DNA of 64,000 bases from assembly GCA_026397015.1 (NCBI GenBank), contig JAPLVR010000003.1, positions 186,359 through 250,358 of the forward strand, given 5' to 3'. This document shows positions 1 through 64,000 of this stretch, piece after piece. The stretch is from Candidatus Iainarchaeum sp. GTDB taxonomy: Archaea > Iainarchaeota > Iainarchaeia > Iainarchaeales > JAAZKV01. How positions within the stretch are numbered: position 1 is the first letter of the stretch; each line of letters begins with the position of its first letter. Under the pieces are notes generated by a model, which was given only the letters and a program-made list of their open reading frames with translations, was not told the DNA's origin and did no database searches. The position numbers were made by a program, and so were the translations under genes.

Positions 1-2685
1 TTCGTCGCCGCTGCACTTTAAACATTCTGTCGCAATAACAGTAATTCCTCCGGTTCCGGTAGCCACTACCATTTCTGCTTGGGCACTCCCAATAGCGGTA
101 TGTGCAGTGTAAAGTTCAGACAATCTCGCCACATACAACACCGTTGTAATGTGCGAAAGCCCATCAATAACATCAATAATTTCACTTTTTCCGAATTCAT
201 TGGTTTCTTCCAAATCATCAAGCGCATCCGTTGCCGAATTCAAGCTTTCAGTTGCCGCTTCCAAATTTGCTATTGTTTCTTCGTGTGCGCCCTTTGCCAT
301 TTCCAAATATTTTTTAGCATCCGCATCATCGCTTGATGCAGAGTAGAAAGCATCAATTGCAGCAGCTTCCAATGCTTTTTGGGCATAATTTACAGCATTT
401 TTGGAACTTTCAACTGCCGCATTGGCGGATTCCAACGAAGCCTTTGCAAATTCTAATGTTTCATCCGCACTTGCTTTTCCGTCCCCCTCAGACAATGTCA
501 TCACTGAATCTACTGCTTGCATCATGCTCGTAACACTATCAAGAATTAACAAAAAACCTTCAAAATAACTTATTTCATATGCGGTTTTTGCAGTGACATA
601 TGAAGAAGCGACTTTGCCAGCAGCTGGAATTGCAATCAGTGTGCCGGCTGTTGCAGCAGATGGCCCACAAACCGAACCTGCAATAGCCGCCGCAGTTACA
701 GAAGCAACGTACATGTTTACTGCATAATCCCCTCCAGTGAACAATCCCCAGTTCACAACACAAACAGCTCCTTGAGCGGTTAACTCCGTAAGCGCCAATG
801 TTAACTGAACTGTCGCAACCGTCTTCCCGTAATCCGTTCCTTCCCCAAATGAATCAACTGCAGCTTGCGCAGCATCGACAGCGGATTGCGCGGCATCTTT
901 TACTTTGAGGGCTTCCTCATGAGCTTTTATTGAATCCAAATAAGCTTTTTTTATCAAAGCATTTCGCGGAGCGGAAAACGCCTGCGCCGTTGCGCGCGCC
1001 TCATCAATTTGCTTCAGAGTTTCTGTCAGGGACGCCTGATATTTTCCGACGCCTGCTTCTTTTCCTAAGTTGTTCCACCAGCCGCTTCCACCGGTGGAAG
1101 TGTCTTTTGATGTGCTTGAACTATTTACATCAGTAGAACCGCTTCCGCCTGAATTTGAATCAGCGGACAATGCTTCGCCTGCATTTGCATAAATGTCGCA
1201 GATGCTTGCATTCACATGAACGTCTTCCGCAAGAGTCGGGTTGGAGACGCGAATGGAATCTTTCGTGCCATTTCCAAGCAGAGAAATCACAAACTTATCG
1301 GGCTTAAGCATCTCATCGCTTGGCTCAACAAAAACTTCTTTTTCCGCAATGAATGCTTTTTTGTAGCCGACAATGTTTGCGTGAACTGTTAAGCCGTAAA
1401 CGCCCGGAATTTCTCCTTTTGTAATCATAATTGTTTTTTTGGAATTGCCGCGGGGGGAAAGGCTGAATGAAGCCGGAGAAATGTCAATTGAGCCCTCGCT
1501 CGCGCCGCCGGTGCACCCATCATCGCCGTCGCAGATATAGAACGCTATTGAGTCGGAGCTGCAGGCGGAAGCGTCAATTGTAATTTCCGCGCTTTCTTCG
1601 CCCTTCGGAATAACTAATTCTGATTTTGAAAACTTTACGCACTGCTCTAAATTGTCCAATGCAACATCAAAATTAATTCCGACTCCGTTTTGGTCCGAGC
1701 CGAACATCACCGAAAAATTTGCTTTCTGCCCCGCATACTCGACAAAAGGGGTAAAAATTATTTTTGCGGGGTAATCGCTTTTCGTAGCGGAATTTGTTAA
1801 AAGCGCCGGAGAAAGGGAGAGCGTTCTTCCCATTAATTCTCCTTTCTTATCCGCCATAACCACCTCGACTGTCCCCATTTGTTTGCTGTTCCATTTTACG
1901 TAAGCATTCAAATCCGCCTTTGTGTCGCAACTTACTTTAAGTTTGAAATCCGTTTCGAGCATTCCGAAGGGAGTTGATTCTCTCACCGAACTTTTGTTGA
2001 GCGCGAGGCAGCCGTTTGAAAAGTAATCTTTTATTGTCACGTGGACAGGAATCGTTATTATTGTTGTTTCATTCGTATCGGGATTGAGAACGGTAATTAG
2101 AACATTGACATCGTATTCTCCGGGCGGCAATCCTTCGGGAGGAAAGAGGTCAAAGGAAATCCTTCCATTCGCATCCACAGCAGCATTTTCAACCAGCCAC
2201 ACTATTTTGCCGTCGGTGCTTTTTCCCTCCGCCTTAACTATTATTGAATTTGGGGAAACCAGCGGCTCGCCCTTGATGCGCAGGGAAACTCTTGCGGAGG
2301 AATCGCCTGAAACCATAACTGCTTCCAACGGCGGGCCTTTTGAATTAATTGTTTTGTCTGCCTTTCCGTCCTGGAAATGCTGAATCGTTCCGGCAACATC
2401 ATTTCCTGAGTCGTCGGTAAACGAGTATGCACCCGAACCGGAAAAATTTCCCGGATTCATTAAAACGAGCAAAATTATTATTGCGACAACGATTGCAACA
2501 GGAACGATAAGCTGATTTCTTTTATCTTCCAAAAAAAATTCTAACTTGGTCAAAAGCCCTTCCTTTTCCGCGCTTTCTTCCTCTTCATCGCCGTAAAAAG
2601 AGGGTTTGTATTCTCTGGGCGAATAGTCTTCTTCAATGTCACCATAATAACTATCAGAACCCTTTGAGCGCTTTTTTGAAGCCAT
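1..2685 (-). CDS. large membrane-anchored hypothetical protein, truncated at window edge (at least 895 aa)
   Basis: Minus-strand ATG at 2685..2683 (rc ATGGCTTCAAAAAAGCGC). My manual translation stays open to position 1, ending ...ECLKCSGDE. The N-terminus is acidic, followed by one hydrophobic helix (LIVPVAIVVAIIILLVLM) and a long Ala/Ser/Thr/Asp-rich ectodomain. The other five frames hold only ORFs under 100 aa. Confidence 0.5.
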   Translation of the reverse strand, partial: MASKKRSKGSDSYYGDIEEDYSPREYKPSFYGDEEEESAEKEGLLTKLEFFLEDKRNQLIVPVAIVVAIIILLVLMNPGNFSGSGAYSFTDDSGNDVAGTIQHFQDGKADKTINSKGPPLEAVMVSGDSSARVSLRIKGEPLVSPNSIIVKAEGKSTDGKIVWLVENAAVDANGRISFDLFPPEGLPPGEYDVNVLITVLNPDTNETTIITIPVHVTIKDYFSNGCLALNKSSVRESTPFGMLETDFKLKVSCDTKADLNAYVKWNSKQMGTVEVVMADKKGELMGRTLSLSPALLTNSATKSDYPAKIIFTPFVEYAGQKANFSVMFGSDQNGVGINFDVALDNLEQCVKFSKSELVIPKGEESAEITIDASACSSDSIAFYICDGDDGCTGGASEGSIDISPASFSLSPRGNSKKTIMITKGEIPGVYGLTVHANIVGYKKAFIAEKEVFVEPSDEMLKPDKFVISLLGNGTKDSIRVSNPTLAEDVHVNASICDIYANAGEALSADSNSGGSGSTDVNSSSTSKDTSTGGSGWWNNLGKEAGVGKYQASLTETLKQIDEARATAQAFSAPRNALIKKAYLDSIKAHEEALKVKDAAQSAVDAAQAAVDSFGEGTDYGKTVATVQLTLALTELTAQGAVCVVNWGLFTGGDYAVNMYVASVTAAAIAGSVCGPSAATAGTLIAIPAAGKVASSYVTAKTAYEISYFEGFLLILDSVTSMMQAVDSVMTLSEGDGKASADETLEFAKASLESANAAVESSKNAVNYAQKALEAAAIDAFYSASSDDADAKKYLEMAKGAHEETIANLEAATESLNSATDALDDLEETNEFGKSEIIDVIDGLSHITTVLYVARLSELYTAHTAIGSAQAEMVVATGTGGITVIATECLKCSGDE

Positions 2686-2836
2686 TTTTCCCACTGAAAA
2701 CCCGCAATTTTGCCGCAACAATTATTCAAAAACCTGCAACCTCGCTGTAACTATTATATGCAATCTTGCTATAACTATTATTTCTCTTTCATATATATAT
2801 GCATGTTGTTCTGCGGAATTCATTAATTCAAACGCA

Positions 2837-3808
2837 TTAATCCCTTTCAATTATTTTGGTTTTAAAGCGGCTTTTCCTTTTTTTCAGCAAAACAATTCTT
2901 GACTCCTTTTTTTCTGATTCATATGCATAGGAAGGCATCTTTTCGAGCAGCTGTTCCGAATATGCTTTCACCTCGGAGTGGGAAGGCATTGCCTCGTACT
3001 TCAGGCGGCGCCTTGAAAAGCCGAGATTCATATACGCTTTAACCTCGATGAAATCGCTTTGAACGGCTTCCAAAACTTCCGCAAATTCGCACAATGTTTC
3101 CTCGGAATAATTCAATTCTTTTATGAGTGTTAGGCGGATAACCGTTCTGCACGGAAGCAGTTTCAGAAGCGCGAGAGATTTCAAATAATTTTTCCAGCCG
3201 TTTTTTTCGGTGTTGCATGTGATTTTTCTGTAAAGCCCTTTATTTGGAGCCGCTATGGAAATGTAAAGCTGGGTCGGGAGGGAATTTTTTTCCCACAACT
3301 GGAAAAGCATTTTTGGGTTTTGGCCGTTTGAAACCAAAAAAACCGTTTCTGTTTTTGGTCTTTTTTTCAAAAGTGAAATCAGCTGGGGAAGTTTTTTGTA
3401 AAGGGTGGGTTCGCCGCTCAAAGAAATCGCCCAGTGTTTTTCCTCCATCGCTTCGTCATATCTTTTTCTTGCAGAAGCGCCGCTGCTTTTGAATCCGCTG
3501 ATAAGAATTTTTCTTTCTTCAATCAACCCTTCAATCATTTTTTCCGGAGAGAGCGGAGAAGGGGGTTTGCCTCGCATATATTCCATCGGGCGCCAGCAAA
3601 AGACACAGGAATTGTTGCACCACAAAGCACTCGGAGTAATCTGGTGGCAGCTGATGCAGTGCGCGCCGTAAAAGTCCTGCTTGTAGCAGTGCCCCTTGCC
3701 CCTGAGCGCTTTCTTGTTCCACTCGCACACCTGAATTGCGGCATCGCCGTTGCCGAAGAAACGGTACTGCTTTTTCCTGAACTCCCTTAAAAGACTTTCC
3801 TTGTTCAT
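2837..3808 (-). CDS. taw1: tRNA 4-demethylwyosine synthase (TYW1/Taw1), radical SAM
   Basis: CxxxCxxC cluster CNNSCVFCWRP, with the TYW1-like organisation including C-terminal EVKAYMNLG...RRRL. The ORF is 323 aa. Confidence 0.8.
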   Translation of the reverse strand: MNKESLLREFRKKQYRFFGNGDAAIQVCEWNKKALRGKGHCYKQDFYGAHCISCHQITPSALWCNNSCVFCWRPMEYMRGKPPSPLSPEKMIEGLIEERKILISGFKSSGASARKRYDEAMEEKHWAISLSGEPTLYKKLPQLISLLKKRPKTETVFLVSNGQNPKMLFQLWEKNSLPTQLYISIAAPNKGLYRKITCNTEKNGWKNYLKSLALLKLLPCRTVIRLTLIKELNYSEETLCEFAEVLEAVQSDFIEVKAYMNLGFSRRRLKYEAMPSHSEVKAYSEQLLEKMPSYAYESEKKESRIVLLKKRKSRFKTKIIERD

Positions 3809-3902
3809 TGAAATTATTGGAGTGAGGAGTTTTTTTAAACAGGAATTTTTTTAAACAAAACAGGCATTACTTCTAACAGCAAATATAAATCTGAGACAAA
3901 GG

Positions 3903-4349
3903 GTGAAAAAAATGGAGGGTTCAATACAATTCATTTCGAATTACGAGGATTGGAAGGCAATAAAAAAAATAAAGATAACAGGGCAAACTAATCCGAGAAC
4001 GGTTGCGGAGTTTCTTGCTGGCCTTTCAACGAGCCTTGATTCGAAAGTAGAATCAAATTTAAGAAAAATAGTCGCGCTCGACAAGCTGGACGCGGCGGTA
4101 AAAGAACTTGCATTCGGAAAAGGGGATTCGGCAAGGGCGCTTGAAGAAATCAATTCGAGAAAAATTTCTGCCGTAATAAACGAAATTATTGAGCTTCCAA
4201 ATTTGCAGGCGAATGAAAAAAAGGAATTGCAGCAATTCTGCAGGGTTTATGCGACAAAAAAGGCCCTGAAAGAATGCGGGCTCATGGTTGATTATTCGGA
4301 AATCGATATTCCCGGAATGAAAAGGCTCAAGAAAAAAAAAGTTGAATAG
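3903..4349 (+). CDS. hypothetical protein (148 aa)
   Basis: Clean ORF divergent from taw1, with no recognisable motif. Confidence 0.45.
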   Translation: MKKMEGSIQFISNYEDWKAIKKIKITGQTNPRTVAEFLAGLSTSLDSKVESNLRKIVALDKLDAAVKELAFGKGDSARALEEINSRKISAVINEIIELPNLQANEKKELQQFCRVYATKKALKECGLMVDYSEIDIPGMKRLKKKKVE

Positions 4350-4433
4350 GTTAGAAAAAACCCTATAAATTAAAATAGGTTAGAAAAAACCCGATAAATT
4401 AAAATAGGTTAGAAAAAAATCCAATAAAAATAA
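4347..4433. repeat. tandem direct repeat, 3 x 29 bp (TAGGTTAGAAAAAACCCTATAAATTAAAA)
   Basis: Copies sit at 4347-4375, 4376-4404 and 4405-4433, with the third degenerate. Each carries a TATA-like ATAAATTAAAA core. The array begins on the stop codon of the upstream gene and lies ~50 nt before the PAP2 start. Confidence 0.8.
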
Positions 4434-4485
4434 TATCAAACAAAAATATCAAATAAAAATTCATCTGAGAAAAAAAGTGCTGTAA

Positions 4486-5322
4486 ATGTTCGACGAAATA
4501 ATTGCCAACCAAATTTTGCAGGGATTCATGAGCCCCGCGCTTACCTTATTTTTTCAAATAGTGACTTTCTTCGGCCACCCGATAATTTGGTTCGTTGCGG
4601 CTGCATGGCTTTTCTGGCTCGGAAAGGAAAAAAGAAGCGCAATACTGGTTTCGCTTATCGTGGCGGTCGCAGTAATTTCAACCGGGGTTAAAACGCTGAT
4701 TGCGAGGCCGCGGCCGGCGGGAATTGAAATACTTGAAATGCAGGACACGACCTATTCGATGCCCTCAAGCCACGCCGCAATAGGCGGGGCGATGTACGCG
4801 TTCTTTGAAAAAAAATTGGTCGGAAAATTAAAACCTCTTCAGGCACTCCTTCTCGCGGCAATAATTCTGATAGCGATTTCAAGAATCTATTTGGGCGTCC
4901 ACTTCCTCAGCGACGCAATTGTCGGGCTTTTTTTGGGTTACATCATTGCAAAGGCGGTTCTGATTTACGAAGAAAGAATGGTAAAAATAAATCTGGTAAA
5001 ACTTGTCAAGATGGAATGGCCTTTCCTCCTTTCAATAATTTTCATCGCATCCATTCTTCTGATTCAACTGCTTCCGAGCGCCCTTTACGAGGCACAGACG
5101 CTTCTCGGGTATTATTTTGGTTTTATACTTCACAAACAGGGGCACAAAATATACGACGCAAAAAACAGGCCCCTAATACTTTTAATCGGAACCGCACTTC
5201 TTGCAGCAATCGGCTTTTTCGCGTATGAAATCGGGGGAATAGTCGGCGCTGTGCTATTCTTCACCGCCGGATTATTTGTAACGTTCATCTGGCCGTTTGC
5301 TTACTCAAAGTTGAAGCTTTAA
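4486..5322 (+). CDS. PAP2-family phosphatase (phosphatidic acid / undecaprenyl-PP phosphatase-like), membrane
   Basis: The three PAP2 motifs are present: KTLIARPRP (KxxxxxxRP), PSSH, and SRIYLGVHFLSD (SRxxxxxHxxxD). Multiple TM helices, including an extra C-terminal TM domain. Confidence 0.8.
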   Translation: MFDEIIANQILQGFMSPALTLFFQIVTFFGHPIIWFVAAAWLFWLGKEKRSAILVSLIVAVAVISTGVKTLIARPRPAGIEILEMQDTTYSMPSSHAAIGGAMYAFFEKKLVGKLKPLQALLLAAIILIAISRIYLGVHFLSDAIVGLFLGYIIAKAVLIYEERMVKINLVKLVKMEWPFLLSIIFIASILLIQLLPSALYEAQTLLGYYFGFILHKQGHKIYDAKNRPLILLIGTALLAAIGFFAYEIGGIVGAVLFFTAGLFVTFIWPFAYSKLKL

Positions 5323-5644
5323 CCGGCTTCAAAAGTCAAGGATAAAACTTTAAAAACAAAGCAGCAACTAATTATAGGGTTTTGTCCGCAAAGCGGAGAA
5401 CCAATTGTTTGTGGCAGTTGCATTTGCGAAGTATGCTGCATCGAGCGAAAGCGAAGATGCTGCTCAGATGCCAACTGGCTGCAGCAGTTGCCCCCCTTAG
5501 TTTAGTAGCTTGAACGCTCGGCTGTAGATATAGCCCTTTTCTTTTCGAAAGAAAAGTGCTATCATCCCAAAAGAAATTTTAGGATGCTTTTATTTCAGCG
5601 ATTGCTGATACGAGTAAAAGGAATAGCTACCGAGAGATCCCCGG

Positions 5645-5666
5645 TGCAACTCTGGGAGGGGGGATT
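5645..5666 (+). repeat. island motif copy A (TGCAACTCTGGGAGGGGGGATT) within hairpin ATCCCC...GGGGAT
   Basis: Seen directly. The stem spans 5637-5642 and 5660-5665. Confidence 0.7.
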
Positions 5667-5730
5667 ACACTTATAGTGCAATTCAATCAATTAGCAAAGA
5701 TTTATATTAATTAAAAAATATTGTGTTGAT

Positions 5731-5964
5731 ATGGGACTAAGAAGATTAATACGATTGAAAAAGCTTCAACGCTTGAAGAGGGATCCGGAGCGAAGAGCGC
5801 AACTTGAAGTTGCCCGGGACTTTAGAAGATACTCTAGAATTAATCAGGAACCCAATTCACTTACTGGTGAAAAAGATCCAGGCATGTTACAAATTGCAAG
5901 CAAACAACGAGCAACCGCTAATAGAATTACAGCTGATCTGAAGAAAAAAAGAAAATCTCTGTAA
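5731..5964 (+). CDS. small basic hypothetical protein (77 aa)
   Basis: The ATG is preceded by a TATA-like TTTATATT ~25 nt upstream. The protein is Arg/Lys-rich and first in the same-strand small-gene array. Confidence 0.35.
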   Translation: MGLRRLIRLKKLQRLKRDPERRAQLEVARDFRRYSRINQEPNSLTGEKDPGMLQIASKQRATANRITADLKKKRKSL

Positions 5965-5993
5965 TTTGTTGCTAATCTACAGAATGGCGCTGG

Positions 5994-6018
5994 CTGCGGC
6001 AGTCGAGAAGGGGGAATT
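5994..6018 (+). repeat. island motif copy B, variant (CTGCGGCAGTCGAGAAGGGGGAATT)
   Basis: Lies 30 nt after the stop of 5731..5964. It contains a GGGAATTCCC palindrome. Confidence 0.55.
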
Positions 6019-6161
6019 CCCTTTAGAGGGGCACCACCTAAACTAGTTCGACCACAAACTCTTGTTTTTACTACACACGCCCCTCAACTGCAAAAAACAC
6101 GCAATCTTACTTGTAAGAAATCCTTAAATATTAGTTTGAATACAGTATTAACGGTGATTGG

Positions 6162-6410
6162 ATGCAGCCAATAGTTGAAACAACAAAGATGTCCACAAAA
6201 GGGCAAATAATAATACCTAAAGAAGTAAGGGATTTCACCCAAAGCAAGGAAAATACACTGTTTACAGTAACGCCAGTGAACACTGACACGATTATCCTCA
6301 AAAAATTAAACAGGCAAGAAATGGTGAAAGAATTCCAAAAAATAAGGCAAGAAGTAAAAGGCAAGCTTTCAGAGGATGAAATCAATGACCTCATACACAA
6401 AGTTCGATAG
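6162..6410 (+). CDS. vapB: AbrB/SpoVT-MazE-type antitoxin (VapB-like)
   Basis: N-terminal swapped-hairpin signature MSTKGQIIIPKEVRD, 82 aa. The ORF overlaps the start of the downstream PIN gene. Confidence 0.65.
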   Translation: MQPIVETTKMSTKGQIIIPKEVRDFTQSKENTLFTVTPVNTDTIILKKLNRQEMVKEFQKIRQEVKGKLSEDEINDLIHKVR

Positions 6411-6819
6411 CCGAAAACTCGTCCTAGACACAAACATAATAATTTCAGCGTTAATAGGAAAGCACGGCGAATCGGCAAAACTATTCGAAAAACTAATCCA
6501 GGAAGAAATTGACAACTATACAAGCAAAGAAATCATCCAAGAAATAATTGACGTGCTAAACAGAAAAGAAATAATAAAAAGAACAGCAAAAGAAGCAAGA
6601 ACATTCATCCTAGAACAATACCTCACACACTCAAAAATAGTTGTGCCAAAAGAAAAACACAAAATCACGGCACATGAATCAGACAACAAATTCATTGATA
6701 CGGCAATTGAAGCAAAAGCAAGCTTTATCGTAAGCGGAGACAAACACTTGCTTGAAATAAAAGAATTTAAAGAAATAAAAATAATAAGAGCAAAAGAATA
6801 CTTAGGCAACGGAAAATGA
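6376..6819 (+). CDS. vapC: PIN-domain ribonuclease toxin (VapC-like)
   Basis: Acidic residues at PIN positions (LVLDTNIII...; ...FIDTAIEAKASFIVSGDKHL). Overlaps vapB by ~35 nt. The alternative start is Met at 6385. Confidence 0.7.
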   Translation: MKSMTSYTKFDSRKLVLDTNIIISALIGKHGESAKLFEKLIQEEIDNYTSKEIIQEIIDVLNRKEIIKRTAKEARTFILEQYLTHSKIVVPKEKHKITAHESDNKFIDTAIEAKASFIVSGDKHLLEIKEFKEIKIIRAKEYLGNGK

Positions 6820-6850
6820 AAAGCAAACTGCCAACCAAGAACAACCCGCG

Positions 6851-6868
6851 TGCAACTCTGGGGGGATT
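6851..6868 (+). repeat. island motif copy C (TGCAACTCTGGGGGGATT) followed by ATTTATATAA
   Basis: Lies 32 nt after the vapC stop. Confidence 0.7.
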
Positions 6869-6919
6869 ACATTTATATAATTCAAACGACTTATGCTTAG
6901 ATTGGAGTGGTGATTTTAT

Positions 6920-7216
6920 TTGAATAAAAAATTTGGTTTAAAGTTTTTATTTGATCCGCAGTTTTTATTTGATTTACAGTTTTTAGCACTCAAAATTATA
7001 GGATTGCTGATTGCAACATATTTCATCTCAAACCTTTACTTTACGGCAATCACAAGCACCTTTGCAAATTTGGAATATTTAACTTACTACTGGCCATTTT
7101 TTACTCTGGAAATATTAGCCGCTTTAATAGGGCTGTATTTACTTTTTCGGCAAAAGAAATTCCCGGAAATGAAAATCCCTGAAAAACAAAAAAATGGGAA
7201 TAAGAAAAAGAAATAA
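6920..7216 (+). CDS. small membrane protein (98 aa, TTG start) with FPEMKIPEKQ..KKKK tail
   Basis: Two predicted TM helices. The C-terminal tail is shared with ORF 9559..9801. Confidence 0.4.
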   Translation: MNKKFGLKFLFDPQFLFDLQFLALKIIGLLIATYFISNLYFTAITSTFANLEYLTYYWPFFTLEILAALIGLYLLFRQKKFPEMKIPEKQKNGNKKKK

Positions 7217-7235
7217 ATATGCGGAACGGCCCCGA

Positions 7236-7259
7236 CTGCAGCAATCGGGGAGGGGATTT
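7236..7259 (+). repeat. island motif copy D, variant (CTGCAGCAATCGGGGAGGGGATTT) in hairpin CCCCGA...TCGGGG
   Basis: Lies 20 nt after the stop of 6920..7216. A TATA-like TTTTTATAC follows. Confidence 0.65.
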
Positions 7260-7290
7260 ATTTTTATACAATTCTTTGTTTGATTTAGTC

Positions 7291-8388
7291 ATGAATAAAT
7301 CAATGCGAGATGCTACGACTGAGCCTATTCTGGATTATTCCAAGTTGCTGCGCCCCGCCAACTTTATCGGGGCTTCTCAGGAGGGGATTATTTCTTTTGG
7401 TTCGGGCCAACCTGACCTTGCTCCGCCGCAGGAAGTTTTTTCCGGCTTAGGGTTGCACAGGACATTCAAATACGGGCCTGTTGCCGGGCAGGACACATTA
7501 AGGGAAGCGCTTGCGAAAGAAAACCCCTTGTTTAGCAAAGAGCATTTTGTTATAACTAACGGGTCTTCGGAAGCGCTGGATATTATTTTTCGCGTACTTG
7601 CAAAACCAAAAGACAAAATACTGATACACACGCCATACTACTATTCGTACAAACCATTACTAGAGCTAAACAATTTTGAACCCGTATTAGTAAATACCGT
7701 CAAGGGGAAAATTGATATGGGGGATTTTAGAAAAAAAGTTGTGGGGGTCAAGGCTGTGTTGATTAATTCTCCGAGCAATCCTACCGGCGTGATTCAAGAA
7801 ATCAGTGCGCTTAAAGAAATTGAAAAAATAACAAAAGACCTCGATATCCCTCTGGTGTCTGATGAAGTGTATAAGGACTTGATTTATGAGAGAGAAAATT
7901 ATTCTCTTTCAGGGCCGCACGTGATTACGGTGAATTCATTCTCAAAAACATTCAACCTGTGCGGTTTGCGCGTAGGGTACTTATTCTCCAATGACTTGGG
8001 CATAGTAAACAAAGTGATTAATTTCAAGTCCCATAGCTCAATGAACACTTCAATTCTTTCCCAAGAGATGGCAGTGAAAGCGCTTAGTGTTCCGAAAAAG
8101 TTTATACGGGACCAGGTCAAGATTTGGAAGAGCAGAAGGGATTTGATATACGAGGGGCTAACTGAAATGGGCCTTGATTTGTGGAAACCGGAAGGCGCAT
8201 TTTATGTTTTCCCAAAAATCGACAACCCCGAAAAATTCGTGTATGAGATGCATAAATACCACAAGGTTATCACTTACCCCGGAACCTGGTTTGGAGACAA
8301 CGAACGGGTAAGATTTTCTTACGCTCTTAACGCAAACAAAATTGAGGAAGGACTAGAGCGAGTGAGAAAGTACTTACACCGCCCATAA
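7291..8388 (+). CDS. class I/II PLP-dependent aminotransferase
   Basis: PLP-lysine motif NSFSKTFNLCGLRVGY, about 365 aa. The tool start at 7219 would translate island motif D, so the start was moved to ATG 7291 (MNKSMRD). Confidence 0.8.
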   Translation: MNKSMRDATTEPILDYSKLLRPANFIGASQEGIISFGSGQPDLAPPQEVFSGLGLHRTFKYGPVAGQDTLREALAKENPLFSKEHFVITNGSSEALDIIFRVLAKPKDKILIHTPYYYSYKPLLELNNFEPVLVNTVKGKIDMGDFRKKVVGVKAVLINSPSNPTGVIQEISALKEIEKITKDLDIPLVSDEVYKDLIYERENYSLSGPHVITVNSFSKTFNLCGLRVGYLFSNDLGIVNKVINFKSHSSMNTSILSQEMAVKALSVPKKFIRDQVKIWKSRRDLIYEGLTEMGLDLWKPEGAFYVFPKIDNPEKFVYEMHKYHKVITYPGTWFGDNERVRFSYALNANKIEEGLERVRKYLHRP

Positions 8389-8400
8389 TTCTGGCACCGT

Positions 8401-8420
8401 AGCAACTCTGGAGGGGGATT
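8401..8420 (+). repeat. island motif copy E (AGCAACTCTGGAGGGGGATT) followed by T7
   Basis: Lies 13 nt after the aminotransferase stop. A further hairpin follows at 8434-8455. Confidence 0.7.
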
Positions 8421-8525
8421 TTTTTCTTATTACTGCACCGCCTTTAGGCAGTGCATATGTGTCGGTGCCAGCGGACGAAACCGCCGAACGATATGTTTAA
8501 ATTCTGTAATTTACAGAATTTGTGC

Positions 8526-8888
8526 ATGACAAAGACTCGTATAAGAACGCTTTCCAAAGAGGTAATAATTAACATAAACAAGAAATTCTCTGATGGAATA
8601 ATGCGAAATGAGGGGGAAATAGACCACGTAGTGTACAAAGTTGCCGGTACCAGAGGGATAGATAGAAAAGCCGCTACATTGCTAATGGACATTGCAAGAA
8701 AGCATGCTTTCACTGACGGAAATAAAAGAACCGCTTATGAATCAATGCTTACATTACTTGAACTGAATGGAAAAAAACTTGAAGTTGGAGAAACATCGAG
8801 ATTTAATGTTGTTGTTTGGGTAGTAAAACCGAAAACAAATTTAGAGGAAATAATTACGTGGATAGCAAACCACACAAGGGGTAACTAA
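8526..8888 (+). CDS. doc: Doc (death-on-curing) / Fic-family toxin
   Basis: Doc motif HAFTDGNKRTA (HxFx[DN]GNKR). The start was moved to ATG 8526, because the tool's GTG 8451 start would translate motif E and a hairpin. Confidence 0.7.
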   Translation: MTKTRIRTLSKEVIININKKFSDGIMRNEGEIDHVVYKVAGTRGIDRKAATLLMDIARKHAFTDGNKRTAYESMLTLLELNGKKLEVGETSRFNVVVWVVKPKTNLEEIITWIANHTRGN

Positions 8889-8889
8889 A

Positions 8890-9018
8890 ATGAAAGTAAT
8901 AAAAGTCAAAGGAAAAAGAGAACCAATAACAATGGCTGAATGGAGTGACGTTAAAGAAATGGTTGAAAGACACCTAAAAGAAAACAAAACATTCTACGCA
9001 CAACTAGCTGAATTATAA
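8890..9018 (+). CDS. small ORF (42 aa) downstream of doc, possible cognate antitoxin
   Basis: ATG 2 nt after the doc stop, encoding MKVIKVKGKREPITMAEWSDVKEMVERHLKENKTFYAQLAEL. Below the ORF-track size cutoff. Its position is atypical, since Phd normally precedes Doc. Confidence 0.3.
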   Translation: MKVIKVKGKREPITMAEWSDVKEMVERHLKENKTFYAQLAEL

Positions 9019-9062
9019 TTGTGACAAGCAACAGTTTTGACCGTAATCTTGAGCGCCCCGTG

Positions 9063-9080
9063 TGCAACTCTAGGGGCATT
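9063..9080 (+). repeat. island motif copy F (TGCAACTCTAGGGGCATT) in hairpin GCCCC...GGGGC followed by T-run
   Basis: Stem arms at 9055-9059 and 9073-9077. It lies 45 nt after the small ORF 8890..9018. Confidence 0.7.
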
Positions 9081-9141
9081 CCTTTTTTCTGGTTTAGCTG
9101 CAAACAAAACTAATTTATTGCTTAGCTTGTAAAATTAGGTA

Positions 9142-9552
9142 ATGAAAATAACCTTGTGCTCGAGCTACAGATTCTTTGACAAATTATACGCAATAAAAAA
9201 GGCGCTGGAAGAAAGGGGTTACGAAGTGTTTTTACCGAGCATGCGTGATTACCATCACCTTGAAGAAACCGCTCTCGCAAAAATACAATACAACCTAATC
9301 AAAAACCATTTCAGAAAAGTTGACAAGTCTGATGCAATCTATGTGGCGAATTATGACAAGGACGGCGTAAAAGGTTACATAGGAGGAAACTCCTTCCTTG
9401 AGATGGGAAAGGCTTTTGACAAAGGAATTCCAATATTCCTCATGAATGAGATCCCAACCCAATCGCCATACAGAGAAGAATTAATCGCGCTCATGCCGAT
9501 AGTAATCGGCGAAGACTGGGATCTAATGAATAAATTGCTTAAAAAAAGGTGA
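9142..9552 (+). CDS. nucleoside 2-deoxyribosyltransferase-like protein (NDT/Rcl fold)
   Basis: The motif GGNSFLEMGKAFDKGIPIF matches the NDT catalytic-Glu motif (xGTxFExGxAxxxGKPV). The 136-aa size is typical. Confidence 0.55.
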   Translation: MKITLCSSYRFFDKLYAIKKALEERGYEVFLPSMRDYHHLEETALAKIQYNLIKNHFRKVDKSDAIYVANYDKDGVKGYIGGNSFLEMGKAFDKGIPIFLMNEIPTQSPYREELIALMPIVIGEDWDLMNKLLKKR

Positions 9553-9558
9553 CTAAAA

Positions 9559-9801
9559 ATGAAATTAAAAACAAAAGCTGAAAAGAAAAAGGTAAAATCG
9601 GAAAAATATGTCCGGGTATGCCCGATGTGCAGGAGCGCAAAACTTTCAATAAACAACTCAAACCCCTTCTTTGTGAGTGCCAATATTTGGGAATACAAGT
9701 GCGGGAACTGCGGCTACAAAAATGCCCAGAGCCTATTCCCTGAAATAAAAATTCCCGAGAAACAAACAGGCGGAAAAAAGAAAAAAACGACAAAAAAATG
9801 A
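9559..9801 (+). CDS. small zinc-ribbon protein with KIPEKQ..KKKK tail
   Basis: CPMC...(19)...CGNC four-Cys ribbon. The C-terminal SLFPEIKIPEKQTGGKKKK is paralogous to the tail of 6920..7216. Confidence 0.45.
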   Translation: MKLKTKAEKKKVKSEKYVRVCPMCRSAKLSINNSNPFFVSANIWEYKCGNCGYKNAQSLFPEIKIPEKQTGGKKKKTTKK

Positions 9802-9823
9802 GCCTAAATGCCCCCCACAGAGA

Positions 9824-10483
9824 ATGTTTATATACAACCAAGAAGCTAATTTGTTAAGTGGCATTATGAGAAGAATCAACAGTCTGTTTGGAAGAAGAAA
9901 AAAACCGCTCAGCGAATCCGTAAAGAAAGCGCGTGAAAAAAGGTTGTTGGAGAGGAACACTCCGCCTACAAAAAAGGGTGGGAAAAAGCCGTTGAGGGAA
10001 AGTTTCTACCGCGGCTTTACTCCGAATAATTTGAGTGCAAAAGAGCAAAAGGAAACGGAAAGGGCAATCAAGGTGCTGGAAAGGGCAAGAATGAAGGGGA
10101 TGAAAAATACCGTTATAAAAACCACTATTGGCACGCATGTTGGCGAGTTATACGGTTTTTGGAACGCATTACTTTCGGCCACAACAAACACATCAATAAT
10201 GCGCGGGGCCGGAATTTACTTTAAAGCCACAATTGCGGGCGGCGCAATCGGATACGGAATCGGGCACGCTAAAAATGTGCCCCTTGTAAGAAGGGCGACA
10301 AAACTTGTCGGCAGGGCGCTCTACAAGGAACAGAAAAAGAACAGGGATTTGCGAGAGTTCTTGGAAAAATACAGGTACGTTTACATCAATATGACCGGGG
10401 ACATTGTCGGAACCAGGCTTCCAAAAATAATATTCGGAAGGATGCGGCTGAGAACAAGTAAAATAATCGCCGGAAAATATTAG
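9824..10483 (+). CDS. basic hypothetical protein (219 aa)
   Basis: Real ATG. Very K/R-rich with a Gly/Ala-rich middle. It lies upstream of the methyltransferase. Confidence 0.45.
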   Translation: MFIYNQEANLLSGIMRRINSLFGRRKKPLSESVKKAREKRLLERNTPPTKKGGKKPLRESFYRGFTPNNLSAKEQKETERAIKVLERARMKGMKNTVIKTTIGTHVGELYGFWNALLSATTNTSIMRGAGIYFKATIAGGAIGYGIGHAKNVPLVRRATKLVGRALYKEQKKNRDLREFLEKYRYVYINMTGDIVGTRLPKIIFGRMRLRTSKIIAGKY

Positions 10484-10544
10484 GGGCGTTTAATCCCTGC
10501 AGCCACCCGCAACAATTTTTAATTGAATCCACAGAAACTTCATT

Positions 10545-11663
10545 ATGATTCCGAAAAACATTTCCGAATTAGTTACCTTCTCGCCGAACAGGTTTGAGCC
10601 GATACATGACTGGTTCTACTATAAGGAAGGGTACGCAAAAAAATTGGTTGAGTGGCTGGTAAAGGAATACAACCTGGAAGGCCCCATTTTTGACCCGTTC
10701 TGTGGAAGCGGGACAACAGTTTTGGCCGCAAAACAGATGGGCATTGAAAGCATCGGGTGCGATGTTTCGCCGCTCGCGGTTCTTGCATCAAAAGTAAAAA
10801 CAAGGAATTATGAAGTTGAAACGCTGAAAAAAAAGCTGGGCGAATTCAGGGAAATGAAAGTTCCTCCCGAGCAGTTGACGCCGCGCGACGAAAGGCTGAG
10901 AAAAATAATCAGCAGGGGAAACTGGGAAGAAATGCATTTTTTGAAAAAAAAGATTGAGGAAATTGGAGACGAAAAAGCAAGAGATTTTTTTTATTTGGCA
11001 ATGGTTGATTCTTTCGGTGCAGTGGCGCAGGTGGTAAAAGTCGGGGGGTCGCTGAGAAGGGCGAAAAAAAATGTTCCATCAATGAAAAAGTTTTTCGAGA
11101 GGAAATGCGAGAGGATGATAAGGGATTTGGAAAGGGGGAAGAAGGGGGTGGAGCCGGAAGTAATCGAAGCCGATGCAAGGGTTTTCAACCTCGAGGAAAA
11201 TAGTATTGGTTCCATAATTACTTCACCGCCGTACTTGAACAAAATCGAATACACTACCGTTTACAAGCTCGAGCTTATTTTGTTTTTCAAGGTGCAGGAA
11301 ACGCAATTGAGGGCTTTCATCGGGGATGAGCCTCAAAACATCAGGGGAACAAAAATAAAAATCAAAAATTTTCAAAAGTTTCCGCCGATTGCGCAGGCAT
11401 ACTTTGAAGATATGGAAAAAGTGATGGTGAACTGCTTCCGCTGTTTAAAGCCGAAAGGGAAAATGGTTATTGTTGTGGCTGGAGGATGCCTGCCAGATAG
11501 AATAATTCAGAGCGACGAAATTTTGTGCGATTTGGGGCAGGCGATTGGATTCAAAATAATCGATATTATTGCCGCAAGAGAAATTTTTTGCCACGCAAAC
11601 AGGTCGATAAAAATCGGGAAAGTAAGGGAAAGCGTTATTGTTTTGGAGAAGCCGGAAGTTTGA
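10545..11663 (+). CDS. DNA amino-methyltransferase (N6-adenine / N4-cytosine)
   Basis: Motif I is DPFCGSGTT and motif IV is IITSPPYLNKIEY (SPPY). No recognisable restriction endonuclease lies adjacent. Confidence 0.75.
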   Translation: MIPKNISELVTFSPNRFEPIHDWFYYKEGYAKKLVEWLVKEYNLEGPIFDPFCGSGTTVLAAKQMGIESIGCDVSPLAVLASKVKTRNYEVETLKKKLGEFREMKVPPEQLTPRDERLRKIISRGNWEEMHFLKKKIEEIGDEKARDFFYLAMVDSFGAVAQVVKVGGSLRRAKKNVPSMKKFFERKCERMIRDLERGKKGVEPEVIEADARVFNLEENSIGSIITSPPYLNKIEYTTVYKLELILFFKVQETQLRAFIGDEPQNIRGTKIKIKNFQKFPPIAQAYFEDMEKVMVNCFRCLKPKGKMVIVVAGGCLPDRIIQSDEILCDLGQAIGFKIIDIIAAREIFCHANRSIKIGKVRESVIVLEKPEV

Positions 11664-11732
11664 AAAGAAAGGTATAAATACCATGAAGAACGCTATACTT
11701 CGGGAAGGATTTCCGATTTTTGAGGTGGTTTT

Positions 11733-13982
11733 TTGAAAAGGTTTCTTGGAATAGTTTTATTGGTCGCAGTAATTATTTTATTTTCAGGGTGCATCCAACC
11801 GCCAGTATGCGGAAACGAAAGATGTGAAATAGGAGAGAACCAAGACAACTGTTCAGCGGATTGCTCGTCACAATCGCCGCCTTCGGTGCAGATCTTTGAG
11901 CCGGAAATCAACGGTCTTGTTGTGACCCAAAACGGCGTTGCACAGCCTAACTGTGGAAGCTTTGACGAAACATACTGCGCAAACTATTCCGCTGGCCCAG
12001 ACCAAAATGGAACAATATTCAACGGGCCCATTGCATTTGAATGGGGCGACGGAAGTGTTTCATGTTCCTGGTTCCCTGCGGAACATCAATATGCACAAGC
12101 CGGTGAGTATACAATAAGCGTAAGTGCAAAAAATACCTGTACCGAAACGATCGGCGGCGCAACCAGAATTGTGCGAATAAGTTCAGGTTCTTGCGGAAAT
12201 TCAATATGCGAAGCAGAAGAAACGCCTCAAACATGTTCCGATGATTGTAGCATAATTTCTCCGGGAGTTTACGAGCTAAATATCGGGGACAAAATATTTG
12301 TTGAAGGAGGCGGAAATTTTGCAGGCGAAATACTGTCAATAACATTTATTGATGTGGTTCAGCCGGGAACGGGCCCAAACATGCCCTACCAAGGGAAATG
12401 GACACTAAAAAACAACTACACATTACTAAAAATTGTCCAAAAAGCGCCGGGCACTTACTTAAACGACGAATTCGGATCAAATTATTTTAACCGCAATCCG
12501 AAAATATACGTTGAAGAGGTTGCGTTTAATCTGCAAACCGAAAAATATTTCGCAAAAGTGAGGATAACAAGCGGAATAGAAATAAGGACTGACCAAGTGT
12601 TCCCGTACGATCCGGCGCAAACAACAAATCCAGAATGGACTGGGCACGCGAACACTGTTTTGGAAGGAAATAAAGTCAAACTTCTCTCAATTGAAATAAT
12701 GAATAATTGGTCATATGACCAACCAACAAACGAGAGTTCGACACAGAAAATCGTCCTCGCAAAAAACCAATCAATAAAACTCCCTTTGGATTATGGGCAC
12801 ATAACTTACGAAGGCCTTCAAGGGGAAAACCCTGAAGTAACCGAAACAATTGGCGGAAACACATTAAAAATAACTGATACTTTTGGAATCCAAAGAGAAG
12901 TTCCATTAGTAATCCAGCTGGGATTCGGTCTTAACGAGATAATGATTTCAGGAACCCCATTTGTTGTTTATCTCGCTAAGCTTGAAAACACTGAAAAGGA
13001 TGTTGCCAGGTACTGGCCTTACTCTAGAACTGCCGCGGCAATTCCCGACCCATGGAAAAACCCTCCGGCAGGTTACAATGACATCTCATATTCAAACAAA
13101 AGCGTAACAAAAACAACCCTAAGCTTCTGGGTAAATACAACCAGCATGTCGCCAAAATATGCCCTAGGGGTTGACAAAACAACCGGGCAGGCATGGCTTT
13201 TACTGTCCAGCCAGTCATTCCGCGTTAAATCTGCAAGCAGAAGCGGCATTCTTGAGGTCGGAAGCACCTGCATCCCATCAGCCACGCCGGACCAAAGGCC
13301 GTATTACCTGCCGGATTTAACCACGTTAAATGTTCTTACCGGGGCCGGCTATTCAATAATGCCGTCTGATGGGGATTCTTACGAATTCACTTCAAAAATG
13401 ACACTCAAGGATTATGACAATCCGCAGGGAGTAGATTTTTATCTCGGGACGTCGGATGATTTGCTCGTAAACAGCACAAATAATAAAGCAAGGTGCAGCA
13501 CGGCGGACAATGAGGCGGAATATATTCATTGGAACCTAAATGAATACACAACCGCGGCATCCACAAAGCTGCTGCAGGGATACACTACTTACGGCACAAA
13601 GGTAACGGTCAGCGAGGGAATTGGAAAAGCATACGTTCCGCTTTACACAAAGGTCATGGCGCACACAACTGTAAACATTTCCAACCCAATTGAATTATTC
13701 CTGAGAAACAAAATACAGGATTCAAATCAATTCATTTGGGATATAAGCTCCAATGATGTGTACAGCGAAAAAATAATGCTTGAGGCAACCGCGAGAAATC
13801 AGACAATCGCAAACGGCTTTTATCCGGGCGAGGTTGTTTTGTCAATAGGAAAAAATGGAATAGAATACTACGTCACATTCAACCAGCCTGCCGATATCGG
13901 CACCGAAATAAATTTCATGGGCAAAAATTATAGGATTGCGGAAATCGGATTAGGGCGCGTATTCCTTGAAGAAGTGCAATAA
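11733..13982 (+). CDS. secreted lipoprotein with PKD domain and two CGxxxCExGE..C..DC modules
   Basis: TTG start. The signal peptide ends in the lipobox-like LFSGC. The PKD signature is FEWGDGSVSC...HQYAQAGEYTISVSAKN. The Cys modules are CGNERCEIGENQDNCSADCS and CGNSICEAEETPQTCSDDCS. Confidence 0.7.
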   Translation: MKRFLGIVLLVAVIILFSGCIQPPVCGNERCEIGENQDNCSADCSSQSPPSVQIFEPEINGLVVTQNGVAQPNCGSFDETYCANYSAGPDQNGTIFNGPIAFEWGDGSVSCSWFPAEHQYAQAGEYTISVSAKNTCTETIGGATRIVRISSGSCGNSICEAEETPQTCSDDCSIISPGVYELNIGDKIFVEGGGNFAGEILSITFIDVVQPGTGPNMPYQGKWTLKNNYTLLKIVQKAPGTYLNDEFGSNYFNRNPKIYVEEVAFNLQTEKYFAKVRITSGIEIRTDQVFPYDPAQTTNPEWTGHANTVLEGNKVKLLSIEIMNNWSYDQPTNESSTQKIVLAKNQSIKLPLDYGHITYEGLQGENPEVTETIGGNTLKITDTFGIQREVPLVIQLGFGLNEIMISGTPFVVYLAKLENTEKDVARYWPYSRTAAAIPDPWKNPPAGYNDISYSNKSVTKTTLSFWVNTTSMSPKYALGVDKTTGQAWLLLSSQSFRVKSASRSGILEVGSTCIPSATPDQRPYYLPDLTTLNVLTGAGYSIMPSDGDSYEFTSKMTLKDYDNPQGVDFYLGTSDDLLVNSTNNKARCSTADNEAEYIHWNLNEYTTAASTKLLQGYTTYGTKVTVSEGIGKAYVPLYTKVMAHTTVNISNPIELFLRNKIQDSNQFIWDISSNDVYSEKIMLEATARNQTIANGFYPGEVVLSIGKNGIEYYVTFNQPADIGTEINFMGKNYRIAEIGLGRVFLEEVQ

Positions 13983-14010
13983 ATAATACGATTCTCAAAG
14001 GGCGATTAGT

Positions 14011-14043
14011 TTTTTTCGCCAGCCTTTTTGTAAAAAAGGCTGG
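14011..14043 (+). terminator. palindromic hairpin element TTTTTTTCGCCAGCCTTTTT-GTA-AAAAAGGCTGG
   Basis: 11-bp perfect stem starting 37 nt after the stop of 11733..13982. It belongs to the window-wide repeat family. Confidence 0.5.
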
Positions 14044-14198
14044 TTTGAAACCTTAAGTTTTGGAAAACAAGAGGTTTGCTTTTTCCATAATGCATCCTTA
14101 TTAGCGGGGGCGCAACTAACATTAGTTGCCTTCTATTAAATGCACCAAAAAAGAGATGCACTGCAACTGAAGGCACAACTCCAACACGGTGAAAAAAA

Positions 14199-14555
14199 TT
14201 GAGTCTTATAAAGCTGACTTTCGGCGGAAGGAATCCAAGCGCGGCTGACGCAATAGGCAAAGGAAAATTGAAGGTTGTTAAAACCGACAAATTTTACGGA
14301 ACAGAAGCCGTTTGCGTAATAGGAACACTCGTTGAAGGGGCTCTTTCTGTAAACATGTGCATTCCGGAAAAGAATGCAAAAATACAGAGCCTGGAATCGA
14401 ACTATGGCGATGATTACTGCGTAAAAGAAGGTGCAAAGGTAACACTCATGGTTTTGGGGATAAATAAGAGCGACTTTAACACGGGGGATGACATACAGTT
14501 CCAAAAGCTTGCGGTGATTGCCGGCAAACCGAAGGGAAGATTGATAATCGCATAA
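14199..14555 (+). CDS. hypothetical protein (TTG start, dubious)
   Basis: ORF-track call only. No upstream ATG and no motif. A GC hairpin GCCTGCC...GGCAGGC follows at ~14570-14600. Confidence 0.3.
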   Translation: MSLIKLTFGGRNPSAADAIGKGKLKVVKTDKFYGTEAVCVIGTLVEGALSVNMCIPEKNAKIQSLESNYGDDYCVKEGAKVTLMVLGINKSDFNTGDDIQFQKLAVIAGKPKGRLIIA

Positions 14556-14636
14556 ATTTTACGGATGGTGAGCAGCCCGGCCTGCCCCCGGCGGCAGGCG
14601 GGTTTAAATCCTTAATTGGACTAATTTTATTTCAGT

Positions 14637-15197
14637 ATGGCAAATCTTTTCAATCCACAAAATATCCAAGATAAACTGAAAAATCCAATGAAAAAATTGT
14701 TCTCATCGCAGGCGTCGGTTGAAACAAAACAAATAATGCTTTATGCAACCGGTCTAATCATTATCCCGCTTTTATCCAACAATCAATTGATAACGGGCGC
14801 ATTTGTAAACACAATATTGATACTTGCCGCGCTGAACTATTCCCTCAAAAAAACTTTTTTCCTCTCATTCATCCCGAGCACGACAATTTTTTTAACAGGG
14901 TTTTTCTTCGGCGGCGTAACAGCCGCAATCGCGTTGATGCTCCCTTTCATTTGGGCGGGAAACTTTTTGTTGATGCTTGCAACAAAAAAACTTTTCATTG
15001 AAAAGAAAAAAAATTATTTCATTTCTGCTACCGGGGGGGCACTGGCAAAAACCGCTTTGCTTTTTTGTTCTGCAACAATGCTCGCTTCATTCTCGCTTAT
15101 CCCAATCGTATTCGTTTCGACGTTTGGAATAATGCAGCTGGCAACAGCCGAAAGCGGCGCAATGATTGCTTTTATTTTAAAAAAAGCAAAAAGATAA
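14637..15197 (+). CDS. polytopic membrane protein, function unknown
   Basis: About five hydrophobic helices, 186 aa. Confidence 0.5.
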   Translation: MANLFNPQNIQDKLKNPMKKLFSSQASVETKQIMLYATGLIIIPLLSNNQLITGAFVNTILILAALNYSLKKTFFLSFIPSTTIFLTGFFFGGVTAAIALMLPFIWAGNFLLMLATKKLFIEKKKNYFISATGGALAKTALLFCSATMLASFSLIPIVFVSTFGIMQLATAESGAMIAFILKKAKR

Positions 15198-15222
15198 AAA
15201 CAGGCATATTCACTTTCATAGT

Positions 15223-15960
15223 ATGTTAATTGAACTTTTCCTGTCTCTTCTGGCAATTTCCCTCGTCTCGCTGATAGGCTTATTTTCATTTGCGGTAAAC
15301 TCAAAAAAAATCGGGAAATTGCTCGGAGAAATGGTTGCGTTTGCGGTAGGCGCTCTTCTCGGGGACGTTTTCATCCATCTCCTTCCGGAACTTGGAAAAA
15401 ACGGGTTTTCACTTGAAATTTCAATAACGATTCTTGCTGGAATGGTTTCATTCTTCGTGCTGGAAAAATTCATCCACTGGCACCACTGCCACCACGTCGA
15501 GCATGGAAAAGCCTGCCAGAGATTCACATACATGAGCATTTATGGCGACGCGCTGCACAATTTCATTGACGGGATAATACTTGCAGGCGCTTTTATTTCG
15601 GGAAACGTAATCGGCTTTTCAACCGCAATCGCGGTTTTTCTGCATGAAGTGCCGCAGGAAATCGGGGATTTTGGAATTCTGCTGAAAGGCGGCTTCACAA
15701 AGAAAAGAGCATTGTTTTATAATTTCGTGACGGCGCTTACGACATTCGTGGGAGCGGGATTTGCTTTATATTTCAGCACGCTAATGGAAGGAATTGCCCC
15801 TTTTTTTATCGCTTTTGCCGCTGGAAGCTTTTTGTACATCGCCGGAACGGATTTGCTGCCGGAACTGCACAAAGAATTCTCACCAAAAAAAATATTTTCA
15901 CAGATATTTTTTATCATTCTTGGCATAGGAGTAATGGGCGCGCTCTTACTGATAGGGTAG
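15223..15960 (+). CDS. zupT: ZIP-family zinc transporter ZupT
   Basis: ZIP signature HEVPQEIGDFGILL, the His-rich loop HWHHCHHVEHG, and eight TM segments. Confidence 0.8.
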   Translation: MLIELFLSLLAISLVSLIGLFSFAVNSKKIGKLLGEMVAFAVGALLGDVFIHLLPELGKNGFSLEISITILAGMVSFFVLEKFIHWHHCHHVEHGKACQRFTYMSIYGDALHNFIDGIILAGAFISGNVIGFSTAIAVFLHEVPQEIGDFGILLKGGFTKKRALFYNFVTALTTFVGAGFALYFSTLMEGIAPFFIAFAAGSFLYIAGTDLLPELHKEFSPKKIFSQIFFIILGIGVMGALLLIG

Positions 15961-16021
15961 ATAACAAGTCTGCAAATCTTCGAAGCGGAAGTAATTTAAC
16001 CAAGAAAAGAGGAATTACTTA

Positions 16022-16723
16022 ATGAAAAAAATATTCAGAACACCTTTTTTCAATGGAAGGAAAAAAAGAATTGAAAGAGCAGTAGAAAGGGCAAGGGCAT
16101 TGCGGGCGAGAAAACGCGTTCCATGGAAAAGAGGAATATCCGAATTACACGAGATGAACGAATCGCACGCGAGAGAACTTATTGCAAGAAAAATAGTTCT
16201 TCCTGCGGCAAGAAAAGCGCTTGGAAGGCATCTAAAAGCGGTCCTGATTTTCGGGAGCGCACAGCAGGGAGTAAGGGAATCAGTGCTTGGCCACAGGAAA
16301 TATTTGAATGAACGCCCCGCACTTGCCATCCCGAAAAAAAGCGATCTTGATATATTACTGATAAGCACAAAAGCACCTGACAGAGAATCTTACCAGACAA
16401 TGGCAGGGCTTTCAAGCATGGTGCCAATTGACCTTGAAAATACTTTGGGCGGGCAAATGGGTGCCGGCGGTTTCATTAGAAGAAAAACAAAAAAAATCGA
16501 AAAAACTGTTTCAGACCTGAAAATACTTAATCTGGGATTTTATGTGCATTTCGAAATAGTGCACCCTGATGTTTTTGCGAACGAAATGCGCAACATTTTT
16601 TCTCCATTTCAAGTGATAAGCGGGAAGAAATATGTTCAGCAAATACTTGAAGAAAAATTTTTCGAAAGGCTGCCGAGAATGAAAAAAGAACTCAAAAAAG
16701 ATTATCCTTTGAAGTATTCATGA
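16022..16723 (+). CDS. hypothetical protein with minimal nucleotidyltransferase-like GS...DxD motif
   Basis: IFGSAQQG followed by SDLDILLI resembles the Pol-beta superfamily nucleotidyltransferase core, but the match is weak. Confidence 0.4.
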   Translation: MKKIFRTPFFNGRKKRIERAVERARALRARKRVPWKRGISELHEMNESHARELIARKIVLPAARKALGRHLKAVLIFGSAQQGVRESVLGHRKYLNERPALAIPKKSDLDILLISTKAPDRESYQTMAGLSSMVPIDLENTLGGQMGAGGFIRRKTKKIEKTVSDLKILNLGFYVHFEIVHPDVFANEMRNIFSPFQVISGKKYVQQILEEKFFERLPRMKKELKKDYPLKYS

Positions 16724-16734
16724 TTAAACTTTTG

Positions 16735-17328
16735 TTAAAGCGCGGGCGAAGTAACTTTCTCAAGCGCTTCCTTCAACATTGCTTTTGCGCCGCCGTAGTT
16801 GTGCCCGGGCCAAATTATTATCTCAGGATTTTTTTTTGAGAACGCTGAAAGCTTTTCCAGCGAAGCGCGCATTTCATTTTCATCGCCGCCGAAATCGGCT
16901 CTTCCCGTGCCGTCGGCAAACAGCACATCGCCGGTAAATAAATTATTTTTAATCAAAAAACAAACGCTGTCGGAAGTGTGGCCGGGAAGGAAAAGCGTTT
17001 CAATTCTGAAACCCGCGACTTCAATTTCCGGGCACTTTTTTAAATCTTCAAAACTTTTCAAAAGGATTCCTTTCTCAATAAAGCAATTCACGTTTCCGGC
17101 ATGGTCGAAGTGGGAATGGGTTACTAATTGAAAAATAACTTTTGCGTCATTTTTCCTTATTGCTTTTTCTATTTCTTCAATTGAGCCGGTCGCATCAATC
17201 AAAACCGCTCCGCCATTTTTTCCGATTACAAGATAAGAAAAATTGTTGTCGAAGCCGCGGACATTTACCTGAATTATTTTTACTTTTTCCGGTTTTGGAG
17301 ATTTTTTTAGGCTTTTGGAGGAAACCAT
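16735..17328 (-). CDS. MBL-fold metallo-hydrolase (glyoxalase II-like)
   Basis: HxHxDH motif THSHFDHAG. The start was moved to the internal Met (MVSSKSLKK...KIIQVNV). The tool start at 17406 adds 26 implausible residues and overlaps the next gene. Confidence 0.7.
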   Translation of the reverse strand: MVSSKSLKKSPKPEKVKIIQVNVRGFDNNFSYLVIGKNGGAVLIDATGSIEEIEKAIRKNDAKVIFQLVTHSHFDHAGNVNCFIEKGILLKSFEDLKKCPEIEVAGFRIETLFLPGHTSDSVCFLIKNNLFTGDVLFADGTGRADFGGDENEMRASLEKLSAFSKKNPEIIIWPGHNYGGAKAMLKEALEKVTSPAL

Positions 17329-17363
17329 AATGGTTTTTATACTGCGGAAACATCTATAATGGT

Positions 17364-17789
17364 ATGGCGGAAAGGAAACCCAGCATAGTAAGATTAGTGC
17401 TGACAATCATTGTTGCGGCAATAGTTTTCTTTGTCGTTTCGATGGCGTTCAGCTTCCTGACAAAAATGTTCTTTCCTTATGACATGGCAGCGATTGCAGG
17501 GTCCAGGTTGGTAACGGACCCGCTAATGATGGCATTCTTCCTACATCCACTAATATATATGGTCGGAGTAGTCATACTGTATCCTCTGCTCAATCTGAAG
17601 TGGAGCACCGTTGAGAAGGGAACCGCTTACGGTTTTATTTTGTGGCTGATGATTTCGCTTCCCGAAGCGTACGTAATATTTACAAGCATGAGTGATTACC
17701 CGACAGGATTTTACATAGACAAGCTTTTGTTCGGGCTGGTTGCATGGATTGCAACCGGAGTAACGATTGCATACCTGTTGAGAGAGTAA
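17364..17789 (+). CDS. small membrane protein (141 aa), hypothetical
   Basis: Four predicted TM helices. Confidence 0.5.
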   Translation: MAERKPSIVRLVLTIIVAAIVFFVVSMAFSFLTKMFFPYDMAAIAGSRLVTDPLMMAFFLHPLIYMVGVVILYPLLNLKWSTVEKGTAYGFILWLMISLPEAYVIFTSMSDYPTGFYIDKLLFGLVAWIATGVTIAYLLRE

Positions 17790-17939
17790 ACTGTTGAAAG
17801 AATATTTGTCCAACCGCTATTTGCTACGACGCGAGAACTCAAAAATACATTTAACTACTTAACTTTTCACAAAAATTTAAAGCAGCGAAAAGACCTTTCA
17901 TAAAAAAGGCTGTGCCGAACGAAGTGAGGCGTTTTTCGC

Positions 17940-17962
17940 CAGCCTTTTTCTCAAAAAGGCTG
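17940..17962 (+). terminator. palindromic hairpin element CAGCCTTTTT-CTC-AAAAAGGCTG abutting tRNA-Asp 5' end
   Basis: 10-bp stem. An extra free right-arm copy AAAAAGGCTG lies at 17904-17913. Confidence 0.45.
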
Positions 17963-18033
17963 CCCCGATAGTCTATTGGTTAGGATTCACCCCTGTCACG
18001 GGTGAGAGCCGGGTCCGAATCCCGGTCGGGGCG
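17962..18033 (+). tRNA. tRNA-Asp (anticodon GTC)
   Basis: Folded by hand: 7-bp acceptor stem GCCCCGA/TCGGGGC, D-arm GTCT/GGAT, anticodon stem CACCC/GGGTG with loop CTGTCAC, T-arm CCGGG/CCCGG with loop TCCGAAT, and discriminator G. No encoded CCA. TTTT follows. Confidence 0.85.
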
Positions 18034-18146
18034 TTTTGGGCGAAAGGCCTATCTATTAACAGTGTATATTTTAACAATAAAAAAAAGAAAAAGCAAAACC
18101 TTTAAATACAACCTCGATACACAAAATAATATTGGTTGCGATTTCG

Positions 18147-21100
18147 ATGCGAAGACAAGTTTTGTTCTTATTTATGATTCTTCTTTCGGCGACTGTTTTT
18201 GCGGACTACTGTGTTAACAGGACTGGACCCGGTTATCTTGTGGGTTGCGGTGTGCTAGGAGTACAAAGCGGGTTTTCAACCTGCATTTATAACACCGACG
18301 CCGCCATGACTAAAATTAAGACTGTATTGAATTATACTGGACCGAACTGCGGAGTAAGAGTTACTTGTTACAATATTGGCAGTGGCGCTAGTGCTGGTCT
18401 GCAAGTTTGTGCGGGATATGATACTGGTTGTTATGCGCCAGGCGCAGGGTCGTGCGTTTGCAGCCCGAATAGCCAATTTGCCCCTGAAACATGTTCAAAT
18501 GGTTTTACCTATAAAACTTGTAACGGTAATGGTGACGGTTATTCACAGGCGAACTGCCAGCGGATTGGCGGTAACTGCAGCGGTGGAGACATATTTTATA
18601 CATCCAGGCTTAACACATCCTGCCCCCCAATAAACGGGCAATGTGTTCAAGACGTTTATGGCGCCCTAAATGGCCTGGGATACTGGGAACAATCCTCAGG
18701 GGCAAGGGCTTACTGCGATACTGTGAATTATCATGGCCTTCAGGTGGCACAGGCATGCGTTAAAACAGATGGTTCATGTATCCCAAAGGTCTGTACAGCG
18801 AATGCGTATGAGACGAGGGTGTGCACCAACAACAAGGGATTCCAATGGAGACAATGCAACGGATCTGGAACAGGATACAACGCCGACTGGTCAGCCTGCA
18901 TAACCATCCCGGGAGGAAACTGCACCACAACAACCGGCGACCAATTCTACACACTAAGAGCAAACACCACCTGCACCCAATCAGGACTAGCAGACGGATC
19001 ATCATGCAGCCAAAACTACACTAACCAATTAAACTCACTAGGATACAGCGGACCATACACAGGAACAAGAGTGTATTGTGAAAGCGGGTCATATGCAGGT
19101 TTTACAGCGGGAGAGGTGTGCGTAAAAACAGATGCAGCCTGCAACCCACCAATCTGCACAGCAAACGCATACGAAGCAAAAGTATGCGCCAACAACAAAG
19201 GATTCCAATACAGAAAATGCAACGCAAACGGAACAGGATACGAACCAGACTGGCAACCATGCACAGCACTGCCTGGAGGGGATTGTAAAACAATAACCGG
19301 GGATTTATTTTATACATCAAGACTGGAAGGCAAAAACTGCTCCCAATACGGGTTCGCAGGACAGACTGGATACTCGGCATGCGTACAAAGCATTAACAGA
19401 AGTGTTTTGGACGCAGTAGGATATACGGGACCATACATCGGAGCAAGAGCATACTGCGACGATGAAACATACCAAGGCGCAACTGCAGCAGAAGCATGCG
19501 TAAAAACAGATTCTTCTTGCGGAGCACCGTGCACAGTGGGGCAAATAGAAGCACAAACCTGTGACAATGACAATGGATACAAGTACAGAACATGCAACTC
19601 AACAGGAACGGCATGGAACGACTGGACCACATGCGCACCGCTACCAGGAACAAACTGCGGAGCAGGAACAACCAAAATATTCTACAAAGCATTCCTCAAC
19701 AAAACATGTGCGGAAGTCGCCCAGGGAAGAACAAATGTCTGTATACAAGACGTATTCCAAATAGCGTGGAATAATGGGTACAGGGGCCTGGCAACGGGGG
19801 CAAAGGTATATTGTGATGATTACAGGACATCAAGCTTATACGGGGCAGGATTCTGCGTAAAGGTGGCTACGGAATGCGACCAGTCAGTCTGCACACCCGG
19901 AAAATACGAGGCAAGGGAATGCATAAACAAGAGGGCGGATACCAAAATGCCAAGCGGATATCAATACAGGCAATGCAACACAACAGGGCAAGCATGGGGC
20001 GACTGGTCAACATGCGCACCAATACCGGGAATAAACTGCGGAACCGGAATCACAAAAATATTCTACTACCCGAAACTCAACGTTACGTGTGCAGGGGTCG
20101 GGATACCGACAAGCGGACTATGCATACAAACAGTACTCCAACAAGCAAAAGCACTCGGATACACCGGACCAGAAACAGGCGCAAGAGCATATTGTGATAA
20201 TTACAGAACCGAAGATATATTCGGTGCGGGAGCATGCGTAAGAACGGACACAGGCTGCAATACCGGCTGCATATGCACCGACCAATACGACCCTGTTTGC
20301 GGAACAGACGGAAAAACTTATCCTAATGAATGCGCCGCGAGATGCGCGAAAATAGCGGTCGCGTATGAAGGCGAATGCAAAGAAAACTGCGCAAAGGAAG
20401 GGGAAGGAATCTGCAACACATGCACACCGGGAAGCGGACCAACGGAATGCTGCACCGGGCTGACAAAAATAACGCCCGCAAGTAAGCTAAATGATGATTG
20501 CACTTTGAAAAATATAGTCGGCGGACAATCATCAGTCTGCACCCATTGTGGAGACGACATTTGCGGAACCGGAGAAAACAAATGCAACTGTCCACAGGAT
20601 TGCAATCCCATTAAATGCGAAACAAGTAAAGATTGTTTAAGGGGTTGCATAGGGCCGAAAGCGACTTACGGTTCCTGCACGAACGGGCAATGTGTATATA
20701 CTAGATGTGAAACGGATGGCAGTGGCATTGACAGATGTGCTGCAGACACCGCACCGCCAACGTGCGACAAAAGATGCGACGCGGACTGCGAAACCAACGC
20801 GGACTGCATGGTTACTTGCGCCCAAAATTTATGCGCGATTGGCGAAACCAATTGTGCAGAATGCCCTGAATACACCTGCAACAGAGAATCCTGCGAGTGT
20901 GAGCCGGTAGTAGTACCTGTACCGCGGTTTAATTTGACAGTGCATACTGGCTGGAATATTTTCTCGATACCCGGAGCATTGAGCCTACTGAGCAATAATT
21001 GCGATTCAAGCAGATTTAGAATTTACGAATACACCCCCTCTTCAATACCTTGGTTTGTTCCTGTAAGCAACGTTGAAATAGGAAAGGCATATTTACTATA

Positions 21101-21422
21101 TTACCCTCTGGCAGATTGTTCGGTGAGAGGAACCATAACAGAGGCAATCAGTTCAAGCGAATTGCCGGCTGTCAGAACAGGCTGGAATTTCATACCTGTT
21201 CTTGTTGATATGATTGGAATGAAGGTGAGCGATCTTGTACCTGATTGTGGAGCCGTTAGGGCGTACTTCTACGATGCCGAAGCAGTTGGATTCGTTGACA
21301 TAACTAATACTATTTTAACTTCAAGTGATTTAGGCCAAGGATTCGGATTGTTTGCAATGAATGGCTGCACGGTTACAACACCATCGGAACCTGGCTTCCC
21401 TGCATTACCGGAGGCTGACTAA
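18147..21422 (+). CDS. giant Cys-rich secreted protein with five tandem ~120-aa repeats, a Kazal-like domain and a C-terminal beta-rich domain
   Basis: Signal peptide MRRQVLFLFMILLSATVFA. The repeat unit, CTANAYExxVCxNNKGFQxRxCN..GTGY..DW..C...PGGxC.T.TGD.FYT.R....C ... GYTGPYxGARAYCD....G....CVKTD..C, occurs five times (nt ~18480-20250, also visible as a DNA tandem). The Kazal signature is CICTDQYDPVCGTDGKTYPNECAARCA, and the module CGDDICGTGENKCNCPQDCN is also present. The tool start is TTG 18132; the first ATG is at 18147. Confidence 0.75.
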   Translation: MRRQVLFLFMILLSATVFADYCVNRTGPGYLVGCGVLGVQSGFSTCIYNTDAAMTKIKTVLNYTGPNCGVRVTCYNIGSGASAGLQVCAGYDTGCYAPGAGSCVCSPNSQFAPETCSNGFTYKTCNGNGDGYSQANCQRIGGNCSGGDIFYTSRLNTSCPPINGQCVQDVYGALNGLGYWEQSSGARAYCDTVNYHGLQVAQACVKTDGSCIPKVCTANAYETRVCTNNKGFQWRQCNGSGTGYNADWSACITIPGGNCTTTTGDQFYTLRANTTCTQSGLADGSSCSQNYTNQLNSLGYSGPYTGTRVYCESGSYAGFTAGEVCVKTDAACNPPICTANAYEAKVCANNKGFQYRKCNANGTGYEPDWQPCTALPGGDCKTITGDLFYTSRLEGKNCSQYGFAGQTGYSACVQSINRSVLDAVGYTGPYIGARAYCDDETYQGATAAEACVKTDSSCGAPCTVGQIEAQTCDNDNGYKYRTCNSTGTAWNDWTTCAPLPGTNCGAGTTKIFYKAFLNKTCAEVAQGRTNVCIQDVFQIAWNNGYRGLATGAKVYCDDYRTSSLYGAGFCVKVATECDQSVCTPGKYEARECINKRADTKMPSGYQYRQCNTTGQAWGDWSTCAPIPGINCGTGITKIFYYPKLNVTCAGVGIPTSGLCIQTVLQQAKALGYTGPETGARAYCDNYRTEDIFGAGACVRTDTGCNTGCICTDQYDPVCGTDGKTYPNECAARCAKIAVAYEGECKENCAKEGEGICNTCTPGSGPTECCTGLTKITPASKLNDDCTLKNIVGGQSSVCTHCGDDICGTGENKCNCPQDCNPIKCETSKDCLRGCIGPKATYGSCTNGQCVYTRCETDGSGIDRCAADTAPPTCDKRCDADCETNADCMVTCAQNLCAIGETNCAECPEYTCNRESCECEPVVVPVPRFNLTVHTGWNIFSIPGALSLLSNNCDSSRFRIYEYTPSSIPWFVPVSNVEIGKAYLLYYPLADCSVRGTITEAISSSELPAVRTGWNFIPVLVDMIGMKVSDLVPDCGAVRAYFYDAEAVGFVDITNTILTSSDLGQGFGLFAMNGCTVTTPSEPGFPALPEAD

Positions 21423-21425
21423 AGC

Positions 21426-21647
21426 ATGGAAAAAAAATTTGTTTTAGTTATACTTATTTTGGCAATAGTTGTTTCAATGCTGCTGCTTGGCTGCACATAT
21501 GAGGCGTCAGTTTGCGGCGACAGAATGTGCAACGGGCGGGAAACAGCCAGCACATGCCCTAATGATTGCGGAAGCAACGCTGCATCGCCACCTGCACTGC
21601 CTGCCAACGGAGACAGCGGAGTAGAGCCAACAATGCCTTGGCAATAA
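21426..21647 (+). CDS. small Cys-motif lipoprotein (73 aa)
   Basis: The signal sequence ends in the lipobox LLLGC and is followed by the module CGDRMCNGRETASTCPNDCGSN. The start lies 4 nt after the giant gene's stop. Confidence 0.5.
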   Translation: MEKKFVLVILILAIVVSMLLLGCTYEASVCGDRMCNGRETASTCPNDCGSNAASPPALPANGDSGVEPTMPWQ

Positions 21648-21742
21648 AATATTCTAATATAAAATTAGAGTTCATCGTGGGCAAATCGAAAAATTAATTA
21701 TTAAAAAAAGCAATTTATACATAACCCTGATTATTTTAAAAA

Positions 21743-23257
21743 TCATTTTTTTGCCAGCGCCTTGTTGATTCCTTTTATCAGCGCCTGCGCACTAGCCATA
21801 ACGATGTCCTCGTTAATGGCTTCCGCCTCATAAATTTTTCCGCTGCCGTTTGAAACTTTTACAACAACATCTGCCAACGCATCCGTGCCGCCTGTAATCG
21901 CCTTCAAATAGTAGTCCTTCAGGAAAATCTGCTGGGGGATGACTGATTTTATCGCATTGCTTACCGCATCAACCGGACCCAGCCCGTAACCAACCGCCTC
22001 AACACTCTTGCCGTCAATCACGAGTTTTATTTTCGCCTTCGGCCTTGTTTTGTTTCCGGTTTCAATAAACAGTTCGTCAAGAACTACACGCTGCTCTTCT
22101 TTCTTCAGTTCCTTCGTAACATCACCCGCAATCGCCACGATATCCTCTTCAAGGACAATTTTCTGCTTGTCGGCAAGGTCCTTTATTTTTTTGGTCACTT
22201 GGGCAAGCTGCCCCTCGCTTAAAATGAAGCCCATTTCCTCAAGGACTTTTTTCGCCGCGTGCTTTCCGCTGTGCTTACCCAAAACAAGTTTTGTTTTTTT
22301 GCCGATAATTTTTGGATTAATTATTTCGTAAGTTTCTGAGTTGGCAAGGATGCCGTGCTGATGGATGCCCGATTCGTGGGAGAAGGCGTTTTCGCCGACT
22401 ATGGCCTTGTTGCGCTGAACGGAAATTCCAGAAAGGCTGCTTACCATCTGCGAAGTTGCATAAATTTCTTTCAAATTGATATTTGTTTCTGCTTTGAAAA
22501 AATTTTTGCGCGCATAAAGGTTCATTGCGACCTCTTCAAGCGCGGCATTGCCTGCGCGCTCCCCCAAACCGTTAATTGTGCACTCTACCTGCGAAGCGCC
22601 GTTCGCTACGCCGGCAAGGCTGTTTGCAACCGCAAGACCCAAATCGTTGTGGCAATGGGTGCTTATTGCAATTCCTTCAATATTCGGCACTTCTTCCCTA
22701 ATTTTTTTCACCAAGACGCCGTACTCTGCAGGCTGGGAATAGCCGACCGTATCTGCAACATTTATGGTGGAGGCGCCGGCTTCAATCGTTTTCTCGATAA
22801 CCCCGAGCAAAAAAGGCACATCGGAACGGGTTGCGTCCATCGGAGAAAATTCTATGTCGTTACAGAGGTCGGAAGCGAATTTTACCGCCTCAACGGACAT
22901 TTTTAGGGCATCCGCACGCGAAATTTTGAACTGCTCTTTCAAGTGGATATCCGAAGTGGACATAAATGTGTGAATGCGGGGCTTTTTCGCGCTTTGAAGC
23001 GCTTTCCACGCAACTTTTATGTCATTTTCGCGGGCGCGGGCAAGGGCGGCAATCTTGGACTTCTTAATTATCGAAGAAATTTCTGAAACAGCTTTGAAGT
23101 CTTCGTCGCTCGAAACAGGGAAGCCTGCTTCAATAATATCCACTCCGAGTTTTTCCAGTTGCTTCGCTATGATAATTTTTTCGCGATGATTTATGGTTGC
23201 GCCGGGGCTCTGCTCGCCATCCCTTAATGTCGTGTCAAAAATTTTTATTTTCCTCAC
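21743..23257 (-). CDS. leuA: 2-isopropylmalate synthase / (R)-citramalate synthase (LeuA/CimA family)
   Basis: N-terminal DRE-TIM metallolyase signature [15 protein letters not shown], HxH ([15 protein letters not shown]), and the C-terminal LeuA-dimer regulatory domain. 504 aa. Confidence 0.85.
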
Positions 23258-23720
23258 TTTATTTCCCCCACAAATTTTCCCCTATTATTTTTTCCGCATT
23301 ATTTTCCCTTATTATTTCCCTCATAACCATCACACATATTTAATATAAAAACAATGAAACAGCGCCTCCCAAAAAGTAGTGGAAAGCGGTTAACCCAGAA
23401 GCAAGAGCAAGTAAGCGAGAACTGTTCCGAGAACGAAGAGGCCTACAGCAGATGAAAAATCGCCTAAAAAACTTATTCCTGTTTGCCTCATAAAAATCTC
23501 TCTTTCCCTATTATGCGCTTCCCCCTTTTAAAAGGTTTCTTGTTTGGATACTGAAACAAAAAATACATCCAAAAAGGGTTTTCTTGCGTAAAAAAAGGCG
23601 GAAAAACTGAAAAAATTACAAACCAAAGAAATGCCAAAAATTGCATGCCAAAAAAAGAGAACTGAAAAAACCGTGCGCCAAAGAAATACAAATAAAAGGG
23701 AGTTAGGGCATAATTAATCA

Positions 23721-24302
23721 ATGAGGAAAGCCCCCAAAAAAACAAATCCTGTTCAAAAAAAACCTTCGCAGAAAAAGCCCCGGGTTTTATCTTATGAAGA
23801 GGCCTGGGGCGGTTTTATGCCCGAAGTGGAAGAGGCACTCATCAAGGAAAGATTGGCAAAAATGGCCCGAATTGAAAAGAGATTTGAAAGGGCTATGCCC
23901 TCCAAGGAAAGAAGCGTTTACTGGATTTATGCAAAAAGAAAAAAAGGAAATTATCCCGCGCATACCGAACGCGGCGGAAAGTGGCTGGTTTTCGTTGACG
24001 AACCTTACATTGATGCTGTTTGGAAAAAAATAAAAAAGGCGACGGCGGACGGGCGCCTCGGTGGCTACACAAAAGTTTCAACGGCAAAACCCCTTTCGGA
24101 GGAAATGGCGAAGCGTACCGGCATGGCGGACAAGCATGTGAGAGTGGTATGTGTTTACACATATGACTATCAGGACAAAGTGGATTCCATGCGAATAAGG
24201 GAAGAACTAAGGAAGATGGGGATAATCAAAAAAATACCTTACAAGCCCGATTATGCTGCCGGAAAATACGGCGTCGAAACTGTTGTAGAATACGAGGCTT
24301 GA
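23721..24302 (+). CDS. hypothetical protein (193 aa), basic N-terminus
   Basis: No motif recognised. Confidence 0.45.
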   Translation: MRKAPKKTNPVQKKPSQKKPRVLSYEEAWGGFMPEVEEALIKERLAKMARIEKRFERAMPSKERSVYWIYAKRKKGNYPAHTERGGKWLVFVDEPYIDAVWKKIKKATADGRLGGYTKVSTAKPLSEEMAKRTGMADKHVRVVCVYTYDYQDKVDSMRIREELRKMGIIKKIPYKPDYAAGKYGVETVVEYEA

Positions 24303-24507
24303 CAGCAAAAGTTGGCGGCGCAATTTTGAGGGATTTTTCCGTTCTCCCGCCTGCAGAAAAATATAAATAAAAGGGCTTCTCTGGCCCCTTATTGTATAAA
24401 CGCGAAAGTAAGGGTGATAAAATTGTACAAGAACAGAAAAAGAAAAAACAGAAAAAGGCTTATGAAAAGCAGAAGAAAGTAAGGCGCAAAAAAGACGACA
24501 AAAAATA

Positions 24508-25092
24508 ATGGTTTTTATGCAGCCGCGGGACAGAACAAGCAGTCTGATTGGCCAGATGTTTTCCGAGTGCCACAACAGACTCGGAAGAAGCGAAGACCCC
24601 GTAAATTATGCCGGCATAATGGAATCTGTCAACTCCTCGATAACGGAGCTGCAAAAAGTACTTCCCGAAATCGGAAAAGACGAAAGGAAGCTCGTGCTTT
24701 TTGAAGCAGCAAAACAGTTAGATTTGTTGAGGGCTAGGTTCAGGGAATCAAAAAAAGCTGAAATGACCGAACACAAAAAAGGGTTCGTTACTTTTCTGAA
24801 TGAAAGGATGGTAATGATTATTGCACTCCTGCTAAAGGAAGAAAAGGACTGGCAGCTGGTGAAAAGGATTGACCAGATGATTACGCCGATTTACTATTTT
24901 GAAAGGGAAAAAGTATCGGACGCAATGAACTCAAAAGTTCCGTGGACGCCGGTTGCAACAATCGACCAGGAATATGCGGTTGAAATTTTTAGCAAACGGT
25001 TTGAAAGCGTGCTTAACAGGAATCCCGAACTCAGGGAGCAGATGGAAGAATACAAAAAATTTTTGGAGCAGAGTGCCCCAAAAATCGAATAA
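24508..25092 (+). CDS. hypothetical protein (194 aa)
   Basis: No motif recognised. Confidence 0.45.
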   Translation: MVFMQPRDRTSSLIGQMFSECHNRLGRSEDPVNYAGIMESVNSSITELQKVLPEIGKDERKLVLFEAAKQLDLLRARFRESKKAEMTEHKKGFVTFLNERMVMIIALLLKEEKDWQLVKRIDQMITPIYYFEREKVSDAMNSKVPWTPVATIDQEYAVEIFSKRFESVLNRNPELREQMEEYKKFLEQSAPKIE

Positions 25093-25153
25093 AAAAATTT
25101 CAAACGAAACTCGAATAAAAAAATTTTAAGAATTGAAAACCCGGTTTGCAATG

Positions 25154-25525
25154 TTAAGAATAAATTATTTTTTTCAAATCAATTTTTCTTATTCCTATTT
25201 CGAGGAAGCCGTCCGCACGCCCCTTGACAAGTTCACCGCTCAATATCGAGCCGTCGGCTGCGCTCGCCAGAACATTCATCTTTATGATGAGTTCTTTTCC
25301 TTTCCTCTCAACAGTTCCATTGGCCGTTTCAAGTTTGAATCTCCTGTCGCGCGCATGATTCGTTACAGAACCTATTTTTCCATGGGAACTCACTTCAAAG
25401 TCGCGCATTCCGCCGTTAGAACTCACTATTAACCCATATTTTATGTCATTTTCTTTCGTGAAGGCATCTAAACATTTGCAAATATCCTCTCCGTCATCCA
25501 AAGACATAGTTATAACCCCTGCCAT
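25154..25525 (-). CDS. PPC (DUF296) domain protein
   Basis: The pattern DIKYGLIVSSNGGMRDFEV...GSILSGELV matches PPC/DUF296. 123 aa. Confidence 0.5.
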   Translation of the reverse strand: MAGVITMSLDDGEDICKCLDAFTKENDIKYGLIVSSNGGMRDFEVSSHGKIGSVTNHARDRRFKLETANGTVERKGKELIIKMNVLASAADGSILSGELVKGRADGFLEIGIRKIDLKKIIYS

Positions 25526-25827
25526 TTTTTCACCACCATAAAAAAAGACGATAACTCAAAAAAATTATGAAAATTACCGTTCTTTTATCACTCCGATTCA
25601 GCACTATATACCCTTTATCGGGAATATAAACCTAATCATTCAACCGGCCTGCTGATTTTACCATAATTTTCAATTATTTTATTTTTTTTTGCGGTGTTTT
25701 TTGAAAATATTTAAAAAAAATAAAAAAACATTTTCGTCAAACAACGTAAACAGACAATTTAAATACAACCTCTGACATAACAATAGCGATTGGTACAAAC
25801 ATCAAATTAAAAGATTAACAAAGCAGG

Positions 25828-28800
25828 ATGATCAATTTGGAATTTTTCAAAAAAAATCTGATCTGTTTCGCAGTTCTATTTTTCGCTTCGATTATTCCGG
25901 GCGTTTGCGGTGCCGCAGTGCAAATTGACATAAACGGGCAGTATTATCTCGGCGGAGCGGTGACAATATCCGGAACAGTTGCTCCGGCGGCTGCAAATGA
26001 TTTGAATATTTATCTTACCAACGCGTCAAGCGGCGCGGTATTTGACAGCAACACTGTGGCTGCCGATGCAAACGGGGCGTATTCCATAACATACAATTAT
26101 TTGAGCGCTGGCGACTATAACGGGCTGGTAACAGATGCAAATTCAAGCGCGACCAATAGATTTTACCTAAAAATAACCAATTATGCAAGCATAGACATCA
26201 ATTTTGTTGGAAGTATGCCGCCTTTAAATATCGGCCAGGCATTGGTTGCGAATTTTACTTTGAGGGATTATAATAATGCAGTGGTAACAAGTGATTACAA
26301 CATCGCATTAAAACTTGTTGATTCGGATGGAACCGTTGTCAAGGATCAAAACAACTATGTTCCAAAATCAGGCGGGGCAAACAGAACTGATGATTATAAC
26401 TTCGGCGCTCTTCCCACTCCAGGAACATATACAATAATAGTGGACAACGGAGTAACTGGGTTTAATGTTCCAGTGATAGCGTACAACTTATTTGTTAATT
26501 CGTTCAATTCCAGCACCGGCGACCCCCAAAAGATATTTGCCGCGGGACAGGACGCGAATGTAAAGGTGTTCATGAGCAACACAAGCGGAACCCCGATAAC
26601 AAGCGGAACTATTTCAGGAACAATACAAGCGCCAAGTAGCGTTACACAATCCCCACTAACTTTCACCCCATACGGCGGCTATTTCATGGCGAATACGGGC
26701 GCATTAAGCACGCAAGGAGAATATACAATAAGAGTTAGTGCGAGCGCACTCGGTTACAGCCAAAACCAGGAATTAAAACTTAAAATCCAAAGCTACTCGA
26801 TGTTATTGCAGCCGAAAAAGAATGAAAGCGCCGGAAAGAAAGAGAGGATGAAGGGAGCATACAGCACTTCTTCGCAGGCGATTCTTGAACTGAGCATAAC
26901 CGACTTGAACACAAACATGGCTCTCGCAGGATTGGATTTGAATAGCGCCTGCAATAAAAACAAATTATCGCTTACTGTTTACAAGGCGGGTTCGACTGTT
27001 GGAACAAGCGTTACTTTCGATGTGAATAATGTGCCGGATAAGACATGCGATTTGAATTTTGTTACGCCTTCATCAACAGGAGAATATCGTTACAAACTGG
27101 TCGGCACGGACATGAATGTGGCAAATACTGTGCAGGATTTGGCAACATCAACCGGATTGAAAGTGCAGAATCAGATGGTGTTCTTCGACGCGGTTGATCC
27201 ATCTGCATATGCGCAGGATTCGAGCAATTCGTGGAAATTCACTTTCTACAAAGATGAAAACATCGGGTTTGTTGCAAATGTAATTGATTTGAATGTGAGT
27301 GATGATGCGGATGTTTCTGCAGTAAGTAAGGCAACAATAATGCAGAACGGCCAGCGCATAACAATAACCAACACTGTTGATAAAAATTATCTTGATTATA
27401 ACGCGGAGTCGCATGTGCTGTTAATGCTCGGAAGCGCACTCACTGATAATAATGTTTCCGCAGGGTTCGTTCCGATAGAATTCACGGTAGATGTAAATTC
27501 AAATAATGACGCGATGGATGCGAATAGCATTACTGCATTCGGCGCGTTCAAATACAAAATAATGAATATTTCTTCGATGCCGGCGGATGAAAACGGCGGC
27601 TCAAAATCAACAATGTTCGGACCGCCGGTATTCCACTCAGATACCGAAGGAGTTTACCTTCAGGTTTCGGTTACGAATGCGGGCGGAACTGCGATAAAAT
27701 ATGCCAATGTTGAGCTTTACTCTCTTAGAAATGTAGATGACTGGAATGAACTGAGCGTTGCCCCGATAAACGCGATTTCGGATAACAATAATCTTATTAC
27801 GAGCAGCGCCGGAACGGCACATCTTCACTTGGGCACACTCTCTTCAGGGATTTACTTCGGGCAGGTGAAAGTAACAAACGGAAGCACGATTGATTATGGG
27901 GATTTCTTTTTGATGGTGAAAAGTTACATTGTTAATGCACAGCCATTGACAGTGGAAAACGGCCAGTGCATGTTCATGAATTCAATCGGACAGAACAGCG
28001 ATTTCAACATGGTGATAATGGCGATGAACCCTGCGCTGGGAATGCCTGTTAATGATTATGTTCCGGATGAAAACGGCACGAAAGTGTTCCTCATGAGCAT
28101 GGGGGAAGAATTCAAGGAACCGACAATATACGATGTTACTTTGAGCAGCCCGTTTGATTTCAATTGTACGGGAATGATGGGTCCTCCGGGCGAAGTGCAG
28201 ACATTCAAAGCAATGACAGTTCACCCGAACGGCGATTCTAACTGGCAGGCGGGAAATTACAGGGTGCTTGTGAAAGGAAGTTCTGCTGAGCTTGGAGCGG
28301 AAGCCGGAGACGGCTTTTTCAGGGTGCAACCATTTAAATTCAGTTTAATGCCGTTGGCAATGACGGGCATGGGCGGCGGAGACCAAAAGATGCTTAATGC
28401 GACACCGGGTTCGGCTTTTGATTTCAATGTCATATCGGACAAGAGCATTACTCTGAGAGCAATTCTTGTTGATGAAAAAACACAGCAGGATGTTAACAGC
28501 AATATTAATTTTGTTAACAACAGCAACACAGTCAATGCAAATGAACTCACAACCGTTTCGGTTCTTATCCCGTCAAATATCCCTTTATCTGAATACCCGC
28601 TGATAGTTTTCGGTGATGACACTTCGGGCAACCAGGCGGAGCAGGATTTATTCCTAAGAATGAGCCTTTTCAATTTGGTTGTGCCAAGCGGTATTGGAAA
28701 TCAAAATCTGCAGTATCAGCAAAGCAATACGGGGGCATATGACACAAACATTTTGGATGATGCTACAAATGGAAACCTGCGCCATTCAAGCGGCCCTGGC

Positions 28801-30351
28801 GACAGCGGGCATTATTGTGATGGAAATGTTACTGTCGGCGACATCAACTATAACAGATGGATTATGGCCGGCACGGATTGGGCCAGAAATGATTTGAATC
28901 ATTTAATGCTTGTTAACACAATCGATCAAAATGTTTGGATTGATTATGACAATGACTGCAATTTTGTTCTGGATGATGCGGACAGCAACAGACATGTTGG
29001 GGATACAAACATAGGGTCAATGACTGATGGAAACGCCATGCTCGTAACGGACATCACCTCAATGGCATTAACATACATGAAAAAGCCGTTTGATTTTAAT
29101 AATTCAAGCAGGATGCAGGGAACTTTTATCGGGCAATATCCTGTTGATGAAAATATAGGCGTGCCGATAATAATTAAGAATTTGGACGGCACCACTACTG
29201 CGGATATTAACGTAACAATAAACAGGGCGATGCTACTGCCTTCCTTTGGAATGGGAATGCCACAGGAAACAACCGGGTGGACGGCGTGGCAGGGCACAAC
29301 CGACGCCGACGGCTTTGCAAGGGCAATCTTGAATGTGTCAAGACCCGGAACGTACATGCTTGAAATAAAAGCGACCAATACTGCGGGAACGTCACAAATA
29401 TTCAAGCCGTGGGAAGGAATGGTAGTTGAAGCGAAGAAGTACAAAACTGAAATGTTCCTGCAGAACCAAATAGGAGATATTACAATTGATTTCAACAATG
29501 TGCTGGCTGGGAGCGGCGTATTTATTGAAGATGACGAAAGCAGCGGTCCCGGAGATAATGGCGACGGTTTAGACCAGACATGGTACGATGCAAATTACGG
29601 GCTGTTTGATGAAAGCGCAAGAGACTTTGATTTGGATAAGGATGGCGCCAAAGACAAAAACTTTTATTTCATAAAACTGAACGATGCGTTCCACACGGCC
29701 AATTCTGGAATGGACGCAAATATTCTGGTTGACGATGACACTAATTTTTGCAACATACTGTACAGAGGGCCAGACAACAATAGAGATGATTGCGACCAAA
29801 ATGTTTTGGGCGAAGTCGGATTGAATGAAGGCTGGTTTGACAACACAAGCGGGCTCTTCCTGTGCCCGTACAGCAACGCCCAAGGTTCAATGCAAAACAC
29901 TTCATGCGGAAACAATGAAGCGGTTTATGCGATTTCAGAGAACGACACAAATGTCAATGATAATGATGCGATAATAATCAACAGAACCACCTGGAGGGCG
30001 CTTGATAATACAGGAAACAATTGGGGGTTATGGATGATAAAGGACGGCATAAACAATGCCGCAGGTTCAAGCACAAACACATGGACTATATTCAAAGATC
30101 TTCAGGGAGTAAAACTTAATTCTTCAGGCACGATGAGCGCAAAGCTTTTCAGGACAAGCGCCAGGCCACAGATGAACCAGCAAAATACGATGATTCCTAT
30201 GCCAGGAACGTATCCGGGAACGATAACCGGCGGCATAGGAAAAATTAATTACGGCAATCTGCCGGATTCAAATTATTCAATGGCGGTCGATGTAAACATC
30301 AATAATGATTTGCAAACGCAATACGAAAACTTTGAAATAAGGTCGTCATAA
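25828..30351 (+). CDS. giant secreted surface protein (1507 aa), Asn/Thr/Ser/Asp-rich, Cys-poor; S-layer or adhesin candidate
   Basis: Signal peptide FFASIIPGVCGAAVQ. No internal stops over 4.5 kb. Beta-rich, low-complexity composition. Confidence 0.75.
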   Translation: MINLEFFKKNLICFAVLFFASIIPGVCGAAVQIDINGQYYLGGAVTISGTVAPAAANDLNIYLTNASSGAVFDSNTVAADANGAYSITYNYLSAGDYNGLVTDANSSATNRFYLKITNYASIDINFVGSMPPLNIGQALVANFTLRDYNNAVVTSDYNIALKLVDSDGTVVKDQNNYVPKSGGANRTDDYNFGALPTPGTYTIIVDNGVTGFNVPVIAYNLFVNSFNSSTGDPQKIFAAGQDANVKVFMSNTSGTPITSGTISGTIQAPSSVTQSPLTFTPYGGYFMANTGALSTQGEYTIRVSASALGYSQNQELKLKIQSYSMLLQPKKNESAGKKERMKGAYSTSSQAILELSITDLNTNMALAGLDLNSACNKNKLSLTVYKAGSTVGTSVTFDVNNVPDKTCDLNFVTPSSTGEYRYKLVGTDMNVANTVQDLATSTGLKVQNQMVFFDAVDPSAYAQDSSNSWKFTFYKDENIGFVANVIDLNVSDDADVSAVSKATIMQNGQRITITNTVDKNYLDYNAESHVLLMLGSALTDNNVSAGFVPIEFTVDVNSNNDAMDANSITAFGAFKYKIMNISSMPADENGGSKSTMFGPPVFHSDTEGVYLQVSVTNAGGTAIKYANVELYSLRNVDDWNELSVAPINAISDNNNLITSSAGTAHLHLGTLSSGIYFGQVKVTNGSTIDYGDFFLMVKSYIVNAQPLTVENGQCMFMNSIGQNSDFNMVIMAMNPALGMPVNDYVPDENGTKVFLMSMGEEFKEPTIYDVTLSSPFDFNCTGMMGPPGEVQTFKAMTVHPNGDSNWQAGNYRVLVKGSSAELGAEAGDGFFRVQPFKFSLMPLAMTGMGGGDQKMLNATPGSAFDFNVISDKSITLRAILVDEKTQQDVNSNINFVNNSNTVNANELTTVSVLIPSNIPLSEYPLIVFGDDTSGNQAEQDLFLRMSLFNLVVPSGIGNQNLQYQQSNTGAYDTNILDDATNGNLRHSSGPGDSGHYCDGNVTVGDINYNRWIMAGTDWARNDLNHLMLVNTIDQNVWIDYDNDCNFVLDDADSNRHVGDTNIGSMTDGNAMLVTDITSMALTYMKKPFDFNNSSRMQGTFIGQYPVDENIGVPIIIKNLDGTTTADINVTINRAMLLPSFGMGMPQETTGWTAWQGTTDADGFARAILNVSRPGTYMLEIKATNTAGTSQIFKPWEGMVVEAKKYKTEMFLQNQIGDITIDFNNVLAGSGVFIEDDESSGPGDNGDGLDQTWYDANYGLFDESARDFDLDKDGAKDKNFYFIKLNDAFHTANSGMDANILVDDDTNFCNILYRGPDNNRDDCDQNVLGEVGLNEGWFDNTSGLFLCPYSNAQGSMQNTSCGNNEAVYAISENDTNVNDNDAIIINRTTWRALDNTGNNWGLWMIKDGINNAAGSSTNTWTIFKDLQGVKLNSSGTMSAKLFRTSARPQMNQQNTMIPMPGTYPGTITGGIGKINYGNLPDSNYSMAVDVNINNDLQTQYENFEIRSS

Positions 30352-30383
30352 AATAAGTTTGAAGTTATGAAAACGGTGGAAAG

Positions 30384-31895
30384 ATGAAAAGGATTTTGGC
30401 AGTTTTAATAATGCTTGTTGCGATGGTCGGCTTTGCGGCTGCAGCGAGCGTTTCTCTCTCGCTAAATTCGCTGGAAACGATTGCGGAAGGCGAAACAGTC
30501 ACGCTGACCGCCACTGTCACCGCCGTCGGGGATTCTGTGGGCAATGTTTCACTTCAATTGGGCGACCTGTCGCCGGGCGTAAGCACTTCAGACTCATCAA
30601 CTCAATCCGTTGGGACATTGAGTTCCGGGCAAAGTTCTTCGAAGAGTTGGACAATTAGGGGGGATGTCGCAGGAACTTATTCTTTTAACGTCACGGCGTC
30701 CGGCACGGATGTAAGCGATGTGTTTCAGAATGCTTCAATGGTTGTGAACACCGCTGCATTTATCGAAATAAGCGACAAGACCTGCAGTGAAACGACGATG
30801 GATATCGGAGAAACAATAACAATGAATTTTATTGTAAAAAACACCGGTGGAAGTTCTGCAACTGTAACGACGACAATGAGCGGTTATTCAAGCAGATTTA
30901 CTCTCACATCCGGAAGCGTAACTTCAAGCGCGGAGATAACGGCCGGTTCACAAAGCAGCAAATCTTATTTGTTCACGGCGGCAAGCGCCGGAACGGCAAC
31001 AATAACCGCCACGGTAACTTCCACAGAAAATAATCCGACGGCACAAACTTGCGCCGTAACAATAAACGCCGCTTTAGATACGAGCGACGACGATTCAGAA
31101 ACTGTCAGCGGAGTCCCCGCAGGGGATATAATACTCAGCAGGGTGCTTGATCAAAATCCAAGTGTGGAAGAAATAACTGCAATCTTAAGTTCTGCCGGTT
31201 TAACGCAGGAATCGATTGACAGAGCAGTAAGCCTGCTTGAAAAAATCGGCGTAAAAAAAGAAGTAATTGTTCGTAAAAGAACGTTGACTAACGGCACCAC
31301 AGCTTACACTACCACAATAACATTCACAATAAAAAATAAAGACGGCACAAATCTTTTGAAAAATGTCAAAGTAATTTTGGAAATTCCGAAAACGGTTGCG
31401 GAAAATGCTTCCGAACTTGTGATTCCTTCAAATGAAAATTACACCATAATAAAGGCCGACCCAATACTTGAATTTGAAATTGCGGAAATAGCGCCAAACG
31501 GCACTGGAAAAGTTGACATCGACATAAATAAGCAGATAAGCGGCGCGTTGGCGGATTCAATATTACAAGCAGTAGTTGCCGATTTCGAAGAGGCCGCTGA
31601 TTTGTGCGTCGGAAAAAACTGTGATGATGAAAATCCCTGTACGACTGATGCATGCAGTGGGGGCAATTGCTCAAATACCAGCGTCACTAATGGAACTGTG
31701 TGCGGCGAGGGAAAAAGTTGTAAGGCAGGGGCATGTGTTTTAATCGCTGCTGAAGAAAATCAAGAAGGAGAGCAAACTCCTGAGCAGAAGGCGGCACAGG
31801 ACCAGACCAATTTACTACTCATAATCGGCGCAGTAGTTGCACTAATACTTATCATCGCAATAATTGGGGCAATTGTACTCAAAAAAAGAAAGTAA
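30384..31895 (+). CDS. surface protein with CARDB-like Ig repeats, Cys-knot and C-terminal TM anchor
   Basis: Signal peptide MKRILAVLIMLVAMVGFAAAASV and Ser/Thr-rich Ig-like segments. Cys cluster CVGKNCDDENPCTTDACSGGNCSNTSVTNGTVCGEGKSCKAGACV. C-terminal anchor LLLIIGAVVALILIIAIIGAIVLKKRK. Starts 32 nt after the giant gene. Confidence 0.7.
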   Translation: MKRILAVLIMLVAMVGFAAAASVSLSLNSLETIAEGETVTLTATVTAVGDSVGNVSLQLGDLSPGVSTSDSSTQSVGTLSSGQSSSKSWTIRGDVAGTYSFNVTASGTDVSDVFQNASMVVNTAAFIEISDKTCSETTMDIGETITMNFIVKNTGGSSATVTTTMSGYSSRFTLTSGSVTSSAEITAGSQSSKSYLFTAASAGTATITATVTSTENNPTAQTCAVTINAALDTSDDDSETVSGVPAGDIILSRVLDQNPSVEEITAILSSAGLTQESIDRAVSLLEKIGVKKEVIVRKRTLTNGTTAYTTTITFTIKNKDGTNLLKNVKVILEIPKTVAENASELVIPSNENYTIIKADPILEFEIAEIAPNGTGKVDIDINKQISGALADSILQAVVADFEEAADLCVGKNCDDENPCTTDACSGGNCSNTSVTNGTVCGEGKSCKAGACVLIAAEENQEGEQTPEQKAAQDQTNLLLIIGAVVALILIIAIIGAIVLKKRK

Positions 31896-31946
31896 ACCGA
31901 AAAAAATCCAAAATCAGCCCCCGTTACCGAATAAAATGACCCGAAC

Positions 31947-32531
31947 TTATTCTTGTTCCTCAGTTGCCAATATAGCTCCATACCTGAAAACTCTCATTCC
32001 AAGTCTGACCCATTCGTCAGGGGCAAGGCCTGCTTTGAGACAGAGGTGCGAAAGAAATTCCTCTTTTGTTTCAATTTCTTCCCAGACACTTGGAAGGAAT
32101 GTCGCGCTGCGGAAGCCTTTCCGGATTATCAAACCGTCTTTTCCTGCAACAATTTTTTTCAGCAAATCGGCGGGAGAAGAAAATTTCATTTCAACAGCAT
32201 CTGTGAGAACTGAAACCTCGATTTTCAAATCGGAAAGTTCATTTTTTGAGAGAGGGTTGAAACGCGAATCCTGAAATGCGGCGTTAACTGCATTTTCTAT
32301 AATGTCAAGGTAAAGGGGCTGCATCGCGTCAAGGTGGCCGATACACCCTCTCAGCTCGCTCCCATTTGTCAAGGTAACAAAGCAGGCCTTTTCTTCCAAC
32401 AAGTTTTTTGGAACCACTTTTTCGGAAAGTTTTAGAAGCGCGCCGCCGCTAAAAAAATATTCTATTGATTTGCGCGCAAGCGAAACACAGAACTTTTTTT
32501 CTTTTTCATTCAAGGAAAATTTTGAACCCAT
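31947..32531 (-). CDS. AMMECR1-domain protein (AmmeMemoRadiSam system protein A)
   Basis: AMMECR1 core LRGCIGHLDAMQPLYLDIIENAVNAAFQDSRF. Confidence 0.85.
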   Translation of the reverse strand: MGSKFSLNEKEKKFCVSLARKSIEYFFSGGALLKLSEKVVPKNLLEEKACFVTLTNGSELRGCIGHLDAMQPLYLDIIENAVNAAFQDSRFNPLSKNELSDLKIEVSVLTDAVEMKFSSPADLLKKIVAGKDGLIIRKGFRSATFLPSVWEEIETKEEFLSHLCLKAGLAPDEWVRLGMRVFRYGAILATEEQE

Positions 32532-32593
32532 TATTTCACCCTCAACACAAAATTACCACGCAAAATTATTTATTATTGCCCCTTACTTCCCCC

Positions 32594-33352
32594 CTATTCC
32601 ACAAAAACAATCGAAGCGTAGCCGACCACTTTGCTTTTGTCTCCGGCGGTATCGCCCGAATTTTTGTACTCAACCAAAACCGGTTTCCACTTAAATTTTT
32701 TTGCAATAATCATCAATGCGGCGATTCCGGTTTTGCCGCAGGCGTCGCCCGAAAGCAGAAATTTTTTCAAATCGAGAGAAATAATCGCAGCGATTGTTGC
32801 GTTATCAATTCTGTTTGCGTCGTCATAACGAAGATAATGACTTAAGTCGGAGCTTGCAACCAGCACGGAATCTTTTGAAACAAGCGGCTTAATTTTTTCA
32901 GCCAGTTCTTCGGCGGAAATTTCGCCGTAAATTAATGGCACGAGAACAAATTGTTTGAAAATTTTCTGGAGAAAAGGCACTTGAACTTCTAAGGAATGCT
33001 CCACATCGCCCCGAATTGCATCAATGCCCGGCGCCTTTTCTACTTTCACTAATCCTAATGGTGTTTCCCAATTCTGGTCAAACGAATATGCACCTTCAAA
33101 ATACGCCTGATGAGAAGGACCGAACAGCACAACTTTCTTTGCTCTTGACCTTTTTAGCAAAACATATGCGGGGGAGGCAACGGATGCGGAATACACATAA
33201 CCTGCATGGGGAACTATTGCGCCGCGGATTTTTCCTGAAATTTTTTCAGAAATTGTTTTGCTTTCAAAAAGCAATTTGTCAATAAGTTCTGAAAGTTCGT
33301 CCTTATCGGCGGGATAAAATTGGCCGGCATAAACCGGCTCTCTTATATTCAC
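32594..33352 (-). CDS. Memo-like protein (AmmeMemoRadiSam system protein B)
   Basis: N-terminus IREPVYAGQFYPADKDEL and GAIVPHAGYVYS, typical of MEMO1/extradiol-dioxygenase class III subunit B. Confidence 0.85.
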   Translation of the reverse strand: MNIREPVYAGQFYPADKDELSELIDKLLFESKTISEKISGKIRGAIVPHAGYVYSASVASPAYVLLKRSRAKKVVLFGPSHQAYFEGAYSFDQNWETPLGLVKVEKAPGIDAIRGDVEHSLEVQVPFLQKIFKQFVLVPLIYGEISAEELAEKIKPLVSKDSVLVASSDLSHYLRYDDANRIDNATIAAIISLDLKKFLLSGDACGKTGIAALMIIAKKFKWKPVLVEYKNSGDTAGDKSKVVGYASIVFVE

Positions 33353-33384
33353 TCACACGCCCCCTGTTTTTTCTTTTTCAACTT

Positions 33385-34431
33385 TTATTCAAAAACACCT
33401 TCTATTTTTTCGCCGCAATCCGCACATCTTGCGCTCCTCGAAAGGCCCCCCGCTTTTTCTAGCCCGCCCATGGCGACGCCGTAAAGGCTTCTCTCAATAA
33501 TTTTCGCACCGCAATTCGGGCAATAGGTGCTTTCCAAATCCGAATCAGAAAGATTGCCGCCGTAAACAAATCTCAGCCCTGCATCCTTCCCTATTTTCAT
33601 CGCCTCTTTTATCTGGTTCGCAGAAGTTTTTGGAATTCCCGCCATCTTGTGGCACGGATGAAAAGCGGAAACGTGCCACGGAATGCTTTTATCAACGGAA
33701 GAGATAAAATCCGCCAACTGCTTCAAATTATCATGCGAAGTGTTTTTACCCGGAATTAGAAGCGTAGTAATTTCGGTCCACGTTTTGTTTTTATGGAAGG
33801 ATTTTATTGTTTCGAGAACTCCTTCAAGTTTTGCGCCGCAAATTTTTTTATAAAATTCGTCATCGAAACTTTTCAAATCAATATTAATCGCGTCAAGTTT
33901 TCGCCGCAATGATTTTATTTGTTCTTCGCTTTCGTATCCGTTGCTTACAAAAACGGTTCCGAAATTTTTTTTTCTTGCAAGGGCGATTGCGTCAAGGCAA
34001 TATTCGATTGAAATGGCGGATTCGTTGTATGTGAATGCGACGCTTTTTGCGCCGCTTTCTTCCGTAAGGGAAATGAATTTTTCCGGGCTCACTTCCTGCA
34101 TTCCCGGCAAAAGTTTTTCAACCTGTTCGCCTTTCACGGCGGAAATATCATAATTTTGGCAGAAGGCGCAGGAAAAGTTGCAGCCGAAGAAGCCGATGCT
34201 CATTATTTCAGTTCCGGGCTTGTAGTGGAACAGCGGCTTTTTTTCCATCGGATCAAGATGGATGCTGCAAGGTTTTGCATAAGTAATGAGAAAAAGCTTG
34301 CCGCCAATATTTTTGCGCACGCCGCAGATACCGAAGCGGCTTTCGGCTATTGTGCAGCCGTGCCTGCACGCGCTGCATTTCACCGCGTTCTCCGGCTTTT
34401 CAAGCCGCTTATAAAATGTGCATTCCTTCAT
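33385..34431 (-). CDS. AmmeMemoRadiSam system radical SAM enzyme
   Basis: Radical-SAM cluster FGCNFSCAFCQN plus an N-terminal Cys cluster CSACRHGC...GICG. Adjacent and co-directional with the AMMECR1 and Memo genes. Confidence 0.85.
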   Translation of the reverse strand: MKECTFYKRLEKPENAVKCSACRHGCTIAESRFGICGVRKNIGGKLFLITYAKPCSIHLDPMEKKPLFHYKPGTEIMSIGFFGCNFSCAFCQNYDISAVKGEQVEKLLPGMQEVSPEKFISLTEESGAKSVAFTYNESAISIEYCLDAIALARKKNFGTVFVSNGYESEEQIKSLRRKLDAINIDLKSFDDEFYKKICGAKLEGVLETIKSFHKNKTWTEITTLLIPGKNTSHDNLKQLADFISSVDKSIPWHVSAFHPCHKMAGIPKTSANQIKEAMKIGKDAGLRFVYGGNLSDSDLESTYCPNCGAKIIERSLYGVAMGGLEKAGGLSRSARCADCGEKIEGVFE

Positions 34432-34541
34432 TTTCTACCCGCGAGAAAATTATCCTGGGAAGTTGTTAAAAAACCGCGGGCAGAGAATGTTTTAATAGGT
34501 TTCGCAGACAAAATACTTCAATAAAAAAACAGGCGCCGAAC

Positions 34542-35591
34542 ATGGATTTGTACTCCCAAATTTATTTTGGAAATTCCATAATGCAATTTCTGCAGTTTTT
34601 CGGAATAATAGTTGCATCCATACTGGCGGGAAAGGCGATAAGCTTTATTTTTGCAAACGCCCTGACAAAGATTGCAAAAAAGTCCAATAACACTTTTGAC
34701 GATTTCTTGATTGCGGCGCTGAAAAAGCCGATAACCGTTTTCGCAATACTTGCAGGAATGTATTTCGCATTTGGATCCCTCACTCTGGAGGAAAGCGCGC
34801 GGCATCTGGCCAACAGGGGCTTTGAAATAGCAGTCATAATTTATTCGGCGTGGCTGGCTACAAAAGCAACAGATTCGTTCATTCAAAAGGTGCTTAAGCC
34901 GCTGGCAAAAAAAACCGATTCAAAACTTGATAACCAATTGCTGCCAATTTTTTCGAAATCGGTCAAAGTGGTTGTCTGGATTATGGCGGGAATAATAATC
35001 ATAAGGAGTTTCGGCTATGACATAACGGCGATTCTTGCAGGGCTTGGAATCGGCGGCCTGGCATTTGCCTTCGCTGCGCAGAGAACAATTGCGGACATTT
35101 TCGGCGGAATAAGCATTCTTTTTTCAAAACCTTTTGTGATAGGCGACACCATTGAGACGGGCAGAGTGATGGGAAAAGTCGAAGAAATTGATTTGAGGAA
35201 CACAAAAATAAGGGATTCGGACGGAAGGATAGTTACGGTGCCCAATTCGACGATTTCCTCCGAAGAGATAAAAAATATAACTTCGGAGCCTACAAGGAAA
35301 ATCACGGCAAACCTCGGGCTGACTTATGGCACTTCGACGGAAAAAATAAAGCAGGCGATGAAGATAATCACAAAAGTAGTAAATTCAAATGAAAACTGCA
35401 AGCCGGAGCCGCAAATTTATTTCAGCGAATTCAGGGATTTTTCCGTTAACCTCCTGGTGATGTACTATGTCACCGACAAGGAAAACTGGCAGCAGATTAG
35501 GCACGACGTTAATATGAAAATTAAGTCTGAATTCGACAAGGCAAAAATCGATTTTGCTTTCCCGACGCAGACGGTTCATGTGCAAAAATAA
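34542..35591 (+). CDS. small-conductance mechanosensitive channel (MscS family)
   Basis: TM3/beta-domain signature LAGLGIGGLAFAFAAQRTIADIFGGISILFSKPFVIGDTIE...GKVEEIDLRNTKIRDSDGRIVTVPNS. Confidence 0.8.
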   Translation: MDLYSQIYFGNSIMQFLQFFGIIVASILAGKAISFIFANALTKIAKKSNNTFDDFLIAALKKPITVFAILAGMYFAFGSLTLEESARHLANRGFEIAVIIYSAWLATKATDSFIQKVLKPLAKKTDSKLDNQLLPIFSKSVKVVVWIMAGIIIIRSFGYDITAILAGLGIGGLAFAFAAQRTIADIFGGISILFSKPFVIGDTIETGRVMGKVEEIDLRNTKIRDSDGRIVTVPNSTISSEEIKNITSEPTRKITANLGLTYGTSTEKIKQAMKIITKVVNSNENCKPEPQIYFSEFRDFSVNLLVMYYVTDKENWQQIRHDVNMKIKSEFDKAKIDFAFPTQTVHVQK

Positions 35592-35753
35592 AAATCCCAA
35601 AAAGTTAATTTTTTTGCCCAAAAACAAAGAAGTGCTACATAACCGCACCGGCTTTTGAACAATCACTTTACTTTCGGTCTTTTACCGTGTGAAAAAAAAT
35701 TACAAAGTAAACAAAAAAGCAAGCTTAAATACACAAAAGACATTATTTTGTGG

Positions 35754-38663
35754 ATGAAAAAAGCCGTCTTAATCGCGGGCATTCTTTTGTCGCTAATCAT
35801 ACTTTCTGGGGCAGCGCTCGCGGAGGATTGTGTTTGTACCGATGTATACGAGCCCGTATGCGGAGTCGACAAAAAAACATATGGAAATGAGTGCAACGCA
35901 AACTGCGCCGGAATTGAAATTGCTTATAAGACAGGATGCTCTCACACCTGCGAAGATATCTCCTGCACACTTACCTGCCCATATGGAGTTAAAGCTGATG
36001 AATACGGCTGCAAGCTCTGCGAATGCAACGAAATTAGCTGCGCCGGAGAAGGAATGGGAATCGCGGTAATACCAAATCCGCCGAGCTGCTGTGAGGGACT
36101 CAATCAAATACCCCCGAAAAGCGGGGACCTCTTAGGCATTTCCGGAATATGCACTGCAAAATGCGGCAACGGAAACTGCGACACAGGAACAGAAACTAAT
36201 TATAATTGCCCCGAAGACTGCCAGCCAGTGCCATGCAAAAACGATGGAGAAGACATTCCGGTTATTGAGAATCCTCCTGTATGCTGTGAAGGATTAAGGG
36301 CTGAACCAATATATGACAGGAAAGGAGTTAGTGCGATATGCAAAAAGCCGACCCCTTGCATCGGCACCATCGACGAACAAGGGTGCAAAGTAGTGAAATG
36401 CGATGATGGCAGGTATGAAAGAAATTGTCCAACCACCCCGACACCGGTAACATGCGAAAAGCAGGAAGATCCTGCAACTAAATGTGTAATAAAAAAATGC
36501 AGCGATGGATACATTGATAGATGGTGCCCGACACAGCCCACTGAATGCAAAACTTATATTGATGAAAAGGGCTGCAAAGTAACTTCCTGCGCAGATGGGA
36601 CCAGACGAGATTGTCCGACGCCCGCACAAGAGGAATGCACGAAATATGTTAGGGAAGACGGCTGCGTAGTGAAGAAGTGCAAAGAGGGTGCCGTAATGAT
36701 TGATTGCCCGACTAGTACAGTACTTCCTGCAAGTGCGGTACCCACAAGCTGCATCGAAGTGAGAGATGAAAGCGGAAATGTTGTAAGCAGGCAATGCCAA
36801 GCGGTTGCAGTAAATGAAGTGCCAATTTTCACAACCGCCTGCCCAACAGATGAAGACAATAAGAGAAAAATAGAAGCGTGCAGGCTCTCAAACGGAAATC
36901 CATTTACCGAAGCATCCTCAAATGGGTGCAAAGTAATCAATTGCCGGATGGCAACATCAAGTACCACCAGTGGCGACGCAACGCCGGCCGTTGCAACAAC
37001 CTGTCCGGGGCAGCCAATTGAGGAAATTAGAAAAATAAAGGATGACTGCAAGCAAAATGCCGGCGAAATAATTGTGAAGTTTGATGGTGGCGGATGCGAG
37101 AAATATTACTGCATAAAAAACTGGGAGCAGGACTGCAGAAAGGAAAAGGACATTCCTGCTGAAAAGAAGGATTCCTGCGAAAAGCAGGGCGGGCAATTTA
37201 TATTAAAAACAAACGAAAAGGGCTGCATTACATTCATTGACTGCATCACGACCGGACAGAGTAGCTATGCTTCATCGGAAATAAAAAAGACGCCCGATGT
37301 TGCAGAGCTCACTGATTTGGCTTTTAAACTGGAAAGCCTGAAAATAGAATTTGAGGGCCTTGGAAAGAAAGCAGACGGAATTGCAGCATATTACGAAGAA
37401 AACGGAAATGAGGCGGATGCGAACAGGTTCAAGAGGGTTGCAGGCATGCTCTACTCCGCAAAGGACAAAATCGATGAAATCAAGAATATGATACGGGAAA
37501 ACCTTGATAACTTCGATGAAAGCATGGCAAGGGAAGTAAAAGATTCCATAAGGTACATAAAGGAAATACTGCTGAAAGACATTCTTTACATTATGCTCGG
37601 TGGGGAGGGAAAAGCCGGGGAAACCTGCAAAAACATTTCCTGCTTTGAGAGGGCATTAAGGGCTTGCCTCCCGACAACGATAACAGTAAGCGAAGGCGGA
37701 AAAGAAATGGAAATAAATATTCTCGGGGTGGAGGACAACCTTTGCAAATTAGAGGCAAAGACGGGCGATGAAAGCGGAACATACGAAATGATCTGCAAAA
37801 TCCCCGACTTTTCTATGATAGGCTTGGGGCAATTCAAGCCGGAAAAATACTGCGAGGGAACGCTGCTTGATTATATGGCAGGAAGTATAAGCCCAAAAAC
37901 GTCAACAAGCAACCAGATACAAGCCCCATTAGAAGGACCAGAGCTGATAATAGAGTCTGTGAAATGCGTATTTAATAATAACGCCAGTGGAACGCAGAAA
38001 TGCTACGACAGCACAGGGGCATACGGGTGCGCAAATGAGCCTAAAAGAGACAAAAGAGACTACTCAACAATGTGCACGCCCAAAACGGAACAGATTAAAG
38101 TCGGGGAAAGGATCGCAGTGAACGGCGGCGGGGCATATGAAGGCAAAACACTGACAATAAACTTAACGGATACAACCGCCACAAACACCGACGAAACGAC
38201 TATAAAAAGCGCATGGGCATTAAAAAACGGCGATGAAATGCTGAAAACCGCCGAAACCATAAGGGGCAACACAAGCTCACAGGACGATCTCAGCTTGATA
38301 TTCCGCGAATACATTGCCACAGGCACCTATATCCGCATCACGGGCATAGTGCCAACAGGGGATAAATATGCCGTAACGCTGGTAACCACCTGCGAAACGT
38401 CCGATTACACTTCGTGCACTGCTGAAGTAAAGGGGGCCAAAGGCACAAAGCTTACTTGGAAAAGCACATGCGGAGGATATGCATACACAACAGTGGACGG
38501 GGAAAACGAATATGCAGAATTCAAATGCGGATTCTGCGACAGCTTAGACGAAGCGGGCTGTGAAAAAACAGAAGGATGCACCACCGTCCGTATTTCTGCA
38601 CCACCAACAGGAGCAACAAGCGATACTGGTAAATTTGTTAGATGCGAGGCGATAGTTCAATGA
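35754..38663 (+). CDS. Cys-rich secreted protein with N-terminal Kazal-like domain, ~30-aa GC.V..C.DG.....CPT repeats, coiled-coil and C-terminal Cys domain
   Basis: Signal peptide MKKAVLIAGILLSLIILSGAALA. Kazal signature CVCTDVYEPVCGVDKKTYGNECNANCA. At least six repeats of the form EQGCKVVKCDDGRYERNCPT. The tool start at 35655 adds 33 aa upstream of the signal peptide. Confidence 0.7.
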   Translation: MKKAVLIAGILLSLIILSGAALAEDCVCTDVYEPVCGVDKKTYGNECNANCAGIEIAYKTGCSHTCEDISCTLTCPYGVKADEYGCKLCECNEISCAGEGMGIAVIPNPPSCCEGLNQIPPKSGDLLGISGICTAKCGNGNCDTGTETNYNCPEDCQPVPCKNDGEDIPVIENPPVCCEGLRAEPIYDRKGVSAICKKPTPCIGTIDEQGCKVVKCDDGRYERNCPTTPTPVTCEKQEDPATKCVIKKCSDGYIDRWCPTQPTECKTYIDEKGCKVTSCADGTRRDCPTPAQEECTKYVREDGCVVKKCKEGAVMIDCPTSTVLPASAVPTSCIEVRDESGNVVSRQCQAVAVNEVPIFTTACPTDEDNKRKIEACRLSNGNPFTEASSNGCKVINCRMATSSTTSGDATPAVATTCPGQPIEEIRKIKDDCKQNAGEIIVKFDGGGCEKYYCIKNWEQDCRKEKDIPAEKKDSCEKQGGQFILKTNEKGCITFIDCITTGQSSYASSEIKKTPDVAELTDLAFKLESLKIEFEGLGKKADGIAAYYEENGNEADANRFKRVAGMLYSAKDKIDEIKNMIRENLDNFDESMAREVKDSIRYIKEILLKDILYIMLGGEGKAGETCKNISCFERALRACLPTTITVSEGGKEMEINILGVEDNLCKLEAKTGDESGTYEMICKIPDFSMIGLGQFKPEKYCEGTLLDYMAGSISPKTSTSNQIQAPLEGPELIIESVKCVFNNNASGTQKCYDSTGAYGCANEPKRDKRDYSTMCTPKTEQIKVGERIAVNGGGAYEGKTLTINLTDTTATNTDETTIKSAWALKNGDEMLKTAETIRGNTSSQDDLSLIFREYIATGTYIRITGIVPTGDKYAVTLVTTCETSDYTSCTAEVKGAKGTKLTWKSTCGGYAYTTVDGENEYAEFKCGFCDSLDEAGCEKTEGCTTVRISAPPTGATSDTGKFVRCEAIVQ

Positions 38664-38857
38664 AAAAAATAATCGCAATAATGTTTGTCGGATTGCTTTT
38701 GGTAAGCATGATTTTCATTAACGGATGTACGGCTCCGGCTGAAGACGACAAGCCAAAAAATGATAATGAAGCAAGCAATGCCCTTTCAGACATGGGGAGC
38801 GATATCAAAGGAATAGGCGGCACGCTTGATGAAATCGACCAAAACTTCGGCCAATGA
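38660..38857 (+). CDS. small acidic lipoprotein (65 aa)
   Basis: Begins MKKIIAIMFVGLLLVSMIFINGC, with a lipobox-like INGC. The start was moved to the internal Met of the tool ORF. Confidence 0.45.
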   Translation: MKKIIAIMFVGLLLVSMIFINGCTAPAEDDKPKNDNEASNALSDMGSDIKGIGGTLDEIDQNFGQ

Positions 38858-38933
38858 CCAACAATAAACCAAAAATGCACTCTCAAACTTCTTTTCTTAT
38901 TATTTTATTAATCTCTTTGCGCAGGATTAATTC

Positions 38934-39812
38934 ATGCGAAAAACTTTTTTCCCGCCGCAATTCATCGAAAAATACAAAAAATTCTGCGGAAGCGAGTGGG
39001 GCGGCTTCTTCGAGTGCATTCAAAGAAAACAGCCGAAAGCATTTTGGGTTAACACGGACAGGGCAACCGTCGAAGAGGTGAAAAAATCCCTCACCGCACA
39101 AAAAATAAAATTCGGACAGCTGCCCTTTCACGAGCAGGCATTTGCAATCGAGCTTCAAAGGCCCGGGAATTTGAGGGAATTCAAGGAAGGAAAAATTTCA
39201 ATACAGGAAAAAGCGGCGATGCTGCCCGTGCTGGCGCTTGCGCCTACAAAAAAAGATTATGTTTTGGATGCATGCGCTGCACCGGGAGTGAAAACGATTC
39301 AATTGAGCAATTTTGCTGGAAAAGTGCTTGCGGTTGATGTGAACAGCACGAGGATAAAGAGCCTGCTTTACAACAAAAAAGTTTTCGGGCTGAAAAATGT
39401 TGAGGTGGCGCGTAGCGACGCCAGAAATGTGAAGGAAACATTCGACAAAATACTGCTGGATGCGCCGTGCTCAAGCGAGGGGCTTGTAAGGAAAAGAATG
39501 GATGCGCTGGAGGGATGGTCGCAGAAGCTCGTACAAAGGAAAGCAAAGGTGCAAAAAGGGCTTATTTTGGGGGCGTTTGATTTATTGAAACCGAAGGGCG
39601 AAATGGTTTATGCAACATGCTCTTTCGCGCCGGAAGAGAATGAGGAAGTCGTGAAACTGCTGCTGGACAAGAGGAAAAATGCGGAGGTTCTGCCTGTTGA
39701 ATTTAAAGGAGTTAAAATAAGGGAGAATAATTTGTGCAAAAATTGCATTCGGCTTTGGCCGCAGGACAATGATACGCAGCAGTTCTTCTTCGCAAAAATT
39801 AGGAAAAATTAA
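38934..39812 (+). CDS. RNA cytosine-C5 methyltransferase (NOL1/NOP2/Sun family)
   Basis: SAM-binding and catalytic motifs DACAAPGVKT, DAPCSSEG (motif IV, Pro-Cys) and ATCSF (motif VI, Thr-Cys). Confidence 0.8.
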   Translation: MRKTFFPPQFIEKYKKFCGSEWGGFFECIQRKQPKAFWVNTDRATVEEVKKSLTAQKIKFGQLPFHEQAFAIELQRPGNLREFKEGKISIQEKAAMLPVLALAPTKKDYVLDACAAPGVKTIQLSNFAGKVLAVDVNSTRIKSLLYNKKVFGLKNVEVARSDARNVKETFDKILLDAPCSSEGLVRKRMDALEGWSQKLVQRKAKVQKGLILGAFDLLKPKGEMVYATCSFAPEENEEVVKLLLDKRKNAEVLPVEFKGVKIRENNLCKNCIRLWPQDNDTQQFFFAKIRKN

Positions 39813-40943
39813 TTAGGGGATTATTTCGGCACAATTATATTTTAGGAATTCGAGCTGCTTCTTTTTTATTTTTCCGGAGGCGAGCAGCTTTTTTATTTCC
39901 GGAGAGATTCTTTCCATTTCACGGAGCAGATGTTTTACCGTTGCGCAAAGCTCATTTCTCCCTCTTTCCAGCCAGGGCTTTGTGATGTTTGAGTAAAGGC
40001 AGCGGCCGCCGCAGAGCCCGAAATCGGCACAGGAAACGCAGGGCTCTTTCACGGTTAATTTGAAAGGCAAATCGGTTGGATTCGAAGTCCGGATATCGCC
40101 GAGGTAGTAATCATTCATGCCGGACATTATGGGGCAGGCAGAAATCTTTCCGTTCGGGAGGATTGTGAAATTCCCTATTCCTGAGCCGCATCTCAAATAA
40201 TACTTTTTTCCAAAAATAAGTGAATTAATTATTCCCATAAACGGGTAAAGGCGCAGGACTTTTCCTTTCTTCAACTCTTTCAGCCAAAAATTCGCAAGCT
40301 TTGTTATTTGCTTGTTGTAATTCTTCGACCATTCCGGAAAGTTCCTTTTTTTATAGTCGTGCCACATGTTCGCATCAAGCTGCCAGTGGATTGAAACGAA
40401 AGGAAATTCCTTGTTTTTGAGCAGATGCATTAAGTCCTTGTAAAAATCGGTCGGCTCTTCGACGCACATCCGAGCGATTATTTCGCCTTTGAAGCCGTTC
40501 TTCTTCAGCAACTTTAAATTTGAAATTATTTTTTCATATGTTCCTTCGCCCCTGTTTCTGTCGGTCGTTTCCTTTGTGCCGTCAATGGAAACAAGTACTG
40601 TGTGAAATTTGTTTGAATACTTTGTGGGAAGCTTGTCGAAAAGAATTCCGTTGGTTTGAATCAGAAAATTTCTTGCTTTTGTAGAATCCATTATTTGCTT
40701 TATCGAATCGATTTCAAGCAGCGGCTCGCCGCCGTAAAAAATTATTGAAACTCCTTCCTTGTCCTTTGAAAGAAAATTGTTGAGCTCTTGCATTGAGTAT
40801 TGGATTTTTTGGGGAACTTGCTCGAATTTCAAATCGATTTCGGGTTCGTCAAAGGCTTTTTCGCAGCAGTATTTGCAGCACAAATTACATTCCGGAGTCG
40901 TTATTATGTGATAAATCATAAAAAAAACCACCATTTCAATCAA
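39813..40943 (-). CDS. radical SAM enzyme with C-terminal SPASM domain
   Basis: N-terminal CxxxCxxC (PECNLCCKYCC), GGEP motif (IFYGGEPLL), and C-terminal SPASM Cys array CVSCADFGLCGGRCLYSN. It lies tail-to-tail with the NSUN gene with zero gap, and is last in a three-gene minus-strand operon. Confidence 0.8.
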   Translation of the reverse strand: MIEMVVFFMIYHIITTPECNLCCKYCCEKAFDEPEIDLKFEQVPQKIQYSMQELNNFLSKDKEGVSIIFYGGEPLLEIDSIKQIMDSTKARNFLIQTNGILFDKLPTKYSNKFHTVLVSIDGTKETTDRNRGEGTYEKIISNLKLLKKNGFKGEIIARMCVEEPTDFYKDLMHLLKNKEFPFVSIHWQLDANMWHDYKKRNFPEWSKNYNKQITKLANFWLKELKKGKVLRLYPFMGIINSLIFGKKYYLRCGSGIGNFTILPNGKISACPIMSGMNDYYLGDIRTSNPTDLPFKLTVKEPCVSCADFGLCGGRCLYSNITKPWLERGRNELCATVKHLLREMERISPEIKKLLASGKIKKKQLEFLKYNCAEIIP

Positions 40944-40965
40944 ATGAAAAATCTGAAATTAAAAG

Positions 40966-41838
40966 CTAAAATGCCGTTTCAAAGCTTAATCCTTTGGTAT
41001 ATCTATTCAAGCCAACCATTTTTTCTGGAATTTTTTCCCTGTCGGCGAATTTCTTGTAATCTAAAACTTTTTTCTTCCGAAGGAAGAGCGGAAGCTTTGA
41101 GGCGACGCCGTTGCCGCCGATGCAGCCGCCTTTGCAGAACAAAATGTCATAAAAAATTTTGTCGGAATGCGTTTCAAATAGTTTTAGCAAATCTGCGCAA
41201 CCATCGCGGGAAACAGTCTCCCCCTCTTTCAAAATATCTTTTGAATGCAGTGTTTTACCGAGTCCCCCGGAGAGCGGGTAAATTTTAGTGTAATCGTTGT
41301 AGAAGCGGTCGAACAGATGCGAGCGACCGGACTTTTTTGGCTTTTCTTTTTCAATAATTCCTTTCATTTCCCTAAAAGTAAGCGCTGCTGAAATCAACCT
41401 GCCATTTTTTGCTTCAATTTTTTTCGCGGAGCAGGGGGCAAGAAAAACGATTTTGTGCTTCGGATATTCCTTATGAAGTATCTTTGCCATTGAAATCACT
41501 GGAGAATCAAAAGGCAAAAGGAATTTTTTTAATTCAGGGTGACGGTTTTTCACCATTTCAACGGAAGTAGGGCAGACAGAGGAAATGAATTTCTCGTAGC
41601 CTTTCTTTCCTTTATTTTCTTTTATGTATTTGTGATAGTGTTCATTTACTATTTTTGCGCCGAAAGTGAGCTCGGTTATCCTGTCGAAGCCGAGCCCTTT
41701 CATCAAGGGAACAAAAGAAAGATAATCGAAGTCGACAACAAAAGAGGGCGCCGCCATCAAGCAAACTTTTTGCTTTTCATTCAAAAGCGACAGAACTTTT
41801 TTCTGGTCAGTGGAATAACTAAAATTTAGATCGACCAT
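40966..41838 (-). CDS. ultraminimal [FeFe]-hydrogenase-like protein (H-cluster domain only; HydA/Nar1-like)
   Basis: All three H-cluster motifs are present. L1 is SSVCPTSVE (TSCCPxW-like, with the proton-relay Cys replaced by Val). L2 is APCSAKKIE (MPCxxKxxE). L3 is DILFCKGGCIGGNG (ExMACxGGCxxGGG). 290 aa, with no accessory FeS domains. Confidence 0.6.
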   Translation of the reverse strand: MVDLNFSYSTDQKKVLSLLNEKQKVCLMAAPSFVVDFDYLSFVPLMKGLGFDRITELTFGAKIVNEHYHKYIKENKGKKGYEKFISSVCPTSVEMVKNRHPELKKFLLPFDSPVISMAKILHKEYPKHKIVFLAPCSAKKIEAKNGRLISAALTFREMKGIIEKEKPKKSGRSHLFDRFYNDYTKIYPLSGGLGKTLHSKDILKEGETVSRDGCADLLKLFETHSDKIFYDILFCKGGCIGGNGVASKLPLFLRKKKVLDYKKFADREKIPEKMVGLNRYTKGLSFETAF

Positions 41839-41864
41839 CCTAAATGAGATGGAAAAGAAAGTAT

Positions 41865-43091
41865 TTATTTGTTGGGTTTGCGCTTCAGAACGAAAACCTT
41901 GTCATTCGGCCTGCATCTGCCGGAAACTTTTATTCCAACGAATTCGCCTTGCCTAGCTTTTTTTATTTTCTTATGGTTGATTTCCATTGAGTCGAGTTTT
42001 TGCTCGATAAAAGTAGTTACGCCTTCAATAATTAATTTTTCACCGGCAGAGAGCGGAGCAAAGAGTTTTACTTCTGCCACGCCCGGCTTAACAAAATAAT
42101 GGGTTATGATGCCTACGTTAAATCTCTTCTGTGTTTGGACTGAACCCTGTCCTTTAGCTAAATCTTTTTCATCAGGAACGGAAAAAAAGAAACCATTTGA
42201 GAAGCCGCGGTTGTAAACTTTTTCAAGTTCTGAGTTCCAACGGGCAATTTTTTCTTTTGAAAAAGTGCCTTCAAAAACGGAGTCGATTGCCTGACGGTAA
42301 CAGCGCGTTGCAACTGCAATGTAATCGGAAGGCTTTGTCCGCCCTTCAATTTTAAGCGAATCAACCCCCACCCAGATTATTTTGTCCAAAAAATCTATTG
42401 TTTTCAGGTCTTTGGCGGAAAGGATGGTGCTTCCGTCCAAAAAAATCTCCTTCTTTTCGAAATTCGGGAAGTCGCCGTCCAAAAAGTAGGCGCGGCGGCA
42501 GGGCTGGAGGCATTGTCCGCGGTTCGCGCTTCTTCCAAACAGTTCATGGCTAAGGAAGCAGCGGCCGGAAACGGAAATGCACATGGCGCCATGAATGAAA
42601 CACTCAACTTCAATCCCAAGCTTTTTTGCAATTTTCTTTATTTTTGAAATCTGTTTCAGGCTGAGTTCGCGGGCGAGAATTATTCTTTTTATTCCTAGGG
42701 ATGAGTATTGCTTCAATGCTTCCGAGTTGGAAACGCTGGCCTGCGTGCTGAGGAACGGTTTTAGTTTGAATTTTTTTGCGAGCGAAAGGACGGAAAAATC
42801 CCACAAAATTACGCCGTCAACTTTTGCCCTTTTTGCTTCCTTTAATATTTTTTCCACTTGCTTTATTTCCCCGTCAAAAATTATTGTATTCAGCGCAAGG
42901 TAGCCTTTCATGTCGCTCGCGTGAAGGGAAGCCATTAATTTCTTCATGTCGCTGGCGGAGAAGTTGGTGCCGAGGTCGCGCATATTGAAGCCGCGGACGC
43001 CGAAGTAAACCGCATCGGCGCCGTTCGTGGCTGCGGCTATCGCCGAGGCAAAGTCGCCGACGCCCACGCACAATTCGGGCTTTTTCGACAT
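41865..43091 (-). CDS. peptidase U32 family protein (RlhA/TrhP/UbiU-type O2-independent hydroxylase fold)
   Basis: U32 signature EVECFIHGAMCISVSGRCFLSH. The start was set at the internal Met (MSKKPELCVGV). The tool start is at 43127. Confidence 0.75.
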   Translation of the reverse strand: MSKKPELCVGVGDFASAIAAATNGADAVYFGVRGFNMRDLGTNFSASDMKKLMASLHASDMKGYLALNTIIFDGEIKQVEKILKEAKRAKVDGVILWDFSVLSLAKKFKLKPFLSTQASVSNSEALKQYSSLGIKRIILARELSLKQISKIKKIAKKLGIEVECFIHGAMCISVSGRCFLSHELFGRSANRGQCLQPCRRAYFLDGDFPNFEKKEIFLDGSTILSAKDLKTIDFLDKIIWVGVDSLKIEGRTKPSDYIAVATRCYRQAIDSVFEGTFSKEKIARWNSELEKVYNRGFSNGFFFSVPDEKDLAKGQGSVQTQKRFNVGIITHYFVKPGVAEVKLFAPLSAGEKLIIEGVTTFIEQKLDSMEINHKKIKKARQGEFVGIKVSGRCRPNDKVFVLKRKPNK

Positions 43092-43170
43092 TGGAATCTT
43101 TTTTGCAGTTGAGTGATTACGGCGCATGATAGCATAAATTAAATAAAGAAACGCTTATAATTTTCTGCAT

Positions 43171-44364
43171 ATGAACGCGATTGACATAACCGAGTTTGTA
43201 ATAAAGACGTTCAGGGAGGGCAAACTTAGGACGTTTCTTACACTTGTGGGGATAGTAATAGGCGTTGCGGCGATAACGACTCTTTTTTCAGTGGGCACTT
43301 CGTTGAATGCGACTATCGAAAACGTTTTTCTCGCATTTGGGACCGACATGATTTACATAGAACCGGGAATGAGCATAAGCGAAATGATGACGACAAAGAT
43401 AAGCGACGACGCGATAAAACTTGCTGAAGGGGTAAGGGGCGTAAAAGAAGTAATTCCCTTTTATGAGACGAGCAGCGTCGGAAAAATTGGAAGCACGGAA
43501 AGTGGTTTTTTTATATTCGGAATTGACCCGGCCAAATTTGCAACGTTCGATGAGTCTGGTTATTTCACCGTGCTGGAAGGCAGACCGCTGAATAAGGGCG
43601 AGATATATTCAGTGCTTACATATAAAGACGCGCTAAAAAAATCTTTCGGAAAGGAAATAAAACTCGGGCAGTCAATTGAATTCAACAAAAAAAAGTTCAA
43701 AATAGTCGGATTTCTCGCGGAAAACTCGATGATGAGCGTGAGCCTCGGAGGAACCAATCTGCTGATAGTAAGCGACACGGCTGCAAAGGAATTGTTCGAT
43801 ACAAAAGATGCGATGGAAGCGGCTGTGACAGTGTTTGAAGGCTATGACTTAACAGATGTCGGCAGCAAAATTGAAACCAAACTGGATGACAAATACGGAA
43901 AAGGGGTTTACACAATTCTGACGCCGGACGAGGCATTAGCGCAGGTCGGCCAAATAATACTTATTGTGCAGGTGGTGCTAGGGTTCATTGCATTCATTTC
44001 GCTTATCGTCGGAGGAATAGGAATAATCAACACGATGGTAATGAATGTGAATGAAAGGGTTCAGGAAATAGGGACTATGAAAGCTATAGGCGCGACAAAT
44101 ACTACGATTGAAATGTTGTTTCTTTTTGAAGCGCTGATAATGGGGCTCGGGGGCGGACTGATAGGAGTTGTGATAGGATACATAATGACTTTTGCAGTGG
44201 TGCTGGTTGCAGGCGCAACAGGATTCCCGATGATTTTTACCATTGACTGGGGGCTTGCAGGCGGAATGATTATTTTTGCGTGCGCAATGGGCGCGGTAGC
44301 GGGAATAATTCCCGCAAGAATTGCCGCATCAATGGAACCTACAAAAGCGCTGAGGTACGAGTAA
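43171..44364 (+). CDS. ABC-transporter permease, FtsX/MacB-like (DUF214)
   Basis: N-terminal TM, a ~230-aa extracytoplasmic domain, and three C-terminal TMs with the FtsX signature ...RTKEIGTMKAIGAT.... No ATPase gene in the window. Confidence 0.75.
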   Translation: MNAIDITEFVIKTFREGKLRTFLTLVGIVIGVAAITTLFSVGTSLNATIENVFLAFGTDMIYIEPGMSISEMMTTKISDDAIKLAEGVRGVKEVIPFYETSSVGKIGSTESGFFIFGIDPAKFATFDESGYFTVLEGRPLNKGEIYSVLTYKDALKKSFGKEIKLGQSIEFNKKKFKIVGFLAENSMMSVSLGGTNLLIVSDTAAKELFDTKDAMEAAVTVFEGYDLTDVGSKIETKLDDKYGKGVYTILTPDEALAQVGQIILIVQVVLGFIAFISLIVGGIGIINTMVMNVNERVQEIGTMKAIGATNTTIEMLFLFEALIMGLGGGLIGVVIGYIMTFAVVLVAGATGFPMIFTIDWGLAGGMIIFACAMGAVAGIIPARIAASMEPTKALRYE

Positions 44365-44408
44365 ATATGTTTTGGGCGCAAACAAATATTTTTTGGGTGG
44401 CGAGTTAA

Positions 44409-45596
44409 ATGATTGACTTGGAACTTGTTAGGAGAGGATTTGGCAACATAAAAAATTACGGGCTCAGGAGCGCGCTCACAATACTTGGAATAATTGTTGC
44501 TGTTGCGTTAATAGTTGCGCTGATTTCAATAAGCAACGGTTTTTCCGCGAGCATTGACAAGCAGTTCGAATCGTTCGGAACGAACACCCTTATAGTAATG
44601 CCGGGAAAGAGTTCCATGGAAGGAATGTTTGCAAAACTTCAGGAAGGAGACGGAGCCGTTATTGAAAAAGTTTCAAGGGTAAAACTCGCGGTTGAAATAT
44701 TTACCTCTTCCGTTGACGTAACTTTCAAAGGCGAAACAAAAAGAACGCCTGTTTACGGGGGATCGAGAAAAAACTTTTCAAATCTTGAATTCAATAATTT
44801 TATCACAATAGGGGAAGGAGCGCTCATACAAAAACAGAGCGGGCTGTTGGTCGGAGGGAAGTTTGCAACTGAAAAATTTGACAAAGAAATAACTCTCGGG
44901 TCGATGCTCCAACTGGGCGGAAAAGAATTCAATGTTGTCGGGATTCTCAAAACATCGCAAAATTTCACATCTTCGATGTTTTCAAGCGCAATACTGATGG
45001 ATTCTGATGAACTTAAGAAAATTCAACCGAGTATAGTGCCTTCAAGAATATTCGTGAAATTTGACGATACCGCAGATGTCGAAGAAATTAAAGACAAAAT
45101 TACAAAAAAACTGAAGGATGCGCATGGAAAAGAAGATTTCAGGATAGTTGATTCGAAACAGCTGGCCCAATCGGCGACTTCCGTACTTGGAACAATACAG
45201 GTGGTGGTGCTCGGAATCGCATTCATTTCCCTCCTTGTGGGTGCAATCGGTGTAATGAATTTAATGTTCATGAACGTAAGCAACAGAACAAAAGAAATAG
45301 GGACTATGAAAGCGATAGGCGCGACCAATTATCAGGTGATGGTAATTTTCCTGACGGAAGCAATGCTTATCGGCACAATAGGGGGGCTAATAGGGGCGAC
45401 AATCGGCATCGCGGTCGGAATTGCTTCGGAAGCGGTTGCAAATGCCGCCGGGTTCGAACTGATACCGGTAATGGGAATCGATTTGATTTTGTTTGCAATA
45501 TTTTTTGCCGGAATCATAGGGATACTTTCAGGCGTGCTGCCTGCAATAAGGGCTTCGCGGCTTGATCCTGTTGACGCAATAAGGCAAAGCAACTGA
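44409..45596 (+). CDS. ABC-transporter permease, FtsX/MacB-like (DUF214), paralog
   Basis: Same architecture as the upstream permease, with the MKAIGAT motif conserved. Confidence 0.75.
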   Translation: MIDLELVRRGFGNIKNYGLRSALTILGIIVAVALIVALISISNGFSASIDKQFESFGTNTLIVMPGKSSMEGMFAKLQEGDGAVIEKVSRVKLAVEIFTSSVDVTFKGETKRTPVYGGSRKNFSNLEFNNFITIGEGALIQKQSGLLVGGKFATEKFDKEITLGSMLQLGGKEFNVVGILKTSQNFTSSMFSSAILMDSDELKKIQPSIVPSRIFVKFDDTADVEEIKDKITKKLKDAHGKEDFRIVDSKQLAQSATSVLGTIQVVVLGIAFISLLVGAIGVMNLMFMNVSNRTKEIGTMKAIGATNYQVMVIFLTEAMLIGTIGGLIGATIGIAVGIASEAVANAAGFELIPVMGIDLILFAIFFAGIIGILSGVLPAIRASRLDPVDAIRQSN

Positions 45597-46050
45597 CACG
45601 CGAAACGAAATTGATCAATGGGCAATCGGGCTGAAAAAAATAAAAAATGTTTTACAGCGCGAGAATAATTCTTCTGATGTCGAGAAGCAGAGCCATTATT
45701 GAAACCATGAGCGCAATTTGAAGGTAAATAAAAATCTGGGATTTTGGGAGTCCTGCCTGAATTGAGATTGCACCAAACATTATGCCGCCCAAAAAAACAA
45801 GAACAATTTTTACGAGAGAATGATGAGAAGTCCTTTCCCCGTCGAGGAACGACGAATTATGGTGGACCAAGCGCTCAAGGCTTCGCTGTTTTAAGGAAAA
45901 TTTTTTTGAAAAGCCCCCGCTTTTTTGAACCATAAAATAATTACTCGCCTCTCCTATTTAAGCTTTTGTTTGCCAAAATTTAGCGCCGATTTTCAAAAAA
46001 TTTCTCGTGCCCTTCAGGTTTTTTAAATGTTTCCAGGCACTTTTTCTGCT

Positions 46051-46479
46051 ATGGGCATAACATATTTTTCTCTGCAGGGCGCAAATGAAAAAATACAAAA
46101 AATAAAGCCGATTATAGAAAGGATGCGCCAGCTTGTCGAGGAGCTTGATTTTCTTGATAACACAAAAATAGAACTAGAAAATGAGAGTACGGAAAGCCTT
46201 ATGCTCGAGGTTGCATTGAACAAAAGCTTCCACGAAAAAAATCTGGAATTGTATTCCCTGATAGAAAAGGTGATACGCGAAGGCTGCATAGTAAGGGACT
46301 TGCAAAGCATGGAAATCGATTTTTATTCAAAATTGGGGGAGCGAAATATTCTCCTGTGCTGGAAACGCGGAGAGGAAAAAGTACAGTGCTGGCACGAAAC
46401 ATTCGAGGATTGCTCGAAAAGGAAACCCGCCGTTTTAATCGAAAAAAATTACTTTGAGCAGCTCAAAAGGCTGCGGTAA
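46051..46479 (+). CDS. hypothetical protein (about 142 aa)
   Basis: ORF-track 46027..46479. The internal Met MGITYFSL is the likelier start. No motif recognised. Confidence 0.4.
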   Translation: MGITYFSLQGANEKIQKIKPIIERMRQLVEELDFLDNTKIELENESTESLMLEVALNKSFHEKNLELYSLIEKVIREGCIVRDLQSMEIDFYSKLGERNILLCWKRGEEKVQCWHETFEDCSKRKPAVLIEKNYFEQLKRLR

Positions 46480-46762
46480 ACCGATGTTTTTGCGGAGGCT
46501 GGAAAAGCTGCGTCCTCATAAAGACTTTTAAAGCTTTCTTAATTAGAATCTGTTTGAAAATAATTGCTTGGTAGCCATCGGCAGGTTAATTTTTTGGACG
46601 CGGGCTTTTATGGTTTTTAAAGGCCTAAGAAACGGAAGAGGGGCGGAGTTGCGTAATCATTGGGAAAATAACCTTTTATGGAAGTAAAAGCGCGTTATTT
46701 TTCCATTTAGCCTTTTTGCTGATGAATTGCTTGGCAGTTACAAGCGCGAGCCTGGTGATTGA

Positions 46763-46993
46763 TTGGACTTTGAAATCAAAGATCATTATTTGGTTCCTGA
46801 GCACGTCCTAATTAGGAAGGAAAAGGTCGAAGAGTTAATGGCCGGGCTAGGAATAAGAAAAGAATCTTTGCCGAGAATTTCGAAAGTTGATCCTGCAATA
46901 AAACTTTTAAAACCGAAAAAAGGCGACGTTGTAAAAATAATCCGCGATTCGATAACCGCCGGGCAGACGGTATACTACAGGATTGTGGAGTAA
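46763..46993 (+). CDS. rpoH: DNA-directed RNA polymerase subunit H (Rpo5)
   Basis: 76 aa. GDVVKIIRDSITAGQTVYYRIV matches the RpoH/Rpb5 C-terminal domain. It heads the rpo operon. Confidence 0.85.
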   Translation: MDFEIKDHYLVPEHVLIRKEKVEELMAGLGIRKESLPRISKVDPAIKLLKPKKGDVVKIIRDSITAGQTVYYRIVE

Positions 46994-47036
46994 AATTTTT
47001 TGATTTCGGAACGATGAAGGATTGTGAGGGGTTTTT

Positions 47037-48500
47037 GTGGGCTGGGAACTGATTGAATCTTACTTCAAGAACAAAAACATCGCACAGATGGAGATTGATT
47101 CATACAACCAGTTCATCGAAAAAAAGCTTGACAATATTGTGAAGGAAAACGCGCTGATTGTTCCGAAAATAGAAGAAGTAAAAGTAGAGCTTTCAAATAT
47201 CGAAATTCTGAAACCGAAAATTACTGAAGCGGATGGTTCGCCGCGCGAAGAGTTTACGCCGATGGAAGCGAGGCTGAGAAACAGGACTTATGCCGGACCG
47301 ATTTATTTGGAAATGAGGCTTTACAGAAGGGATGTGGAACAGGATGCGAGAAGGGCGTACATCGGCGACATACCCGTAATGCTGAAATCAAAACTTTGCT
47401 GGCTGGACGGAAAAAGCCCGGAAGAACTTACTGAAATGGGCGAGGACCCCAAAGATTTCGGCGGATACTTTATTGTGAACGGTTCTGAAAAGGCGTTAAT
47501 GACCCAGGAAGTTCTTGCATCCGACAGGGTATTAATTTCAGAAAGCGAAAAGGGGGTTGCCGCGGAAGTTATTTCAACGCGCGGAGCATTTAAAGGAAGA
47601 ACAAGGGTTACGAGAAGCCCTGAGGGAATAATTTATGTTTCATTCCCGACAAGCCCGAGAAAATTAATGATTGTCACGCTTTTCAAAGCGCTTGGATTAA
47701 AAACGAAGTCGGACGTCTTCGGCGCATTTCCGGAAGAAGTCGAAGTGGTAAACGATTTGTTATTGAACTGGGAAGAGTGCGAAATAAAGGATGAGGAGGA
47801 GGCGCTGGACAAAATCGGAAAATACGTTGCGCCCGGGCAGGTAATTGATTACAGGCTTAGAAGGGCAAGGGAAGTAATTGACGGCTTTTTGCTGCCTCAC
47901 ATAGGGCAGGAGGAACCGGCCAGATTGACGAAGGCATACTATCTGGCAATGATGGCAACAAAAGCGATTGAAAGAAGCTACGGTTTAAGGGGAGAGGACG
48001 ACAAGGACCATTACGCAAACAAGAGATTGGAGTTGAGCGGAAAACTGATGGAACACTTGTTCAGGTATTCATTCAAGTATTTTGTAAAGGATTTGAGATT
48101 CCAGATCGACAGGACTGTTACGAGAAGAAGAAAATTAAATATTTCAACAATAGTCAGACCGGGCGCGATGACGGAAAGAGTCAGGTTTGCGATGAGCACG
48201 GGAAACTGGATAGGGAGAAGCACGGGCGTGGCAAAATTCATGGACAGGGTAAATTATTTGAGCCCTCTTACTGACATAAGAAAAATAAAGAGCCAGCTGA
48301 GCAAAACAAGGGAACTTTACGAGGCAAGGGACGTTCACGGAACGCACTGGGGAAGATTGTGCCCGGTGGAAACGCCTGACGGTCCGCAATGCGGATTAGT
48401 AAAAAATCTCGGATTATTGGCGGAAGTTACGACCGAATCTGATGAGAAGCCGATTGAGGATTTCCTGCACAATCAGGGAGTAAAGCTGAAGAAATTGTAG
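47037..48500 (+). CDS. rpoB2: DNA-directed RNA polymerase subunit B'' (N-terminal part of split Rpo2)
   Basis: GTG start. Conserved Rpo2 N-terminal regions (…GYFIVNGSEKAL…, …ELYEARDVHGTHWGRLCPVETPDGPQCGLVKNL…). Confidence 0.9.
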   Translation: MGWELIESYFKNKNIAQMEIDSYNQFIEKKLDNIVKENALIVPKIEEVKVELSNIEILKPKITEADGSPREEFTPMEARLRNRTYAGPIYLEMRLYRRDVEQDARRAYIGDIPVMLKSKLCWLDGKSPEELTEMGEDPKDFGGYFIVNGSEKALMTQEVLASDRVLISESEKGVAAEVISTRGAFKGRTRVTRSPEGIIYVSFPTSPRKLMIVTLFKALGLKTKSDVFGAFPEEVEVVNDLLLNWEECEIKDEEEALDKIGKYVAPGQVIDYRLRRAREVIDGFLLPHIGQEEPARLTKAYYLAMMATKAIERSYGLRGEDDKDHYANKRLELSGKLMEHLFRYSFKYFVKDLRFQIDRTVTRRRKLNISTIVRPGAMTERVRFAMSTGNWIGRSTGVAKFMDRVNYLSPLTDIRKIKSQLSKTRELYEARDVHGTHWGRLCPVETPDGPQCGLVKNLGLLAEVTTESDEKPIEDFLHNQGVKLKKL

Positions 48501-48533
48501 TTTATATTTTTAAGTTTGAAACGGTGAAAAAAG

Positions 48534-50348
48534 ATGGCAAAATTTGCAAAGGTTTACATCAATGGAAGGCTGATAGGATTCCATGAAAACCCTGAAGAAC
48601 TTACTGAAAAAACAATCGAATCGAGAAGAGCGGGAAGGATTCCAAAAGAAGTCAATGTGGCATTCCACAAGGACACAAACGAAGTCTACATCAACTCCGA
48701 TGCGGGAAGATTGCAAAGGCCGGTAATTGTTGTAAAAAACGGGAAAAGCCTTTACACCGAAGAAATAAAAAAGAAGGTTGAAGACGGAAAGGCTTCCTTC
48801 AAACAGATTGTTGAAATGGGAATAATCGAATTTTTGGACGCGGAAGAAGAGGAAAATGCATTCATCGCGCAAGTGGACGAAGAACCTACAAAGGAACACA
48901 CTCATCAGGAAATTGACGGCGCAAGCGTATTGAGCATAATAACAAACCTCATACCTTACCTTGAGCATAACATGGCGGGAAAGGTTTTGCACGGTGCGAA
49001 AATGTTCAAACAGGCAATAGGAATGGGGGCAACAAACTACAATTTGAGACACGACACCGAAGGGTACACTCTTTACTATCCGCAAAAAAGCATTGTAAAA
49101 ACAAAAACGATGGACATACTGGAATTGGACAAAAGACCGTTAAACCAAAATTTTGTTGTCGCAATACTTCCATATTATGGGTACAATACGATGGATGCCG
49201 TTGTAATAAATCGCGGAGCGATTGAAAGGGGACTGGGCAGGGGCTCATATTACAGGAATTATGAAACGAATGAAAACAGGTATCCCGGCGGACAGAGGGA
49301 CAGATTCGAGGTTCCGACCGAAGACAAGGTTGAGTTTGTTGATGAAAAAGAATTCACAAAAATCGGGCAGGATGGATTAATACAATTGGAAGAGTTTGCC
49401 GGAGACCATGAAGTAATTATAGGAAAAACTTCGCCCCCAAGATTTTTGGAAGAAATGAGCGATTTCGGAGTCGACCAGGAAAAGAGAAGGGACAGCTCTG
49501 TAAGGGTAAAAAAAGGAAAGCCCGGCTACGTGGACACCATAATAATGACCGAAGGAGAAGACGGAAGCAGGCTTGTTAAATTGAAGGTAAGAACGCCGCT
49601 GATTCCAAGCGTTGGAGATAAGTTCTCTTCAAAACACGGGCAAAAAGGAATCGTTTCAATGATAGTTCCGGAAGAGGACATGCCTTTTACAATTGACGGG
49701 ATAAAACCTGATTTAATTTTGAACCCGCACTCAATCCCTTCAAGAATGACGATGGGGCATCTGCTTGAAATGCTTGCGGGAAAAGCGGGGTGCATGAGCG
49801 GCCAAATAATTGACGGAACGCCTTTTGCCTCAATGAAAAGAGAGGAACTTGAACAGATGCTTTTTGAAAGGGGATTCAGGTCGGACAACAATCAGATTTT
49901 GTATGACGGGATTACCGGAAAGAGATTAGAGGGCGCGGTATTTACCGGAGTAATTGCTTACAAAAAACTTTATCACGTCGTTGCACACAAATTGCAGGCG
50001 AGGGCACGCGGGCCTGTACAAGTGCTGACAAGGCAGCCGACGGAAGGAAAAGAAAAAGAGGGAGGGCTAAGATTCGGAGAGATGGAGGGAGAAACTCTTG
50101 TCGGGCACGGAGCGGCGATGCTGTTGCATGAAAAATTACTTGAGGATTCGGATAAGACGGTTGAATTGGTGTGCGAAAAATGCGGCGTTGTCGCAATAAA
50201 CGATGAAATAAGAAACAAGAGGTACTGCCCGTTATGCAAAGGTTCAAGCGTTTACCCTGTTGAGATGAGCTACGGCTTCAAGCTTTTGCTTGAAGAACTT
50301 AAGGCGCTGGGCATTTTGACTAAACTCAATCTGGCGGACAAGGTTTGA
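48534..50348 (+). CDS. rpoB1: DNA-directed RNA polymerase subunit B' (C-terminal part of split Rpo2)
   Basis: Conserved …GDKFSSKHGQKGI…, the GEMEGETLVGHGAAMLLHEKL anchor, and the C-terminal zinc ribbon CEKCGV...CPLCK. Confidence 0.9.
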   Translation: MAKFAKVYINGRLIGFHENPEELTEKTIESRRAGRIPKEVNVAFHKDTNEVYINSDAGRLQRPVIVVKNGKSLYTEEIKKKVEDGKASFKQIVEMGIIEFLDAEEEENAFIAQVDEEPTKEHTHQEIDGASVLSIITNLIPYLEHNMAGKVLHGAKMFKQAIGMGATNYNLRHDTEGYTLYYPQKSIVKTKTMDILELDKRPLNQNFVVAILPYYGYNTMDAVVINRGAIERGLGRGSYYRNYETNENRYPGGQRDRFEVPTEDKVEFVDEKEFTKIGQDGLIQLEEFAGDHEVIIGKTSPPRFLEEMSDFGVDQEKRRDSSVRVKKGKPGYVDTIIMTEGEDGSRLVKLKVRTPLIPSVGDKFSSKHGQKGIVSMIVPEEDMPFTIDGIKPDLILNPHSIPSRMTMGHLLEMLAGKAGCMSGQIIDGTPFASMKREELEQMLFERGFRSDNNQILYDGITGKRLEGAVFTGVIAYKKLYHVVAHKLQARARGPVQVLTRQPTEGKEKEGGLRFGEMEGETLVGHGAAMLLHEKLLEDSDKTVELVCEKCGVVAINDEIRNKRYCPLCKGSSVYPVEMSYGFKLLLEELKALGILTKLNLADKV

Positions 50349-50383
50349 TTTTGATTAATGTGAAGTGTGAACGGTGTTGAAAA

Positions 50384-52999
50384 ATGTTGATGAAAAAAAT
50401 CGGGAGCGTTGAATTCAATTTCCTGACCCCTGAACTGGTAAGGAAGATGAGCGCAATCGAAATAACAACGCCCGAAACTTACGATAAAGACGGATTCCCT
50501 ATGGAAGGCGGCCTGATGGACCCGCATCTCGGGGTAATAAATCCGGGCATAAGATGCAAGACATGCGGCCAGCAAATGAGGCAGTGCTCCGGCCACTTTG
50601 GGCATCTCGAACTTGAAAGGCCCATTGTTCATTCCGAATTCGGAAAAAAACTCGAACTTTTAATGCAAGCAACTTGCAAAGAATGCGGAAAAATACTTTT
50701 GCCGGATGACCAGATAGCAAAATTAAAGGAAATGTCAAGAGGCAGAACTGTAGATTACACAAAAAAAATAGTGCTCAAAACGAAGGACGTAAAAAAATGC
50801 CCTCACTGCAAAGGAGAGCATGGAAAAATGCTGCTGGACAAGCCAACGAACTTTTTCTACGACAAAGAAAGAATCTATCCGACACAGATAAGGGAATGGG
50901 TGGAAAAAATTACAAACGAAGACATCAAACTTTTCGGTTACAATCCGGAAAGAATAAGGCCGGAGTGGTTCATACCGACAGTGCTGCAGGTTCCGCCGAT
51001 TACGATAAGGCCGAGCATCACACTTGATTCCGGAATAAAGAGCGAAGATGACCTGACCCACAAATTGGTTGACATCATAAGAATTAATCTGAGGCTGAAG
51101 GACAACATCGAAGCCGGAGCGCCGCAATTAATCATTGAAGATTTGTGGGATTTGCTCCAATACCACGTGACAACTTACTTCGATAATAACACTGCAGGGG
51201 TTCCACCGGCAAAGCACAGAAGCGGAAGGCCGCTGAGAACGATTATTCAAAGGTTGAAGGGAAAGAAGGGAAGATTCAGGTATAACTTAACCGGAAAAAG
51301 GGTTAATCACGCGGCAAGATCAATTATTGTTCCGGACCCTTACATAGATATTTCAGAACTCGGAGTTCCCGAAGACGCGGCAAAGGAACTTACTGTTCCT
51401 GAATTTGTAACGGAGTGGAATCTTGCGAACGTGAAAACACAAATCAAGGAAAGCACCGCGCACGTTTACATAATAAGGCCGAACGGGACGAGAAGGAAAG
51501 TAACTGAAGAAAACAGGGAAGAAATTTTGAAGGAAGTTGACACGGGATACAGAATCGAAAGAAATTTGCAAGACGGGGACATAGTGCTGTTTAACAGGCA
51601 GCCTTCACTGCACAGGATTTCAATGCTCGGCCACAAGGCAAGAATCTTGCCGGGAAAAGTTTTCAGGCTCAATCCGATTGTTTGTGCACCGTACAACGCA
51701 GACTTTGACGGAGATGAAATGAATTGCCACGTTCCGCAGACCGAAGAAGGAAAAGTGGAGGCAAAAAGGCTGATGATGGTTAGGGACCACATTATTTCTC
51801 CGAGGTATGGCGCGCCGATAATTGCGCCGAAAGAAGATATTGTTTCCGGAGCATTTGCTTTAACGATTCCGCAGACAAAATTCACGAAAGAAGAAGCGAT
51901 GAGGCTGCTTTACAGCATGGGAGTAACGGAACTTCCAAAACCGGATTTGGGAAAAAATTATTCGGGCAGAATGATATTTTCGCACACGTTGCCGAAGGAT
52001 TTGAACCTTGAATACGATTCTTACACGCACAAGATTCTGAAGAAAGCCGGGATATGCGAAGAAGATTGTAAGGAAAACTGCAAACACGGCGCATATGTGA
52101 AAATCGTTGACGGAAAATTGGTGAGCGGAATAATTGATTCCGCGTCGCTGAGCGAAGGAAAAGGAATTATAATTGACACGATTGCAAGAAACTATCCGAG
52201 CGAAGTAATTGAAAAGTTCTACCACAATTTGGCGAGACTGACGAGCCACATTCTGACCGAAGAGGGAATGACTGCGAGCCTTGCGGAGTTTGACATCAGC
52301 GAAAATGCGAGGGCGATAAAGAAAAGAGTTTTAAGCGAAACGCTGAGAAAGGGCGAAGAACTCGTTGAGAAATACAAAAAAGAAACGCTTGAAATAATTC
52401 CGGGAAGAACGCTGGACGAAAGCTTTGAAATTTACATGATGAGGCTGGGCACGGAGGCAAAGGAAAAAGTTGAAATCGAAATAATGAAGGAAAAACTTGA
52501 TTATGTTTTGTGCGAAAAAGTAATATTTAACACAATCGCAATGATACTCGCAAAGTCAAGGGGAAGCGCAACTAACCTGATGAACATAGGCGGGTTCTGG
52601 GGACAGGCGTCCGTAAGGGAAGGAAGACCGAAAAAGGGCTTCGATAAAAGGCTTATCTCTTCAAATGAAAAGGGAGACGTTGGAATTCACGCAGGCGGTT
52701 TCATCGAGAGCAACTTCCTCGAAGGAATGACACCGAAAGAATACTTCTACCATTCGATGGGAGGAAGACAGGGAGAGGTTGATACAGGAGTATCGACAAA
52801 GGTTTCGGGTTACCTTTACAGAAGGCTTGCGAATTCGCTGAAAGATGTTCTGGCTGCGCCGGACGGAACTGTTAGGACTGCGGCAAACAACATAGTTCAA
52901 TACACATACGGAGAAGACGGGGTATTCCCGAAAAACACAAAGAGAGGAGTGGGCGTAGACGTAAAAGAAGAATACGCCAAAATGAAAAGCGGAAATTAA
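50384..52999 (+). CDS. rpoA1: DNA-directed RNA polymerase subunit A' (Rpo1N)
   Basis: Zinc motif CKTCGQQMRQCSGHFGHLEL and catalytic NADFDGDEMN. Confidence 0.9.
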   Translation: MLMKKIGSVEFNFLTPELVRKMSAIEITTPETYDKDGFPMEGGLMDPHLGVINPGIRCKTCGQQMRQCSGHFGHLELERPIVHSEFGKKLELLMQATCKECGKILLPDDQIAKLKEMSRGRTVDYTKKIVLKTKDVKKCPHCKGEHGKMLLDKPTNFFYDKERIYPTQIREWVEKITNEDIKLFGYNPERIRPEWFIPTVLQVPPITIRPSITLDSGIKSEDDLTHKLVDIIRINLRLKDNIEAGAPQLIIEDLWDLLQYHVTTYFDNNTAGVPPAKHRSGRPLRTIIQRLKGKKGRFRYNLTGKRVNHAARSIIVPDPYIDISELGVPEDAAKELTVPEFVTEWNLANVKTQIKESTAHVYIIRPNGTRRKVTEENREEILKEVDTGYRIERNLQDGDIVLFNRQPSLHRISMLGHKARILPGKVFRLNPIVCAPYNADFDGDEMNCHVPQTEEGKVEAKRLMMVRDHIISPRYGAPIIAPKEDIVSGAFALTIPQTKFTKEEAMRLLYSMGVTELPKPDLGKNYSGRMIFSHTLPKDLNLEYDSYTHKILKKAGICEEDCKENCKHGAYVKIVDGKLVSGIIDSASLSEGKGIIIDTIARNYPSEVIEKFYHNLARLTSHILTEEGMTASLAEFDISENARAIKKRVLSETLRKGEELVEKYKKETLEIIPGRTLDESFEIYMMRLGTEAKEKVEIEIMKEKLDYVLCEKVIFNTIAMILAKSRGSATNLMNIGGFWGQASVREGRPKKGFDKRLISSNEKGDVGIHAGGFIESNFLEGMTPKEYFYHSMGGRQGEVDTGVSTKVSGYLYRRLANSLKDVLAAPDGTVRTAANNIVQYTYGEDGVFPKNTKRGVGVDVKEEYAKMKSGN

Positions 53000-54502
<1,503 letters not shown>

Positions 54503-54509
54503 TTTTCAC

Positions 54510-54532
54510 CAGCCTTTTTCGCAAAAAGGCTG
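54510..54532 (+). terminator. palindromic hairpin element CAGCCTTTTT-CGC-AAAAAGGCTG
   Basis: 10-bp stem, 8 nt after the rpoA'' stop. Confidence 0.5.
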
Positions 54533-54681
54533 ATTTAAAAACGTTAATGAAAGGGATTGTATAGTAATTGTTTTGCCTTGGGAAGCGGAAAGCGCGGAGT
54601 AAGGCGGTTAAAGAGTTAACTGCTTTTAATCCAGTGCTCCTCGACCCAGGTTATTGGTGGGCGGACAGAAAGTGATTTATC

Positions 54682-54978
54682 GTGGAAATAAACAAGGAAA
54701 TCAGGCGTGCGGTTGACACCGGAAAGGTTTCATTCGGGCAGAGACAGTGCCTAAAAAACCTTGCGAGCGGAAAGGGCGAACTGGTAATAGTCAGCGAAAA
54801 TCTCCCGCGCAACGAAAAAGAAAAAGTAGAGCATATGGCAAAAATTGAAAATAAAAAATTCTACGTATTCAGCGGAAACGGGCTGACGCTCGGAAGCATC
54901 TGCGGAAAACCATTCGTAGTTTCGACAATGCTCGTGCTCGACGCTGGAAAAAGCAAGGTGCTTGAAGCCGTGCAGTAG
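54682..54978 (+). CDS. rpl30e: ribosomal protein L30e
   Basis: 98 aa, matching the L30e/L7Ae fold pattern. Its position between rpoA'' and nusA is canonical. Confidence 0.8.
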   Translation: MEINKEIRRAVDTGKVSFGQRQCLKNLASGKGELVIVSENLPRNEKEKVEHMAKIENKKFYVFSGNGLTLGSICGKPFVVSTMLVLDAGKSKVLEAVQ

Positions 54979-55002
54979 AAACAAAACAACATAAAAAAAG
55001 CA

Positions 55003-55407
55003 GTGGGAACAATGAAGCTTTCAATGGATGAAATTCGTTTGATGAACGCGCTTGAAAAAATTTCGGGGGCTAACGCAAAGGACTGCCTCGTTTCAGACGG
55101 CATGGTTTCGTTTCTTGTAAACGAAAGGGATGTCGGGAAGGCGATTGGAAAGAAAGCCTCCAATGCCAGGGCACTCGAAGAAAGCGTCAAAAAAAGAATT
55201 GAAATAATCGGCTTTCAGGAAAATCCTGAAGAGATGGTGAAAAAGGCGCTCGAAATAGAAACGATAGGGGCAAGAAAGGACTCTGAGAAAATTGTAATAA
55301 GATTGGATTCGATGAACAAAAGAAAATTGCTCAAAAAAAGCGCAAAGCTGAAGAGGGTAAGGGAATTCATAAAAAGAAATTTTAACTTGAATTTAACGGT
55401 AAATTAA
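55003..55407 (+). CDS. nusA: transcription termination/antitermination factor NusA (archaeal, KH domains only)
   Basis: Two KH-like segments (…VGKAIGKKASNARALE…), 134 aa, in the canonical position. Confidence 0.8.
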   Translation: MGTMKLSMDEIRLMNALEKISGANAKDCLVSDGMVSFLVNERDVGKAIGKKASNARALEESVKKRIEIIGFQENPEEMVKKALEIETIGARKDSEKIVIRLDSMNKRKLLKKSAKLKRVREFIKRNFNLNLTVN

Positions 55408-55468
55408 GATAGGTTAAAATAGTATTGTTACAAGAGAAATTATGAGGATAAGAGAGTAAAAATTACAA

Positions 55469-55909
55469 GTGATTTTAATGGGAAGAGGGGAGTTCGCAGC
55501 ACTGAGCCTCGAGAAAAAGAGGAAAAAGTGGAAGAGAAAGGACGGAAGGCATGCCAGAAAAATGAAGGCAAAGAACCGCGAATTTGACGACCTGCTGGAA
55601 GGAGCGCCGCAGGGAAGAGGAATCGTATTAGAAAAAAGAGGGGTAACGGCAAAGCAGCCCCACTCCGGAATAAGAAAATGCGTAAGGGTTCAGCTCATTA
55701 AAAACGGAAAACAGTTGACCGCATTGGCGCCAAGAGACGGGGCAATAAAATTTATTGACGAACATGACGAAGTAACTGTAAGCGGACTGGGGGGAGCGCA
55801 AGGCGGGCCTTCAGGAGACCTTTGGGGGGTAAAGTACAAAGTAACGCACGTGAACGGAATAAGCCTCGAAATGCTTAGGACAGGAAGAAAGGAGAAAGTA
55901 AAAAGGTAA
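55469..55909 (+). CDS. rps12: ribosomal protein uS12
   Basis: Conserved …[39 protein letters not shown]…. Confidence 0.85.
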
Positions 55910-56197
55910 AAGCAAAAAAACTAAAAAAAATCAAAATGAAATTAAGATAAAAGTAAATTAAGAAGAGAAAAAGTAAAATAGAACAAGGTAAAAAAATTAA
56001 AATAAAAGTAAATTAAAAAAAGAAAAATTAAAATAGAATAAGGCAAAATAAAGTAAAAAAATTGAAACTTAAAAAAGGAAAAATAAAATAAGTCATAAAA
56101 AAACAAATCTGGAAAAAATGAAAAATAATAATTAAAAAAATAAAGCAAAAAAAAATGGAAAAAGCAAATCTGAAAAAAACATAATGAAAAATAATAC
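55910..56197 (+). repeat. A-rich low-complexity spacer (~290 bp, ~70% A, C-poor) with a ~56-nt internal tandem duplication
   Basis: Seen directly. The units ATAAAAGTAAATTAAGAAGAGAAAAAGTAAAATAGAACAAGGTAAAAAAATT (near 55947) and ATAAAAGTAAATTAAAAAAAGAAAAATTAAAATAGAATAAGGCAAAATAAAG (near 56003) are related. S12 and S7 are normally adjacent. Confidence 0.7.
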
Positions 56198-56212
56198 TTG
56201 GAATGTGGTAAT

Positions 56213-57061
56213 ATGGGCGCGGAAAAAGAAGAAAAAAAAGAAAAACAGGCAAAGGAAAAAGAACCTTCGGCGAAACCGGTGAAAGAAATGAAACCAGAAG
56301 TTAAGGCTGAGGTTCAGAAAACTGCGCCGCAGGAACACAAACTTAATGCAAAGACACCGCAGGAAAACAAACCACGTGCCGAGCATTTGGCGGAAAAACA
56401 GTTCGCCGTTAATCCGGCGCCGAAAATTTTGGTGCCACAGAGAAAAAATCTTTTCCCTGAAAACAAGGTTTTCAACAGATGGTCATTCAATGACGTCAGA
56501 ATAACTGATTTGGGCTTGGCAAGATACATATGCCTCGATTCAATGATTCTGCCGCATTCTTTCGGAAGAAAGACCGGCGGAAAATTCGGGAAATCAAAAA
56601 TTAATCTCGTTGAGAGGCTGGTAAACAAAGTTATGCGCTCGGGCCAGGGAAAAAGAAAACTCAGCGGAAAATTTATCAGAGGAAGGGGAAGCTGCGGAAA
56701 AAAAATGCAGGCAATGAGAATAGTCGAGGGAGCTTTTGAAATAGTTGAAAAGAAAACAGGAAAAAATCCTGTTCAGGTGCTTGTTACCGCTATTGAAAAC
56801 ACTGCTCCGAGAGAAGACGTTACAAGAATAAAGAGAGGAGGAGTTCCGTACACCGTTGCAGTAGATGTTTCGCCGCAGATAAGGCTCGATGAAGCACTAA
56901 AAAACATCGCACTGGCCGGATTTGGAAATTCTTTCAACAAAAAAGTGAGCGCTGCGGAAGCCCTTGCGGAAGAAATGGTTGCGGCTTCGACCAACGACAC
57001 GAAAAGCAGCGCGGCAAAGAGAAGGGATGAAATCGAGAGAATCGCGAAGGCCTCAAGATAA
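56213..57061 (+). CDS. rps7: ribosomal protein uS7 with ~80-aa Lys/Glu-rich N-terminal extension
   Basis: uS7 core from ~aa 85 (…RWSFNDVRITDLGLARYI… to the C-terminus). The first ATG is at 56213; the tool start is TTG 56198. Confidence 0.8.
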   Translation: MGAEKEEKKEKQAKEKEPSAKPVKEMKPEVKAEVQKTAPQEHKLNAKTPQENKPRAEHLAEKQFAVNPAPKILVPQRKNLFPENKVFNRWSFNDVRITDLGLARYICLDSMILPHSFGRKTGGKFGKSKINLVERLVNKVMRSGQGKRKLSGKFIRGRGSCGKKMQAMRIVEGAFEIVEKKTGKNPVQVLVTAIENTAPREDVTRIKRGGVPYTVAVDVSPQIRLDEALKNIALAGFGNSFNKKVSAAEALAEEMVAASTNDTKSSAAKRRDEIERIAKASR

Positions 57062-57116
57062 AAAAAAGTTCCCGATTATTTTATTTTTTGGTGGTACGGT
57101 GGGAAGACAGGAAGAC

Positions 57117-59291
57117 ATGGCTTTGCTTGTTGAGAAGCTGATGAGCTCGAGGGAAAATATCAGGAACATCGGCACTGTCGCACACATCGACCACGGAAAA
57201 ACAACGCTAAGTGACACGCTAATTGCTGCTGCAGGGCTAATTAACCCTGAACTTTCGGGAAAAGTCCAGCTGATGGATTACGAGGACCAGGAGCAGGACA
57301 GGGGAATAACTATAAATGCGGCGAACATTTCAATGGCTTTTGATTATGATGGAAAGAAAAATCTGGTTAATTTGATTGACACACCAGGGCACGTGGATTT
57401 TACAGGAGAAGTTATAAGGGCGATGAGGGCGGTTGACGGTGTAATACTTGTGGTGGATGCAGTCGAGGGAGTGATGCCGCAGACGGAAACTGTGATAAGG
57501 CAGGCGCTGAGGGAATATGTGAAGCCGGTGCTGTTCATCAACAAAGTGGACAGGATAATAAAAGAATTGAACGCGACGCAGGAACAGATGCAGGAAAAAT
57601 TTGTAAAAGTAATTGCACAGGTAAACATGCTGATTGAGAGGAACGCACCTGCGCAATTTAAAGAAAAATGGAAAGTTAGGATAGAGGACGGCTCTGTTTC
57701 CTTCGGTTCGGCTAAGAGAAAGTGGGGGGTTTCGGTTCCTTACATAAAAAAGACCGGAATAACGTTGAAGGATACTTATAATTATTTGAGGGAGGACAAG
57801 CAGGATGAGCTTGCAAAAAAGAGCCCTGTGAGCGAAGTGGTTCTGCAAATGGTTGTGGACCACCTTCCGAGCCCAATAGAAGCGCAGAAATACAGGATAC
57901 AAAAAATATGGGGAGGCGATAGGGAAACAGAAGTTGGTAAGGCAATGGAATCATGCGACCCGAACGGACCGCTTTCAATGGTTATTACTGATGTGAGCGT
58001 TGACCCTCACGCGGGGGATGTTGCAACCGGAAGGATTTATTCAGGAACAATAAAAAACGGGGGCTTGGTTGTGCTGACGGGCTCGAAGAAGGAAATAAAG
58101 ATACAAAAAGTCGGAATCTTCATGAGCAACGATTTTTTGACAATCTCGAAGGCGCAAGCGGGAAACATTGCGGCGCTCGTCGGAATAAAGGATATTTATG
58201 CTGGCGAAACGGTTTCAACCCATGAAATGAAGCCCTTTGAAAGTTTCATGAGCAGGGTTGAACCGGTAATGACGATCGCAATTGAAGCAAAAAATCCGAA
58301 GGACCTTCCGAAACTTATCGAAGTGCTGAGAAAACTGGCGAAAGAGGATCCCAACCTAAGAGCGACAATAAACCAGGAAACGGGCGAGCATCTTCTTTCA
58401 GGAATGGGAGAGCTTCACCTGGAAGTAAATGTTTACAGGATTACGACTACGAACAAAGTTCCTGTTCAGACGTCTGCGCCGATTGTGGTTTATCACGAAG
58501 CGATTAATGGAACGAGCCAGACTCTTGAAACAAAGAGCCCGAACAAGCACAACAAATTCAAGATGAGGGCGCTTCCGCTGGACAAAAAAATTTTTGACAA
58601 TTTAATCGAAGCAAAAATCGAGGGAAAATTAAAATTGAAGCACGCGGAAACGATTGCAAAACTGCAGGCGGCCGGCTTTGATACGGACACTTCGAAAAAG
58701 GTTTGGGCGATTAGTAACGGCTCTGTTTTGATTGATAGGTCAAGAGGGGTACAGGCGCTGCACGAAATAAGGGAACTTGTAATTGAAGGGTTCATGGACG
58801 CGATGGCGGAAGGGCCGCTGGCGAAAGAAAAGTGCCAGGGGGCAGTAATAGAACTCGAAGATGCAATACTTCACGAGGACTCAATTCACAGGGGACCGGC
58901 ACAAGTATTGCCTGCAATTACACGCGGAATATTTGCAACAATGCTGCAAGCTGGCGCGGTTCTCTTTGAACCGAAACAAATACTTTCAATTATGGTCCCT
59001 GAAAATTACATGGGCGCGGCTTCGCGAGAACTGGGGTCGAGAAGGGTGCAAATAACAGAAATGAGGACGGAAGGGGATTCGAGCGTTATTATTGGAAAGG
59101 CACCTGTGAAGGAATTGATTGGGTTCAGCAGCACAATGAGAAGCGCGACACAAGGAAGGGCCGTTTGGACGGCGGAGTATTACGGCTATGAAATGCTGCC
59201 GAAGGAATTGCAAGCAAGCACAATAAAAGAAATAAGAAAGAGAAAGGGAATGGACGAGGAAGTAAAGAGCTGGCAGTTCTTCGTCGACTAA
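57117..59291 (+). CDS. fusA: elongation factor 2 (aEF-2)
   Basis: G-domain motifs AHIDHGKTT, DTPGH and NKVD, with the EF-2 C-terminal domains. The start was moved to MALLVEKLMSS, because the tool ORF at 56964 overlaps rps7 out of context. Confidence 0.9.
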   Translation: MALLVEKLMSSRENIRNIGTVAHIDHGKTTLSDTLIAAAGLINPELSGKVQLMDYEDQEQDRGITINAANISMAFDYDGKKNLVNLIDTPGHVDFTGEVIRAMRAVDGVILVVDAVEGVMPQTETVIRQALREYVKPVLFINKVDRIIKELNATQEQMQEKFVKVIAQVNMLIERNAPAQFKEKWKVRIEDGSVSFGSAKRKWGVSVPYIKKTGITLKDTYNYLREDKQDELAKKSPVSEVVLQMVVDHLPSPIEAQKYRIQKIWGGDRETEVGKAMESCDPNGPLSMVITDVSVDPHAGDVATGRIYSGTIKNGGLVVLTGSKKEIKIQKVGIFMSNDFLTISKAQAGNIAALVGIKDIYAGETVSTHEMKPFESFMSRVEPVMTIAIEAKNPKDLPKLIEVLRKLAKEDPNLRATINQETGEHLLSGMGELHLEVNVYRITTTNKVPVQTSAPIVVYHEAINGTSQTLETKSPNKHNKFKMRALPLDKKIFDNLIEAKIEGKLKLKHAETIAKLQAAGFDTDTSKKVWAISNGSVLIDRSRGVQALHEIRELVIEGFMDAMAEGPLAKEKCQGAVIELEDAILHEDSIHRGPAQVLPAITRGIFATMLQAGAVLFEPKQILSIMVPENYMGAASRELGSRRVQITEMRTEGDSSVIIGKAPVKELIGFSSTMRSATQGRAVWTAEYYGYEMLPKELQASTIKEIRKRKGMDEEVKSWQFFVD

Positions 59292-59403
59292 TTAAATCGA
59301 GTAGTAAAACATGGTTGAAATTGCGAAGCGTGACAAAACAGTTGTTTTGCCACGGTCTTTTTTTCGAAAAAAGGGCACTCCTGCGAAGCAGACAGTTTTT
59401 CGC

Positions 59404-59426
59404 CAGCCTTTTTCGTAAAAAGGCTG
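59404..59426 (+). terminator. palindromic hairpin element CAGCCTTTTT-CGT-AAAAAGGCTG
   Basis: Lies downstream of EF-2, preceded by the two smaller hairpins CAAAACA-GT-TGTTTTG and CTTTTTTT-CG-AAAAAAG. Confidence 0.5.
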
Positions 59427-59444
59427 ATGTGAAGCATTTTTTCG

Positions 59445-59467
59445 CCGGCCTTTTGCTAAAAGGCCGG
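59445..59467 (+). terminator. variant hairpin element CCGGCCTTTT-GCT-AAAAGGCCGG
   Basis: Same flanking TTTTTTCGCC leader as the canonical element, with GGCC replacing AGCC in the stem. Confidence 0.45.
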
Positions 59468-59579
59468 GGGCAAGTATTTAAAAGGTTTCTTTAAAGGAAT
59501 AGTAATATAGTTTTGCTGCGCAACTGGTGGGCGCGGCCGCAACGATAAAATTTGGAATTTTTATTCGGAGGAATGTAAG

Positions 59580-60848
59580 ATGGCTGAAAAAAGTCTGATG
59601 AACATAGTTTTTATTGGTCACGTGGACCATGGTAAATCCACTTTAATCGGAAGATTGCTTTATGACGGTGGAGCTCTTTCAGAACAGGAATACAGAAAAT
59701 TGGAAGCGGAAGCGAAGGAAAGGGGAAAGGGAACATTCGCCTTTGCATACGCAATGGACAAACTGAAAGAAGAAAGAGAAAGGGGAGTAACAATTGACGT
59801 TTCATACAGGAAGTTCGAGGCGAAGAAAAACACTTTCACAATAATTGACGCGCCCGGACACAGGGACTTCGTAAAGAACATGATAACGGGAACTTCACAG
59901 GCGGATGCTGCAGTATTGGTAGTCGCCGCAAAAGAAGGCGTTCAGCCGCAGACAAAGGAGCACGCGTTCCTCGCCCAGGTAATGGGGATAAAACAATTAG
60001 TCGTTGTAATAAACAAAATGGACGAAGTGAATTATGAAGAGGCAAAATTCAACACTGTAAGCGCCGAAGTGGTAAAATTGCTGACAGGCGTTGGATACAA
60101 AGCTGATAACCTGAAAGTTGTTCCGGTTTCGGCTTGGAAAGGAGACAATGTAGTAAAAGCTACTAATAATCTAAAATGGTTCAAGGGAAAAACACTTTTG
60201 GATACGCTTGATGATTTGAAGGCGCCTCCATCACCGACAGACAAACCGTTGAGGCTGCCGATACAGGACGTTTACAATATAAAAGGAATTGGAGCGATTC
60301 CTGTTGGAAGAATTGAAACCGGAATAATGAAGCCCGGCGACCAAATAATAGTAATGCCTTCGAAGAAAACCGGGGAAGTGAAAACAATCGAAGAGCATCA
60401 CGAACAGCTGAGCCAGGGAGGTCCGGGAAACAACGTCGGTTTCAGCGTAAGAGGATTGAGCAAGGATGACTTGAACAGGGGAGATGTTGTTGGGCCGGTA
60501 AGCAAACCGCCGACGGTTGCAAAATCGTTCATCGGGCAGATAGTTGTGTTGAATCACCCTACTGCAATACCTGTGAATTACACGCCAGTGTTCCATGTCC
60601 ATACTGCACAGATGTCAATGAGACTTGCTGAACTGCAGAAGAAACTGGACCCTAAAACGGGCGCTGTTGTGGAACTGAATCCAAAGTTCCTGAAAACCGG
60701 CGATGCGGCAATCGTAAAGATTGTTCCGTCAAAGCCGCTCTGTATTGAAAAATACTCTGAGTTCCCTCAATTGGGAAGGTTCGCAATCAGGGATATGGGT
60801 CAAACTGTTGCGGCGGGAATCGTTCTTGACATTGAAAAGGCGGAATAA
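59580..60848 (+). CDS. tuf: elongation factor 1-alpha (aEF-1alpha)
   Basis: [18 protein letters not shown]. 422 aa. Confidence 0.9.
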
Positions 60849-60912
60849 TCCCGTAGGGATTTTCGCAGGCCTTTGAAAAAGCTGGCAAAAGTTTTTCGCG
60901 AAAGTTTTTCGC

Positions 60913-60935
60913 CAGCCTTTTTCGCAAAAAGGCTG
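60913..60935 (+). terminator. palindromic hairpin element CAGCCTTTTT-CGC-AAAAAGGCTG
   Basis: Lies downstream of tuf. A short hairpin AATCCC-GTA-GGGATT overlaps the stop, and a degenerate copy sits at ~60862-60888. Confidence 0.5.
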
Positions 60936-61002
60936 TGGGGGAGAGAGTTTTTTCTTTCTTCCAGCCATTGTTTTTATTTCAAATGGAAAGTAGGCGACAA
61001 AG

Positions 61003-61308
61003 ATGCAGACAGCACGAATAAAGCTTTCGAGCACTAATTACGGAACGCTGGAAGAAATTTGCAACAAAATAATAGATGTCGCCGAAAGAACCGGGGCAAA
61101 ACACTCCGGAAAAATTCCTTTGCCGACAAAAAAATTAATTGTTCCCACTAGAAAGGGGCCTTCCGGCGGAGGAACTGAAAGTTATGAACACTGGCAGATG
61201 AGGATACACAAAAGGATGATTGACATACAAGCGGATGAAAGAACTTTGAAAAGAGTAATGAGAGTTGAGATACCTGAAGATGTCCATCTTGAAATTGAAT
61301 TGAAATAA
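61003..61308 (+). CDS. rps10: ribosomal protein uS10
   Basis: 101 aa, with the conserved RIKLSSTN...IPLPTKK...HWQMRIHKR pattern. Confidence 0.85.
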   Translation: MQTARIKLSSTNYGTLEEICNKIIDVAERTGAKHSGKIPLPTKKLIVPTRKGPSGGGTESYEHWQMRIHKRMIDIQADERTLKRVMRVEIPEDVHLEIELK

Positions 61309-61330
61309 GCTTTCTTTTTTTAATTGATTC

Positions 61331-61768
61331 GTGCCTAATTCGTCTATGTTCGAGCTGTTTGAGCACAAGGCGGATATCGGTGTGCGCGGAATCGGCGAAA
61401 CGAAAGAAGGGGCTTTTGCCGAATGCGCAAAAGCGCTTTTTGAAATAATGTGCGACACGAAAAAAGTAATTCCCTCGCAAAAAACCGAAATAATTGTTTC
61501 TTCAAACAAATTGGACGAACTACTTGTAGAATTTCTTAACGAATTGCTGTATTTGAAAGACACCGAAAGAATGCTTTTCTCAAAATTCGAAATAAAAATA
61601 AAAAAAGTCGGAAAAAAATTCGGGCTGGAGGGAATCGCGTTCGGGGAAAAAATTGACGCAAAAAGGCACGAATTGAAAACGGAGGCGAAGGCGGCGAGCT
61701 ACTCGCAACTGCTTGTTGAAAAAAACAAAAATGGAAAATGGACGGCGCAGTGCATTGTTGATGTTTAA
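61331..61768 (+). CDS. archease (RtcB activator)
   Basis: N-terminal FELFEHKADIGVRGIG. 145 aa. Immediately upstream of rtcB. Confidence 0.8.
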   Translation: MPNSSMFELFEHKADIGVRGIGETKEGAFAECAKALFEIMCDTKKVIPSQKTEIIVSSNKLDELLVEFLNELLYLKDTERMLFSKFEIKIKKVGKKFGLEGIAFGEKIDAKRHELKTEAKAASYSQLLVEKNKNGKWTAQCIVDV

Positions 61769-61772
61769 AAAA

Positions 61773-63245
61773 ATGGTTGAAAAAGTGAAAAAAATGGGTG
61801 AAATAAAAAAAATCAGCGAATTCATTTACGAAGTTCCGAAGGAGGGAAATATGCGTGTTCCTGGCAGAATTTACGGAAATGAAAACACCATCGCCGCGCT
61901 CAACGATGAATTCCAAAAAAACCCGAACTGGAATTCATTACAGCAAATGGAAAACGGTGCGGGGTTACCCGGAATTCAAAAATATTTATTTGCCTTGGCC
62001 GATGTGCACTGTGGGTACGGACTGCCGATTGGTTCGGTTTTTGCAGCAGATCCAAATGAGGGGGTAATCACCTTTGGCGGTATCGGTTTTGACATCAACT
62101 GCGGCGTGCATTCGCTGATTGTTCCTCTTAAAGCAAGCGAGGTGGAGAAAAAAAAGAAAGAAATCGCGGAGCAACTGTTCAGGGATGTTCCTGCGGGGCT
62201 CGGGAGCAAGGGAAACTTGGAATTGGGGAGCGGGGAGTTGGATGAAGTGATGGAGAAGGGCGCCGAGTTTGTGGTGGAAAGAGGGTGCGGGAGAAGGGAG
62301 GAATTAAAATTCATTGAAGAAAACGGGTGCGTGAATGGCGCGGATCCGAAAAATGTTTCGGAGAAGGCGAAGCAAAGGGCGCTGAGGCAAATCGGAACGC
62401 TGGGCTCGGGAAACCATTACTGCGAAATCCAGGAAATTGAAAAAATATTTGATGAAGAGGCGGCAGAAGCGTTTGGGCTTGAAAAGGAAGGAGTTTTAGT
62501 TAGCATCCACTGCGGCTCGCGCGCTCTCGGACACCAAATCGGAACTGATTACCTTTCAATTTTGGCAGAGGCTTCGAGGAAATACAAAATAAATATTCCC
62601 GACAGGGAGCTGGTTTGCGCGCCGATTGAAAGCGAAGAAGGGCAGGATTTTTTTTCGGCTGTAAAATGCGGAATGAACGCCGCGTTTGCGAACAGGCAGG
62701 CGATTGCTTCGCTGGTTCGCAGAAGCTTTGCAAAAGTTTTCGGAATTTCTGAGGCGGAAGTAAAAACTCTCTATGATGTGGGGCACAATACCGCGAAAAT
62801 GGAGAGGCACAAGGTGAATGGGAAAATGAAGGAGCTGTTAGTGCAAAGGAAGGGGTCGACGAGAGGATTCGGGCCGGATAGGGGAGAAGTTCCTTCGAAG
62901 TATAGGAAAGTCGGGCAGCCGGTTATTGTGGGCGGAACGATGGGAACGCATTCATTTATTTTGAAAGGAACGGAAAAAGCGATGGAGGAAACTTTCGGAA
63001 GCACGATTCATGGCGCGGGGAGGGCAATGTCAAGGACGCGGGCTTTAAAAATGTGGACTGGGTCGCAGATGGTTCAGGAGCTGGAAAAAAAAGGAATCCT
63101 GATAAAGGCAAAATCGCTGAAGGGGCTGCCGGAGGAGGCGCCGCTCGCGTATAAGGACGTGGAAGAGGTTGTGAACATAATGCACAAGGCGGGAATTTCA
63201 ACAAAGGTTGCGATGGTTAAGCCGATGGTTTGCGTGAAGGGGTAG
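61773..63245 (+). CDS. rtcB: RNA-splicing ligase RtcB
   Basis: RtcB metal-binding and catalytic motifs (…DVHCGYGLPIG…, GNHYCEIQ, …HNTA…, GAGR). The start was moved to MVEKVKKMGEI, 5 nt after the archease stop. Confidence 0.9.
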   Translation: MVEKVKKMGEIKKISEFIYEVPKEGNMRVPGRIYGNENTIAALNDEFQKNPNWNSLQQMENGAGLPGIQKYLFALADVHCGYGLPIGSVFAADPNEGVITFGGIGFDINCGVHSLIVPLKASEVEKKKKEIAEQLFRDVPAGLGSKGNLELGSGELDEVMEKGAEFVVERGCGRREELKFIEENGCVNGADPKNVSEKAKQRALRQIGTLGSGNHYCEIQEIEKIFDEEAAEAFGLEKEGVLVSIHCGSRALGHQIGTDYLSILAEASRKYKINIPDRELVCAPIESEEGQDFFSAVKCGMNAAFANRQAIASLVRRSFAKVFGISEAEVKTLYDVGHNTAKMERHKVNGKMKELLVQRKGSTRGFGPDRGEVPSKYRKVGQPVIVGGTMGTHSFILKGTEKAMEETFGSTIHGAGRAMSRTRALKMWTGSQMVQELEKKGILIKAKSLKGLPEEAPLAYKDVEEVVNIMHKAGISTKVAMVKPMVCVKG

Positions 63246-63382
63246 AGAAATATGGACAAAAAGAGCATTGAAGAGTTTGCGCCTAAATTGATGGAAAATA
63301 ATAATTTTGAGTGCAACTTAATTTTAGATGAAAGGCGAAGAAAAAAGGAACTAATATATACCTGTTCACGCCTTTATTAACT

Positions 63383-64000
63383 GTGAAAAAAGCCCTTTTA
63401 ATAATCGCTGTAAGCGCCATTCTGCTCTTGTTTGGGTGCATAATAGAAGGCCCCATGATGGAAGACATCGCAAAGAGTTCAGGAACAATTAACAGCTTTC
63501 TTGCAGAATACCCCGATGCGGAAGTAACCATCCAATTATTGAAAAAAGATGTTGTGGCAGCCGATCCAGATTTTATCGGATACTGCTCACAAGTCGAACC
63601 AAACGAATATTACAAAGTAACATTCACAGACAAAGCCTCCGGCTTGAAGGCTTTTGCATTCGTTGACAAAGACATAGGGGTAGTGTGCGCCCACAAAGAA
63701 GGCACGGAGAAAAAATGCGACAAAACAAAGGGCGCGGAATGTGAAACTGATTACGATTGCAGGGTTGGCTGCAAAAAAGAACCCTGCCCGCAACCGACAT
63801 GCAACAAAGAAACCTGCAAATGCGAACCAGAGAAAAAGGAAGACAAATGCAGTTGGATGCCACCACAACCAGGAGAAACAACCTGTGCCATGGTAATCGG
63901 GCCAGGATATTATTATGACTCGACAAATGTTGCTCAAACAACGAGCTGTAAATATTTCTCAGGGGGCAGCGGATGCAGCGGCCCTCCGTTTAAAACAATT
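63383..64000 (+). CDS. Cys-rich lipoprotein, 3'-truncated by window edge
   Basis: GTG start. The signal sequence ends in the lipobox LLLFGC. Cys-rich segment CDKTKGAECETDYDCRVGCKKEPCPQPTCNKETCKCEP. The frame is open to the window end. Confidence 0.5.
   Translation, partial: MKKALLIIAVSAILLLFGCIIEGPMMEDIAKSSGTINSFLAEYPDAEVTIQLLKKDVVAADPDFIGYCSQVEPNEYYKVTFTDKASGLKAFAFVDKDIGVVCAHKEGTEKKCDKTKGAECETDYDCRVGCKKEPCPQPTCNKETCKCEPEKKEDKCSWMPPQPGETTCAMVIGPGYYYDSTNVAQTTSCKYFSGGSGCSGPPFKTI

Follow-up and report, generated by a model that had tools for sequence, protein, structure and literature searches.

What is the short motif that recurs on one strand between the small genes at 5.6-9.1 kb of the 64-kb stretch of Candidatus Iainarchaeum DNA analyzed here (the window), and how did these genes come to be strung together? 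The initial annotation had read them as a cassette-like array and had placed motif copies at 5645, 5994, 6851, 7236, 8401 and 9063. All six positions were recovered, as copy 1 at 5644-5666 (GTGCAACTCTGGGAGGGGGGATT), further copies at 6850-6868 (GTGCAACTCTGGGGGGATT), 8400-8420 (TAGCAACTCTGGAGGGGGATT) and 9062-9080 (GTGCAACTCTAGGGGCATT), and diverged variants at 5994-6018 (CTGCGGCAGTCGAGAAGGGGGAATT) and 7236-7258 (CTGCAGCAATCGGGGAGGGGATT), which are direct repeats, present only on the + strand and restricted to 5.6-9.1 kb. An 18-mer search allowing up to three mismatches gave 2 matches against 0.01 expected, and a repeat search sorted the copies into families D4, D8, D12 and D13. A profile HMM trained solely on junctions from other genomes produced five matches in the window, all on the + strand and within 5628-9071, with no match elsewhere in the 64 kb. 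It missed the 5994 variant, whose sole support is a close match to the site at the equivalent, last array position in a relative (L002:13180, GGCAGTCGGGGAGGGGGGATT), and this position is less firmly confirmed than the others. The window copies are degenerate, with a shortened G-run and changed bases, and two of them are strongly diverged. The short GC stems in which they were said to be embedded are of ordinary stability (z of -0.7 to +0.5 against shuffled sequences).

A tRNA-Tyr 3' end as the source of the motif

With introns allowed, ARAGORN calls an unannotated tRNA-Tyr(gta) gene, i(38,101), at 5491-5664 (+), comprising exon 1 (5491-5527; positions 1-37, starting with C1), a 101-nt intron at the canonical 37/38 position (5528-5628) and exon 2 (5629-5664; positions 38-73). 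The spliced tRNA is a 73-nt cloverleaf with C1-G72 and A73, and all four cloverleaf arms also form in the unconstrained minimum free energy fold of 5491-5664. C1-G72 and A73 are archaeal tyrosine tRNA identity elements. The same tRNA is called by ARAGORN in the related loci L002, L005 and L006, giving introns of 101-115 nt with the window included; those of the relatives (104-115 nt) lie at the same site and share a hairpin (TCAGCGATTGCTGA) followed by TACGAG. Exon 2 is identical or one base different in these three and about 10 other loci. Motif copy 1 (5644-5666) spans the T-loop, the 3' T-stem, the 3' acceptor strand, A73 and TT, and this block, the att core, recurs in the cassette-side copies, both within the window and at more than 20 loci. 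The motif is thus the last ~23 nt of an intron-containing tRNA-Tyr(GUA) gene, which the initial annotation had overlooked, and the other copies are partial direct duplicates of it. That the motif follows each gene accordingly holds for the cassette-side copies but not for copy 1, which ends the tRNA gene and has no protein gene before it. [quoted passage not shown]

Upstream of the tRNA gene lies a TATA-like box that may serve as its promoter (TAAAACTTTAAAAA, 5343-5356, +); the same box (AAACTTTAAAAA) precedes the tRNA in L002, L005 and L006. The leader also carries an inserted imperfect hairpin of ~95 nt (5396-5490, +; -35.8 kcal/mol and z of -2.77 for 5400-5500), which has no second copy within the window and is absent from relatives, the homology of L006 and L005 skipping across it from about 5400 to 5491.

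Modules behind the tRNA gene

The array is flanked on the left by a PAP2 phosphatase gene (4486-5322, +; Pfam PAP2, 9.2e-21), a homologue of which (37-92% identity) lies 5' of tRNA-Tyr in 13 loci, and on the right by a 136-aa nucleoside deoxyribosyltransferase-like gene (9142-9552, +), which marks where the variable array stops distally, an 81% identical protein being encoded 3' of the last att copy in L002. Between them are five + strand modules of 350-1165 bp, far below the usual size of an integrative element, and the cassettes have, as read from the sequence, their own TATA boxes. The earlier calls of vapB-vapC, an aminotransferase and doc were upheld by Pfam (VapB-like/PIN, class I/II aminotransferase and Fic/Doc).

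Module 1 (5667-6018) encodes a 77-aa basic protein (5731-5964) for which the Pfam scan gave no match, and ends in the variant at 5994-6018. Module 2 (6019-6868) contains the VapB-like gene (6162-6410; a weak MazE-like match) and the PIN/VapC gene (6376-6819; PIN_3, 3.9e-20) and ends in the copy at 6850-6868 (junction profile match at 6824-6887, E 4.9e-9); homologous VapBC cassettes are found directly 3' of the tRNA in L028 and 3' of the distal att copy of an element in L022. Module 3 (6869-7258) encodes a 98-aa membrane protein (6920-7216) and ends in the variant at 7236-7258 (profile match at 7209-7271, E 0.023), and module 4 (7259-8420) carries the aminotransferase gene (7291-8388; Aminotran_1_2, 4.2e-56) and ends in the copy at 8400-8420 (profile match at 8402-8432). 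Module 5 (8421-9080) pairs the Doc/Fic toxin (8526-8888; Fic, 3.1e-7) with a 42-aa partner (8890-9018), a homologue of which in L016 stops 30 nt short of an att copy, and ends in the copy at 9062-9080 (profile match at 9035-9071).

Module presence and absence in relatives

The PAP2-tRNA-Tyr locus is kept in relatives (Iainarchaeota, DPANN). L006, which is 92% identical by its PAP2 protein, lacks four of the window's modules, module 1 included: it is collinear with the window to 5666 and picks up again at 8487, with a single hybrid site, such that the Doc module alone sits directly 3' of the tRNA. The window therefore carries an additional 2.8 kb with its borders exactly at the motif copies at 5644 and 8400, the latter (the end of module 4) being the right border. 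These breakpoints inside motif copies support the earlier claim of a cassette-like array with a conserved, recombination-site-like boundary, and the comparison of relatives for modules bounded at the motif, which had been proposed as a check, revealed further population variants that switch cassettes exactly at the core. For example, L013 and L030 are 100% identical over tRNA-A-B-core and diverge directly 3' of GGGGGGATT, whereas L019 and L030 differ 5' of a core and are 97% identical 3' of the same core.

A Xer-like integrase beside the same tRNA gene in relatives

The initial annotation saw no integrase in the window, and this was borne out by a Pfam scan of 30 window ORFs (including all but four of those above 200 aa), in which none was an integrase, and by tblastn with the relatives' integrase, which found nothing significant in the whole window or in L001, the 5.5 kb upstream. 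A tyrosine recombinase near the motif does occur in relatives. Homologues start 57-119 nt 3' of the tRNA-Tyr end in L005, L010 and L032, and the integrase gene (Phage_integrase, 9.7e-20) abuts an att site in four loci. Complete elements of 7.9 kb and 9.7 kb each end in a distal att copy, and the larger encodes a D5-like primase-helicase. The element of L022 is inserted at a non-tRNA att copy within an array, from which it appears that such copies are also used for insertion. Cassette presence and absence is thus bounded at the core, and an integrase lies beside the same tRNA in relatives.

We consider it highly probable that the locus is a tRNA-anchored integration hotspot, whose att sites are copies of the tRNA-Tyr 3' end and whose cassettes lack an integrase. 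In Iainarchaeota, a Xer-like tyrosine integrase borne on integrative elements of 8-10 kb would recombine DNA carrying a copy of the tRNA 3' end into the chromosomal tRNA-Tyr gene, presumably acting on the att core with strand exchange in or near the T-loop, and each insertion would restore the tRNA and add one partial copy downstream. The window would then be an integrase-free island of five stacked modules, with the tRNA as its left border and the copy at 9062 as its right border. Because no integrase lies nearby, its somewhat decayed copies are probably now largely inactive. The failure to find an integrase in the window and upstream weighs against the hotspot reading, recombinase activity in this genome being only putative, and so do the degenerate state of the window copies and the small size of the modules. 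The same indels could alternatively stem from homologous recombination of the RadA type acting on the repeats.

Mobility of single-gene cassettes

In other relatives, an array can have as many as 10 junction repeats. We counted 46 small modules (median 660 bp) in 23 arrays; 53 of their ORFs share the strand of the tRNA and 1 is on the opposite strand, and they encode toxin-antitoxins (HicAB, PemK, HigB-like), Fic, GNAT and NUDIX proteins and lipoproteins. The junction is regular, ~100 bp long, and consists of a CA-rich arm, the core and a downstream arm. It is possible, although we lean against it, that these modules are mobile cassettes, in each of which one gene comes with a promoter of its own and one ~100-bp junction, and that the Xer-like integrase would excise, capture and reshuffle them individually in trans, with tRNA-Tyr as an attI-like entry site; this reading extends the hotspot explanation and does not replace it. 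It is favored by the strand uniformity, by small cassettes free of integrase fragments, by cargo like that of chromosomal integrons, by the recurrence of both arms around cores beside unrelated cargo, by the combinatorial cassette orders of Saanich Inlet variants (B-D-C, B-Z and Y-Z-C), by VapBC cassettes at differing array positions in three genomes, and by a cassette-exact duplication of HicB within one array of L028 (copies 95% identical). However, neither excised circles nor empty sites were seen, the downstream arm beside integrase genes differs from those of cassettes, the window combines decayed cores with the lack of an integrase, and tRNA-proximal insertion followed by homologous-recombination deletions between junction repeats could give the same patterns.

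Alternatively, the modules may be debris of full-size elements stripped of their integrase and most genes, with no mobility at the cassette level. Such a history is usually assumed for integrated elements that lack an integrase and for dispersed partial tRNA copies (10.1101/2020.12.28.424599; PMC8371274) and agrees with the decayed cores of the window, but we judge it improbable here. Nearly all module ORFs share one strand and a module is mostly one compact, intact gene, whereas the two integrase-bearing elements are mixed-strand (10 and 12 ORFs, versus 53 and 1); junctions are regular, the L028 duplication is cassette-exact, and the loci contain no replication-gene fragments and no integrase sequences besides intact or contig-truncated genes. 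Given this lack of integrase fragments and the small size of the window modules, plain decay of full-size elements is not their obvious origin.

RNA-level signals and integrons

On another reading, which takes in the alternative given in the initial annotation (a terminator, operator or RNA-processing site), the repeats would be a local terminator, an operator or a tRNA-like processing signal punctuating a polycistronic transcript, with the indels due to incidental homologous recombination between them. The copies do lie 13-45 nt 3' of stop codons, are followed by T-rich or TATA-like sequence and retain some of the T-arm hairpin, with 4 conserved pairs, but they lack the 5' acceptor strand, have no conserved structure above 4 bp, form hairpins no stabler than shuffles and have no Rfam match. 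Such a signal accounts neither for the indel borders nor for the four integrase-abutted loci, the bounded 8-10 kb elements and the restriction to a single locus, and we regard it as very improbable. A classical integron, or a CALIN (an attC cluster without integrase) as in archaeal MAGs, would match the small, co-oriented, toxin-antitoxin-rich cassettes less than 4 kb apart, and integrons do exist in archaea (PMC9668308, which mentions neither Iainarchaeota nor tRNA), but this is already effectively refuted: the suggested attC/VCR-like site is absent, since neither strand of 5300-9300 contains a RYYYAAC...GTTRRRY pair with 40-150 nt spacing, against about 1 in shuffles, as the failure to see an R''/R' pair by eye had indicated, and 31 junctions share no conserved fold (consensus -1.3 kcal/mol on one strand, nothing on the other), while with the integron-integrase model TIGR02249 (cut-off 265 bits) the relatives' integrase reaches 55 bits, over its N-terminal half only.

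Comparison with known systems

The locus resembles integrons and CALINs (PMC9668308) in its one-directional, small, mostly single-gene cassettes between conserved recombination sites, its toxin-antitoxin-rich cargo with GNAT and NUDIX, its use of a tyrosine recombinase and the cassette differences between close strains. It is integron-like in appearance, but both site and enzyme are of another type: a tRNA 3' end conserved in sequence takes the place of a folded single-strand attC, cassettes bring their own promoters, the recombinase is by its sequence Xer-like and not IntI, and the integrase, when present, belongs to a replicating element and is found downstream of the entry site.

Closer parallels are archaeal tRNA-targeting elements with non-suicidal (classical) tyrosine integrases, such as PYG1 of Pyrococcus yayanosii (reviewed in PMC8371274), which likewise lie between an intact tRNA gene and a partial direct copy of its 3' part, have an integrase gene adjoining the att site, can integrate in tandem at a single tRNA and use intron-containing tRNA genes. 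The passages of that review covered here do not mention Iainarchaeota/DPANN or a tRNA-Tyr target. The present arrays differ in having up to 10 junction repeats after one tRNA and mostly 0.4-1.3 kb, single-gene, integrase-less units on the tRNA strand only. Tycheposon islands of Prochlorococcus (10.1101/2020.12.28.424599) are similarly tRNA-anchored, with newcomers pushing older elements inward, scattered partial tRNA copies and cargo reshaped by a tyrosine recombinase. However, tycheposons are kb-scale elements equipped with modules for integration and replication, and fragmented integrases occur in their islands, unlike the regular string of mini-cassettes with a ~100-bp conserved junction and no integrase debris in an archaeal host. 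CIMEs (cis-mobilizable elements), known from ICE accretion-mobilization in Streptococcus (PMC5704250), are also integrase-less, att-flanked units, arranged in tandem with an element that has the same att site and does encode an integrase. No conjugation machinery was found among the element ORFs scanned, and CIMEs are few, kb-scale deletion derivatives of ICEs, whereas the units here are gene-sized, uniformly oriented and arranged in long series.

tRNA-Tyr as the origin of the repeat

Relatives of the window, traced via the upstream PAP2 gene (4486-5322), revealed conserved blocks in the apparently empty stretch of 320 nt that separates PAP2 from the first motif copy; as RNA, the blocks make up a tRNA. 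In its intron mode, ARAGORN places a tRNA-Tyr(GUA) at window 5491-5664, interrupted at the canonical position 37/38 by a 101-nt intron, and finds the same gene in three other genomes (L002, L005 and L006) with introns of 107-115 nt; altogether the gene is conserved in more than 10 loci. The spliced tRNA is a cloverleaf of 73 nt with C1-G72 and A73, which are identity elements of archaeal tRNA-Tyr, and an unconstrained minimum free energy fold of the 174-nt precursor shows each of the four arms. L002 carries a C-to-U change in the anticodon stem, where pairing is retained as G-U. The gene was not called by default ARAGORN, and Rfam (whole window at gathering thresholds, 5200-9300 at E<=10) returned only tRNA-Asp and chance matches; both overlooked it because of its long intron. 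Two unusual features are kept in all relatives, namely a T-loop (UGCAACU) with G, not U, at position 55 and a D-loop lacking the usual GG (AGUAGCUU).

The first motif copy (5644-5666, + strand; GTGCAACTCTGGGAGGGGGGATT) is therefore made up of the T-loop TGCAACT, the 3' T-stem CTGGG, the 3' acceptor strand AGGGGGG, the discriminator A and two T's. Judged by sequence, the downstream copies at 6850-6868 (GTGCAACTCTGGGGGGATT), 8400-8420 (TAGCAACTCTGGAGGGGGATT) and 9062-9080 (GTGCAACTCTAGGGGCATT), together with two diverged variants at 5994-6018 and 7236-7258, all likewise on the + strand, are partial direct duplicates of this tRNA-Tyr 3' end. The motif 18-mer with up to three mismatches gave 2 matches against 0.01 expected, and a repeat search also clustered the copies together. 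A profile HMM built exclusively from junctions of other genomes had five matches in the 64-kb window, all on the + strand and all within 5628-9071, with zero in the rest of the window.

Further structures surround the gene and its copies. An intron hairpin (TCAGCGATTGCTGA, then TACGAG; window 5592-5612) is common to the window, L002, L005, L006 and L010, whose introns otherwise differ; this hairpin may serve in splicing or as a guide RNA. Between a conserved TATA box and the tRNA 5' end lies an imperfect hairpin of ~95 nt (5396-5492; -35.8 kcal/mol, z -2.77), which is absent in L005 and L006, has no second copy in the window and holds in its 3' arm CTGGCTGCAGCAGT, similar to the att variant at 5990; the hairpin may be a small piece inserted into the leader of the tRNA. 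At 8391-8474, a perfect inverted repeat of 9 bp (CTGGCACCG / CGGTGCCAG) encloses the copy at 8400 and an inner hairpin (fold of 8380-8480, z -2.26); it was not seen at the other copies.

Organization and cargo of the arrays

TYW1, a split RNA polymerase B, aEF1A and RtcB mark the window as archaeal chromosome, and the array in it comprises 6 sites inside 3.4 kb with every gene on the + strand. The five modules encode a 77-aa basic protein, a VapB-like protein with a PIN protein, a 98-aa membrane protein, a class I/II aminotransferase (an exact look-up gave no match) and Doc with a 42-aa ORF. Read from the sequence, each module has its own putative TATA-like box on the + strand (~5701, 6122, 6872, 7260 and 8495), whose 3' end lies ~23-40 nt before the start codon.

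A scan of public collections for the 21-nt core yielded 25 loci; Candidatus Iainarchaeum and unclassified archaeal MAGs account for nearly all of them, and many are multi-copy. Lone matches in L015 and L029 (a Myxococcales MAG), which had no array context, were regarded as chance. Across 23 arrays all 72 profile matches fall on the tRNA strand, and the 46 small modules measure 76-2512 bp (median 660). Their ORFs of at least 60 aa lie on the tRNA strand in 53 of 54 cases and opposite in one, compared with 10 on the tRNA strand and 12 on the other in the two integrase-bearing elements. A junction runs from the stop codon through a T-rich stretch, a CA-rich arm of ~40 nt, CCCCGYGT, the core GCAAYTCTGGGAGGGGGGATT, a downstream arm and a TATA box to the next start codon; downstream arms recur (e.g., CCCAATAGGGAAGACCAACTGAGCAGAA or TTCCAAAAAAATCACACCGAGCAGAGAATAGAA). 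The conserved 'ATGAAC...' upstream arm was considered as peptide-coding and rejected because the differing ATG-to-core distance (39 vs 35 nt) breaks the reading frame. A distinct att class is preceded by CGCCTAG(T/G)GGAAC(C)TGGCAG(G/A)CCT in place of the CA-rich arm (L022 1100-1160; L008 ~2640-2691; last copy of L019 and L030); it is the final copy on the available contig in L008, L019 and L030 and the insertion point of the integrase element in L022.

The cargo includes VapBC, HicAB, PemK, a HigB-like toxin, Fic, GNAT, NUDIX and many lipoprotein-like proteins. Many cassettes outside the window have in common only a lipoprotein-type signal peptide.

Evidence for recombination at the core in related genomes

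The closest comparison is L006, whose PAP2 protein is 92% identical: it is collinear with the window to 5666, resumes at 8487 and has a single hybrid site with the tRNA on its left and the flank of window copy 8400 on its right. The window therefore holds four extra modules (2.8 kb) whose borders fall exactly at motif copies, and its array has changed after the split from L006. In L002 (71%), other modules (TPR, a 310-aa Fic), each ended by a motif copy, lie between the same tRNA and the homologue of the deoxyribosyltransferase-like gene at window 9142-9552. The Saanich Inlet loci show the same at finer scale, L013 and L030 being 100% identical across 1817 nt (tRNA-A-B-core) and diverging directly after GGGGGGATT, and L019 and L030 being different before a core and 97% identical past it.

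An integrase gene stands beside the same tRNA in relatives. In L005 (69%) a gene for a 416-aa tyrosine recombinase begins 57 nt past the tRNA, and L010 and L032 have homologues (47-51% identity) in the same place, so that the start lies 57-119 nt past tRNA-Tyr in these three loci; in L022 it lies at an internal att copy. There, a 9.7-kb element with the integrase and a D5-like primase-helicase has att copies at both borders and sits at a non-tRNA att copy within the array, with a HicAB cassette upstream. Contig JABHJM010000075.1 reads PAP2, tRNA-Tyr, a 7.9-kb integrase element and eight small modules, with ten junction repeats altogether, so that att-flanked units lacking an integrase stand in tandem with an integrase element using the same att; L012 and L022 are similar. 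The D5-like primase-helicase is the one feature that would point to a viral or plasmid nature of the elements, and viral contigs contained neither the att core (two patterns) nor a relative of the integrase.

The best profile for the relatives' integrase is XerA (87-110 bits, cut-off 220), and the nearest solved structures are Xer-type recombinases. Against the integron integrase model TIGR02249 it scores 47.6-54.7 bits (cut-off 265), covering profile positions 25-177 of 315 only. By these comparisons the enzyme appears Xer-like and not an IntI. None of the 30 window ORFs scanned against Pfam is an integrase, tblastn of the window and its source contig (L001) with the relatives' integrase found nothing, and no integrase lies in the 5.5 kb of that contig upstream of the window, in agreement with the initial annotation, which had seen none in the window.

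Probable integration at the tRNA-Tyr gene

The array shows defining features of a tRNA-anchored integration island: an intact tRNA at its border, distal partial repeats and presence/absence breakpoints inside the repeat. The best-supported account has three steps: a Xer-like tyrosine integrase carried on small replicating elements would recombine the chromosomal tRNA-Tyr gene with the copy of its 3' end that these elements carry; integration would rebuild the tRNA and leave a partial copy at the far end; and successive events would pile up units downstream of the tRNA. This follows the rule that, after integration, one tRNA copy is complete and the other partial (PMC9897764). The two halves of the T-stem around the 7-nt T-loop resemble core-type inverted repeats flanking an overlap region, and we infer that strand exchange is located at the T-loop/T-stem. 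As its cores are shortened or mutated and no integrase lies nearby, the window array is probably old and largely static.

Closest to it are archaeal elements integrated in tandem (PMC8371274), the tycheposon-remodelled tRNA islands of Prochlorococcus (10.1101/2020.12.28.424599) and the CIME/accretion structures of streptococci. Compared with these three, the Iainarchaeota arrays alone form a long regular series of gene-sized units, which are strictly co-oriented, have a putative promoter each and are joined by a junction conserved over ~100 bp. A CIME derives from an autonomous element by internal deletion and shares its end sequences; here the upstream CA-rich arm is common to cassettes and the integrase element's distal end (JABHJM_9291), cassette downstream arms are unlike the integrase-side arm, and no gene remnants are shared. 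Our literature search did not find such arrays described in DPANN archaea.

This account gives a puzzling repeat a concrete mechanism, the copies being att scars of a tRNA gene which standard tRNA-finding tools do not detect. At a single conserved locus, PAP2-tRNA-Tyr, an entire archaeal phylum with tiny genomes maintains a variable array of toxin-antitoxin, acetyltransferase, NUDIX and lipoprotein genes. To our knowledge, mobile elements in DPANN archaea have barely been described. With one integrase, a 23-nt core and natural population variants, the system is open to direct test.

Mobility of individual cassettes

We tentatively propose, at somewhat short of an even chance, that Iainarchaeota possess a convergent analogue of integrons, a chromosomal gene-capture platform with tRNA-Tyr as the entry site and a Xer-like integrase from a small replicating element. 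Single-gene, self-promoted cassettes with a ~100-bp double-stranded, tRNA-3'-derived att junction would each be inserted, excised, duplicated and shuffled singly, and the window would be an older, integrase-less array. The strand bias of the small modules argues for such mobility, as does the lack of debris: the small cassettes contain no integrase fragments. Adjacencies are combinatorial. Homologues of the window VapBC cassette stand right after the tRNA in L028 and past the element's distal att in L022. Duplication can be cassette-exact: in L028 a cassette of HicB and HicA (the latter with an in-frame stop) occurs at 1873-2507 and 3524-4151 with 95% identity, cassette-exact ends and a Fic cassette between. 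However, no excised form was seen, and several of these patterns could also arise by homologous recombination between junctions.

Alternatively, the small modules could result from insertion next to the tRNA followed by deletion. Strand bias, absence of debris, adjacencies and duplication weigh toward mobility instead. If the cassettes are individually mobile, they would constitute a new class of gene-capture platform and offer a way to follow horizontal gene flow among DPANN archaea; the arrays look like a second, independent path to integron-like gene capture, via ordinary double-stranded tRNA att sites.

Comparison with integrons

The initial annotation had proposed, from the sequence, an integron-like cassette array with the motif as an attC/VCR-like site. 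Its placement of the motif and its gene descriptions agree with the positions and gene calls obtained here. The cassette architecture also holds, modules having been gained or lost between related genomes with breakpoints inside the repeat (window vs L006; L013/L030/L019), and a recombination role of the motif is supported by core-exact cassette switches and by the integrase beside the same tRNA. The attC identity and the integron assignment have to be corrected: the motif is the tRNA-Tyr 3' end, its first reported copy lying inside the tRNA gene, and the integrase is of a tRNA-targeting, apparently Xer-like kind.

Co-oriented cassettes with at least two recombination sites less than 4 kb apart are what the window array shares with integrons. 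An attC site has inverse cores RYYYAAC (R'') and GTTRRRY (R') 55-141 nt apart in an imperfect hairpin, and a canonical-core pattern search of both strands of 5300-9300 found zero R''...R' pairs against ~1 in shuffles. Integron cassettes are mostly promoterless and served by a common Pc promoter, whereas the window modules each have a putative TATA box, and the integron integrase has an IntI-specific extra domain, whereas the enzyme of the relatives scores far below the IntI model. Lacking an R''/R' pair and a conserved hairpin, with own TATA boxes and an integrase below both the IntI and XerA cut-offs, the array is not an integron. Neither Iainarchaeota nor tRNA is mentioned in the paper on archaeal integrons (PMC9668308).

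A structured-RNA or attC-like reading of the repeat was dropped because the short GC stems and junctions were no more stable than shuffles and a consensus fold (alifold) across 31 junctions gave no structure on either strand. Tandem duplication of one paralogous family was ruled out for the window array because its cargo genes are unrelated.

Other features of the region

On the source contig, before the window start and ~9 kb upstream of the tRNA, there is a weak match to a gene for a LAGLIDADG-type endonuclease (L001 1127-1894). Downstream of the island in L002, a tRNA-Asp (20529-20708) is predicted by ARAGORN with introns allowed to contain a 105-nt intron and the tRNA-Asp of the window (17961-18034) is intron-free, so that tRNA intron content seems to vary within the lineage. 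A variable spot without the motif at its borders encodes a 749-aa secreted-looking protein (window 11733-13982), which L002 lacks; in this otherwise syntenic stretch of L002, homology passes from 11662 straight to 14013.

Follow-up and report, generated by a model that had tools for sequence, protein, structure and literature searches.

REP and REPIN sequences (with RAYT, or TnpA-REP, proteins as their IS200/IS605-type Y1 transposases) are extragenic palindromes of 20–40 nt with a conserved flanking motif on one side. They occur in many copies per genome, after genes or sometimes within operons and in tandem clusters, have no coding capacity and can serve as mRNA 3' hairpins. The RAYT gene itself typically has REPs on its flanks. 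MITEs, such as Sulfolobus SM1–4 and the Neisseria Correia elements, are non-autonomous insertions of small size, bounded by inverted repeats, that fall into subfamilies and differ in presence between relatives; the MITE-like sRNA elements of Pyrobaculum are a further example (PMC6009581), and a census has reported DPANN genomes to be rich in MITEs (PMC11602168). The mobile hairpins of organelles, among them the GC clusters of yeast mitochondria (PMC4478555), are short hairpin-forming repeats of reduced genomes, where they spread into intergenic regions and also into introns and RNA genes. The double-hairpin elements of Allomyces and the palindromic elements of Rickettsia offer further comparisons. 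Mobile hairpins have been linked with duplicated or replaced gene termini, as in Allomyces atp6, and to our knowledge none of the organelle type has been described in archaea. Integrative elements that target tRNA genes, and casposons, generate duplications of 14–15 bp at the 3' ends of tRNA genes or of the EF-2 gene. Archaeal intrinsic terminators place oligo-T on the sense strand past stop codons and are not conserved in sequence beyond the T-run.

Here we describe a 31-nt hairpin that works like a REP or a MITE but is a member of neither, and that is probably a mobile DNA palindrome of DPANN archaea, non-autonomous, copied and inserted. It was found in a 64-kb stretch (the window) of a Diapherotrites/Iainarchaeota (DPANN) genome. 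The element consists of the leader TTTTTCGCC, the left arm AGCCTTTTT, a loop of three nucleotides, the right arm AAAAAGGCT and a final G. The leader of 9 nt (T5CGCC) is invariant and one-sided, the 10-bp stem (AGCCT5/A5GGCT) is perfect and the loop is free. Five perfect copies and one variant are present in the window, all on the plus strand (Table 1). The palindrome AGCCTTTTTNNNAAAAAGGCT is matched exactly at 14021, 17941, 54511, 59405 and 60914; shuffled versions of the window held 0.04 matches on average, and none of 100 attained five. With a covariance model of the family, the six copies scored 37–52 bits and the next-best match in the window 12 bits. The family proposed from sequence alone is thereby confirmed, including its GGCC variant, in which compensatory changes preserve the palindrome. 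The leader that had been called conserved is exact 5' of four of the five exact palindromes, the exception being copy 3.

Table 1. The hairpin copies and associated features, in window coordinates; scores are from the covariance model.
Feature	Position	Strand	Composition and setting	Score (bits)
Copy 1	14010–14042	+	T7CGCC leader, AGCCTTTTT-GTA-AAAAAGGCT-G	52.2
Decayed older unit before copy 2	17885–17912	+	GCGAAAAG-ACCTTT-CAT-AAAAAAGGCTG	
Variable GC hairpin	17912–17931	+	GTGCC...GGCG; directly 5' of copy 2 leader	
Copy 2	17932–17962	+	Loop CTC	50.3
tRNA-Asp(GTC)	17962–18033	+	Rfam match; adjoined by copy 2	
Copy 3	54502–54532	+	Leader variant ATTTTCACC, loop CGC	41.7
Second C-GAA-G triloop mini-hairpin	59321–59332			
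C-GAA-G triloop mini-hairpin	59381–59391	+	CTGCGAAGCAG; 4 nt 5' of copy 4 leader	
Copy 4	59396–59426	+	Loop CGT; 104 nt past EF-2 stop	49.5
Copy 5 (GGCC/T4 variant)	59437–59467	+	T6CGCC-GGCCTTTT-GCT-AAAAGGCC-G	37.1
Decayed copy behind intact copy 6	60860–60885	+	TTTTCGC-AGGCCTTT-GA-AAAAGCTGG	11.9
Solo leader-like unit	60892–60904	+	TTTTTCGCGAAAG; 13-nt tandem with copy 6 leader	
Copy 6	60905–60935	+	Loop CGC; between tuf and rpsJ	

All six copies point in the same direction as the gene upstream, and five follow the stop codon of a protein gene at distances of −1 to 146 nt. The flanking genes include those for rpoA'', L30e, NusA, EF-2, EF-1α and S10. Copy 1 starts 27 nt past a stop codon at 13982; the 749-aa protein that ends there had been labelled a PKD lipoprotein, but a Pfam search returned no domain for it, which leaves the label unconfirmed. 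Copy 2 lies 142 nt downstream of a 141-aa ORF and ends in a G that is also nucleotide 1 of tRNA-Asp, so that the proposed contact of one copy with the 5' end of a tRNA is exact. The sole TATA-like box nearby (17871–17883) is upstream of copy 2, which would therefore fall in the 5' leader of the tRNA. The leader of copy 3 overlaps the rpoA'' stop codon, its first base being the last base of the codon, and directly 3' of the hairpin comes the L30e gene's TATA-like ATTTAAAAAC. Each copy carries two tracts of T4–T7. The density in the window is about 1 per 10 kb, with none in coding sequence, and most gene ends lack the element.

A comparison with a close relative (L061; EF-1α 93% identical) showed that copies are gained or lost at orthologous sites. 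Over the 9-kb stretch that holds copies 3–6, the relative has one copy to the window's four. It carries the element after tuf and before the tRNA, but rpoA'' and EF-2 (the site of copy 4) have none downstream of them. The C-terminal end of rpoA'' is the same in both (...MRPKNK and stop); behind it the window has the element and the relative 25 unrelated bases. T-rich stretches are found in the relative where the element is absent. Of these four, only copy 6 is common to the two. Here leader and arms are identical at 28/28 positions, against 50% identity in the upstream flank, and the loop is GTG in the relative. Another genome (L004) has the element between the orthologues of rpoB'' and rpoB', which in the window are separated by a spacer of 33 nt, and the flanks of the element in L011, L022 and L034 are unrelated. 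Presence and absence at orthologous sites are thus combined with copies in non-homologous contexts.

The family reaches well beyond the window. An archaeal scan with the palindrome only, leaving out the asymmetric leader, yielded 28 loci with the 31-mer including leader in about 11 DPANN genomes, 26 of which have a perfect 9/9 leader on one side. A metagenome scan added 19 contigs with the 31-mer. Carriers have GC contents of 0.32–0.62, and between some of them ProRS is only ~35% identical. Many carrier genomes have single copies and the stem is nearly invariant, with almost no covariation, although both estimates are biased since all loci except L061–L064 were picked for an intact element. 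A 65-nt unit, GTGGGGT..ACCCCAC plus the element with loop GTT, recurs in L011, L022, L034, L050 and L052 next to genes that are non-homologous among these loci. The element matched no Rfam family, only tRNA and rRNA being found at gathering score or E≤1, and no matching sequence was present in the viral contig, phage and plasmid collections searched.

Duplications at the insertion sites are further evidence for mobility. Across 56 non-redundant copies and 600 random controls, the direct repeat spanning the element exceeded the 95th percentile of the controls in 12 copies, and in 12/12 of these the downstream repeat begins 0–3 nt from the foot of the hairpin. In about one fifth of the copies the end of the neighbouring gene or tRNA is directly duplicated over 12–97 nt; the six copies of the window show no such duplication. 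The junction is precise, the duplicates beginning at the hairpin's outer foot. In the minimal cases (L001, L058) a repeat of 14–15 nt surrounds the 31–34-nt unit alone, and the cleanest duplications (L001, L058, L039, L007) measure 14–16 nt; many are far longer, at 38–97 nt. This range matches no known transposase. Duplicated gene ends differ almost only synonymously (8/8 changes in L011, ~14/15 in L052 and 5/6 polarised changes in L046); an in-frame indel is also seen, and L022 and L046 both have different stop codons in the two duplicates. Such divergence is not predicted by duplication in situ followed by decay and needs either recombination with element-free relatives or a function for both copies. 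The sequence-only reading, which had offered a dispersed REP- or MITE-like repeat as one of two views and had set independently evolved hairpins aside, is upheld in this part: the family exceeds the window, is not perfectly syntenic, is gained and lost, occupies non-orthologous positions and is flanked by target duplications.

An enzyme encoded elsewhere may recognise the invariant leader and the stem as a module; by analogy this could be a single-strand DNA enzyme of the hairpin-plus-guide kind or a structure-specific integrase. Staggered breaks used as insertion sites would give rise to the long duplications, and sites near tRNA and gene ends would be hit repeatedly. The six window copies would be passive passengers in 3' UTRs and in one tRNA leader, where the RNA hairpin and its two T5 tracts might provide at most leaky termination or 3'-end protection. 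The mover is hypothetical, because Pfam detected no gene for a transposase (Y1_Tnp, TnpREP-like or other), an integrase or an HUH protein among ~40 window ORFs, and none recurred as a family among 148 ORFs neighbouring the element. That the 31-mer is perfectly identical in very distant lineages, and at the shared tuf site, could also reflect purifying selection on a host function.

The element shares with REPs the traits listed above, but is analogous and not homologous to them. Its flank is TTTTTCGCC and not GTAG-type, its stem is perfect where REPs are imperfect palindromes, it stands singly or in direct arrays and not in the inverted pairs of REPINs, and the DNA examined showed no RAYT gene. 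It also has an archaeal (DPANN) host, inhabits tRNA introns, has long and variable target duplications that REPs lack, and keeps the same sequence in very distant lineages, REPs being specific to a species. It also has the MITE traits given above. Compared with MITEs it is only 31 nt long, essentially two 10-bp arms around a 3-nt centre, and we assume that MITE-finding tools would probably miss so short a unit; it has no known parent IS, and its duplications, in ~20% of copies, have no fixed short length. It resembles organelle hairpins in the places it invades and in its association with duplicated gene termini, but sequence and host are unrelated and the mechanism presumably is too. Like tRNA-targeting elements and casposons, it favours the ends of tRNAs and the 3' ends of genes, its cleanest duplications are of similar size, and the displaced gene end is kept beside the insert. 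However, the insert is 31–150 nt, without integrase or Cas1 and with no terminal inverted repeats besides the hairpin itself, and many of its duplications are much longer than theirs.

Could the element instead be a sequence-specific signal for termination or 3'-end formation, kept by purifying selection and moved only by ordinary recombination? A conserved factor or RNA polymerase would then read a variable hairpin with a GNRA or GAA loop, a T5 tract and a palindrome that presents T5 on both strands. The window is consistent with this, as sense-strand oligo-T lies directly downstream of transcription units, with all copies co-directional, five of them after stop codons and the sixth after the 141-aa ORF. 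In most copies a GC hairpin resembling an intrinsic terminator precedes the T-run of the leader by 0–8 nt, family-wide the element is on the purine-rich (sense) strand in 33/48 cases, and both the T-rich replacements in the relative and the constancy of the tuf-site copy would fit. Against it stand the sites where transcription must continue. Fourteen copies lie within 0–4 nt of tRNA ends; three are in tRNA introns that start at position 37/38, one in sense (L001) and two in antisense orientation (L028, L054); and six are in tRNA 5' leaders, the four examined having their only TATA-like boxes 85–115 nt upstream. Read-through is likewise needed in the rpoB''–rpoB' spacer and where the element follows a truncated, promoter-proximal copy of a gatB/E-like gene and precedes the intact one. 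Furthermore, the 51.5 kb of coding sequence in the window contains 96 sense-strand runs of T≥5, ~4 times as many as expected at random; T5 is therefore no effective stop here. Together with the many gene ends that lack the element, this makes an efficient-terminator role unlikely. The binding-terminator half of the sequence-only reading is not supported, and we give only a small chance to a selected termination signal as the explanation of the family.

What these sites have in common is that the transcript is discarded: the element survives only in 3' UTRs, in tRNA leaders, trailers and introns, and in one operon spacer. Its restriction to transcribed non-coding segments would also suit an RNA-level hairpin for protein binding or processing, or pairing between sense and antisense copies, such as excised introns with 3' UTRs; since different RNAs carry the one orientation or the other, 28-nt duplexes are possible. 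The accompanying hairpin has GNRA or C-GAA-G loops on the leader-first strand, the two stem mismatches seen are G-T on that strand only, and the RNA hairpin is stable (−13.6 kcal/mol in total for the copy 3 segment; fold z-scores of −2 to −4 with flanks). But such a module leaves the DNA duplications from the hairpin foot and the gain and loss unexplained, orientation relative to the host RNA varies, stem variation in the ascertained set is too scarce for covariation, and there is no Rfam match. We therefore regard an RNA module as rather less probable than a termination signal.

Slightly less probable again is a signal for DNA transfer, uptake or recombination, like the DUS of Neisseria, the USS of Haemophilus or an oriT-like nick site, in which biased uptake or transfer would keep the motif perfect, spread it and join segments of foreign lineages at it. 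The motif is identical across distant lineages with shared habitats, the gene-end duplicates diverge like orthologues of different lineages, and the junction is always at one precise hairpin end. Known uptake sequences also occur as inverted repeats 3' of genes. They are found about once per kb, however, including inside genes, whereas the element is some ten times sparser in the window, is single in many carriers, never lies within coding sequence and is absent from the viral, phage and plasmid collections. Chance, or look-alike oligo-T hairpin terminators of independent origin, is very unlikely to account for the repeat: leaderless CAGCC-T5..A5-GGCTG hairpins do occur in unrelated bacteria (8 of 12 bacterial loci), but the shuffle count, the covariance-model scores, the recovery of a leader that was not in the query, and the subfamilies, duplications and gain and loss led us to reject this reading.

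For the mobile palindrome that we favour, turnover can be seen directly, as intact copies lie next to the junction and decayed ones stack behind them on the leader side. The degenerate copy near tuf noted earlier is present, and so is the free right arm before copy 2 (AAAAAGGCTG, 17904–17913). This arm belongs to the decayed older unit and can pair with copy 2's left arm in an alternative fold of −19.3 kcal/mol. Arrays of the element in L021, L025 and L003 are all direct. The GC hairpin before copy 2 is kept, with changes, in the relative L013.

The core AGCCTTTTTNNNAAAAAGGCT has five exact matches in the window, compared with a mean of 0.04 in dinucleotide-preserving shuffles of it, and a sixth copy has both arms altered with the palindrome intact. 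The hairpin family described in the sequence-only reading is thus real. In leader-first orientation, the 31-nt element consists of a 9-nt leader, a perfect 10-bp stem and a free 3-nt loop, and ends in the G at the hairpin foot. The exact leader TTTTTCGCC directly precedes four window copies. Run without filters, a covariance model for the family scored six window sites at 37–52 bits, each of them on the + strand; the decayed copy at tuf came next with 12 bits. A gapless scan allowing 8 mismatches found no further copies on the leader-first strand of the window. The adjoining genes include rpoA'', L30e, NusA, EF-2, EF-1α and S10, while the 'PKD' label given earlier to the first gene found no support in Pfam. 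Near copy 2, the free right arm is present and permits an alternative pairing, with a stability matching that of the hairpin. This copy does abut tRNA-Asp: since Rfam sets the tRNA to begin at 17962, the last G of the element is tRNA nucleotide 1.

Coordinates of the elements, duplications, introns and neighbouring features in the window and in loci from other genomes or metagenome contigs (L-handles)
Locus	Position	Feature	Length	Remark
Window	14010	Copy 1		core at 14021
Window	17932	Copy 2, before tRNA-Asp		core at 17941
Window	54502	Copy 3, rpoA''		core at 54511; leader ATTTTCACC, first base is last base of rpoA'' stop codon
Window	59396	Copy 4, EF-2		core at 59405
Window	59437-59467	Variant copy		GGCC/T4 arms
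Window	60905	Copy 6, tuf/S10		core at 60914
Window	60858-60885	Decayed copy at tuf
Window	60860-60935	Array
Window	17904-17913	Free right arm
Window	17962-18033	tRNA-Asp		Rfam
Window	5491-5664 (+)	tRNA-Tyr(GTA)	101-nt intron	intron at 37/38
L009	5300-5330	Complete element, gut MAG
L018	4668-4698	Complete element, gut MAG
L010	~2683	Complete element, gut MAG
L032	~4863	Complete element, gut MAG
L055	1157-1186, 1253-1282	Element copies		hairpin-first in rRNA sense
L055	1-1115 (-)	23S rRNA gene
L022, L046		Duplicated cimA/leuA-type 3' end incl. stop codon	last ~93 nt	flanks ~65-nt insert (variable hairpin + element)
L044, L042, L060		Duplicated cimA/leuA-type 3' end	~45 nt	different junction
L052		Duplicated purE-like 3' end	~95 nt	identity by eye from translated C-terminus, no Pfam search
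L011		Duplicated 3' end of another gene	38 nt
L034, L008		Duplicated gatB/E-like 5' ends	first 17-21 codons	identity by eye, GLEIHxQL N-terminal motif
L014, L039		Duplicated tRNA 5' ends	10-16 nt
L007		Duplicated tRNA 3' end	15 nt
L001, L058		Minimal duplications	14-15 nt	directly flank just the 31-34 nt unit
L001		tRNA-Ser-GGA intron with element	161 nt	leader-first in tRNA sense
L028/L053		tRNA-Gly-CCC intron with element	72 nt	hairpin-first
L054		tRNA-Glu-CUC intron with element	108 nt	hairpin-first
Window	60937-60962	Purine/pyrimidine hairpin		just upstream of S10 gene
Window	~54580-54620	Conserved block GCGGAAAGCGCGGAGTAAGGCGG		5' region of L7Ae/L30e-family gene
Window	4345-4476	Tandem repeat AATAGGTTAGAAAAAACCCGATAAATTAA	29-nt unit	2.6-2.9 copies, 92-97% matches
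Window	55914-56196	A-rich low-complexity repeat region	~280 nt	between S12 gene and S7 ORF
Window	6376-6819, 8451-8888, 10545-11663	PIN-domain, Fic-domain and DNA-methylase ORFs

The element comes and goes between relatives. By EF-1α, those closest to the window are Diapherotrites/Iainarchaeum MAGs, and the orthologous rpo-EF2-tuf-S10 region was obtained from a JBAZFU01 contig (L061; EF-1α 93% identical), which is unbiased as to the element because it was fetched through protein. Over this 9-kb stretch the window has four copies and L061 one, between tuf and S10. The rpoA'' gene ends ...MRPKNK* in both, followed by the element in the window and by 25 unrelated AT-rich bases in L061, before the two again share the ATTTAAAAAC promoter region; 3' of EF-2, a different gene follows in L061, without the element. 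The tuf site is shared: leader and arms match at 28/28 positions, the loops differ (CGC in the window, GTG in L061) and identity of the upstream flank is 50%. The pre-tRNA copy is common to the window and the locus L013. At L004, the element lies between rpoB'' and rpoB' orthologues (73% and 58% identical), where the window has a 33-nt spacer. No canonical copy occurs in 21 kb each of three more distant Iainarchaeota (EF-1α 79–81%), one of which carries a variant with stem GAACC and leader T7CGCG. Copies in non-orthologous positions had been proposed as a sign of spread, and occupancy indeed differs between the window and both L061 and L004.

The family also extends beyond the window. A scan of one genome per GTDB species with the palindrome CAGCCTTTTTNNNAAAAAGGCTG alone as query returned 40 loci, 28 in DPANN MAGs (labelled by their submitters Micrarchaeota, Iainarchaeum, Woesearchaeota, Altiarchaeota or 'archaeon') and 12 in bacteria. 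The asymmetric leader was absent from the query; of the 28 archaeal loci, 26 match it 9/9 on one side, one 8/9 and one 7/9. The loci range in GC from 0.37 to 0.62, and some carriers are far apart (ProRS ~35% identical, L006/L014 versus L007/L038). At least 13 copies are in JBAZFU01 ('archaeon SO_2017_LW3_27'), six in another MAG and one in most others. The full 31-mer was found in only 19 contigs of the metagenome scan and had no match in viral contigs, phages or plasmids. There is no Rfam match to the element, and we found neither its sequence nor a description of such an element in the papers searched. Four loci of Oscillospiraceae/Ruminococcaceae gut MAGs contain complete elements, two with a 9/9 leader and a GCGAAGC mini-hairpin upstream (L009, L018) and two as a variant with a 1-nt insertion (L010, L032). 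The genes flanking the former two are clearly bacterial (GH94, peptidase M23, ABC-F), so that misbinned archaeal DNA is not the explanation. One subfamily forms a 65-nt unit with a GTGGGGT...ACCCCAC hairpin and the loop GTT beside non-homologous genes, a structure that would be expected from copying. In arrays (L021, L025, L003 and at tuf in the window), the intact unit always adjoins the junction, with decayed units behind it. Covariation analysis of the stem was uninformative, as ascertainment left almost no variation among the copies collected.

Duplications point to the hairpin foot as the insertion junction. In leader-first reading, the bases right after GGCTG often duplicate the end of the gene that is intact on the leader side. 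Measured against 600 random positions within the same loci, a direct repeat exceeded the 95th percentile of the controls in 12/56 non-redundant copies, and in all 12 the downstream repeat begins 0–3 nt past the hairpin; no window copy has a flanking duplication by this test. In both gatB/E-like cases the truncated copy abuts the hairpin. The insertion in this gene lies at nearly the same codon in two distant lineages. An assembly artefact is unlikely, as the same junction recurs in the independent assemblies L022 and L046 and the duplicates diverge by up to about 20%.

Differences between the duplicated gene ends are almost solely synonymous (8/8 in L011, about 14/15 in L052); the L034 copies differ by a 2-codon in-frame indel. 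L022 and L046 share TGA in the intact and TAA in the displaced copy, and when L046 is polarised with L022, 5/6 changes specific to the displaced copy are synonymous. Simple duplication and decay does not predict this. Because each copy is contiguous with one flank, we favour the reading that each has at times been overwritten, via homologous recombination, by the alleles of insert-free relatives. Gene conversion, or a function for both copies, could also account for the pattern. An mRNA intron with bulge-helix-bulge ends was rejected, since inspection of the putative splice sites in L046 and L022 showed no complementarity.

The element is also associated with tRNA genes, called here by ARAGORN with introns allowed and by Infernal. 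Six copies share a strand with the tRNA, their hairpin foot lying 0–2 nt from its mature 5' end; eight are on the opposite strand, 0–4 nt past the 3' end; and three are inside introns, in both orientations. The tRNA side of the element is the hairpin end in every case, never the leader end. The canonical hairpin of L028 begins at the first intron base; L001 and L054 have an element-like hairpin beginning within 1–2 nt of the 5' splice site, with the canonical copy deeper in the intron. Other long introns (L014, L028) contain hairpin-plus-GCGAAAAA units with a GAACC stem. In the window, a T/A-run hairpin (CTTTTCTTTTCGAAAGAAAAG) lies in the intron of the tRNA-Tyr that ARAGORN calls once introns are allowed; this tRNA was missed by default ARAGORN and by Rfam at gathering score, and its closest TATA-like box is ~140 nt upstream. 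Two element copies in L055 lie 40–170 nt upstream of the 23S rRNA gene 5' end.

The sequence-only reading had also offered a binding terminator, and the build is terminator-like: a GC hairpin, its loop GNRA or C-GAA-G, is followed by T5 and then by the palindrome, which carries T5 on each strand. In the window, all six copies are oriented with the upstream gene, and family-wide the element is on the purine-rich strand in 33/48 copies. The orientation bias relative to strand skews is only moderate (31–33/48). Against termination stand at least 12 sites through which RNA polymerase must read: the three tRNA introns, which hold it in either orientation; the 5' leaders of six tRNAs, with the sole TATA-like boxes 85–115 nt upstream in the four examined; the rpoB''-rpoB' spacer of L004; and the positions upstream of two intact gatB/E-like genes, whose promoter precedes the truncated copy. 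Moreover, T≥5 runs occur 96 times on the sense strand of the 51.5 kb of window CDS, ~4 times the 24 expected for independent bases, so T5 alone cannot terminate transcription efficiently here; leaky termination or protection of the 3' end is the most that would be expected. A tRNA-promoter role is rejected, given the distant TATA-like boxes and the copies after tRNA 3' ends in opposite orientation; for a leaderless promoter of the Nanoarchaeum kind, positions -31 to -23 hold TTTTTCGCC rather than a TATA box, and nothing TATA-like follows GCGAAAAA for a BRE/TATA reading. A Methanosarcina-type multi-terminator can be dismissed, as all archaeal scan matches are DPANN MAGs and the window, which is not from a methanogen, encodes an EF-1α 100% identical to that of a Candidatus Diapherotrites archaeon MAG.

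A dispersed REP/MITE-like repeat, the other proposal of that reading, is supported by the gain and loss between relatives, the non-homologous contexts and the duplications at the hairpin foot. The element behaves like REP and MITE sequences but falls outside both families by the defining features tested. A search for a TnpREP-like transposase, suggested alongside, yielded no transposase or mobile-element family among ~40 window ORFs, which had only housekeeping functions and PIN, Fic and DNA-methylase domains, and no recurrent one among 148 ORFs adjoining copies elsewhere. If the element is actively inserted, the predicted enzyme would recognise the hairpin and the 9-nt flank. REP/RAYT and IS200/IS605 systems use hairpin-plus-guide recognition by single-strand DNA enzymes, which the invariant one-sided flank and perfect free-loop hairpin resemble. 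The cleanest duplications here, of 14–16 nt, and the preference for tRNA and EF-2 ends are reminiscent of casposons and tRNA-targeting integrases; those of 38–97 nt fit neither system. As a tentative and on balance improbable extension, the element may be the cis-site of an undescribed DPANN insertion system that targets RNA-gene boundaries (mature tRNA 5' and 3' ends, canonical intron position 37/38) and duplicates its targets, giving tRNA intron gain or enlargement and duplicated gene termini, and that is currently active and possibly crosses lineages, even into a few Oscillospiraceae.

Much work has gone into the small palindromic repeats of bacteria (REP, MITE) but hardly any into those of DPANN, whose genomes are reduced and presumed streamlined; being very short, this element has probably been missed by repeat finders. 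It stands out because distant DPANN lineages, very different in GC, and a few Oscillospiraceae MAGs share the identical sequence, because it marks long duplications of gene ends as well as duplicated tRNA ends, and because it lies where unusually long tRNA introns begin. Active insertion would make it a concrete, testable source of archaeal tRNA intron gain and mosaic gene ends. For annotation, its hairpins should not be taken as terminators, and intron-containing tRNAs missed by default scans are to be expected.

Other features were noticed in the window and its relatives. The tandem repeat directly follows the stop of a DUF2666 gene, and the PIN, Fic and methylase ORFs in the left part form a toxin-antitoxin or restriction-modification-like cluster. 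Between S12 and S7, the spacing in L061 is just 38 nt, yet its S7 is longer (293 aa); the A-rich region may therefore encode an N-terminal extension rich in lysine, or else be an expanded spacer. The block upstream of the L7Ae/L30e-family gene is conserved in L061, L063 and L064 and may be an autoregulatory, kink-turn-like leader. The hairpin before rpsJ, GGGGGAGAGAG-TTTTTT-CTTTCTTCC, is probably an S10 leader structure; it is kept in four relatives (L061–L064) with compensatory changes, for example GGGAATCGGAG-TTTTTT-CCGATTTCC.

Follow-up and report, generated by a model that had tools for sequence, protein, structure and literature searches.

Three adjacent minus-strand genes in the genome of a Candidatus Iainarchaeum species encode a U32-family protein, a minimal [FeFe]-hydrogenase-like protein (HydA) and a radical-SAM/SPASM enzyme (rSAM), which raises the question whether they form a dedicated module for an anaerobic redox or modification reaction, as the original prediction suggested. 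A literature search found no paper in which U32, HydA and rSAM are treated as one system, in agreement with that prediction. We analyzed the surrounding stretch of 64,000 nucleotides (the window, 64 kb) together with related loci, and conclude that the three genes probably encode functionally independent Fe-S enzymes, whose proximity reflects a synteny specific to one Iainarchaeota (Diapherotrites) clade, and that they do not constitute a dedicated three-gene system. The features of the locus are as follows.

38934-39812, plus strand: NOL1/NOP2/Sun-family RNA m5C methyltransferase (NSUN; PF01189, E 6e-48; TIGR00446, 212 bits)
39813-40919, minus strand: TIGR04084 (AF0577-type) radical-SAM/SPASM enzyme, 368 aa (PF04055 and TIGR04084)
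40920-40965, minus strand: HydA-rSAM spacer, 46 nt (sequence inspection)
40966-41838, minus strand: group E [FeFe] hydrogenase, H-domain only, 290 aa (PF02906, E 2e-29)
41865-43127, minus strand: U32-family Fe-S protein, 420 aa (PF01136, E 9e-76)
43171-45596, plus strand: two tandem MacB/FtsX-type permeases (PF12704 and PF02687)
46027-46479, plus strand: DUF2203 gene (PF09969)
46763-46993, plus strand: rpoH (identity from translation and order in relatives)
47037-48500, plus strand: rpoB'' (identity from translation and order in relatives)
48534-50348, plus strand: rpoB' (identity from translation and order in relatives)

All three minus-strand genes were confirmed as genuine open reading frames, and the domain assignments made from the sequence at the outset (PF01136, PF02906, and PF04055 with TIGR04084) proved correct for each of them. 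The gap of 26 nt between U32 and HydA also stands, while the 22 nt originally given for HydA and rSAM rested on an open reading frame extended to a TTG codon at 40943. Since the homologues all start with M-x-[FY]-H and the NCBI model comprises 368 aa, the start of rSAM was placed at the ATG at 40919, which widens this gap to 46 nt. NSUN is convergent with rSAM and abuts it, its reading frame ending 1 nt before the end of the rSAM frame, as had been noticed before. The three genes point the same way here and in most close relatives, separated by very short spacers. With gaps of 26 and 46 nt on one strand, the spacing in the window is as short as expected of an operon, and the arrangement is compatible with co-transcription. 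The HydA-rSAM spacer itself contains a TATA-like element, TTTTAATTT (40956-40964), a Shine-Dalgarno-like GGTGG (40928-40932) and a run of eight T (40920-40927). A/T boxes about 22 to 32 nt upstream of rSAM recur in most related loci and are present even where the upstream gene lies on the opposite strand. Judged from these motifs, the spacer may contain an internal promoter, an oligo-T terminator or both, and read-through from HydA would not be obligatory.

The comparison of gene neighbourhoods reveals that the order U32-HydA-rSAM is limited to one Iainarchaeota clade, where it lies within a longer block adjoining the RNA polymerase operon. This operon (rpoH, rpoB'', rpoB') anchors the conserved block, NSUN belongs to the same clade-level block, and the order rpo-DUF2203, U32-HydA-...-rSAM, NSUN also occurs in three further loci (L090, L173 and L174). 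Among 32 loci of the Iainarchaeota type, rSAM is kept in 27 and U32 in 25, compared to 26 for NSUN and 21 for DUF2203, so that unrelated genes on the other strand persist about as often as the supposed partners do. HydA is followed by rSAM in 30 of 33 evaluable loci and preceded by U32 in 29 of 33. Open reading frames on the opposite strand separate HydA from rSAM in 7 of those 30 loci and come between U32 and HydA in 5 of the 29, so that the arrangement is not uninterrupted as expected of an operon; the HydA-rSAM insertions include a Pfam-supported DUF6159 gene (L010) and two genes called by the source annotation (L090). In single loci HydA lacks an adjacent rSAM (L018), an IS66 transposase stands where U32 is expected (L024), or HydA lies beside NrdD and MatE (L027). 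The FtsX permeases are divergent from U32 and are an insertion at the clade's usual DUF2203-U32 junction; of 80 loci compared, only that of the closest relative (L001) shares them with this genome. The original prediction had noted that these permeases lack an ATPase partner in the window, which agrees with the absence of the ABC-ATPase signature LSGGQ from all of its frames. One observation counts against a reading by clade inertia: in L171/L172, U32 directly faces NSUN and both HydA and rSAM are absent, which suggests that these two genes come and go as a pair at the position between U32 and NSUN.

Outside the clade, each of the three genes occurs alone. Genes for U32 without HydA or rSAM were found in a marine Iainarchaeum, in Woesearchaeota and in L171/L172, and the TIGR04084 genes of Bathyarchaeales, Aenigmarchaeota, Nanoarchaeia and other Iainarchaeota lie in unrelated contexts. 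For the Nanoarchaeota-type TIGR04084 loci, HydA is nearby in 3 of 80 and linkage is missing in the other 77, the commonest neighbours being thermosome, TatD and Dph6. Conversely, 46 of 48 Nanoarchaeota HydA loci have neither U32 nor rSAM within 7 kb, and in 16 of these 46 the alpha and beta genes of 2-oxoacid:ferredoxin oxidoreductase (OFOR) lie directly upstream on the same strand, an association of OFOR and HydA that has already been noted (PMC11216029). Linkage of the three genes thus neither extends to distant lineages nor rises above that of unrelated flanking genes. That the genes might prove unlinked in relatives applies to the distant relatives and fails for the close ones. With opposite-strand insertions in many relatives, linkage in one clade, each gene standing alone elsewhere and a middle gene from an already known class of stand-alone enzymes, the proposal that one transcription unit forms a new redox or modification module is not supported.

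A functional unit confined to Iainarchaeota would nevertheless be conceivable if HydA locally supplied low-potential electrons to its two Fe-S neighbours or accepted them, either by oxidizing H2 to reduce the [4Fe-4S] cluster of rSAM or by evolving H2 to dispose of electrons from hydroxylation by U32. All three are Fe-S proteins that require low-potential electron transfer, the window contains no ferredoxin gene, the genes are co-directional and tightly spaced both here and at 21-23 related loci, and a few Nanoarchaeota have rSAM close to OFOR or HydA (in L134 and L135 it abuts OFOR). We nonetheless consider such a partnership unlikely. Co-inheritance is absent beyond the one clade, NSUN and DUF2203 are kept just as often, opposite-strand insertions are frequent, U32 and TIGR04084 often occur in lineages and at loci that lack HydA, and a group E HydA possesses neither an accessory cluster nor a docking domain and is linked to OFOR in Nanoarchaeota. 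The reading as independent enzymes is therefore retained, and the three proteins are considered individually below.

The U32 protein consists of a TIM barrel and a C-terminal beta-barrel, and the four cysteines of its CX6CX15CX3C motif (C183/C190/C206/C210), a putative [4Fe-4S] site, are invariant in 14 orthologues. Its best NCBIfam matches are TrhP with 205.7 bits (cutoff 534) and UbiU with 156.6 bits (cutoff 440), and the UbiV model scores 58.5 bits against a cutoff of 275. Since it scores below the TrhP and UbiU cutoffs, the protein is an equivalog of neither. An AF2 model (pLDDT 80.5) has the U32 protein MK0906 (5d88) as its top fold match, and in the fold search the C-terminal domain resembles the U32 C-domain 4he6 and domain 2 of EF-Tu, a modelled likeness that is compatible with RNA binding. 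The protein is a putative O2-independent hydroxylase of the TrhP/RlhA type from an archaeal subfamily and, being closest to these RNA hydroxylases, would probably act on RNA.

The radical-SAM enzyme scores 323.6 bits against the TIGR04084 model of NCBIfam (cutoff 225). Its CX3CX2C motif (C11/C15/C18), seven SPASM cysteines (C244/C262/C291/C294/C300/C304/C322) and a C-terminal EIIP do not vary across the family alignment, residue numbers being those of the first aligned sequence. The Pfam SPASM match, by contrast, falls below threshold (E 0.0045). The search returned 2344 homologues, those of Bathyarchaeia, Aenigmarchaeota and Nanoarchaeia being about 50% identical, and the closest solved structures are CteB (5wgg, E 9e-20) and anSME (4k36). 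We also considered a role as a RiPP maturase. The protein begins at the radical-SAM core without an N-terminal peptide-recognition (RRE/leader-binding) domain, no precursor peptide lies next to the gene, where NSUN abuts one end and HydA is 46 nt off the other, and no conserved small neighbour of TIGR04084 was found in 84 loci. With both the RRE domain and an adjacent precursor gene absent, the enzyme does not fit this type. The original prediction had named membership of a known housekeeping family as an outcome that would speak against a module; in spirit this is what was found, as TIGR04084 is widespread in archaea in housekeeping contexts. By analogy to anSME and CteB, which act on proteins and peptides, the enzyme would cleave SAM reductively and, with the help of two auxiliary clusters, modify a conserved substrate of the cell, one presumably not specific to hydrogenase-bearing organisms.

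The position of a radical-SAM gene beside HydA raises the alternative that, in archaea devoid of HydEFG, the TIGR04084 enzyme, possibly with U32, replaces HydE and HydG and builds or inserts the 2Fe subcluster. As originally stated, HydEFG is not adjacent: a HydE-, HydF- or HydG-like gene is absent from the whole 64-kb window, the other two radical-SAM genes of the window encode TYW1 and an AmmeMemoRadiSam enzyme, and a HydF GTPase was not found there, the sole P-loop GTPase-like Walker A match in the window (59616) being read as a translation-factor GTPase. Most archaeal genomes with [FeFe] hydrogenases, including the closed Forterrea genome, are without HydEFG, and an unknown pathway has been proposed (PMC11216029); some other maturation factor must therefore exist, and our literature search found no later paper on archaeal maturation without HydEFG. 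Adjacency of HydA and rSAM in two DPANN phyla fits such a role, as does a Ca. Forterrea MAG (L006) with the same U32-HydA-rSAM gene order as the window. The second phylum is represented by a Pacearchaeota subclade, in which the two genes are adjacent and convergent (L046/L091, L069, L112 and L119); for a second independent juxtaposition, a rough estimate gives a chance expectation of about 2%. Several findings nevertheless make a replacement of HydE and HydG very unlikely. At about 50% identity, TIGR04084 is found away from any HydA in Bathyarchaeia, Aenigmarchaeota and other Iainarchaeota, the genes are unlinked in the large majority of Nanoarchaeota loci counted from either side (77/80 for rSAM, 46/48 for HydA), and L018 has HydA without an adjacent rSAM. 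The enzyme resembles SPASM modifiers of proteins and peptides (CteB, anSME and PapB) and not HydE or HydG, the models of which are not among its best 25 NCBIfam matches. Furthermore, TIGR04084 is named after AF0577 of Archaeoglobus, a genus that is not known to possess an [FeFe] hydrogenase, and we count this against a maturation role. The renewed adjacency in Pacearchaeota, taken together with archaeal maturation without HydEFG, remains as a weak lead.

For HydA, a Pfam search places PF02906 at residues 24-242 of 290 as the only domain, and a homologue search found 837 relatives of about 280-330 aa, likewise with PF02906 only, in a family confined to DPANN MAGs. The four H-cluster ligands C89, C136, C235 and C239 are invariant across 19 aligned sequences and align with C300, C355, C499 and C503 of CpI. 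The protein had been predicted to be minimal with its ligands kept, which both results bear out; the opposite outcome, a loss of the ligands on proper alignment, did not occur. K139 and E142 correspond to K358 and E361 of CpI, the CN-binding lysine being invariant. Val88 sits at the position of CpI C299, which is V, P, T or A across the family, and the motif reads SSVCP compared to TSCCP of prototypical group A enzymes, so that the proton-relay cysteine is missing. In the AF2 model (pLDDT 86.8, pTM 0.88), the best 50 Foldseek matches in the PDB are all H-domains of [FeFe] hydrogenases (TM 0.72-0.80). Group E [FeFe] hydrogenases, with a mean length of 286 aa, are known from Iainarchaeota, Micrarchaeota and Nanoarchaeota and constitute a class able to work as a stand-alone enzyme (Greening et al., Cell 2024, PMC11216029); the main text of that paper makes no mention of the U32 and TIGR04084 genes on either side. 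HydA is 58% identical to its orthologue in the Forterrea MAG and falls in the same clade of a neighbour-joining tree of the HydA homologues compared here. HydA is assigned to the already known group E class, with H2 activity predicted from its relatives. It is highly improbable that HydA is instead a Nar1/NARF-like Fe-S scaffold or sensor, as the missing canonical proton-relay cysteine might indicate, given that all four ligands and the CN-binding lysine are invariant, that proton-transferring residues differ in modelled archaeal enzymes of groups A1 and E (PMC11216029), that the group E enzyme of Ca. Forterrea multitransposorum (Fm) binds [2Fe]adt, shows the FTIR signals of an H-cluster and evolves and turns over H2 (PMC11216029), and that the linkage of Nanoarchaeota orthologues to OFOR fits a ferredoxin-dependent hydrogenase. 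As a hydrogenase, HydA would carry in its single H-domain one [4Fe-4S] cubane bridged to a 2Fe subcluster through the four cysteines, and may reoxidize reduced ferredoxin or another low-potential carrier by H2 evolution in fermentation.

When compared to characterized systems, the U32 protein shares the PF01136 TIM barrel and the CX6CX15CX3C motif with TrhP, RlhA and UbiU/UbiV, a class marked by prephenate-dependent hydroxylation of RNA or quinone, and the C-terminal beta-barrel with the long U32 proteins, but lies far under the equivalog cutoffs of TrhP, UbiU and UbiV. The CteB/SCIFF maturase, PapB and anSME are the best PDB and NCBIfam relatives of the radical-SAM enzyme and have the CX3CX2C core and the full seven-cysteine SPASM set in common with it; in contrast to them, it belongs to a family of its own, is without an RRE or leader-binding domain and without an adjacent precursor peptide, and has a single-copy-like gene that is widespread among archaea in housekeeping surroundings. 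As in HydE/HydF/HydG systems, a radical-SAM enzyme with extra Fe-S clusters is encoded next to hydA, but it is not of the BioB/ThiH-like type, is not accompanied by a HydF GTPase, and its family distribution is untied to hydrogenase. The OFOR-HydA clusters of Nanoarchaeota and Micrarchaeota, in which HydA lies directly downstream of the OFOR alpha and beta genes, often with acetyl-CoA synthetase, contain the same hydrogenase family, which presumably evolves H2 there too in a ferredoxin-dependent manner; in the 64-kb window, neither OFOR nor ferredoxin genes were found. The closest match is that between HydA and the group E 'ultraminimal' [FeFe] hydrogenases: both consist of the H-domain only, with about 286-290 aa and no accessory Fe-S domains, both possess four H-cluster cysteines and non-canonical proton-relay residues, and both are found in a DPANN (Iainarchaeota) host with HydEFG not nearby. 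There is no substantive difference between the two, and HydA is another member of this class, from a different Iainarchaeota MAG.

The genes of the locus were called as follows; NSUN and rSAM denote the methyltransferase and the radical-SAM/SPASM gene, and HydA the hydrogenase-like protein.

38934–39812, plus strand: NOL1/NOP2/Sun m5C RNA methyltransferase (NSUN), convergent with the rSAM gene and abutting it
39813–40943, minus strand: radical-SAM ORF (rSAM), NCBIfam TIGR04084 "rSAM_AF0577", 323.6 bits against a cutoff of 225
40966–41838, minus strand: Fe_hyd_lg_C-only protein (HydA), 290 aa, PF02906, E 2e-29
41865–43127, minus strand: U32 protein, 420 aa, PF01136, E 9e-76
43171–45596, plus strand: two MacB/FtsX permeases in tandem, divergent from U32
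46763–50348: rpoH and split rpoB, archaeal genes within the window

Both the ORF layout and, by Pfam and NCBIfam profile matches, the gene identifications agree with the original prediction, which had read U32, HydA and rSAM as one transcription unit and had suggested an uncharacterised anaerobic redox, hydroxylation or modification module. The permeases are indeed without an ATPase partner, the ABC signature motif occurring in 0 frames of the window, and HydE, HydF and HydG are absent from it. The HydA–rSAM gap of 22 nt had to be corrected: all rSAM homologues share the N-terminal M-x-[FY]-H, the public model comprising 368 aa, so that the true start is ATG 40919 and the spacer measures 46 nt. 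The permeases are inserted at what is usually a DUF2203/U32 junction in the clade, an arrangement common only to the window and its closest relative, L001 (1261–2451).

Elsewhere in the window, the remaining two radical-SAM genes encode TYW1 (4-demethylwyosine synthase, 2837–3808, minus strand, TIGR03972 above cutoff) and the radical-SAM enzyme (TIGR04337) of a complete AmmeMemoRadiSam triad (31947–34431, minus strand) that also includes AMMECR1 (TIGR04335) and Memo (TIGR04336). The latter is a truly conserved, functionally uncharacterised three-gene radical-SAM system and lies 5 kb away from U32, HydA and rSAM. A 1002-aa Cys-rich protein (35655–38663, plus strand) is apparently secreted, with a signal-like N-terminal segment and antistasin/Kazal-like Cys repeats, for which Antistasin is the sole, weak Pfam match. 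A tRNA-Asp(GTC) at 17961–18034 (plus strand) was the only structured RNA that Rfam and ARAGORN found in the 64 kb, and the ferredoxin-type motif CxxCxxCxxxC does not occur within the window.

For the comparison across relatives, HydA-anchored loci were taken from 80 species-level genomes, of 373 encoding a relative; the window genes were located in them, all ORFs clustered and gene maps drawn. The rSAM-anchored comparison used loci from 80 metagenome contigs. Thirty-two Iainarchaeota-type loci (HydA 53–78% identical) follow the order DUF2203(−) / U32(+) HydA(+) rSAM(+) / NSUN(−), and this block adjoins the rpoH-rpoB-rpoA operon in three collected loci (L090, L173 and L174). Across the 32 loci, rSAM is retained in 27, NSUN in 26, U32 in 25 and DUF2203 in 21, and hence functionally unrelated neighbours on the opposite strand persist as frequently as the putative partners. 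Interruptions were tallied over the 32 loci, L090 and the window, each side being assessable in 33. Downstream of HydA, rSAM is found in 30 of 33, directly in 23 and behind opposite-strand ORFs in 7, and U32 lies upstream in 29 of 33, directly in 21 and with opposite-strand ORFs between in 5. A Pfam-supported DUF6159 gene is inserted between HydA and rSAM in L010, and in L090 the source annotation places two genes in the same interval. In L018 rSAM is missing and NSUN directly follows HydA, in L024 an IS66 transposase lies upstream of HydA, and in L027 HydA adjoins NrdD and MatE. In some Iainarchaeota, ORFs of about 220–226 aa lie on the same strand between U32 and HydA (L004 4199–4879, L173 5341–6021, L174 4199–4879, L017 6269–6931); to those of L173 and L174 the source annotation assigns no Pfam family.

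Visual inspection of the regions preceding rSAM showed, at the majority of loci, an A/T box around positions −22 to −32. The box is also present where the gene upstream of rSAM lies on the opposite strand, and rSAM must therefore have its own promoter at those loci. The HydA–rSAM spacer of the window contains a T8 run (40920–40927); oligo-T runs are a type of archaeal terminator signal. Together, these sequence features suggest independent transcription of rSAM.

Outside the clade the three genes occur separately. Neither U32 nor rSAM is found within 7 kb of HydA in 46 of 48 Nanoarchaeota (Woese-/Pacearchaeota) loci. There, the alpha and beta genes of a 2-oxoacid:ferredoxin oxidoreductase (OFOR) lie directly upstream of HydA on the same strand in 16 of 48, often together with acetyl-CoA synthetase, and further HydA genes follow an RNase Z-like gene. 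The OFOR–HydA association has been reported previously (PMC11216029) and fits ferredoxin-dependent fermentative H2 evolution. In Woesearchaeota and a marine Iainarchaeum, U32 occurs with neither HydA nor rSAM. The rSAM family (2344 homologues at E<1e-10) includes copies 48–54% identical to that of the window in Bathyarchaeia, Aenigmarchaeota, Nanoarchaeia and other Iainarchaeota, where it sits among unrelated genes: MFS and eIF-1A, purine genes, peptidase A24, Dph2, or AdoMetDC with spermidine synthase. In metagenomes, the 80 loci anchored by a Pacearchaeota-type rSAM have HydA nearby in 3, OFOR without HydA in 2, a clear U32 homologue in 1 and weak partial U32 matches in 2 others.

Since the linkage is confined to one clade, NSUN and DUF2203 are kept as often, opposite-strand genes interrupt the order and the genes are separate elsewhere, a three-gene module is unsupported. 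The best explanation, which we hold to be probable, is clade-specific synteny: U32, HydA and rSAM would be three independent Fe-S enzymes that have become neighbours beside the RNA polymerase operon.

An alternative reading is a functional tie of TIGR04084, perhaps with U32, to the group E HydA, either in HydEFG-independent H-cluster maturation or as a modifier or redox client. Most archaeal genomes encoding [FeFe] hydrogenases are without HydEFG (PMC11216029), and a radical-SAM gene beside hydA is an obvious candidate for building the H-cluster in their stead. HydA–rSAM adjacency arose in two DPANN phyla: in Pacearchaeota, OFOR-HydA is convergent with rSAM at L046 (= L091), L069, L112 and L119, which fall into one or two neighbouring subclades of the neighbour-joining tree. 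A rough estimate puts the chance of such a second independent juxtaposition at about 2%, assuming some 10 HydA neighbourhoods that are independent of one another, each with two flanks, and roughly 1000 genes. rSAM also abuts OFOR at two loci, Nanoarchaeota metagenome contigs in which HydA is absent and rSAM stands directly ahead of OFOR alpha and beta on the same strand (L134 5001–9173, L135 5001–10562). In addition, U32 directly faces NSUN as its convergent neighbour in two divergent genomes (L171 4199–6726, L172 525–3263; the corresponding window interval is 38934–43127), which suggests joint presence or absence of HydA and rSAM between U32 and NSUN and implies that the two were inserted or lost together. 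Against a dedicated hydrogenase role, however, TIGR04084 is broadly spread in loci and lineages without HydA, and the comparative data mostly speak against it. We consider the tie very improbable; a small probability is kept in view of the recurring adjacency, because HydEFG is missing from most such genomes and the literature searched held no later paper on archaeal hydrogenase maturation without HydEFG. The modest interest of the locus rests mainly on this possible role of rSAM.

Three other readings were also considered. An rSAM paralogue dedicated to HydA is rejected, as the window gene is an ordinary TIGR04084 orthologue (48–54% identity) with the invariant residues common to all. A mobile or co-inherited three-gene module is rejected because the triad occurs in one clade only among the 80 HydA-anchored genomes and 80 rSAM-anchored contigs, and composition lends no support to a recent horizontal insertion of the two genes: GC is 0.404 for HydA and 0.413 for rSAM, where the window averages 0.433 (SD 0.028).

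rSAM contains the CX3CX2C motif, all seven SPASM cysteines and an invariant C-terminal EIIP; neither a leader-recognition domain nor a neighbouring precursor gene is present, and its closest solved relatives are CteB and anSME. We infer that it uses radical chemistry to modify a conserved substrate in the cell. The commonest neighbours of TIGR04084 are thermosome (16 of 84 Nanoarchaeota-type loci), TatD, Dph6, EamA and HisRS, and none of the 84 loci revealed a conserved partner pointing to a substrate. In one Iainarchaeum the gene immediately follows Dph2; in six loci from Nanoarchaeota, Dph6 lies upstream of it by about 1–3 kb (Dph2 and Dph6 contexts: L086 5062–7116, L125 1535–6071). These housekeeping contexts may hint at the substrate. 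The comparison marks TIGR04084 as a highly conserved, functionally uncharacterised archaeal radical-SAM/SPASM enzyme found in such settings. Literature searches on TIGR04084/AF0577 and on archaeal U32 proteins returned nothing relevant.

The U32 protein carries an invariant CX6CX15CX3C motif and is predicted to fold as a TIM barrel, with the U32 protein MK0906 as best match, followed by a C-terminal barrel that resembles both EF-Tu domain 2 and the C-domain of U32 proteins. Its scores are well under the cutoffs for TrhP, UbiU and UbiV. This U32 Fe-S protein would be an O2-independent hydroxylase, plausibly acting on RNA, and with NSUN it may form an RNA-modification pair, for example for anaerobic hydroxylation at C5.

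HydA belongs to a family of 837 matches (E<1e-5) in which, among the best 120, PF02906 is the sole domain and the length is about 280–330 aa throughout; the window sequence itself has an identical counterpart in a "Candidatus Diapherotrites" (Iainarchaeota) MAG. Across 19 aligned members, C89, C136, C235 and C239 are invariant and align with the H-cluster ligands C300, C355, C499 and C503 of the reference hydrogenase CpI, and K139 and E142 correspond to CpI K358 and E361. The position of the canonical proton-relay cysteine (C299) is a valine in the window protein and varies across the family. The AlphaFold model (pLDDT 86.8, pTM 0.88) retrieved only [FeFe]-hydrogenase H-domains as top PDB matches, at TM values reaching 0.80. 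"Group E ultraminimal" [FeFe] hydrogenases, with a mean of 286 aa, have been described from Iainarchaeota, Micrarchaeota and Nanoarchaeota (Greening et al., Cell 2024, PMC11216029). The archaeal enzymes of groups A1 and E that were modelled there keep the ligating cysteines but differ in the residues that transfer protons, and [2Fe]adt binding, FTIR signals of the H-cluster and H2 turnover were shown for the group E enzyme from Ca. Forterrea multitransposorum (PMC11216029). The ligands, together with this published activity, lead us to reject a Nar1-like, non-catalytic HydA. A Forterrea MAG (L006) encodes a HydA orthologue 58% identical to that of the window in the same gene order. The main text of that study does not mention U32 and TIGR04084 as neighbours of HydA; our comparison documents its context in an Iainarchaeota clade, with U32 upstream, TIGR04084 downstream and the RNA polymerase operon alongside. 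Judged by sequence and predicted fold, the middle gene is a further member of this already described class, and the locus one more Iainarchaeota case of the smallest known [FeFe] hydrogenase: its HydA matches group E in size, in its single H-domain and in its ligand pattern (PMC11216029).

Follow-up and report, generated by a model that had tools for sequence, protein, structure and literature searches.

A probable group E ultraminimal [FeFe] hydrogenase with valine in place of the proton-relay cysteine, encoded by an Iainarchaeota/Diapherotrites archaeon

Group E [FeFe] hydrogenases were defined by Greening et al. (Cell 2024; PMC11216029) as proteins that consist of the H-cluster domain (H-domain) only, with an average of 286 residues, and that are encoded by DPANN archaea (Iainarchaeota, Micrarchaeota, and Nanoarchaeota). 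The original report comprised 30 sequences, and in many DPANN genomes the group E enzyme is the only hydrogenase (PMC11216029). The group is reported to be sister to sensory group C. After maturation with synthetic [2Fe]adt, the group E enzyme of Ca. Forterrea multitransposorum (Fm) has one [4Fe-4S] cluster and displays H-cluster states by FTIR (PMC11216029). Fm produces H2 and, in electrochemical tests, catalyzes the reaction in both directions, with H+ reduction favored; all of this activity was recorded on artificially matured enzyme, and the authors warn that rates from lysates should not be read as specific activities (PMC11216029). A further group E enzyme, Na, comes from a Nanoarchaeota MAG (PMC11216029). 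The closed Fm genome encodes no HydEFG maturases, and of 130 archaeal genomes with [FeFe] hydrogenases, just 5 had a full maturase set (PMC11216029). In groups C and D, Ala is the usual residue at the position of C299 of the group A enzyme CpI, and introducing Cys there lowers activity (PMC10407848, PMC11803613). Group D enzymes use an alternative proton pathway, in which the relay glutamate is E252 of TamHydS (PMC10407848).

We analyzed a 64-kb stretch of DNA (the window) with archaeal gene content, including RNA polymerase genes with a split Rpb2, ribosomal protein S7, aEF-2, and EF-1alpha. It contains an intact open reading frame (ORF), here called hydA, that runs from ATG to stop and encodes 290 amino acids. 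The features of hydA and of the two genes that flank it are as follows.

41865..43127, minus strand: peptidase-U32-family gene (TrhP/UbiU-like; PF01136, E=9e-76), 26 nt upstream of hydA and co-directional with it
40966..41838, minus strand: hydA, predicted group E ultraminimal [FeFe] hydrogenase, 290 aa, H-cluster domain only (ORF; PF02906; AlphaFold2 and Foldseek)
41743..41751, minus strand: A30-P31-S32, equivalent to CpI A230-P231-S232 (profile alignment to TmHydA)
41566..41583, minus strand: L1 motif SSVCPT, aa 86-91, in which V88 corresponds to CpI C299 and C89 to CpI C300, a [4Fe-4S]H ligand (HMMER alignments)
41413..41439, minus strand: L2 motif APCSAKKIE, aa 134-142, in which A134 corresponds to M353, C136 to C355, K139 to K358, and E142 to E361
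41260..41280, minus strand: Y187-P-L-S-G-G-L193, aa 187-193, equivalent to CpI F417...V423 (profile alignment to CpI)
Directly before the L3 motif, minus strand: D231 (equivalent to E495) and L233 (equivalent to M497) (alignments to CpI)
41113..41139, minus strand: L3 motif FCKGGCIGG, aa 234-242, in which C235 corresponds to C499 and C239 to C503, the bridging Cys
39813..40943, minus strand: TIGR04084 radical SAM/SPASM gene (323.6 bits against a cutoff of 225), directly downstream of hydA and co-directional with it

PF02906 (Fe_hyd_lg_C) is the single Pfam domain of the HydA protein. It matches with 103.3 bits (cutoff, 22.1; E=2.2e-29) and covers profile positions 2 to 244 of 245, so the motif match is far beyond chance. 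Residues were mapped in CpI numbering by phmmer and profile (HMMER) alignments against PDB chains. The L1 and L3 motifs were confirmed base by base in the DNA, and all three motifs are present in the ORF translation. The protein contains six Cys residues in total: the four cluster ligands (C89, C136, C235, and C239) plus C26 and C214, which form no Fe-S motif. Neither the sequence nor the Pfam search revealed an N-terminal ferredoxin-like domain. An AlphaFold2 model based on a 62-sequence alignment (pLDDT, 93.8; pTM, 0.91) has the HydA H-domain fold, and when it was queried against the PDB with Foldseek, all 50 listed matches were HydA H-domains (query-normalised TM, 0.75 to 0.80; E, about 1e-14). 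Three plus-strand ORFs inside hydA (40800..41288, 41409..41570, and 41539..41829) are unsupported, lying opposite a strongly conserved coding frame.

The protein is an intact H-domain-only [FeFe]-hydrogenase homolog with all H-cluster ligand positions. An initial annotation of this DNA had proposed an ultraminimal [FeFe] hydrogenase resembling the smallest known from archaea, with the four Cys ligands and the Lys kept and no N-terminal ferredoxin-like domains, and the HMMER alignments and Pfam search agree with it on each of these points. It had also made its reading depend on an alignment to CpI, in which the Cys residues indeed fall on H-cluster ligand positions, and had suggested a structure prediction, which returned the HydA fold described above.

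A search with the HydA protein returned 837 homologs at E<1e-5. The best 120 of these are nearly all 280 to 330 aa long with PF02906 only, and their named sources are metagenome-assembled genomes (MAGs) of Diapherotrites, Iainarchaeum, Nanoarchaeota, and Pacearchaeota. A scan of GTDB with one genome per species identified at least 227 species-level loci related to hydA; among the best 80 of the 227, every record that names a lineage is DPANN, except for one short contig binned as Fusobacteriaceae. Orthologs from Ca. Forterrea sp. (L006; P0036 cluster) share 58% identity with the window protein. In a neighbor-joining tree, a rough distance analysis that is not to be over-read, the window protein and the Forterrea proteins grouped together (67/100 bootstraps) within a clade of 259- to 352-aa proteins, apart from multidomain relatives of 495 to 598 aa and with CpI as the outgroup. 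Support for the short-protein clade as a whole was low (18/100), in a tree that covered Forterrea-genus orthologs in place of Fm and Na themselves, the multidomain relatives, and CpI. The apparent second-best representative (P0123; 4,122 aa) turned out to consist of group A algal-type HydA repeats joined in tandem and was set aside.

With its 290 aa, single Pfam domain, and absence of accessory Fe-S motifs, the window protein has the size and architecture of group E, and an identical protein in a Candidatus Diapherotrites MAG places it in a DPANN host. That protein (MCX6800906.1; NTZ73_01845), encoded on a 347-kb contig, is 100% identical and is annotated at NCBI as 'hypothetical protein'. Against the group A model TIGR02512, the window protein scores 44.6 bits, far below the cutoff of 405.95. 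The evidence as a whole is best explained by hydA being the gene for a group E ultraminimal [FeFe] hydrogenase in an Iainarchaeota/Diapherotrites archaeon, a reading that we consider probable. On this reading, the protein is a typical unannotated member of an already described group and not a new kind of hydrogenase.

The initial annotation was correct that Val occupies the C299 position (SSVCPT, with V88 aligned to CpI C299). It had further taken the substitution as a sign of impaired catalysis that favored a sensory or non-canonical role, a view that the family does not support. Conservation was counted in one combined alignment of 196 family sequences. Position 88 is Val in 143 of them, Thr in 21, Pro in 19, and Ala in 13, and it is Cys in none. 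The L1 motif reads [SA][ST]VCP in 95 of the 120 closest homologs, with Thr, Pro, or Ala in the remainder and again no Cys. The 80 best GTDB loci show the same pattern at L1, and the motif of a Forterrea sp. ortholog is SSVCPAT. The nearest multidomain relatives have Ala, Pro, Ser, or Thr at the C299 position and Gly or Ser at the M353 position. Because Cys is absent from all 196 sequences, the pocket is conserved, and Cys has also been lost in the multidomain relatives and in groups C and D, Val88 is best read as a state that this clade inherited and that selection has kept, not as damage to the protein. By itself, Val88 says nothing about a sensory role or a dead enzyme. Loss of C299 need not abolish catalysis, since groups C and D carry Ala at this position and group D uses an alternative pathway. 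Judging from the genus-level orthologs and the complete lack of Cys across the family, the experimentally active Fm probably has Val as well.

C299 is not the only element of the group A proton pathway to be replaced in the window protein: E279 is H67, S319 is L108, E282 is K70, and R286 is E74. Across the 196 sequences, the S319 equivalent is always Leu, Ile, Met, Ala, or Val, the E279 and R286 equivalents are variable, and Lys predominates at the E282 equivalent. Where group D has its relay glutamate (TamHydS E252, which corresponds to CpI V423), the window protein has L193, and 195 of 196 family members have Leu. Since the group A and group D relays are both absent, protons would have to arrive by a clade-specific route.

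The residues around the cluster present the opposite picture. The four ligands C89, C136, C235, and C239 are each Cys in 196/196 sequences, and K139 (K358), E142 (E361), and S112-P113 (S323-P324) are equally invariant. A30-P31 equivalents are present in 194/196, the other two being alignment gaps, and S32 has an equivalent in 177/196; in CpI, the corresponding A230-P231-S232 segment belongs to the pocket around the proximal CN ligand. The F417 equivalent, Y187, is Tyr in 193/196, and the E495 equivalent, D231, is Asp in 194/196. The M497 equivalent, L233, is Leu in 161/196, and position 134, the M353 equivalent, is Ser in 134 sequences and Ala in 61. At the CpI Q325 position, the window protein has Val, found in 13/196, where Met is typical of the family. 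The combination of two absent familiar proton pathways with an invariant [2Fe] pocket in some 200 sequences sharpens the question of how protons are delivered in the smallest known hydrogenases.

The loci of relatives offer evidence on physiological role. Of 48 Nanoarchaeota-type loci, 15 have genes for 2-oxoacid:ferredoxin oxidoreductase (OFOR) subunits upstream of hydA on the same strand, and Pfam confirmed the two subunits (POR and POR_N in one; TPP_enzyme_C and PFO_beta_C in the other). In one locus (L072), the OFOR beta-subunit gene ends within the start of hydA, with an overlap of 8 bp, and in another (L060), an acyl-CoA-synthetase-like gene overlaps the hydA start. Small ORFs between OFOR and hydA in two loci (L046 and L069) were considered and discarded, being neither ferredoxins nor conserved. 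In the Iainarchaeota-type lineage, neither OFOR nor ferredoxin genes were found beside hydA, and the 64-kb window contains no ferredoxin motif. The OFOR-hydA arrangement of the Nanoarchaeota relatives fits ferredoxin-coupled fermentative H2 release, and such operons provide genomic support for this role of group E.

Profile and motif searches detected no HydE, HydF, or HydG in the 64-kb window. The three radical SAM proteins that it encodes belong to TIGR04084, AmmeMemoRadiSam (TIGR04337), and TYW1 (TIGR03972), and no P-loop GTPases other than EF-1alpha and EF-2 occur in it. Motif and cluster screening likewise found no HydE, HydF, or HydG within about 10 kb of hydA in 81 related loci. The absence of HydEFG counts against the hydrogenase reading, because it leaves in vivo assembly of the [2Fe] subsite without its maturases. 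This absence, shared by most archaeal genomes that encode these proteins, agrees with a different reading, in which the protein never receives [2Fe] in vivo and instead serves as a [4Fe-4S] (or [4Fe-4S] plus [2Fe-2S]) redox or cluster carrier, perhaps for the U32 or radical SAM enzymes. There is a precedent in Nar1, which retains the H-domain without [2Fe]H (PMC12621388), and in Iainarchaeota hydA sits between Fe-S-dependent RNA-modification-type genes (U32, radical SAM, and RsmB). Such a carrier would not explain why the [2Fe]-specific residues (equivalents of K358, P231/S232, S323/P324, and F417) are 99 to 100% conserved in a fast-evolving clade, and Fm binds [2Fe]adt and turns over. The OFOR operons of relatives fit H2 evolution. 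The window protein also lacks the N-terminal 4-Cys site and C-terminal Trp of Nar1: C26 is the only Cys in its N-terminus, and its C-terminal end is ...SFETAF. The initial annotation had named the lack of HydEFG together with a Nar1/NARF-like nature as the outcome that would count against a hydrogenase. As to the first part, no HydEFG was found in the window or near hydA in the 81 loci, and most such genomes are reported to have none; the Nar1 architecture is not present. We regard a carrier role as unlikely.

A second alternative is that the protein is a sensory or regulatory hydrogenase, in which a Cys-less site with slow turnover would report H2 levels instead of carrying flux. The reported sister relationship of group E to sensory group C, the residues of the closest multidomain relatives at C299 and M353, and a group A proton pathway that is missing entirely, as it also is in TmHydS and TamHydS, would all accord with sensing. 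The window protein, however, is an H-domain with no PAS or other signaling domain, C-terminal cluster, or other output domain, and no kinase, phosphatase, or transcription factor gene is conserved beside hydA in the window and related loci. Fm, unlike TmHydS, is biased towards H2 evolution. Nanoarchaeota relatives are co-oriented or operonic with OFOR, and a protein that is the sole hydrogenase in many DPANN genomes has nothing obvious to regulate. The sensory role put forward in the initial annotation thus finds no support in domain content or gene neighborhood, and we think it very unlikely.

Gene order around hydA was compared across loci. Downstream of hydA and the TIGR04084 radical SAM gene in the window lies a convergent RsmB/F-type methyltransferase gene. 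The radical SAM gene adjoins hydA in 29 of 33 Iainarchaeota-type loci and in 2 of 48 Nanoarchaeota-type loci; the U32 gene is near hydA in 26 of the 33 and in none of the Nanoarchaeota-type loci, and RsmB is near it in 25 of the 33. In two Pacearchaeota loci (L046 and L069), the radical SAM gene adjoins hydA in inverted orientation, with no other Iainarchaeota-type neighbor. The conserved block around hydA exceeds 15 kb and includes RNA polymerase genes, DUF2203, RsmB, a Kazal-like Cys-rich secreted protein, and the AmmeMemoRadiSam trio, and the extended gene order of the window is common to Forterrea-genus loci. Because this conserved order spans more than 15 kb of unrelated genes, the adjacency of the radical SAM and U32 genes to hydA reflects lineage synteny and is not specific to the hydrogenase.

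TIGR04084 proteins with 48 to 54% identity occur in Aenigmarchaeota, Bathyarchaeia, and Nanoarchaeia, and in four other archaeal lineages the TIGR04084 gene has unrelated neighbors, with no hydrogenase within 5 kb. The family takes its name from Archaeoglobus AF0577. A role for the TIGR04084 enzyme in maturation is weakened because this radical SAM protein is widespread and usually unlinked to hydA. As the main reading, an alternative maturase was rejected on two grounds, namely, the 46 of 48 Nanoarchaeota-type loci without the radical SAM gene and the four lineages without a nearby hydrogenase. The U32 protein was rejected as a HydA partner since it is syntenic only within Iainarchaeota, inside the block of more than 15 kb. 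The joint proposition that group E is matured by a HydEFG-independent route, takes up protons along a path with no relation to the group A or group D pathway, and relies on the adjacent TIGR04084 enzyme in maturation is, taken together, highly improbable. That hydA, the TIGR04084 radical SAM/SPASM gene, and the U32 gene form a functional module for alternative H-cluster maturation or a shared pathway, as their common direction, tight spacing (gaps of 26 nt and roughly 22 to 46 nt), and recurrent or inverted radical SAM adjacency might suggest, is very unlikely given a conserved order that runs on through unrelated housekeeping genes, the near absence of the radical SAM gene from Nanoarchaeota-type loci, and the wide occurrence of TIGR04084 in archaea from which no group E hydrogenase has been reported.

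For the favored reading, a group E hydrogenase, a mechanism can be proposed by analogy with the relative Fm, according to which the window protein would bind the [2Fe] subsite and turn over H2. C239 would bridge the [4Fe-4S] cubane to the [2Fe] subsite, as suggested by family knowledge and by Fm. Because there are no accessory clusters, electrons would enter directly from reduced ferredoxin, which probably donates them at the exposed cubane as in algal M1 enzymes. H2 would then be released as a fermentative electron sink, with net H2 evolution. Val88 cannot relay protons; the most likely route to the azadithiolate amine may be water in an open, loop-shortened pocket, and the invariant Asp231 and/or Tyr187 could help proton delivery, both suggestions being speculative and drawn from the alignment.

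The window protein alone adds little, since it probably just extends a family known since 2024 by one unannotated sequence. The 30 sequences of the original report compare with at least 227 species-level group E-type loci in present public data. The remaining interest lies in family-wide proton delivery and HydEFG-independent maturation and not in the window locus itself, and group E enzymes are minimal scaffolds of interest for the engineering of H2 catalysts.

Among known systems, Nar1/NARF/CIAO3 proteins resemble the window protein as H-domain homologs in organisms without HydEFG, but they are eukaryotic, carry an additional 4-Cys [4Fe-4S] site in the N-terminal part, and have a Trp at the C-terminus (PMC12621388). 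The group A enzymes CpI and HydA1 share its H-cluster ligands, Lys, and fold, and Chlamydomonas HydA1 (M1) also lacks accessory clusters. In contrast, the TSCCP Cys relay, E279, S319, E282, and R286, and M353 and M497 of group A are not conserved in the group E family, HydA1 is about 170 aa longer than the window protein, and identity to group A structures is about 19 to 20% in structure alignments. The group C and D enzymes (TmHydS and TamHydS) rank next after the short forms in profile score and have in common with the window protein a non-Cys residue at C299, the lack of the group A pathway, a small residue at M353, and Leu at M497. They differ in their length of 500 to 750 aa, in carrying Fe-S clusters at the N-terminus and a cluster/PAS region at the C-terminus, all absent from the window protein, and in a Glu at the E495 position where it has Asp; group D also has the E252 relay where it has Leu. 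The closest described systems are the group E enzymes Fm and Na (PMC11216029). The window protein comes from a different species, is known from sequence alone, and has Val for Met at the CpI Q325 position. Fm and Na are likewise H-domain-only proteins of about 286 aa from DPANN hosts, with non-canonical proton-transfer residues, a single [4Fe-4S] and [2Fe] site, shortened loops, and no HydEFG in the genome (PMC11216029). Forterrea-genus orthologs carry the same SSVCP, [SA]PCxAKK, and LFCxGGCIGG motifs as the window protein.

The gene for the group E ultraminimal [FeFe] hydrogenase (hydA) adjoins a TIGR04084 (AF0577-type) radical SAM/SPASM gene in 29 of the 33 loci with an Iainarchaeota-type neighborhood, and also in two loci from Pacearchaeota (L046 and L069), where the arrangement is inverted. 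In other archaea, the neighbors of the TIGR04084 gene are unrelated. The three copies discussed here are as follows:

Window 39813..40943, (-) strand: TIGR04084 gene adjoining hydA
L046:10906-12003, inverted relative to the Iainarchaeota-type arrangement: TIGR04084 gene adjoining hydA, Pacearchaeota
L069:10825-11958, inverted relative to the Iainarchaeota-type arrangement: TIGR04084 gene adjoining hydA, Pacearchaeota

A second linkage was found among the Nanoarchaeota-type loci, 15 of 48 of which (L072, L046, L069, L060, and 11 more) carry genes for 2-oxoacid:ferredoxin oxidoreductase (OFOR) on the same strand as hydA and no more than 3 kb upstream of it. In L072 the OFOR and hydA genes overlap by 8 bp, and in L060 the start of hydA is overlapped by an acyl-CoA-synthetase-like gene. 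The portion consulted of the main text of the paper that defined group E (Greening et al., Cell 2024, PMC11216029) makes no mention of an OFOR-hydA arrangement.

L072:7688-10840, co-directional: OFOR (alpha/gamma and beta subunits) and hydA

Within hydA itself, the position equivalent to CpI Q325 is Met in 181 of the 196 members of the family alignment and Val in only 13, among them the window protein (V114). The V114 difference is minor and specific to a subclade; it lies in the pocket, beside the invariant Ser-Pro. Three ORFs of 53 to 162 aa lie antisense to hydA; they have no independent support and the hydA frame opposite them is strongly conserved, and we therefore rejected them as spurious.

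Window 41497..41499, (-) strand: V114 codon of hydA
Window 40800..41288, (+) strand: antisense ORF
Window 41409..41570, (+) strand: antisense ORF
Window 41539..41829, (+) strand: antisense ORF

Elsewhere in the window, all three genes of the AmmeMemoRadiSam trio are present (31947..34431, (-) strand). Synteny of the trio extends to the Forterrea-like locus L082. A 1,002-aa Cys-rich protein with Kazal-like repeats is probably secreted; it matched no Pfam family with confidence, its L082 ortholog gave a faint match to Kazal_2, and syntenic counterparts, just 30 to 40% identical, occur in 15 or more Iainarchaeota loci. Four large ORFs with weak family matches (MG2, Y_Y_Y, BatD/CARDB) or none may encode surface or adhesion proteins of the DPANN host.

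Window 31947..32531, (-) strand: AMMECR1
Window 32594..33352, (-) strand: Memo
Window 33385..34431, (-) strand: AmmeMemoRadiSam radical SAM enzyme (TIGR04337, 325 bits)
Window 35655..38663, (+) strand: 1,002-aa Cys-rich protein
Window 11733..13982, (+) strand: 749-aa ORF
Window 18132..21422, (+) strand: 1,096-aa ORF
Window 25828..30351, (+) strand: 1,507-aa ORF
Window 30384..31895, (+) strand: 503-aa ORF

P0123, a predicted protein of 4,122 aa with six identical ∼444-aa repeats of group A algal-type HydA and a seventh, divergent copy (L1, TSCCASW), ranked high solely because its score was a sum over the repeats, and is probably an assembly or gene-calling artifact. The group E hydA of L062 lies on a 2.6-kb contig (JAFGUR010000262.1) assigned to a MAG labeled "Fusobacteriaceae bacterium"; the contig is probably of DPANN origin and mis-binned, and the gene not a bacterial member of group E. 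Representatives P0124 to P0146 represent further lineages of H-domain-only proteins (259 to 297 aa), with GPC in place of SPC/APC as the L2 motif and A, P, N, or V at the C299 position. The metagenomic diversity of ultraminimal forms appears to exceed the 30 group E sequences first described.
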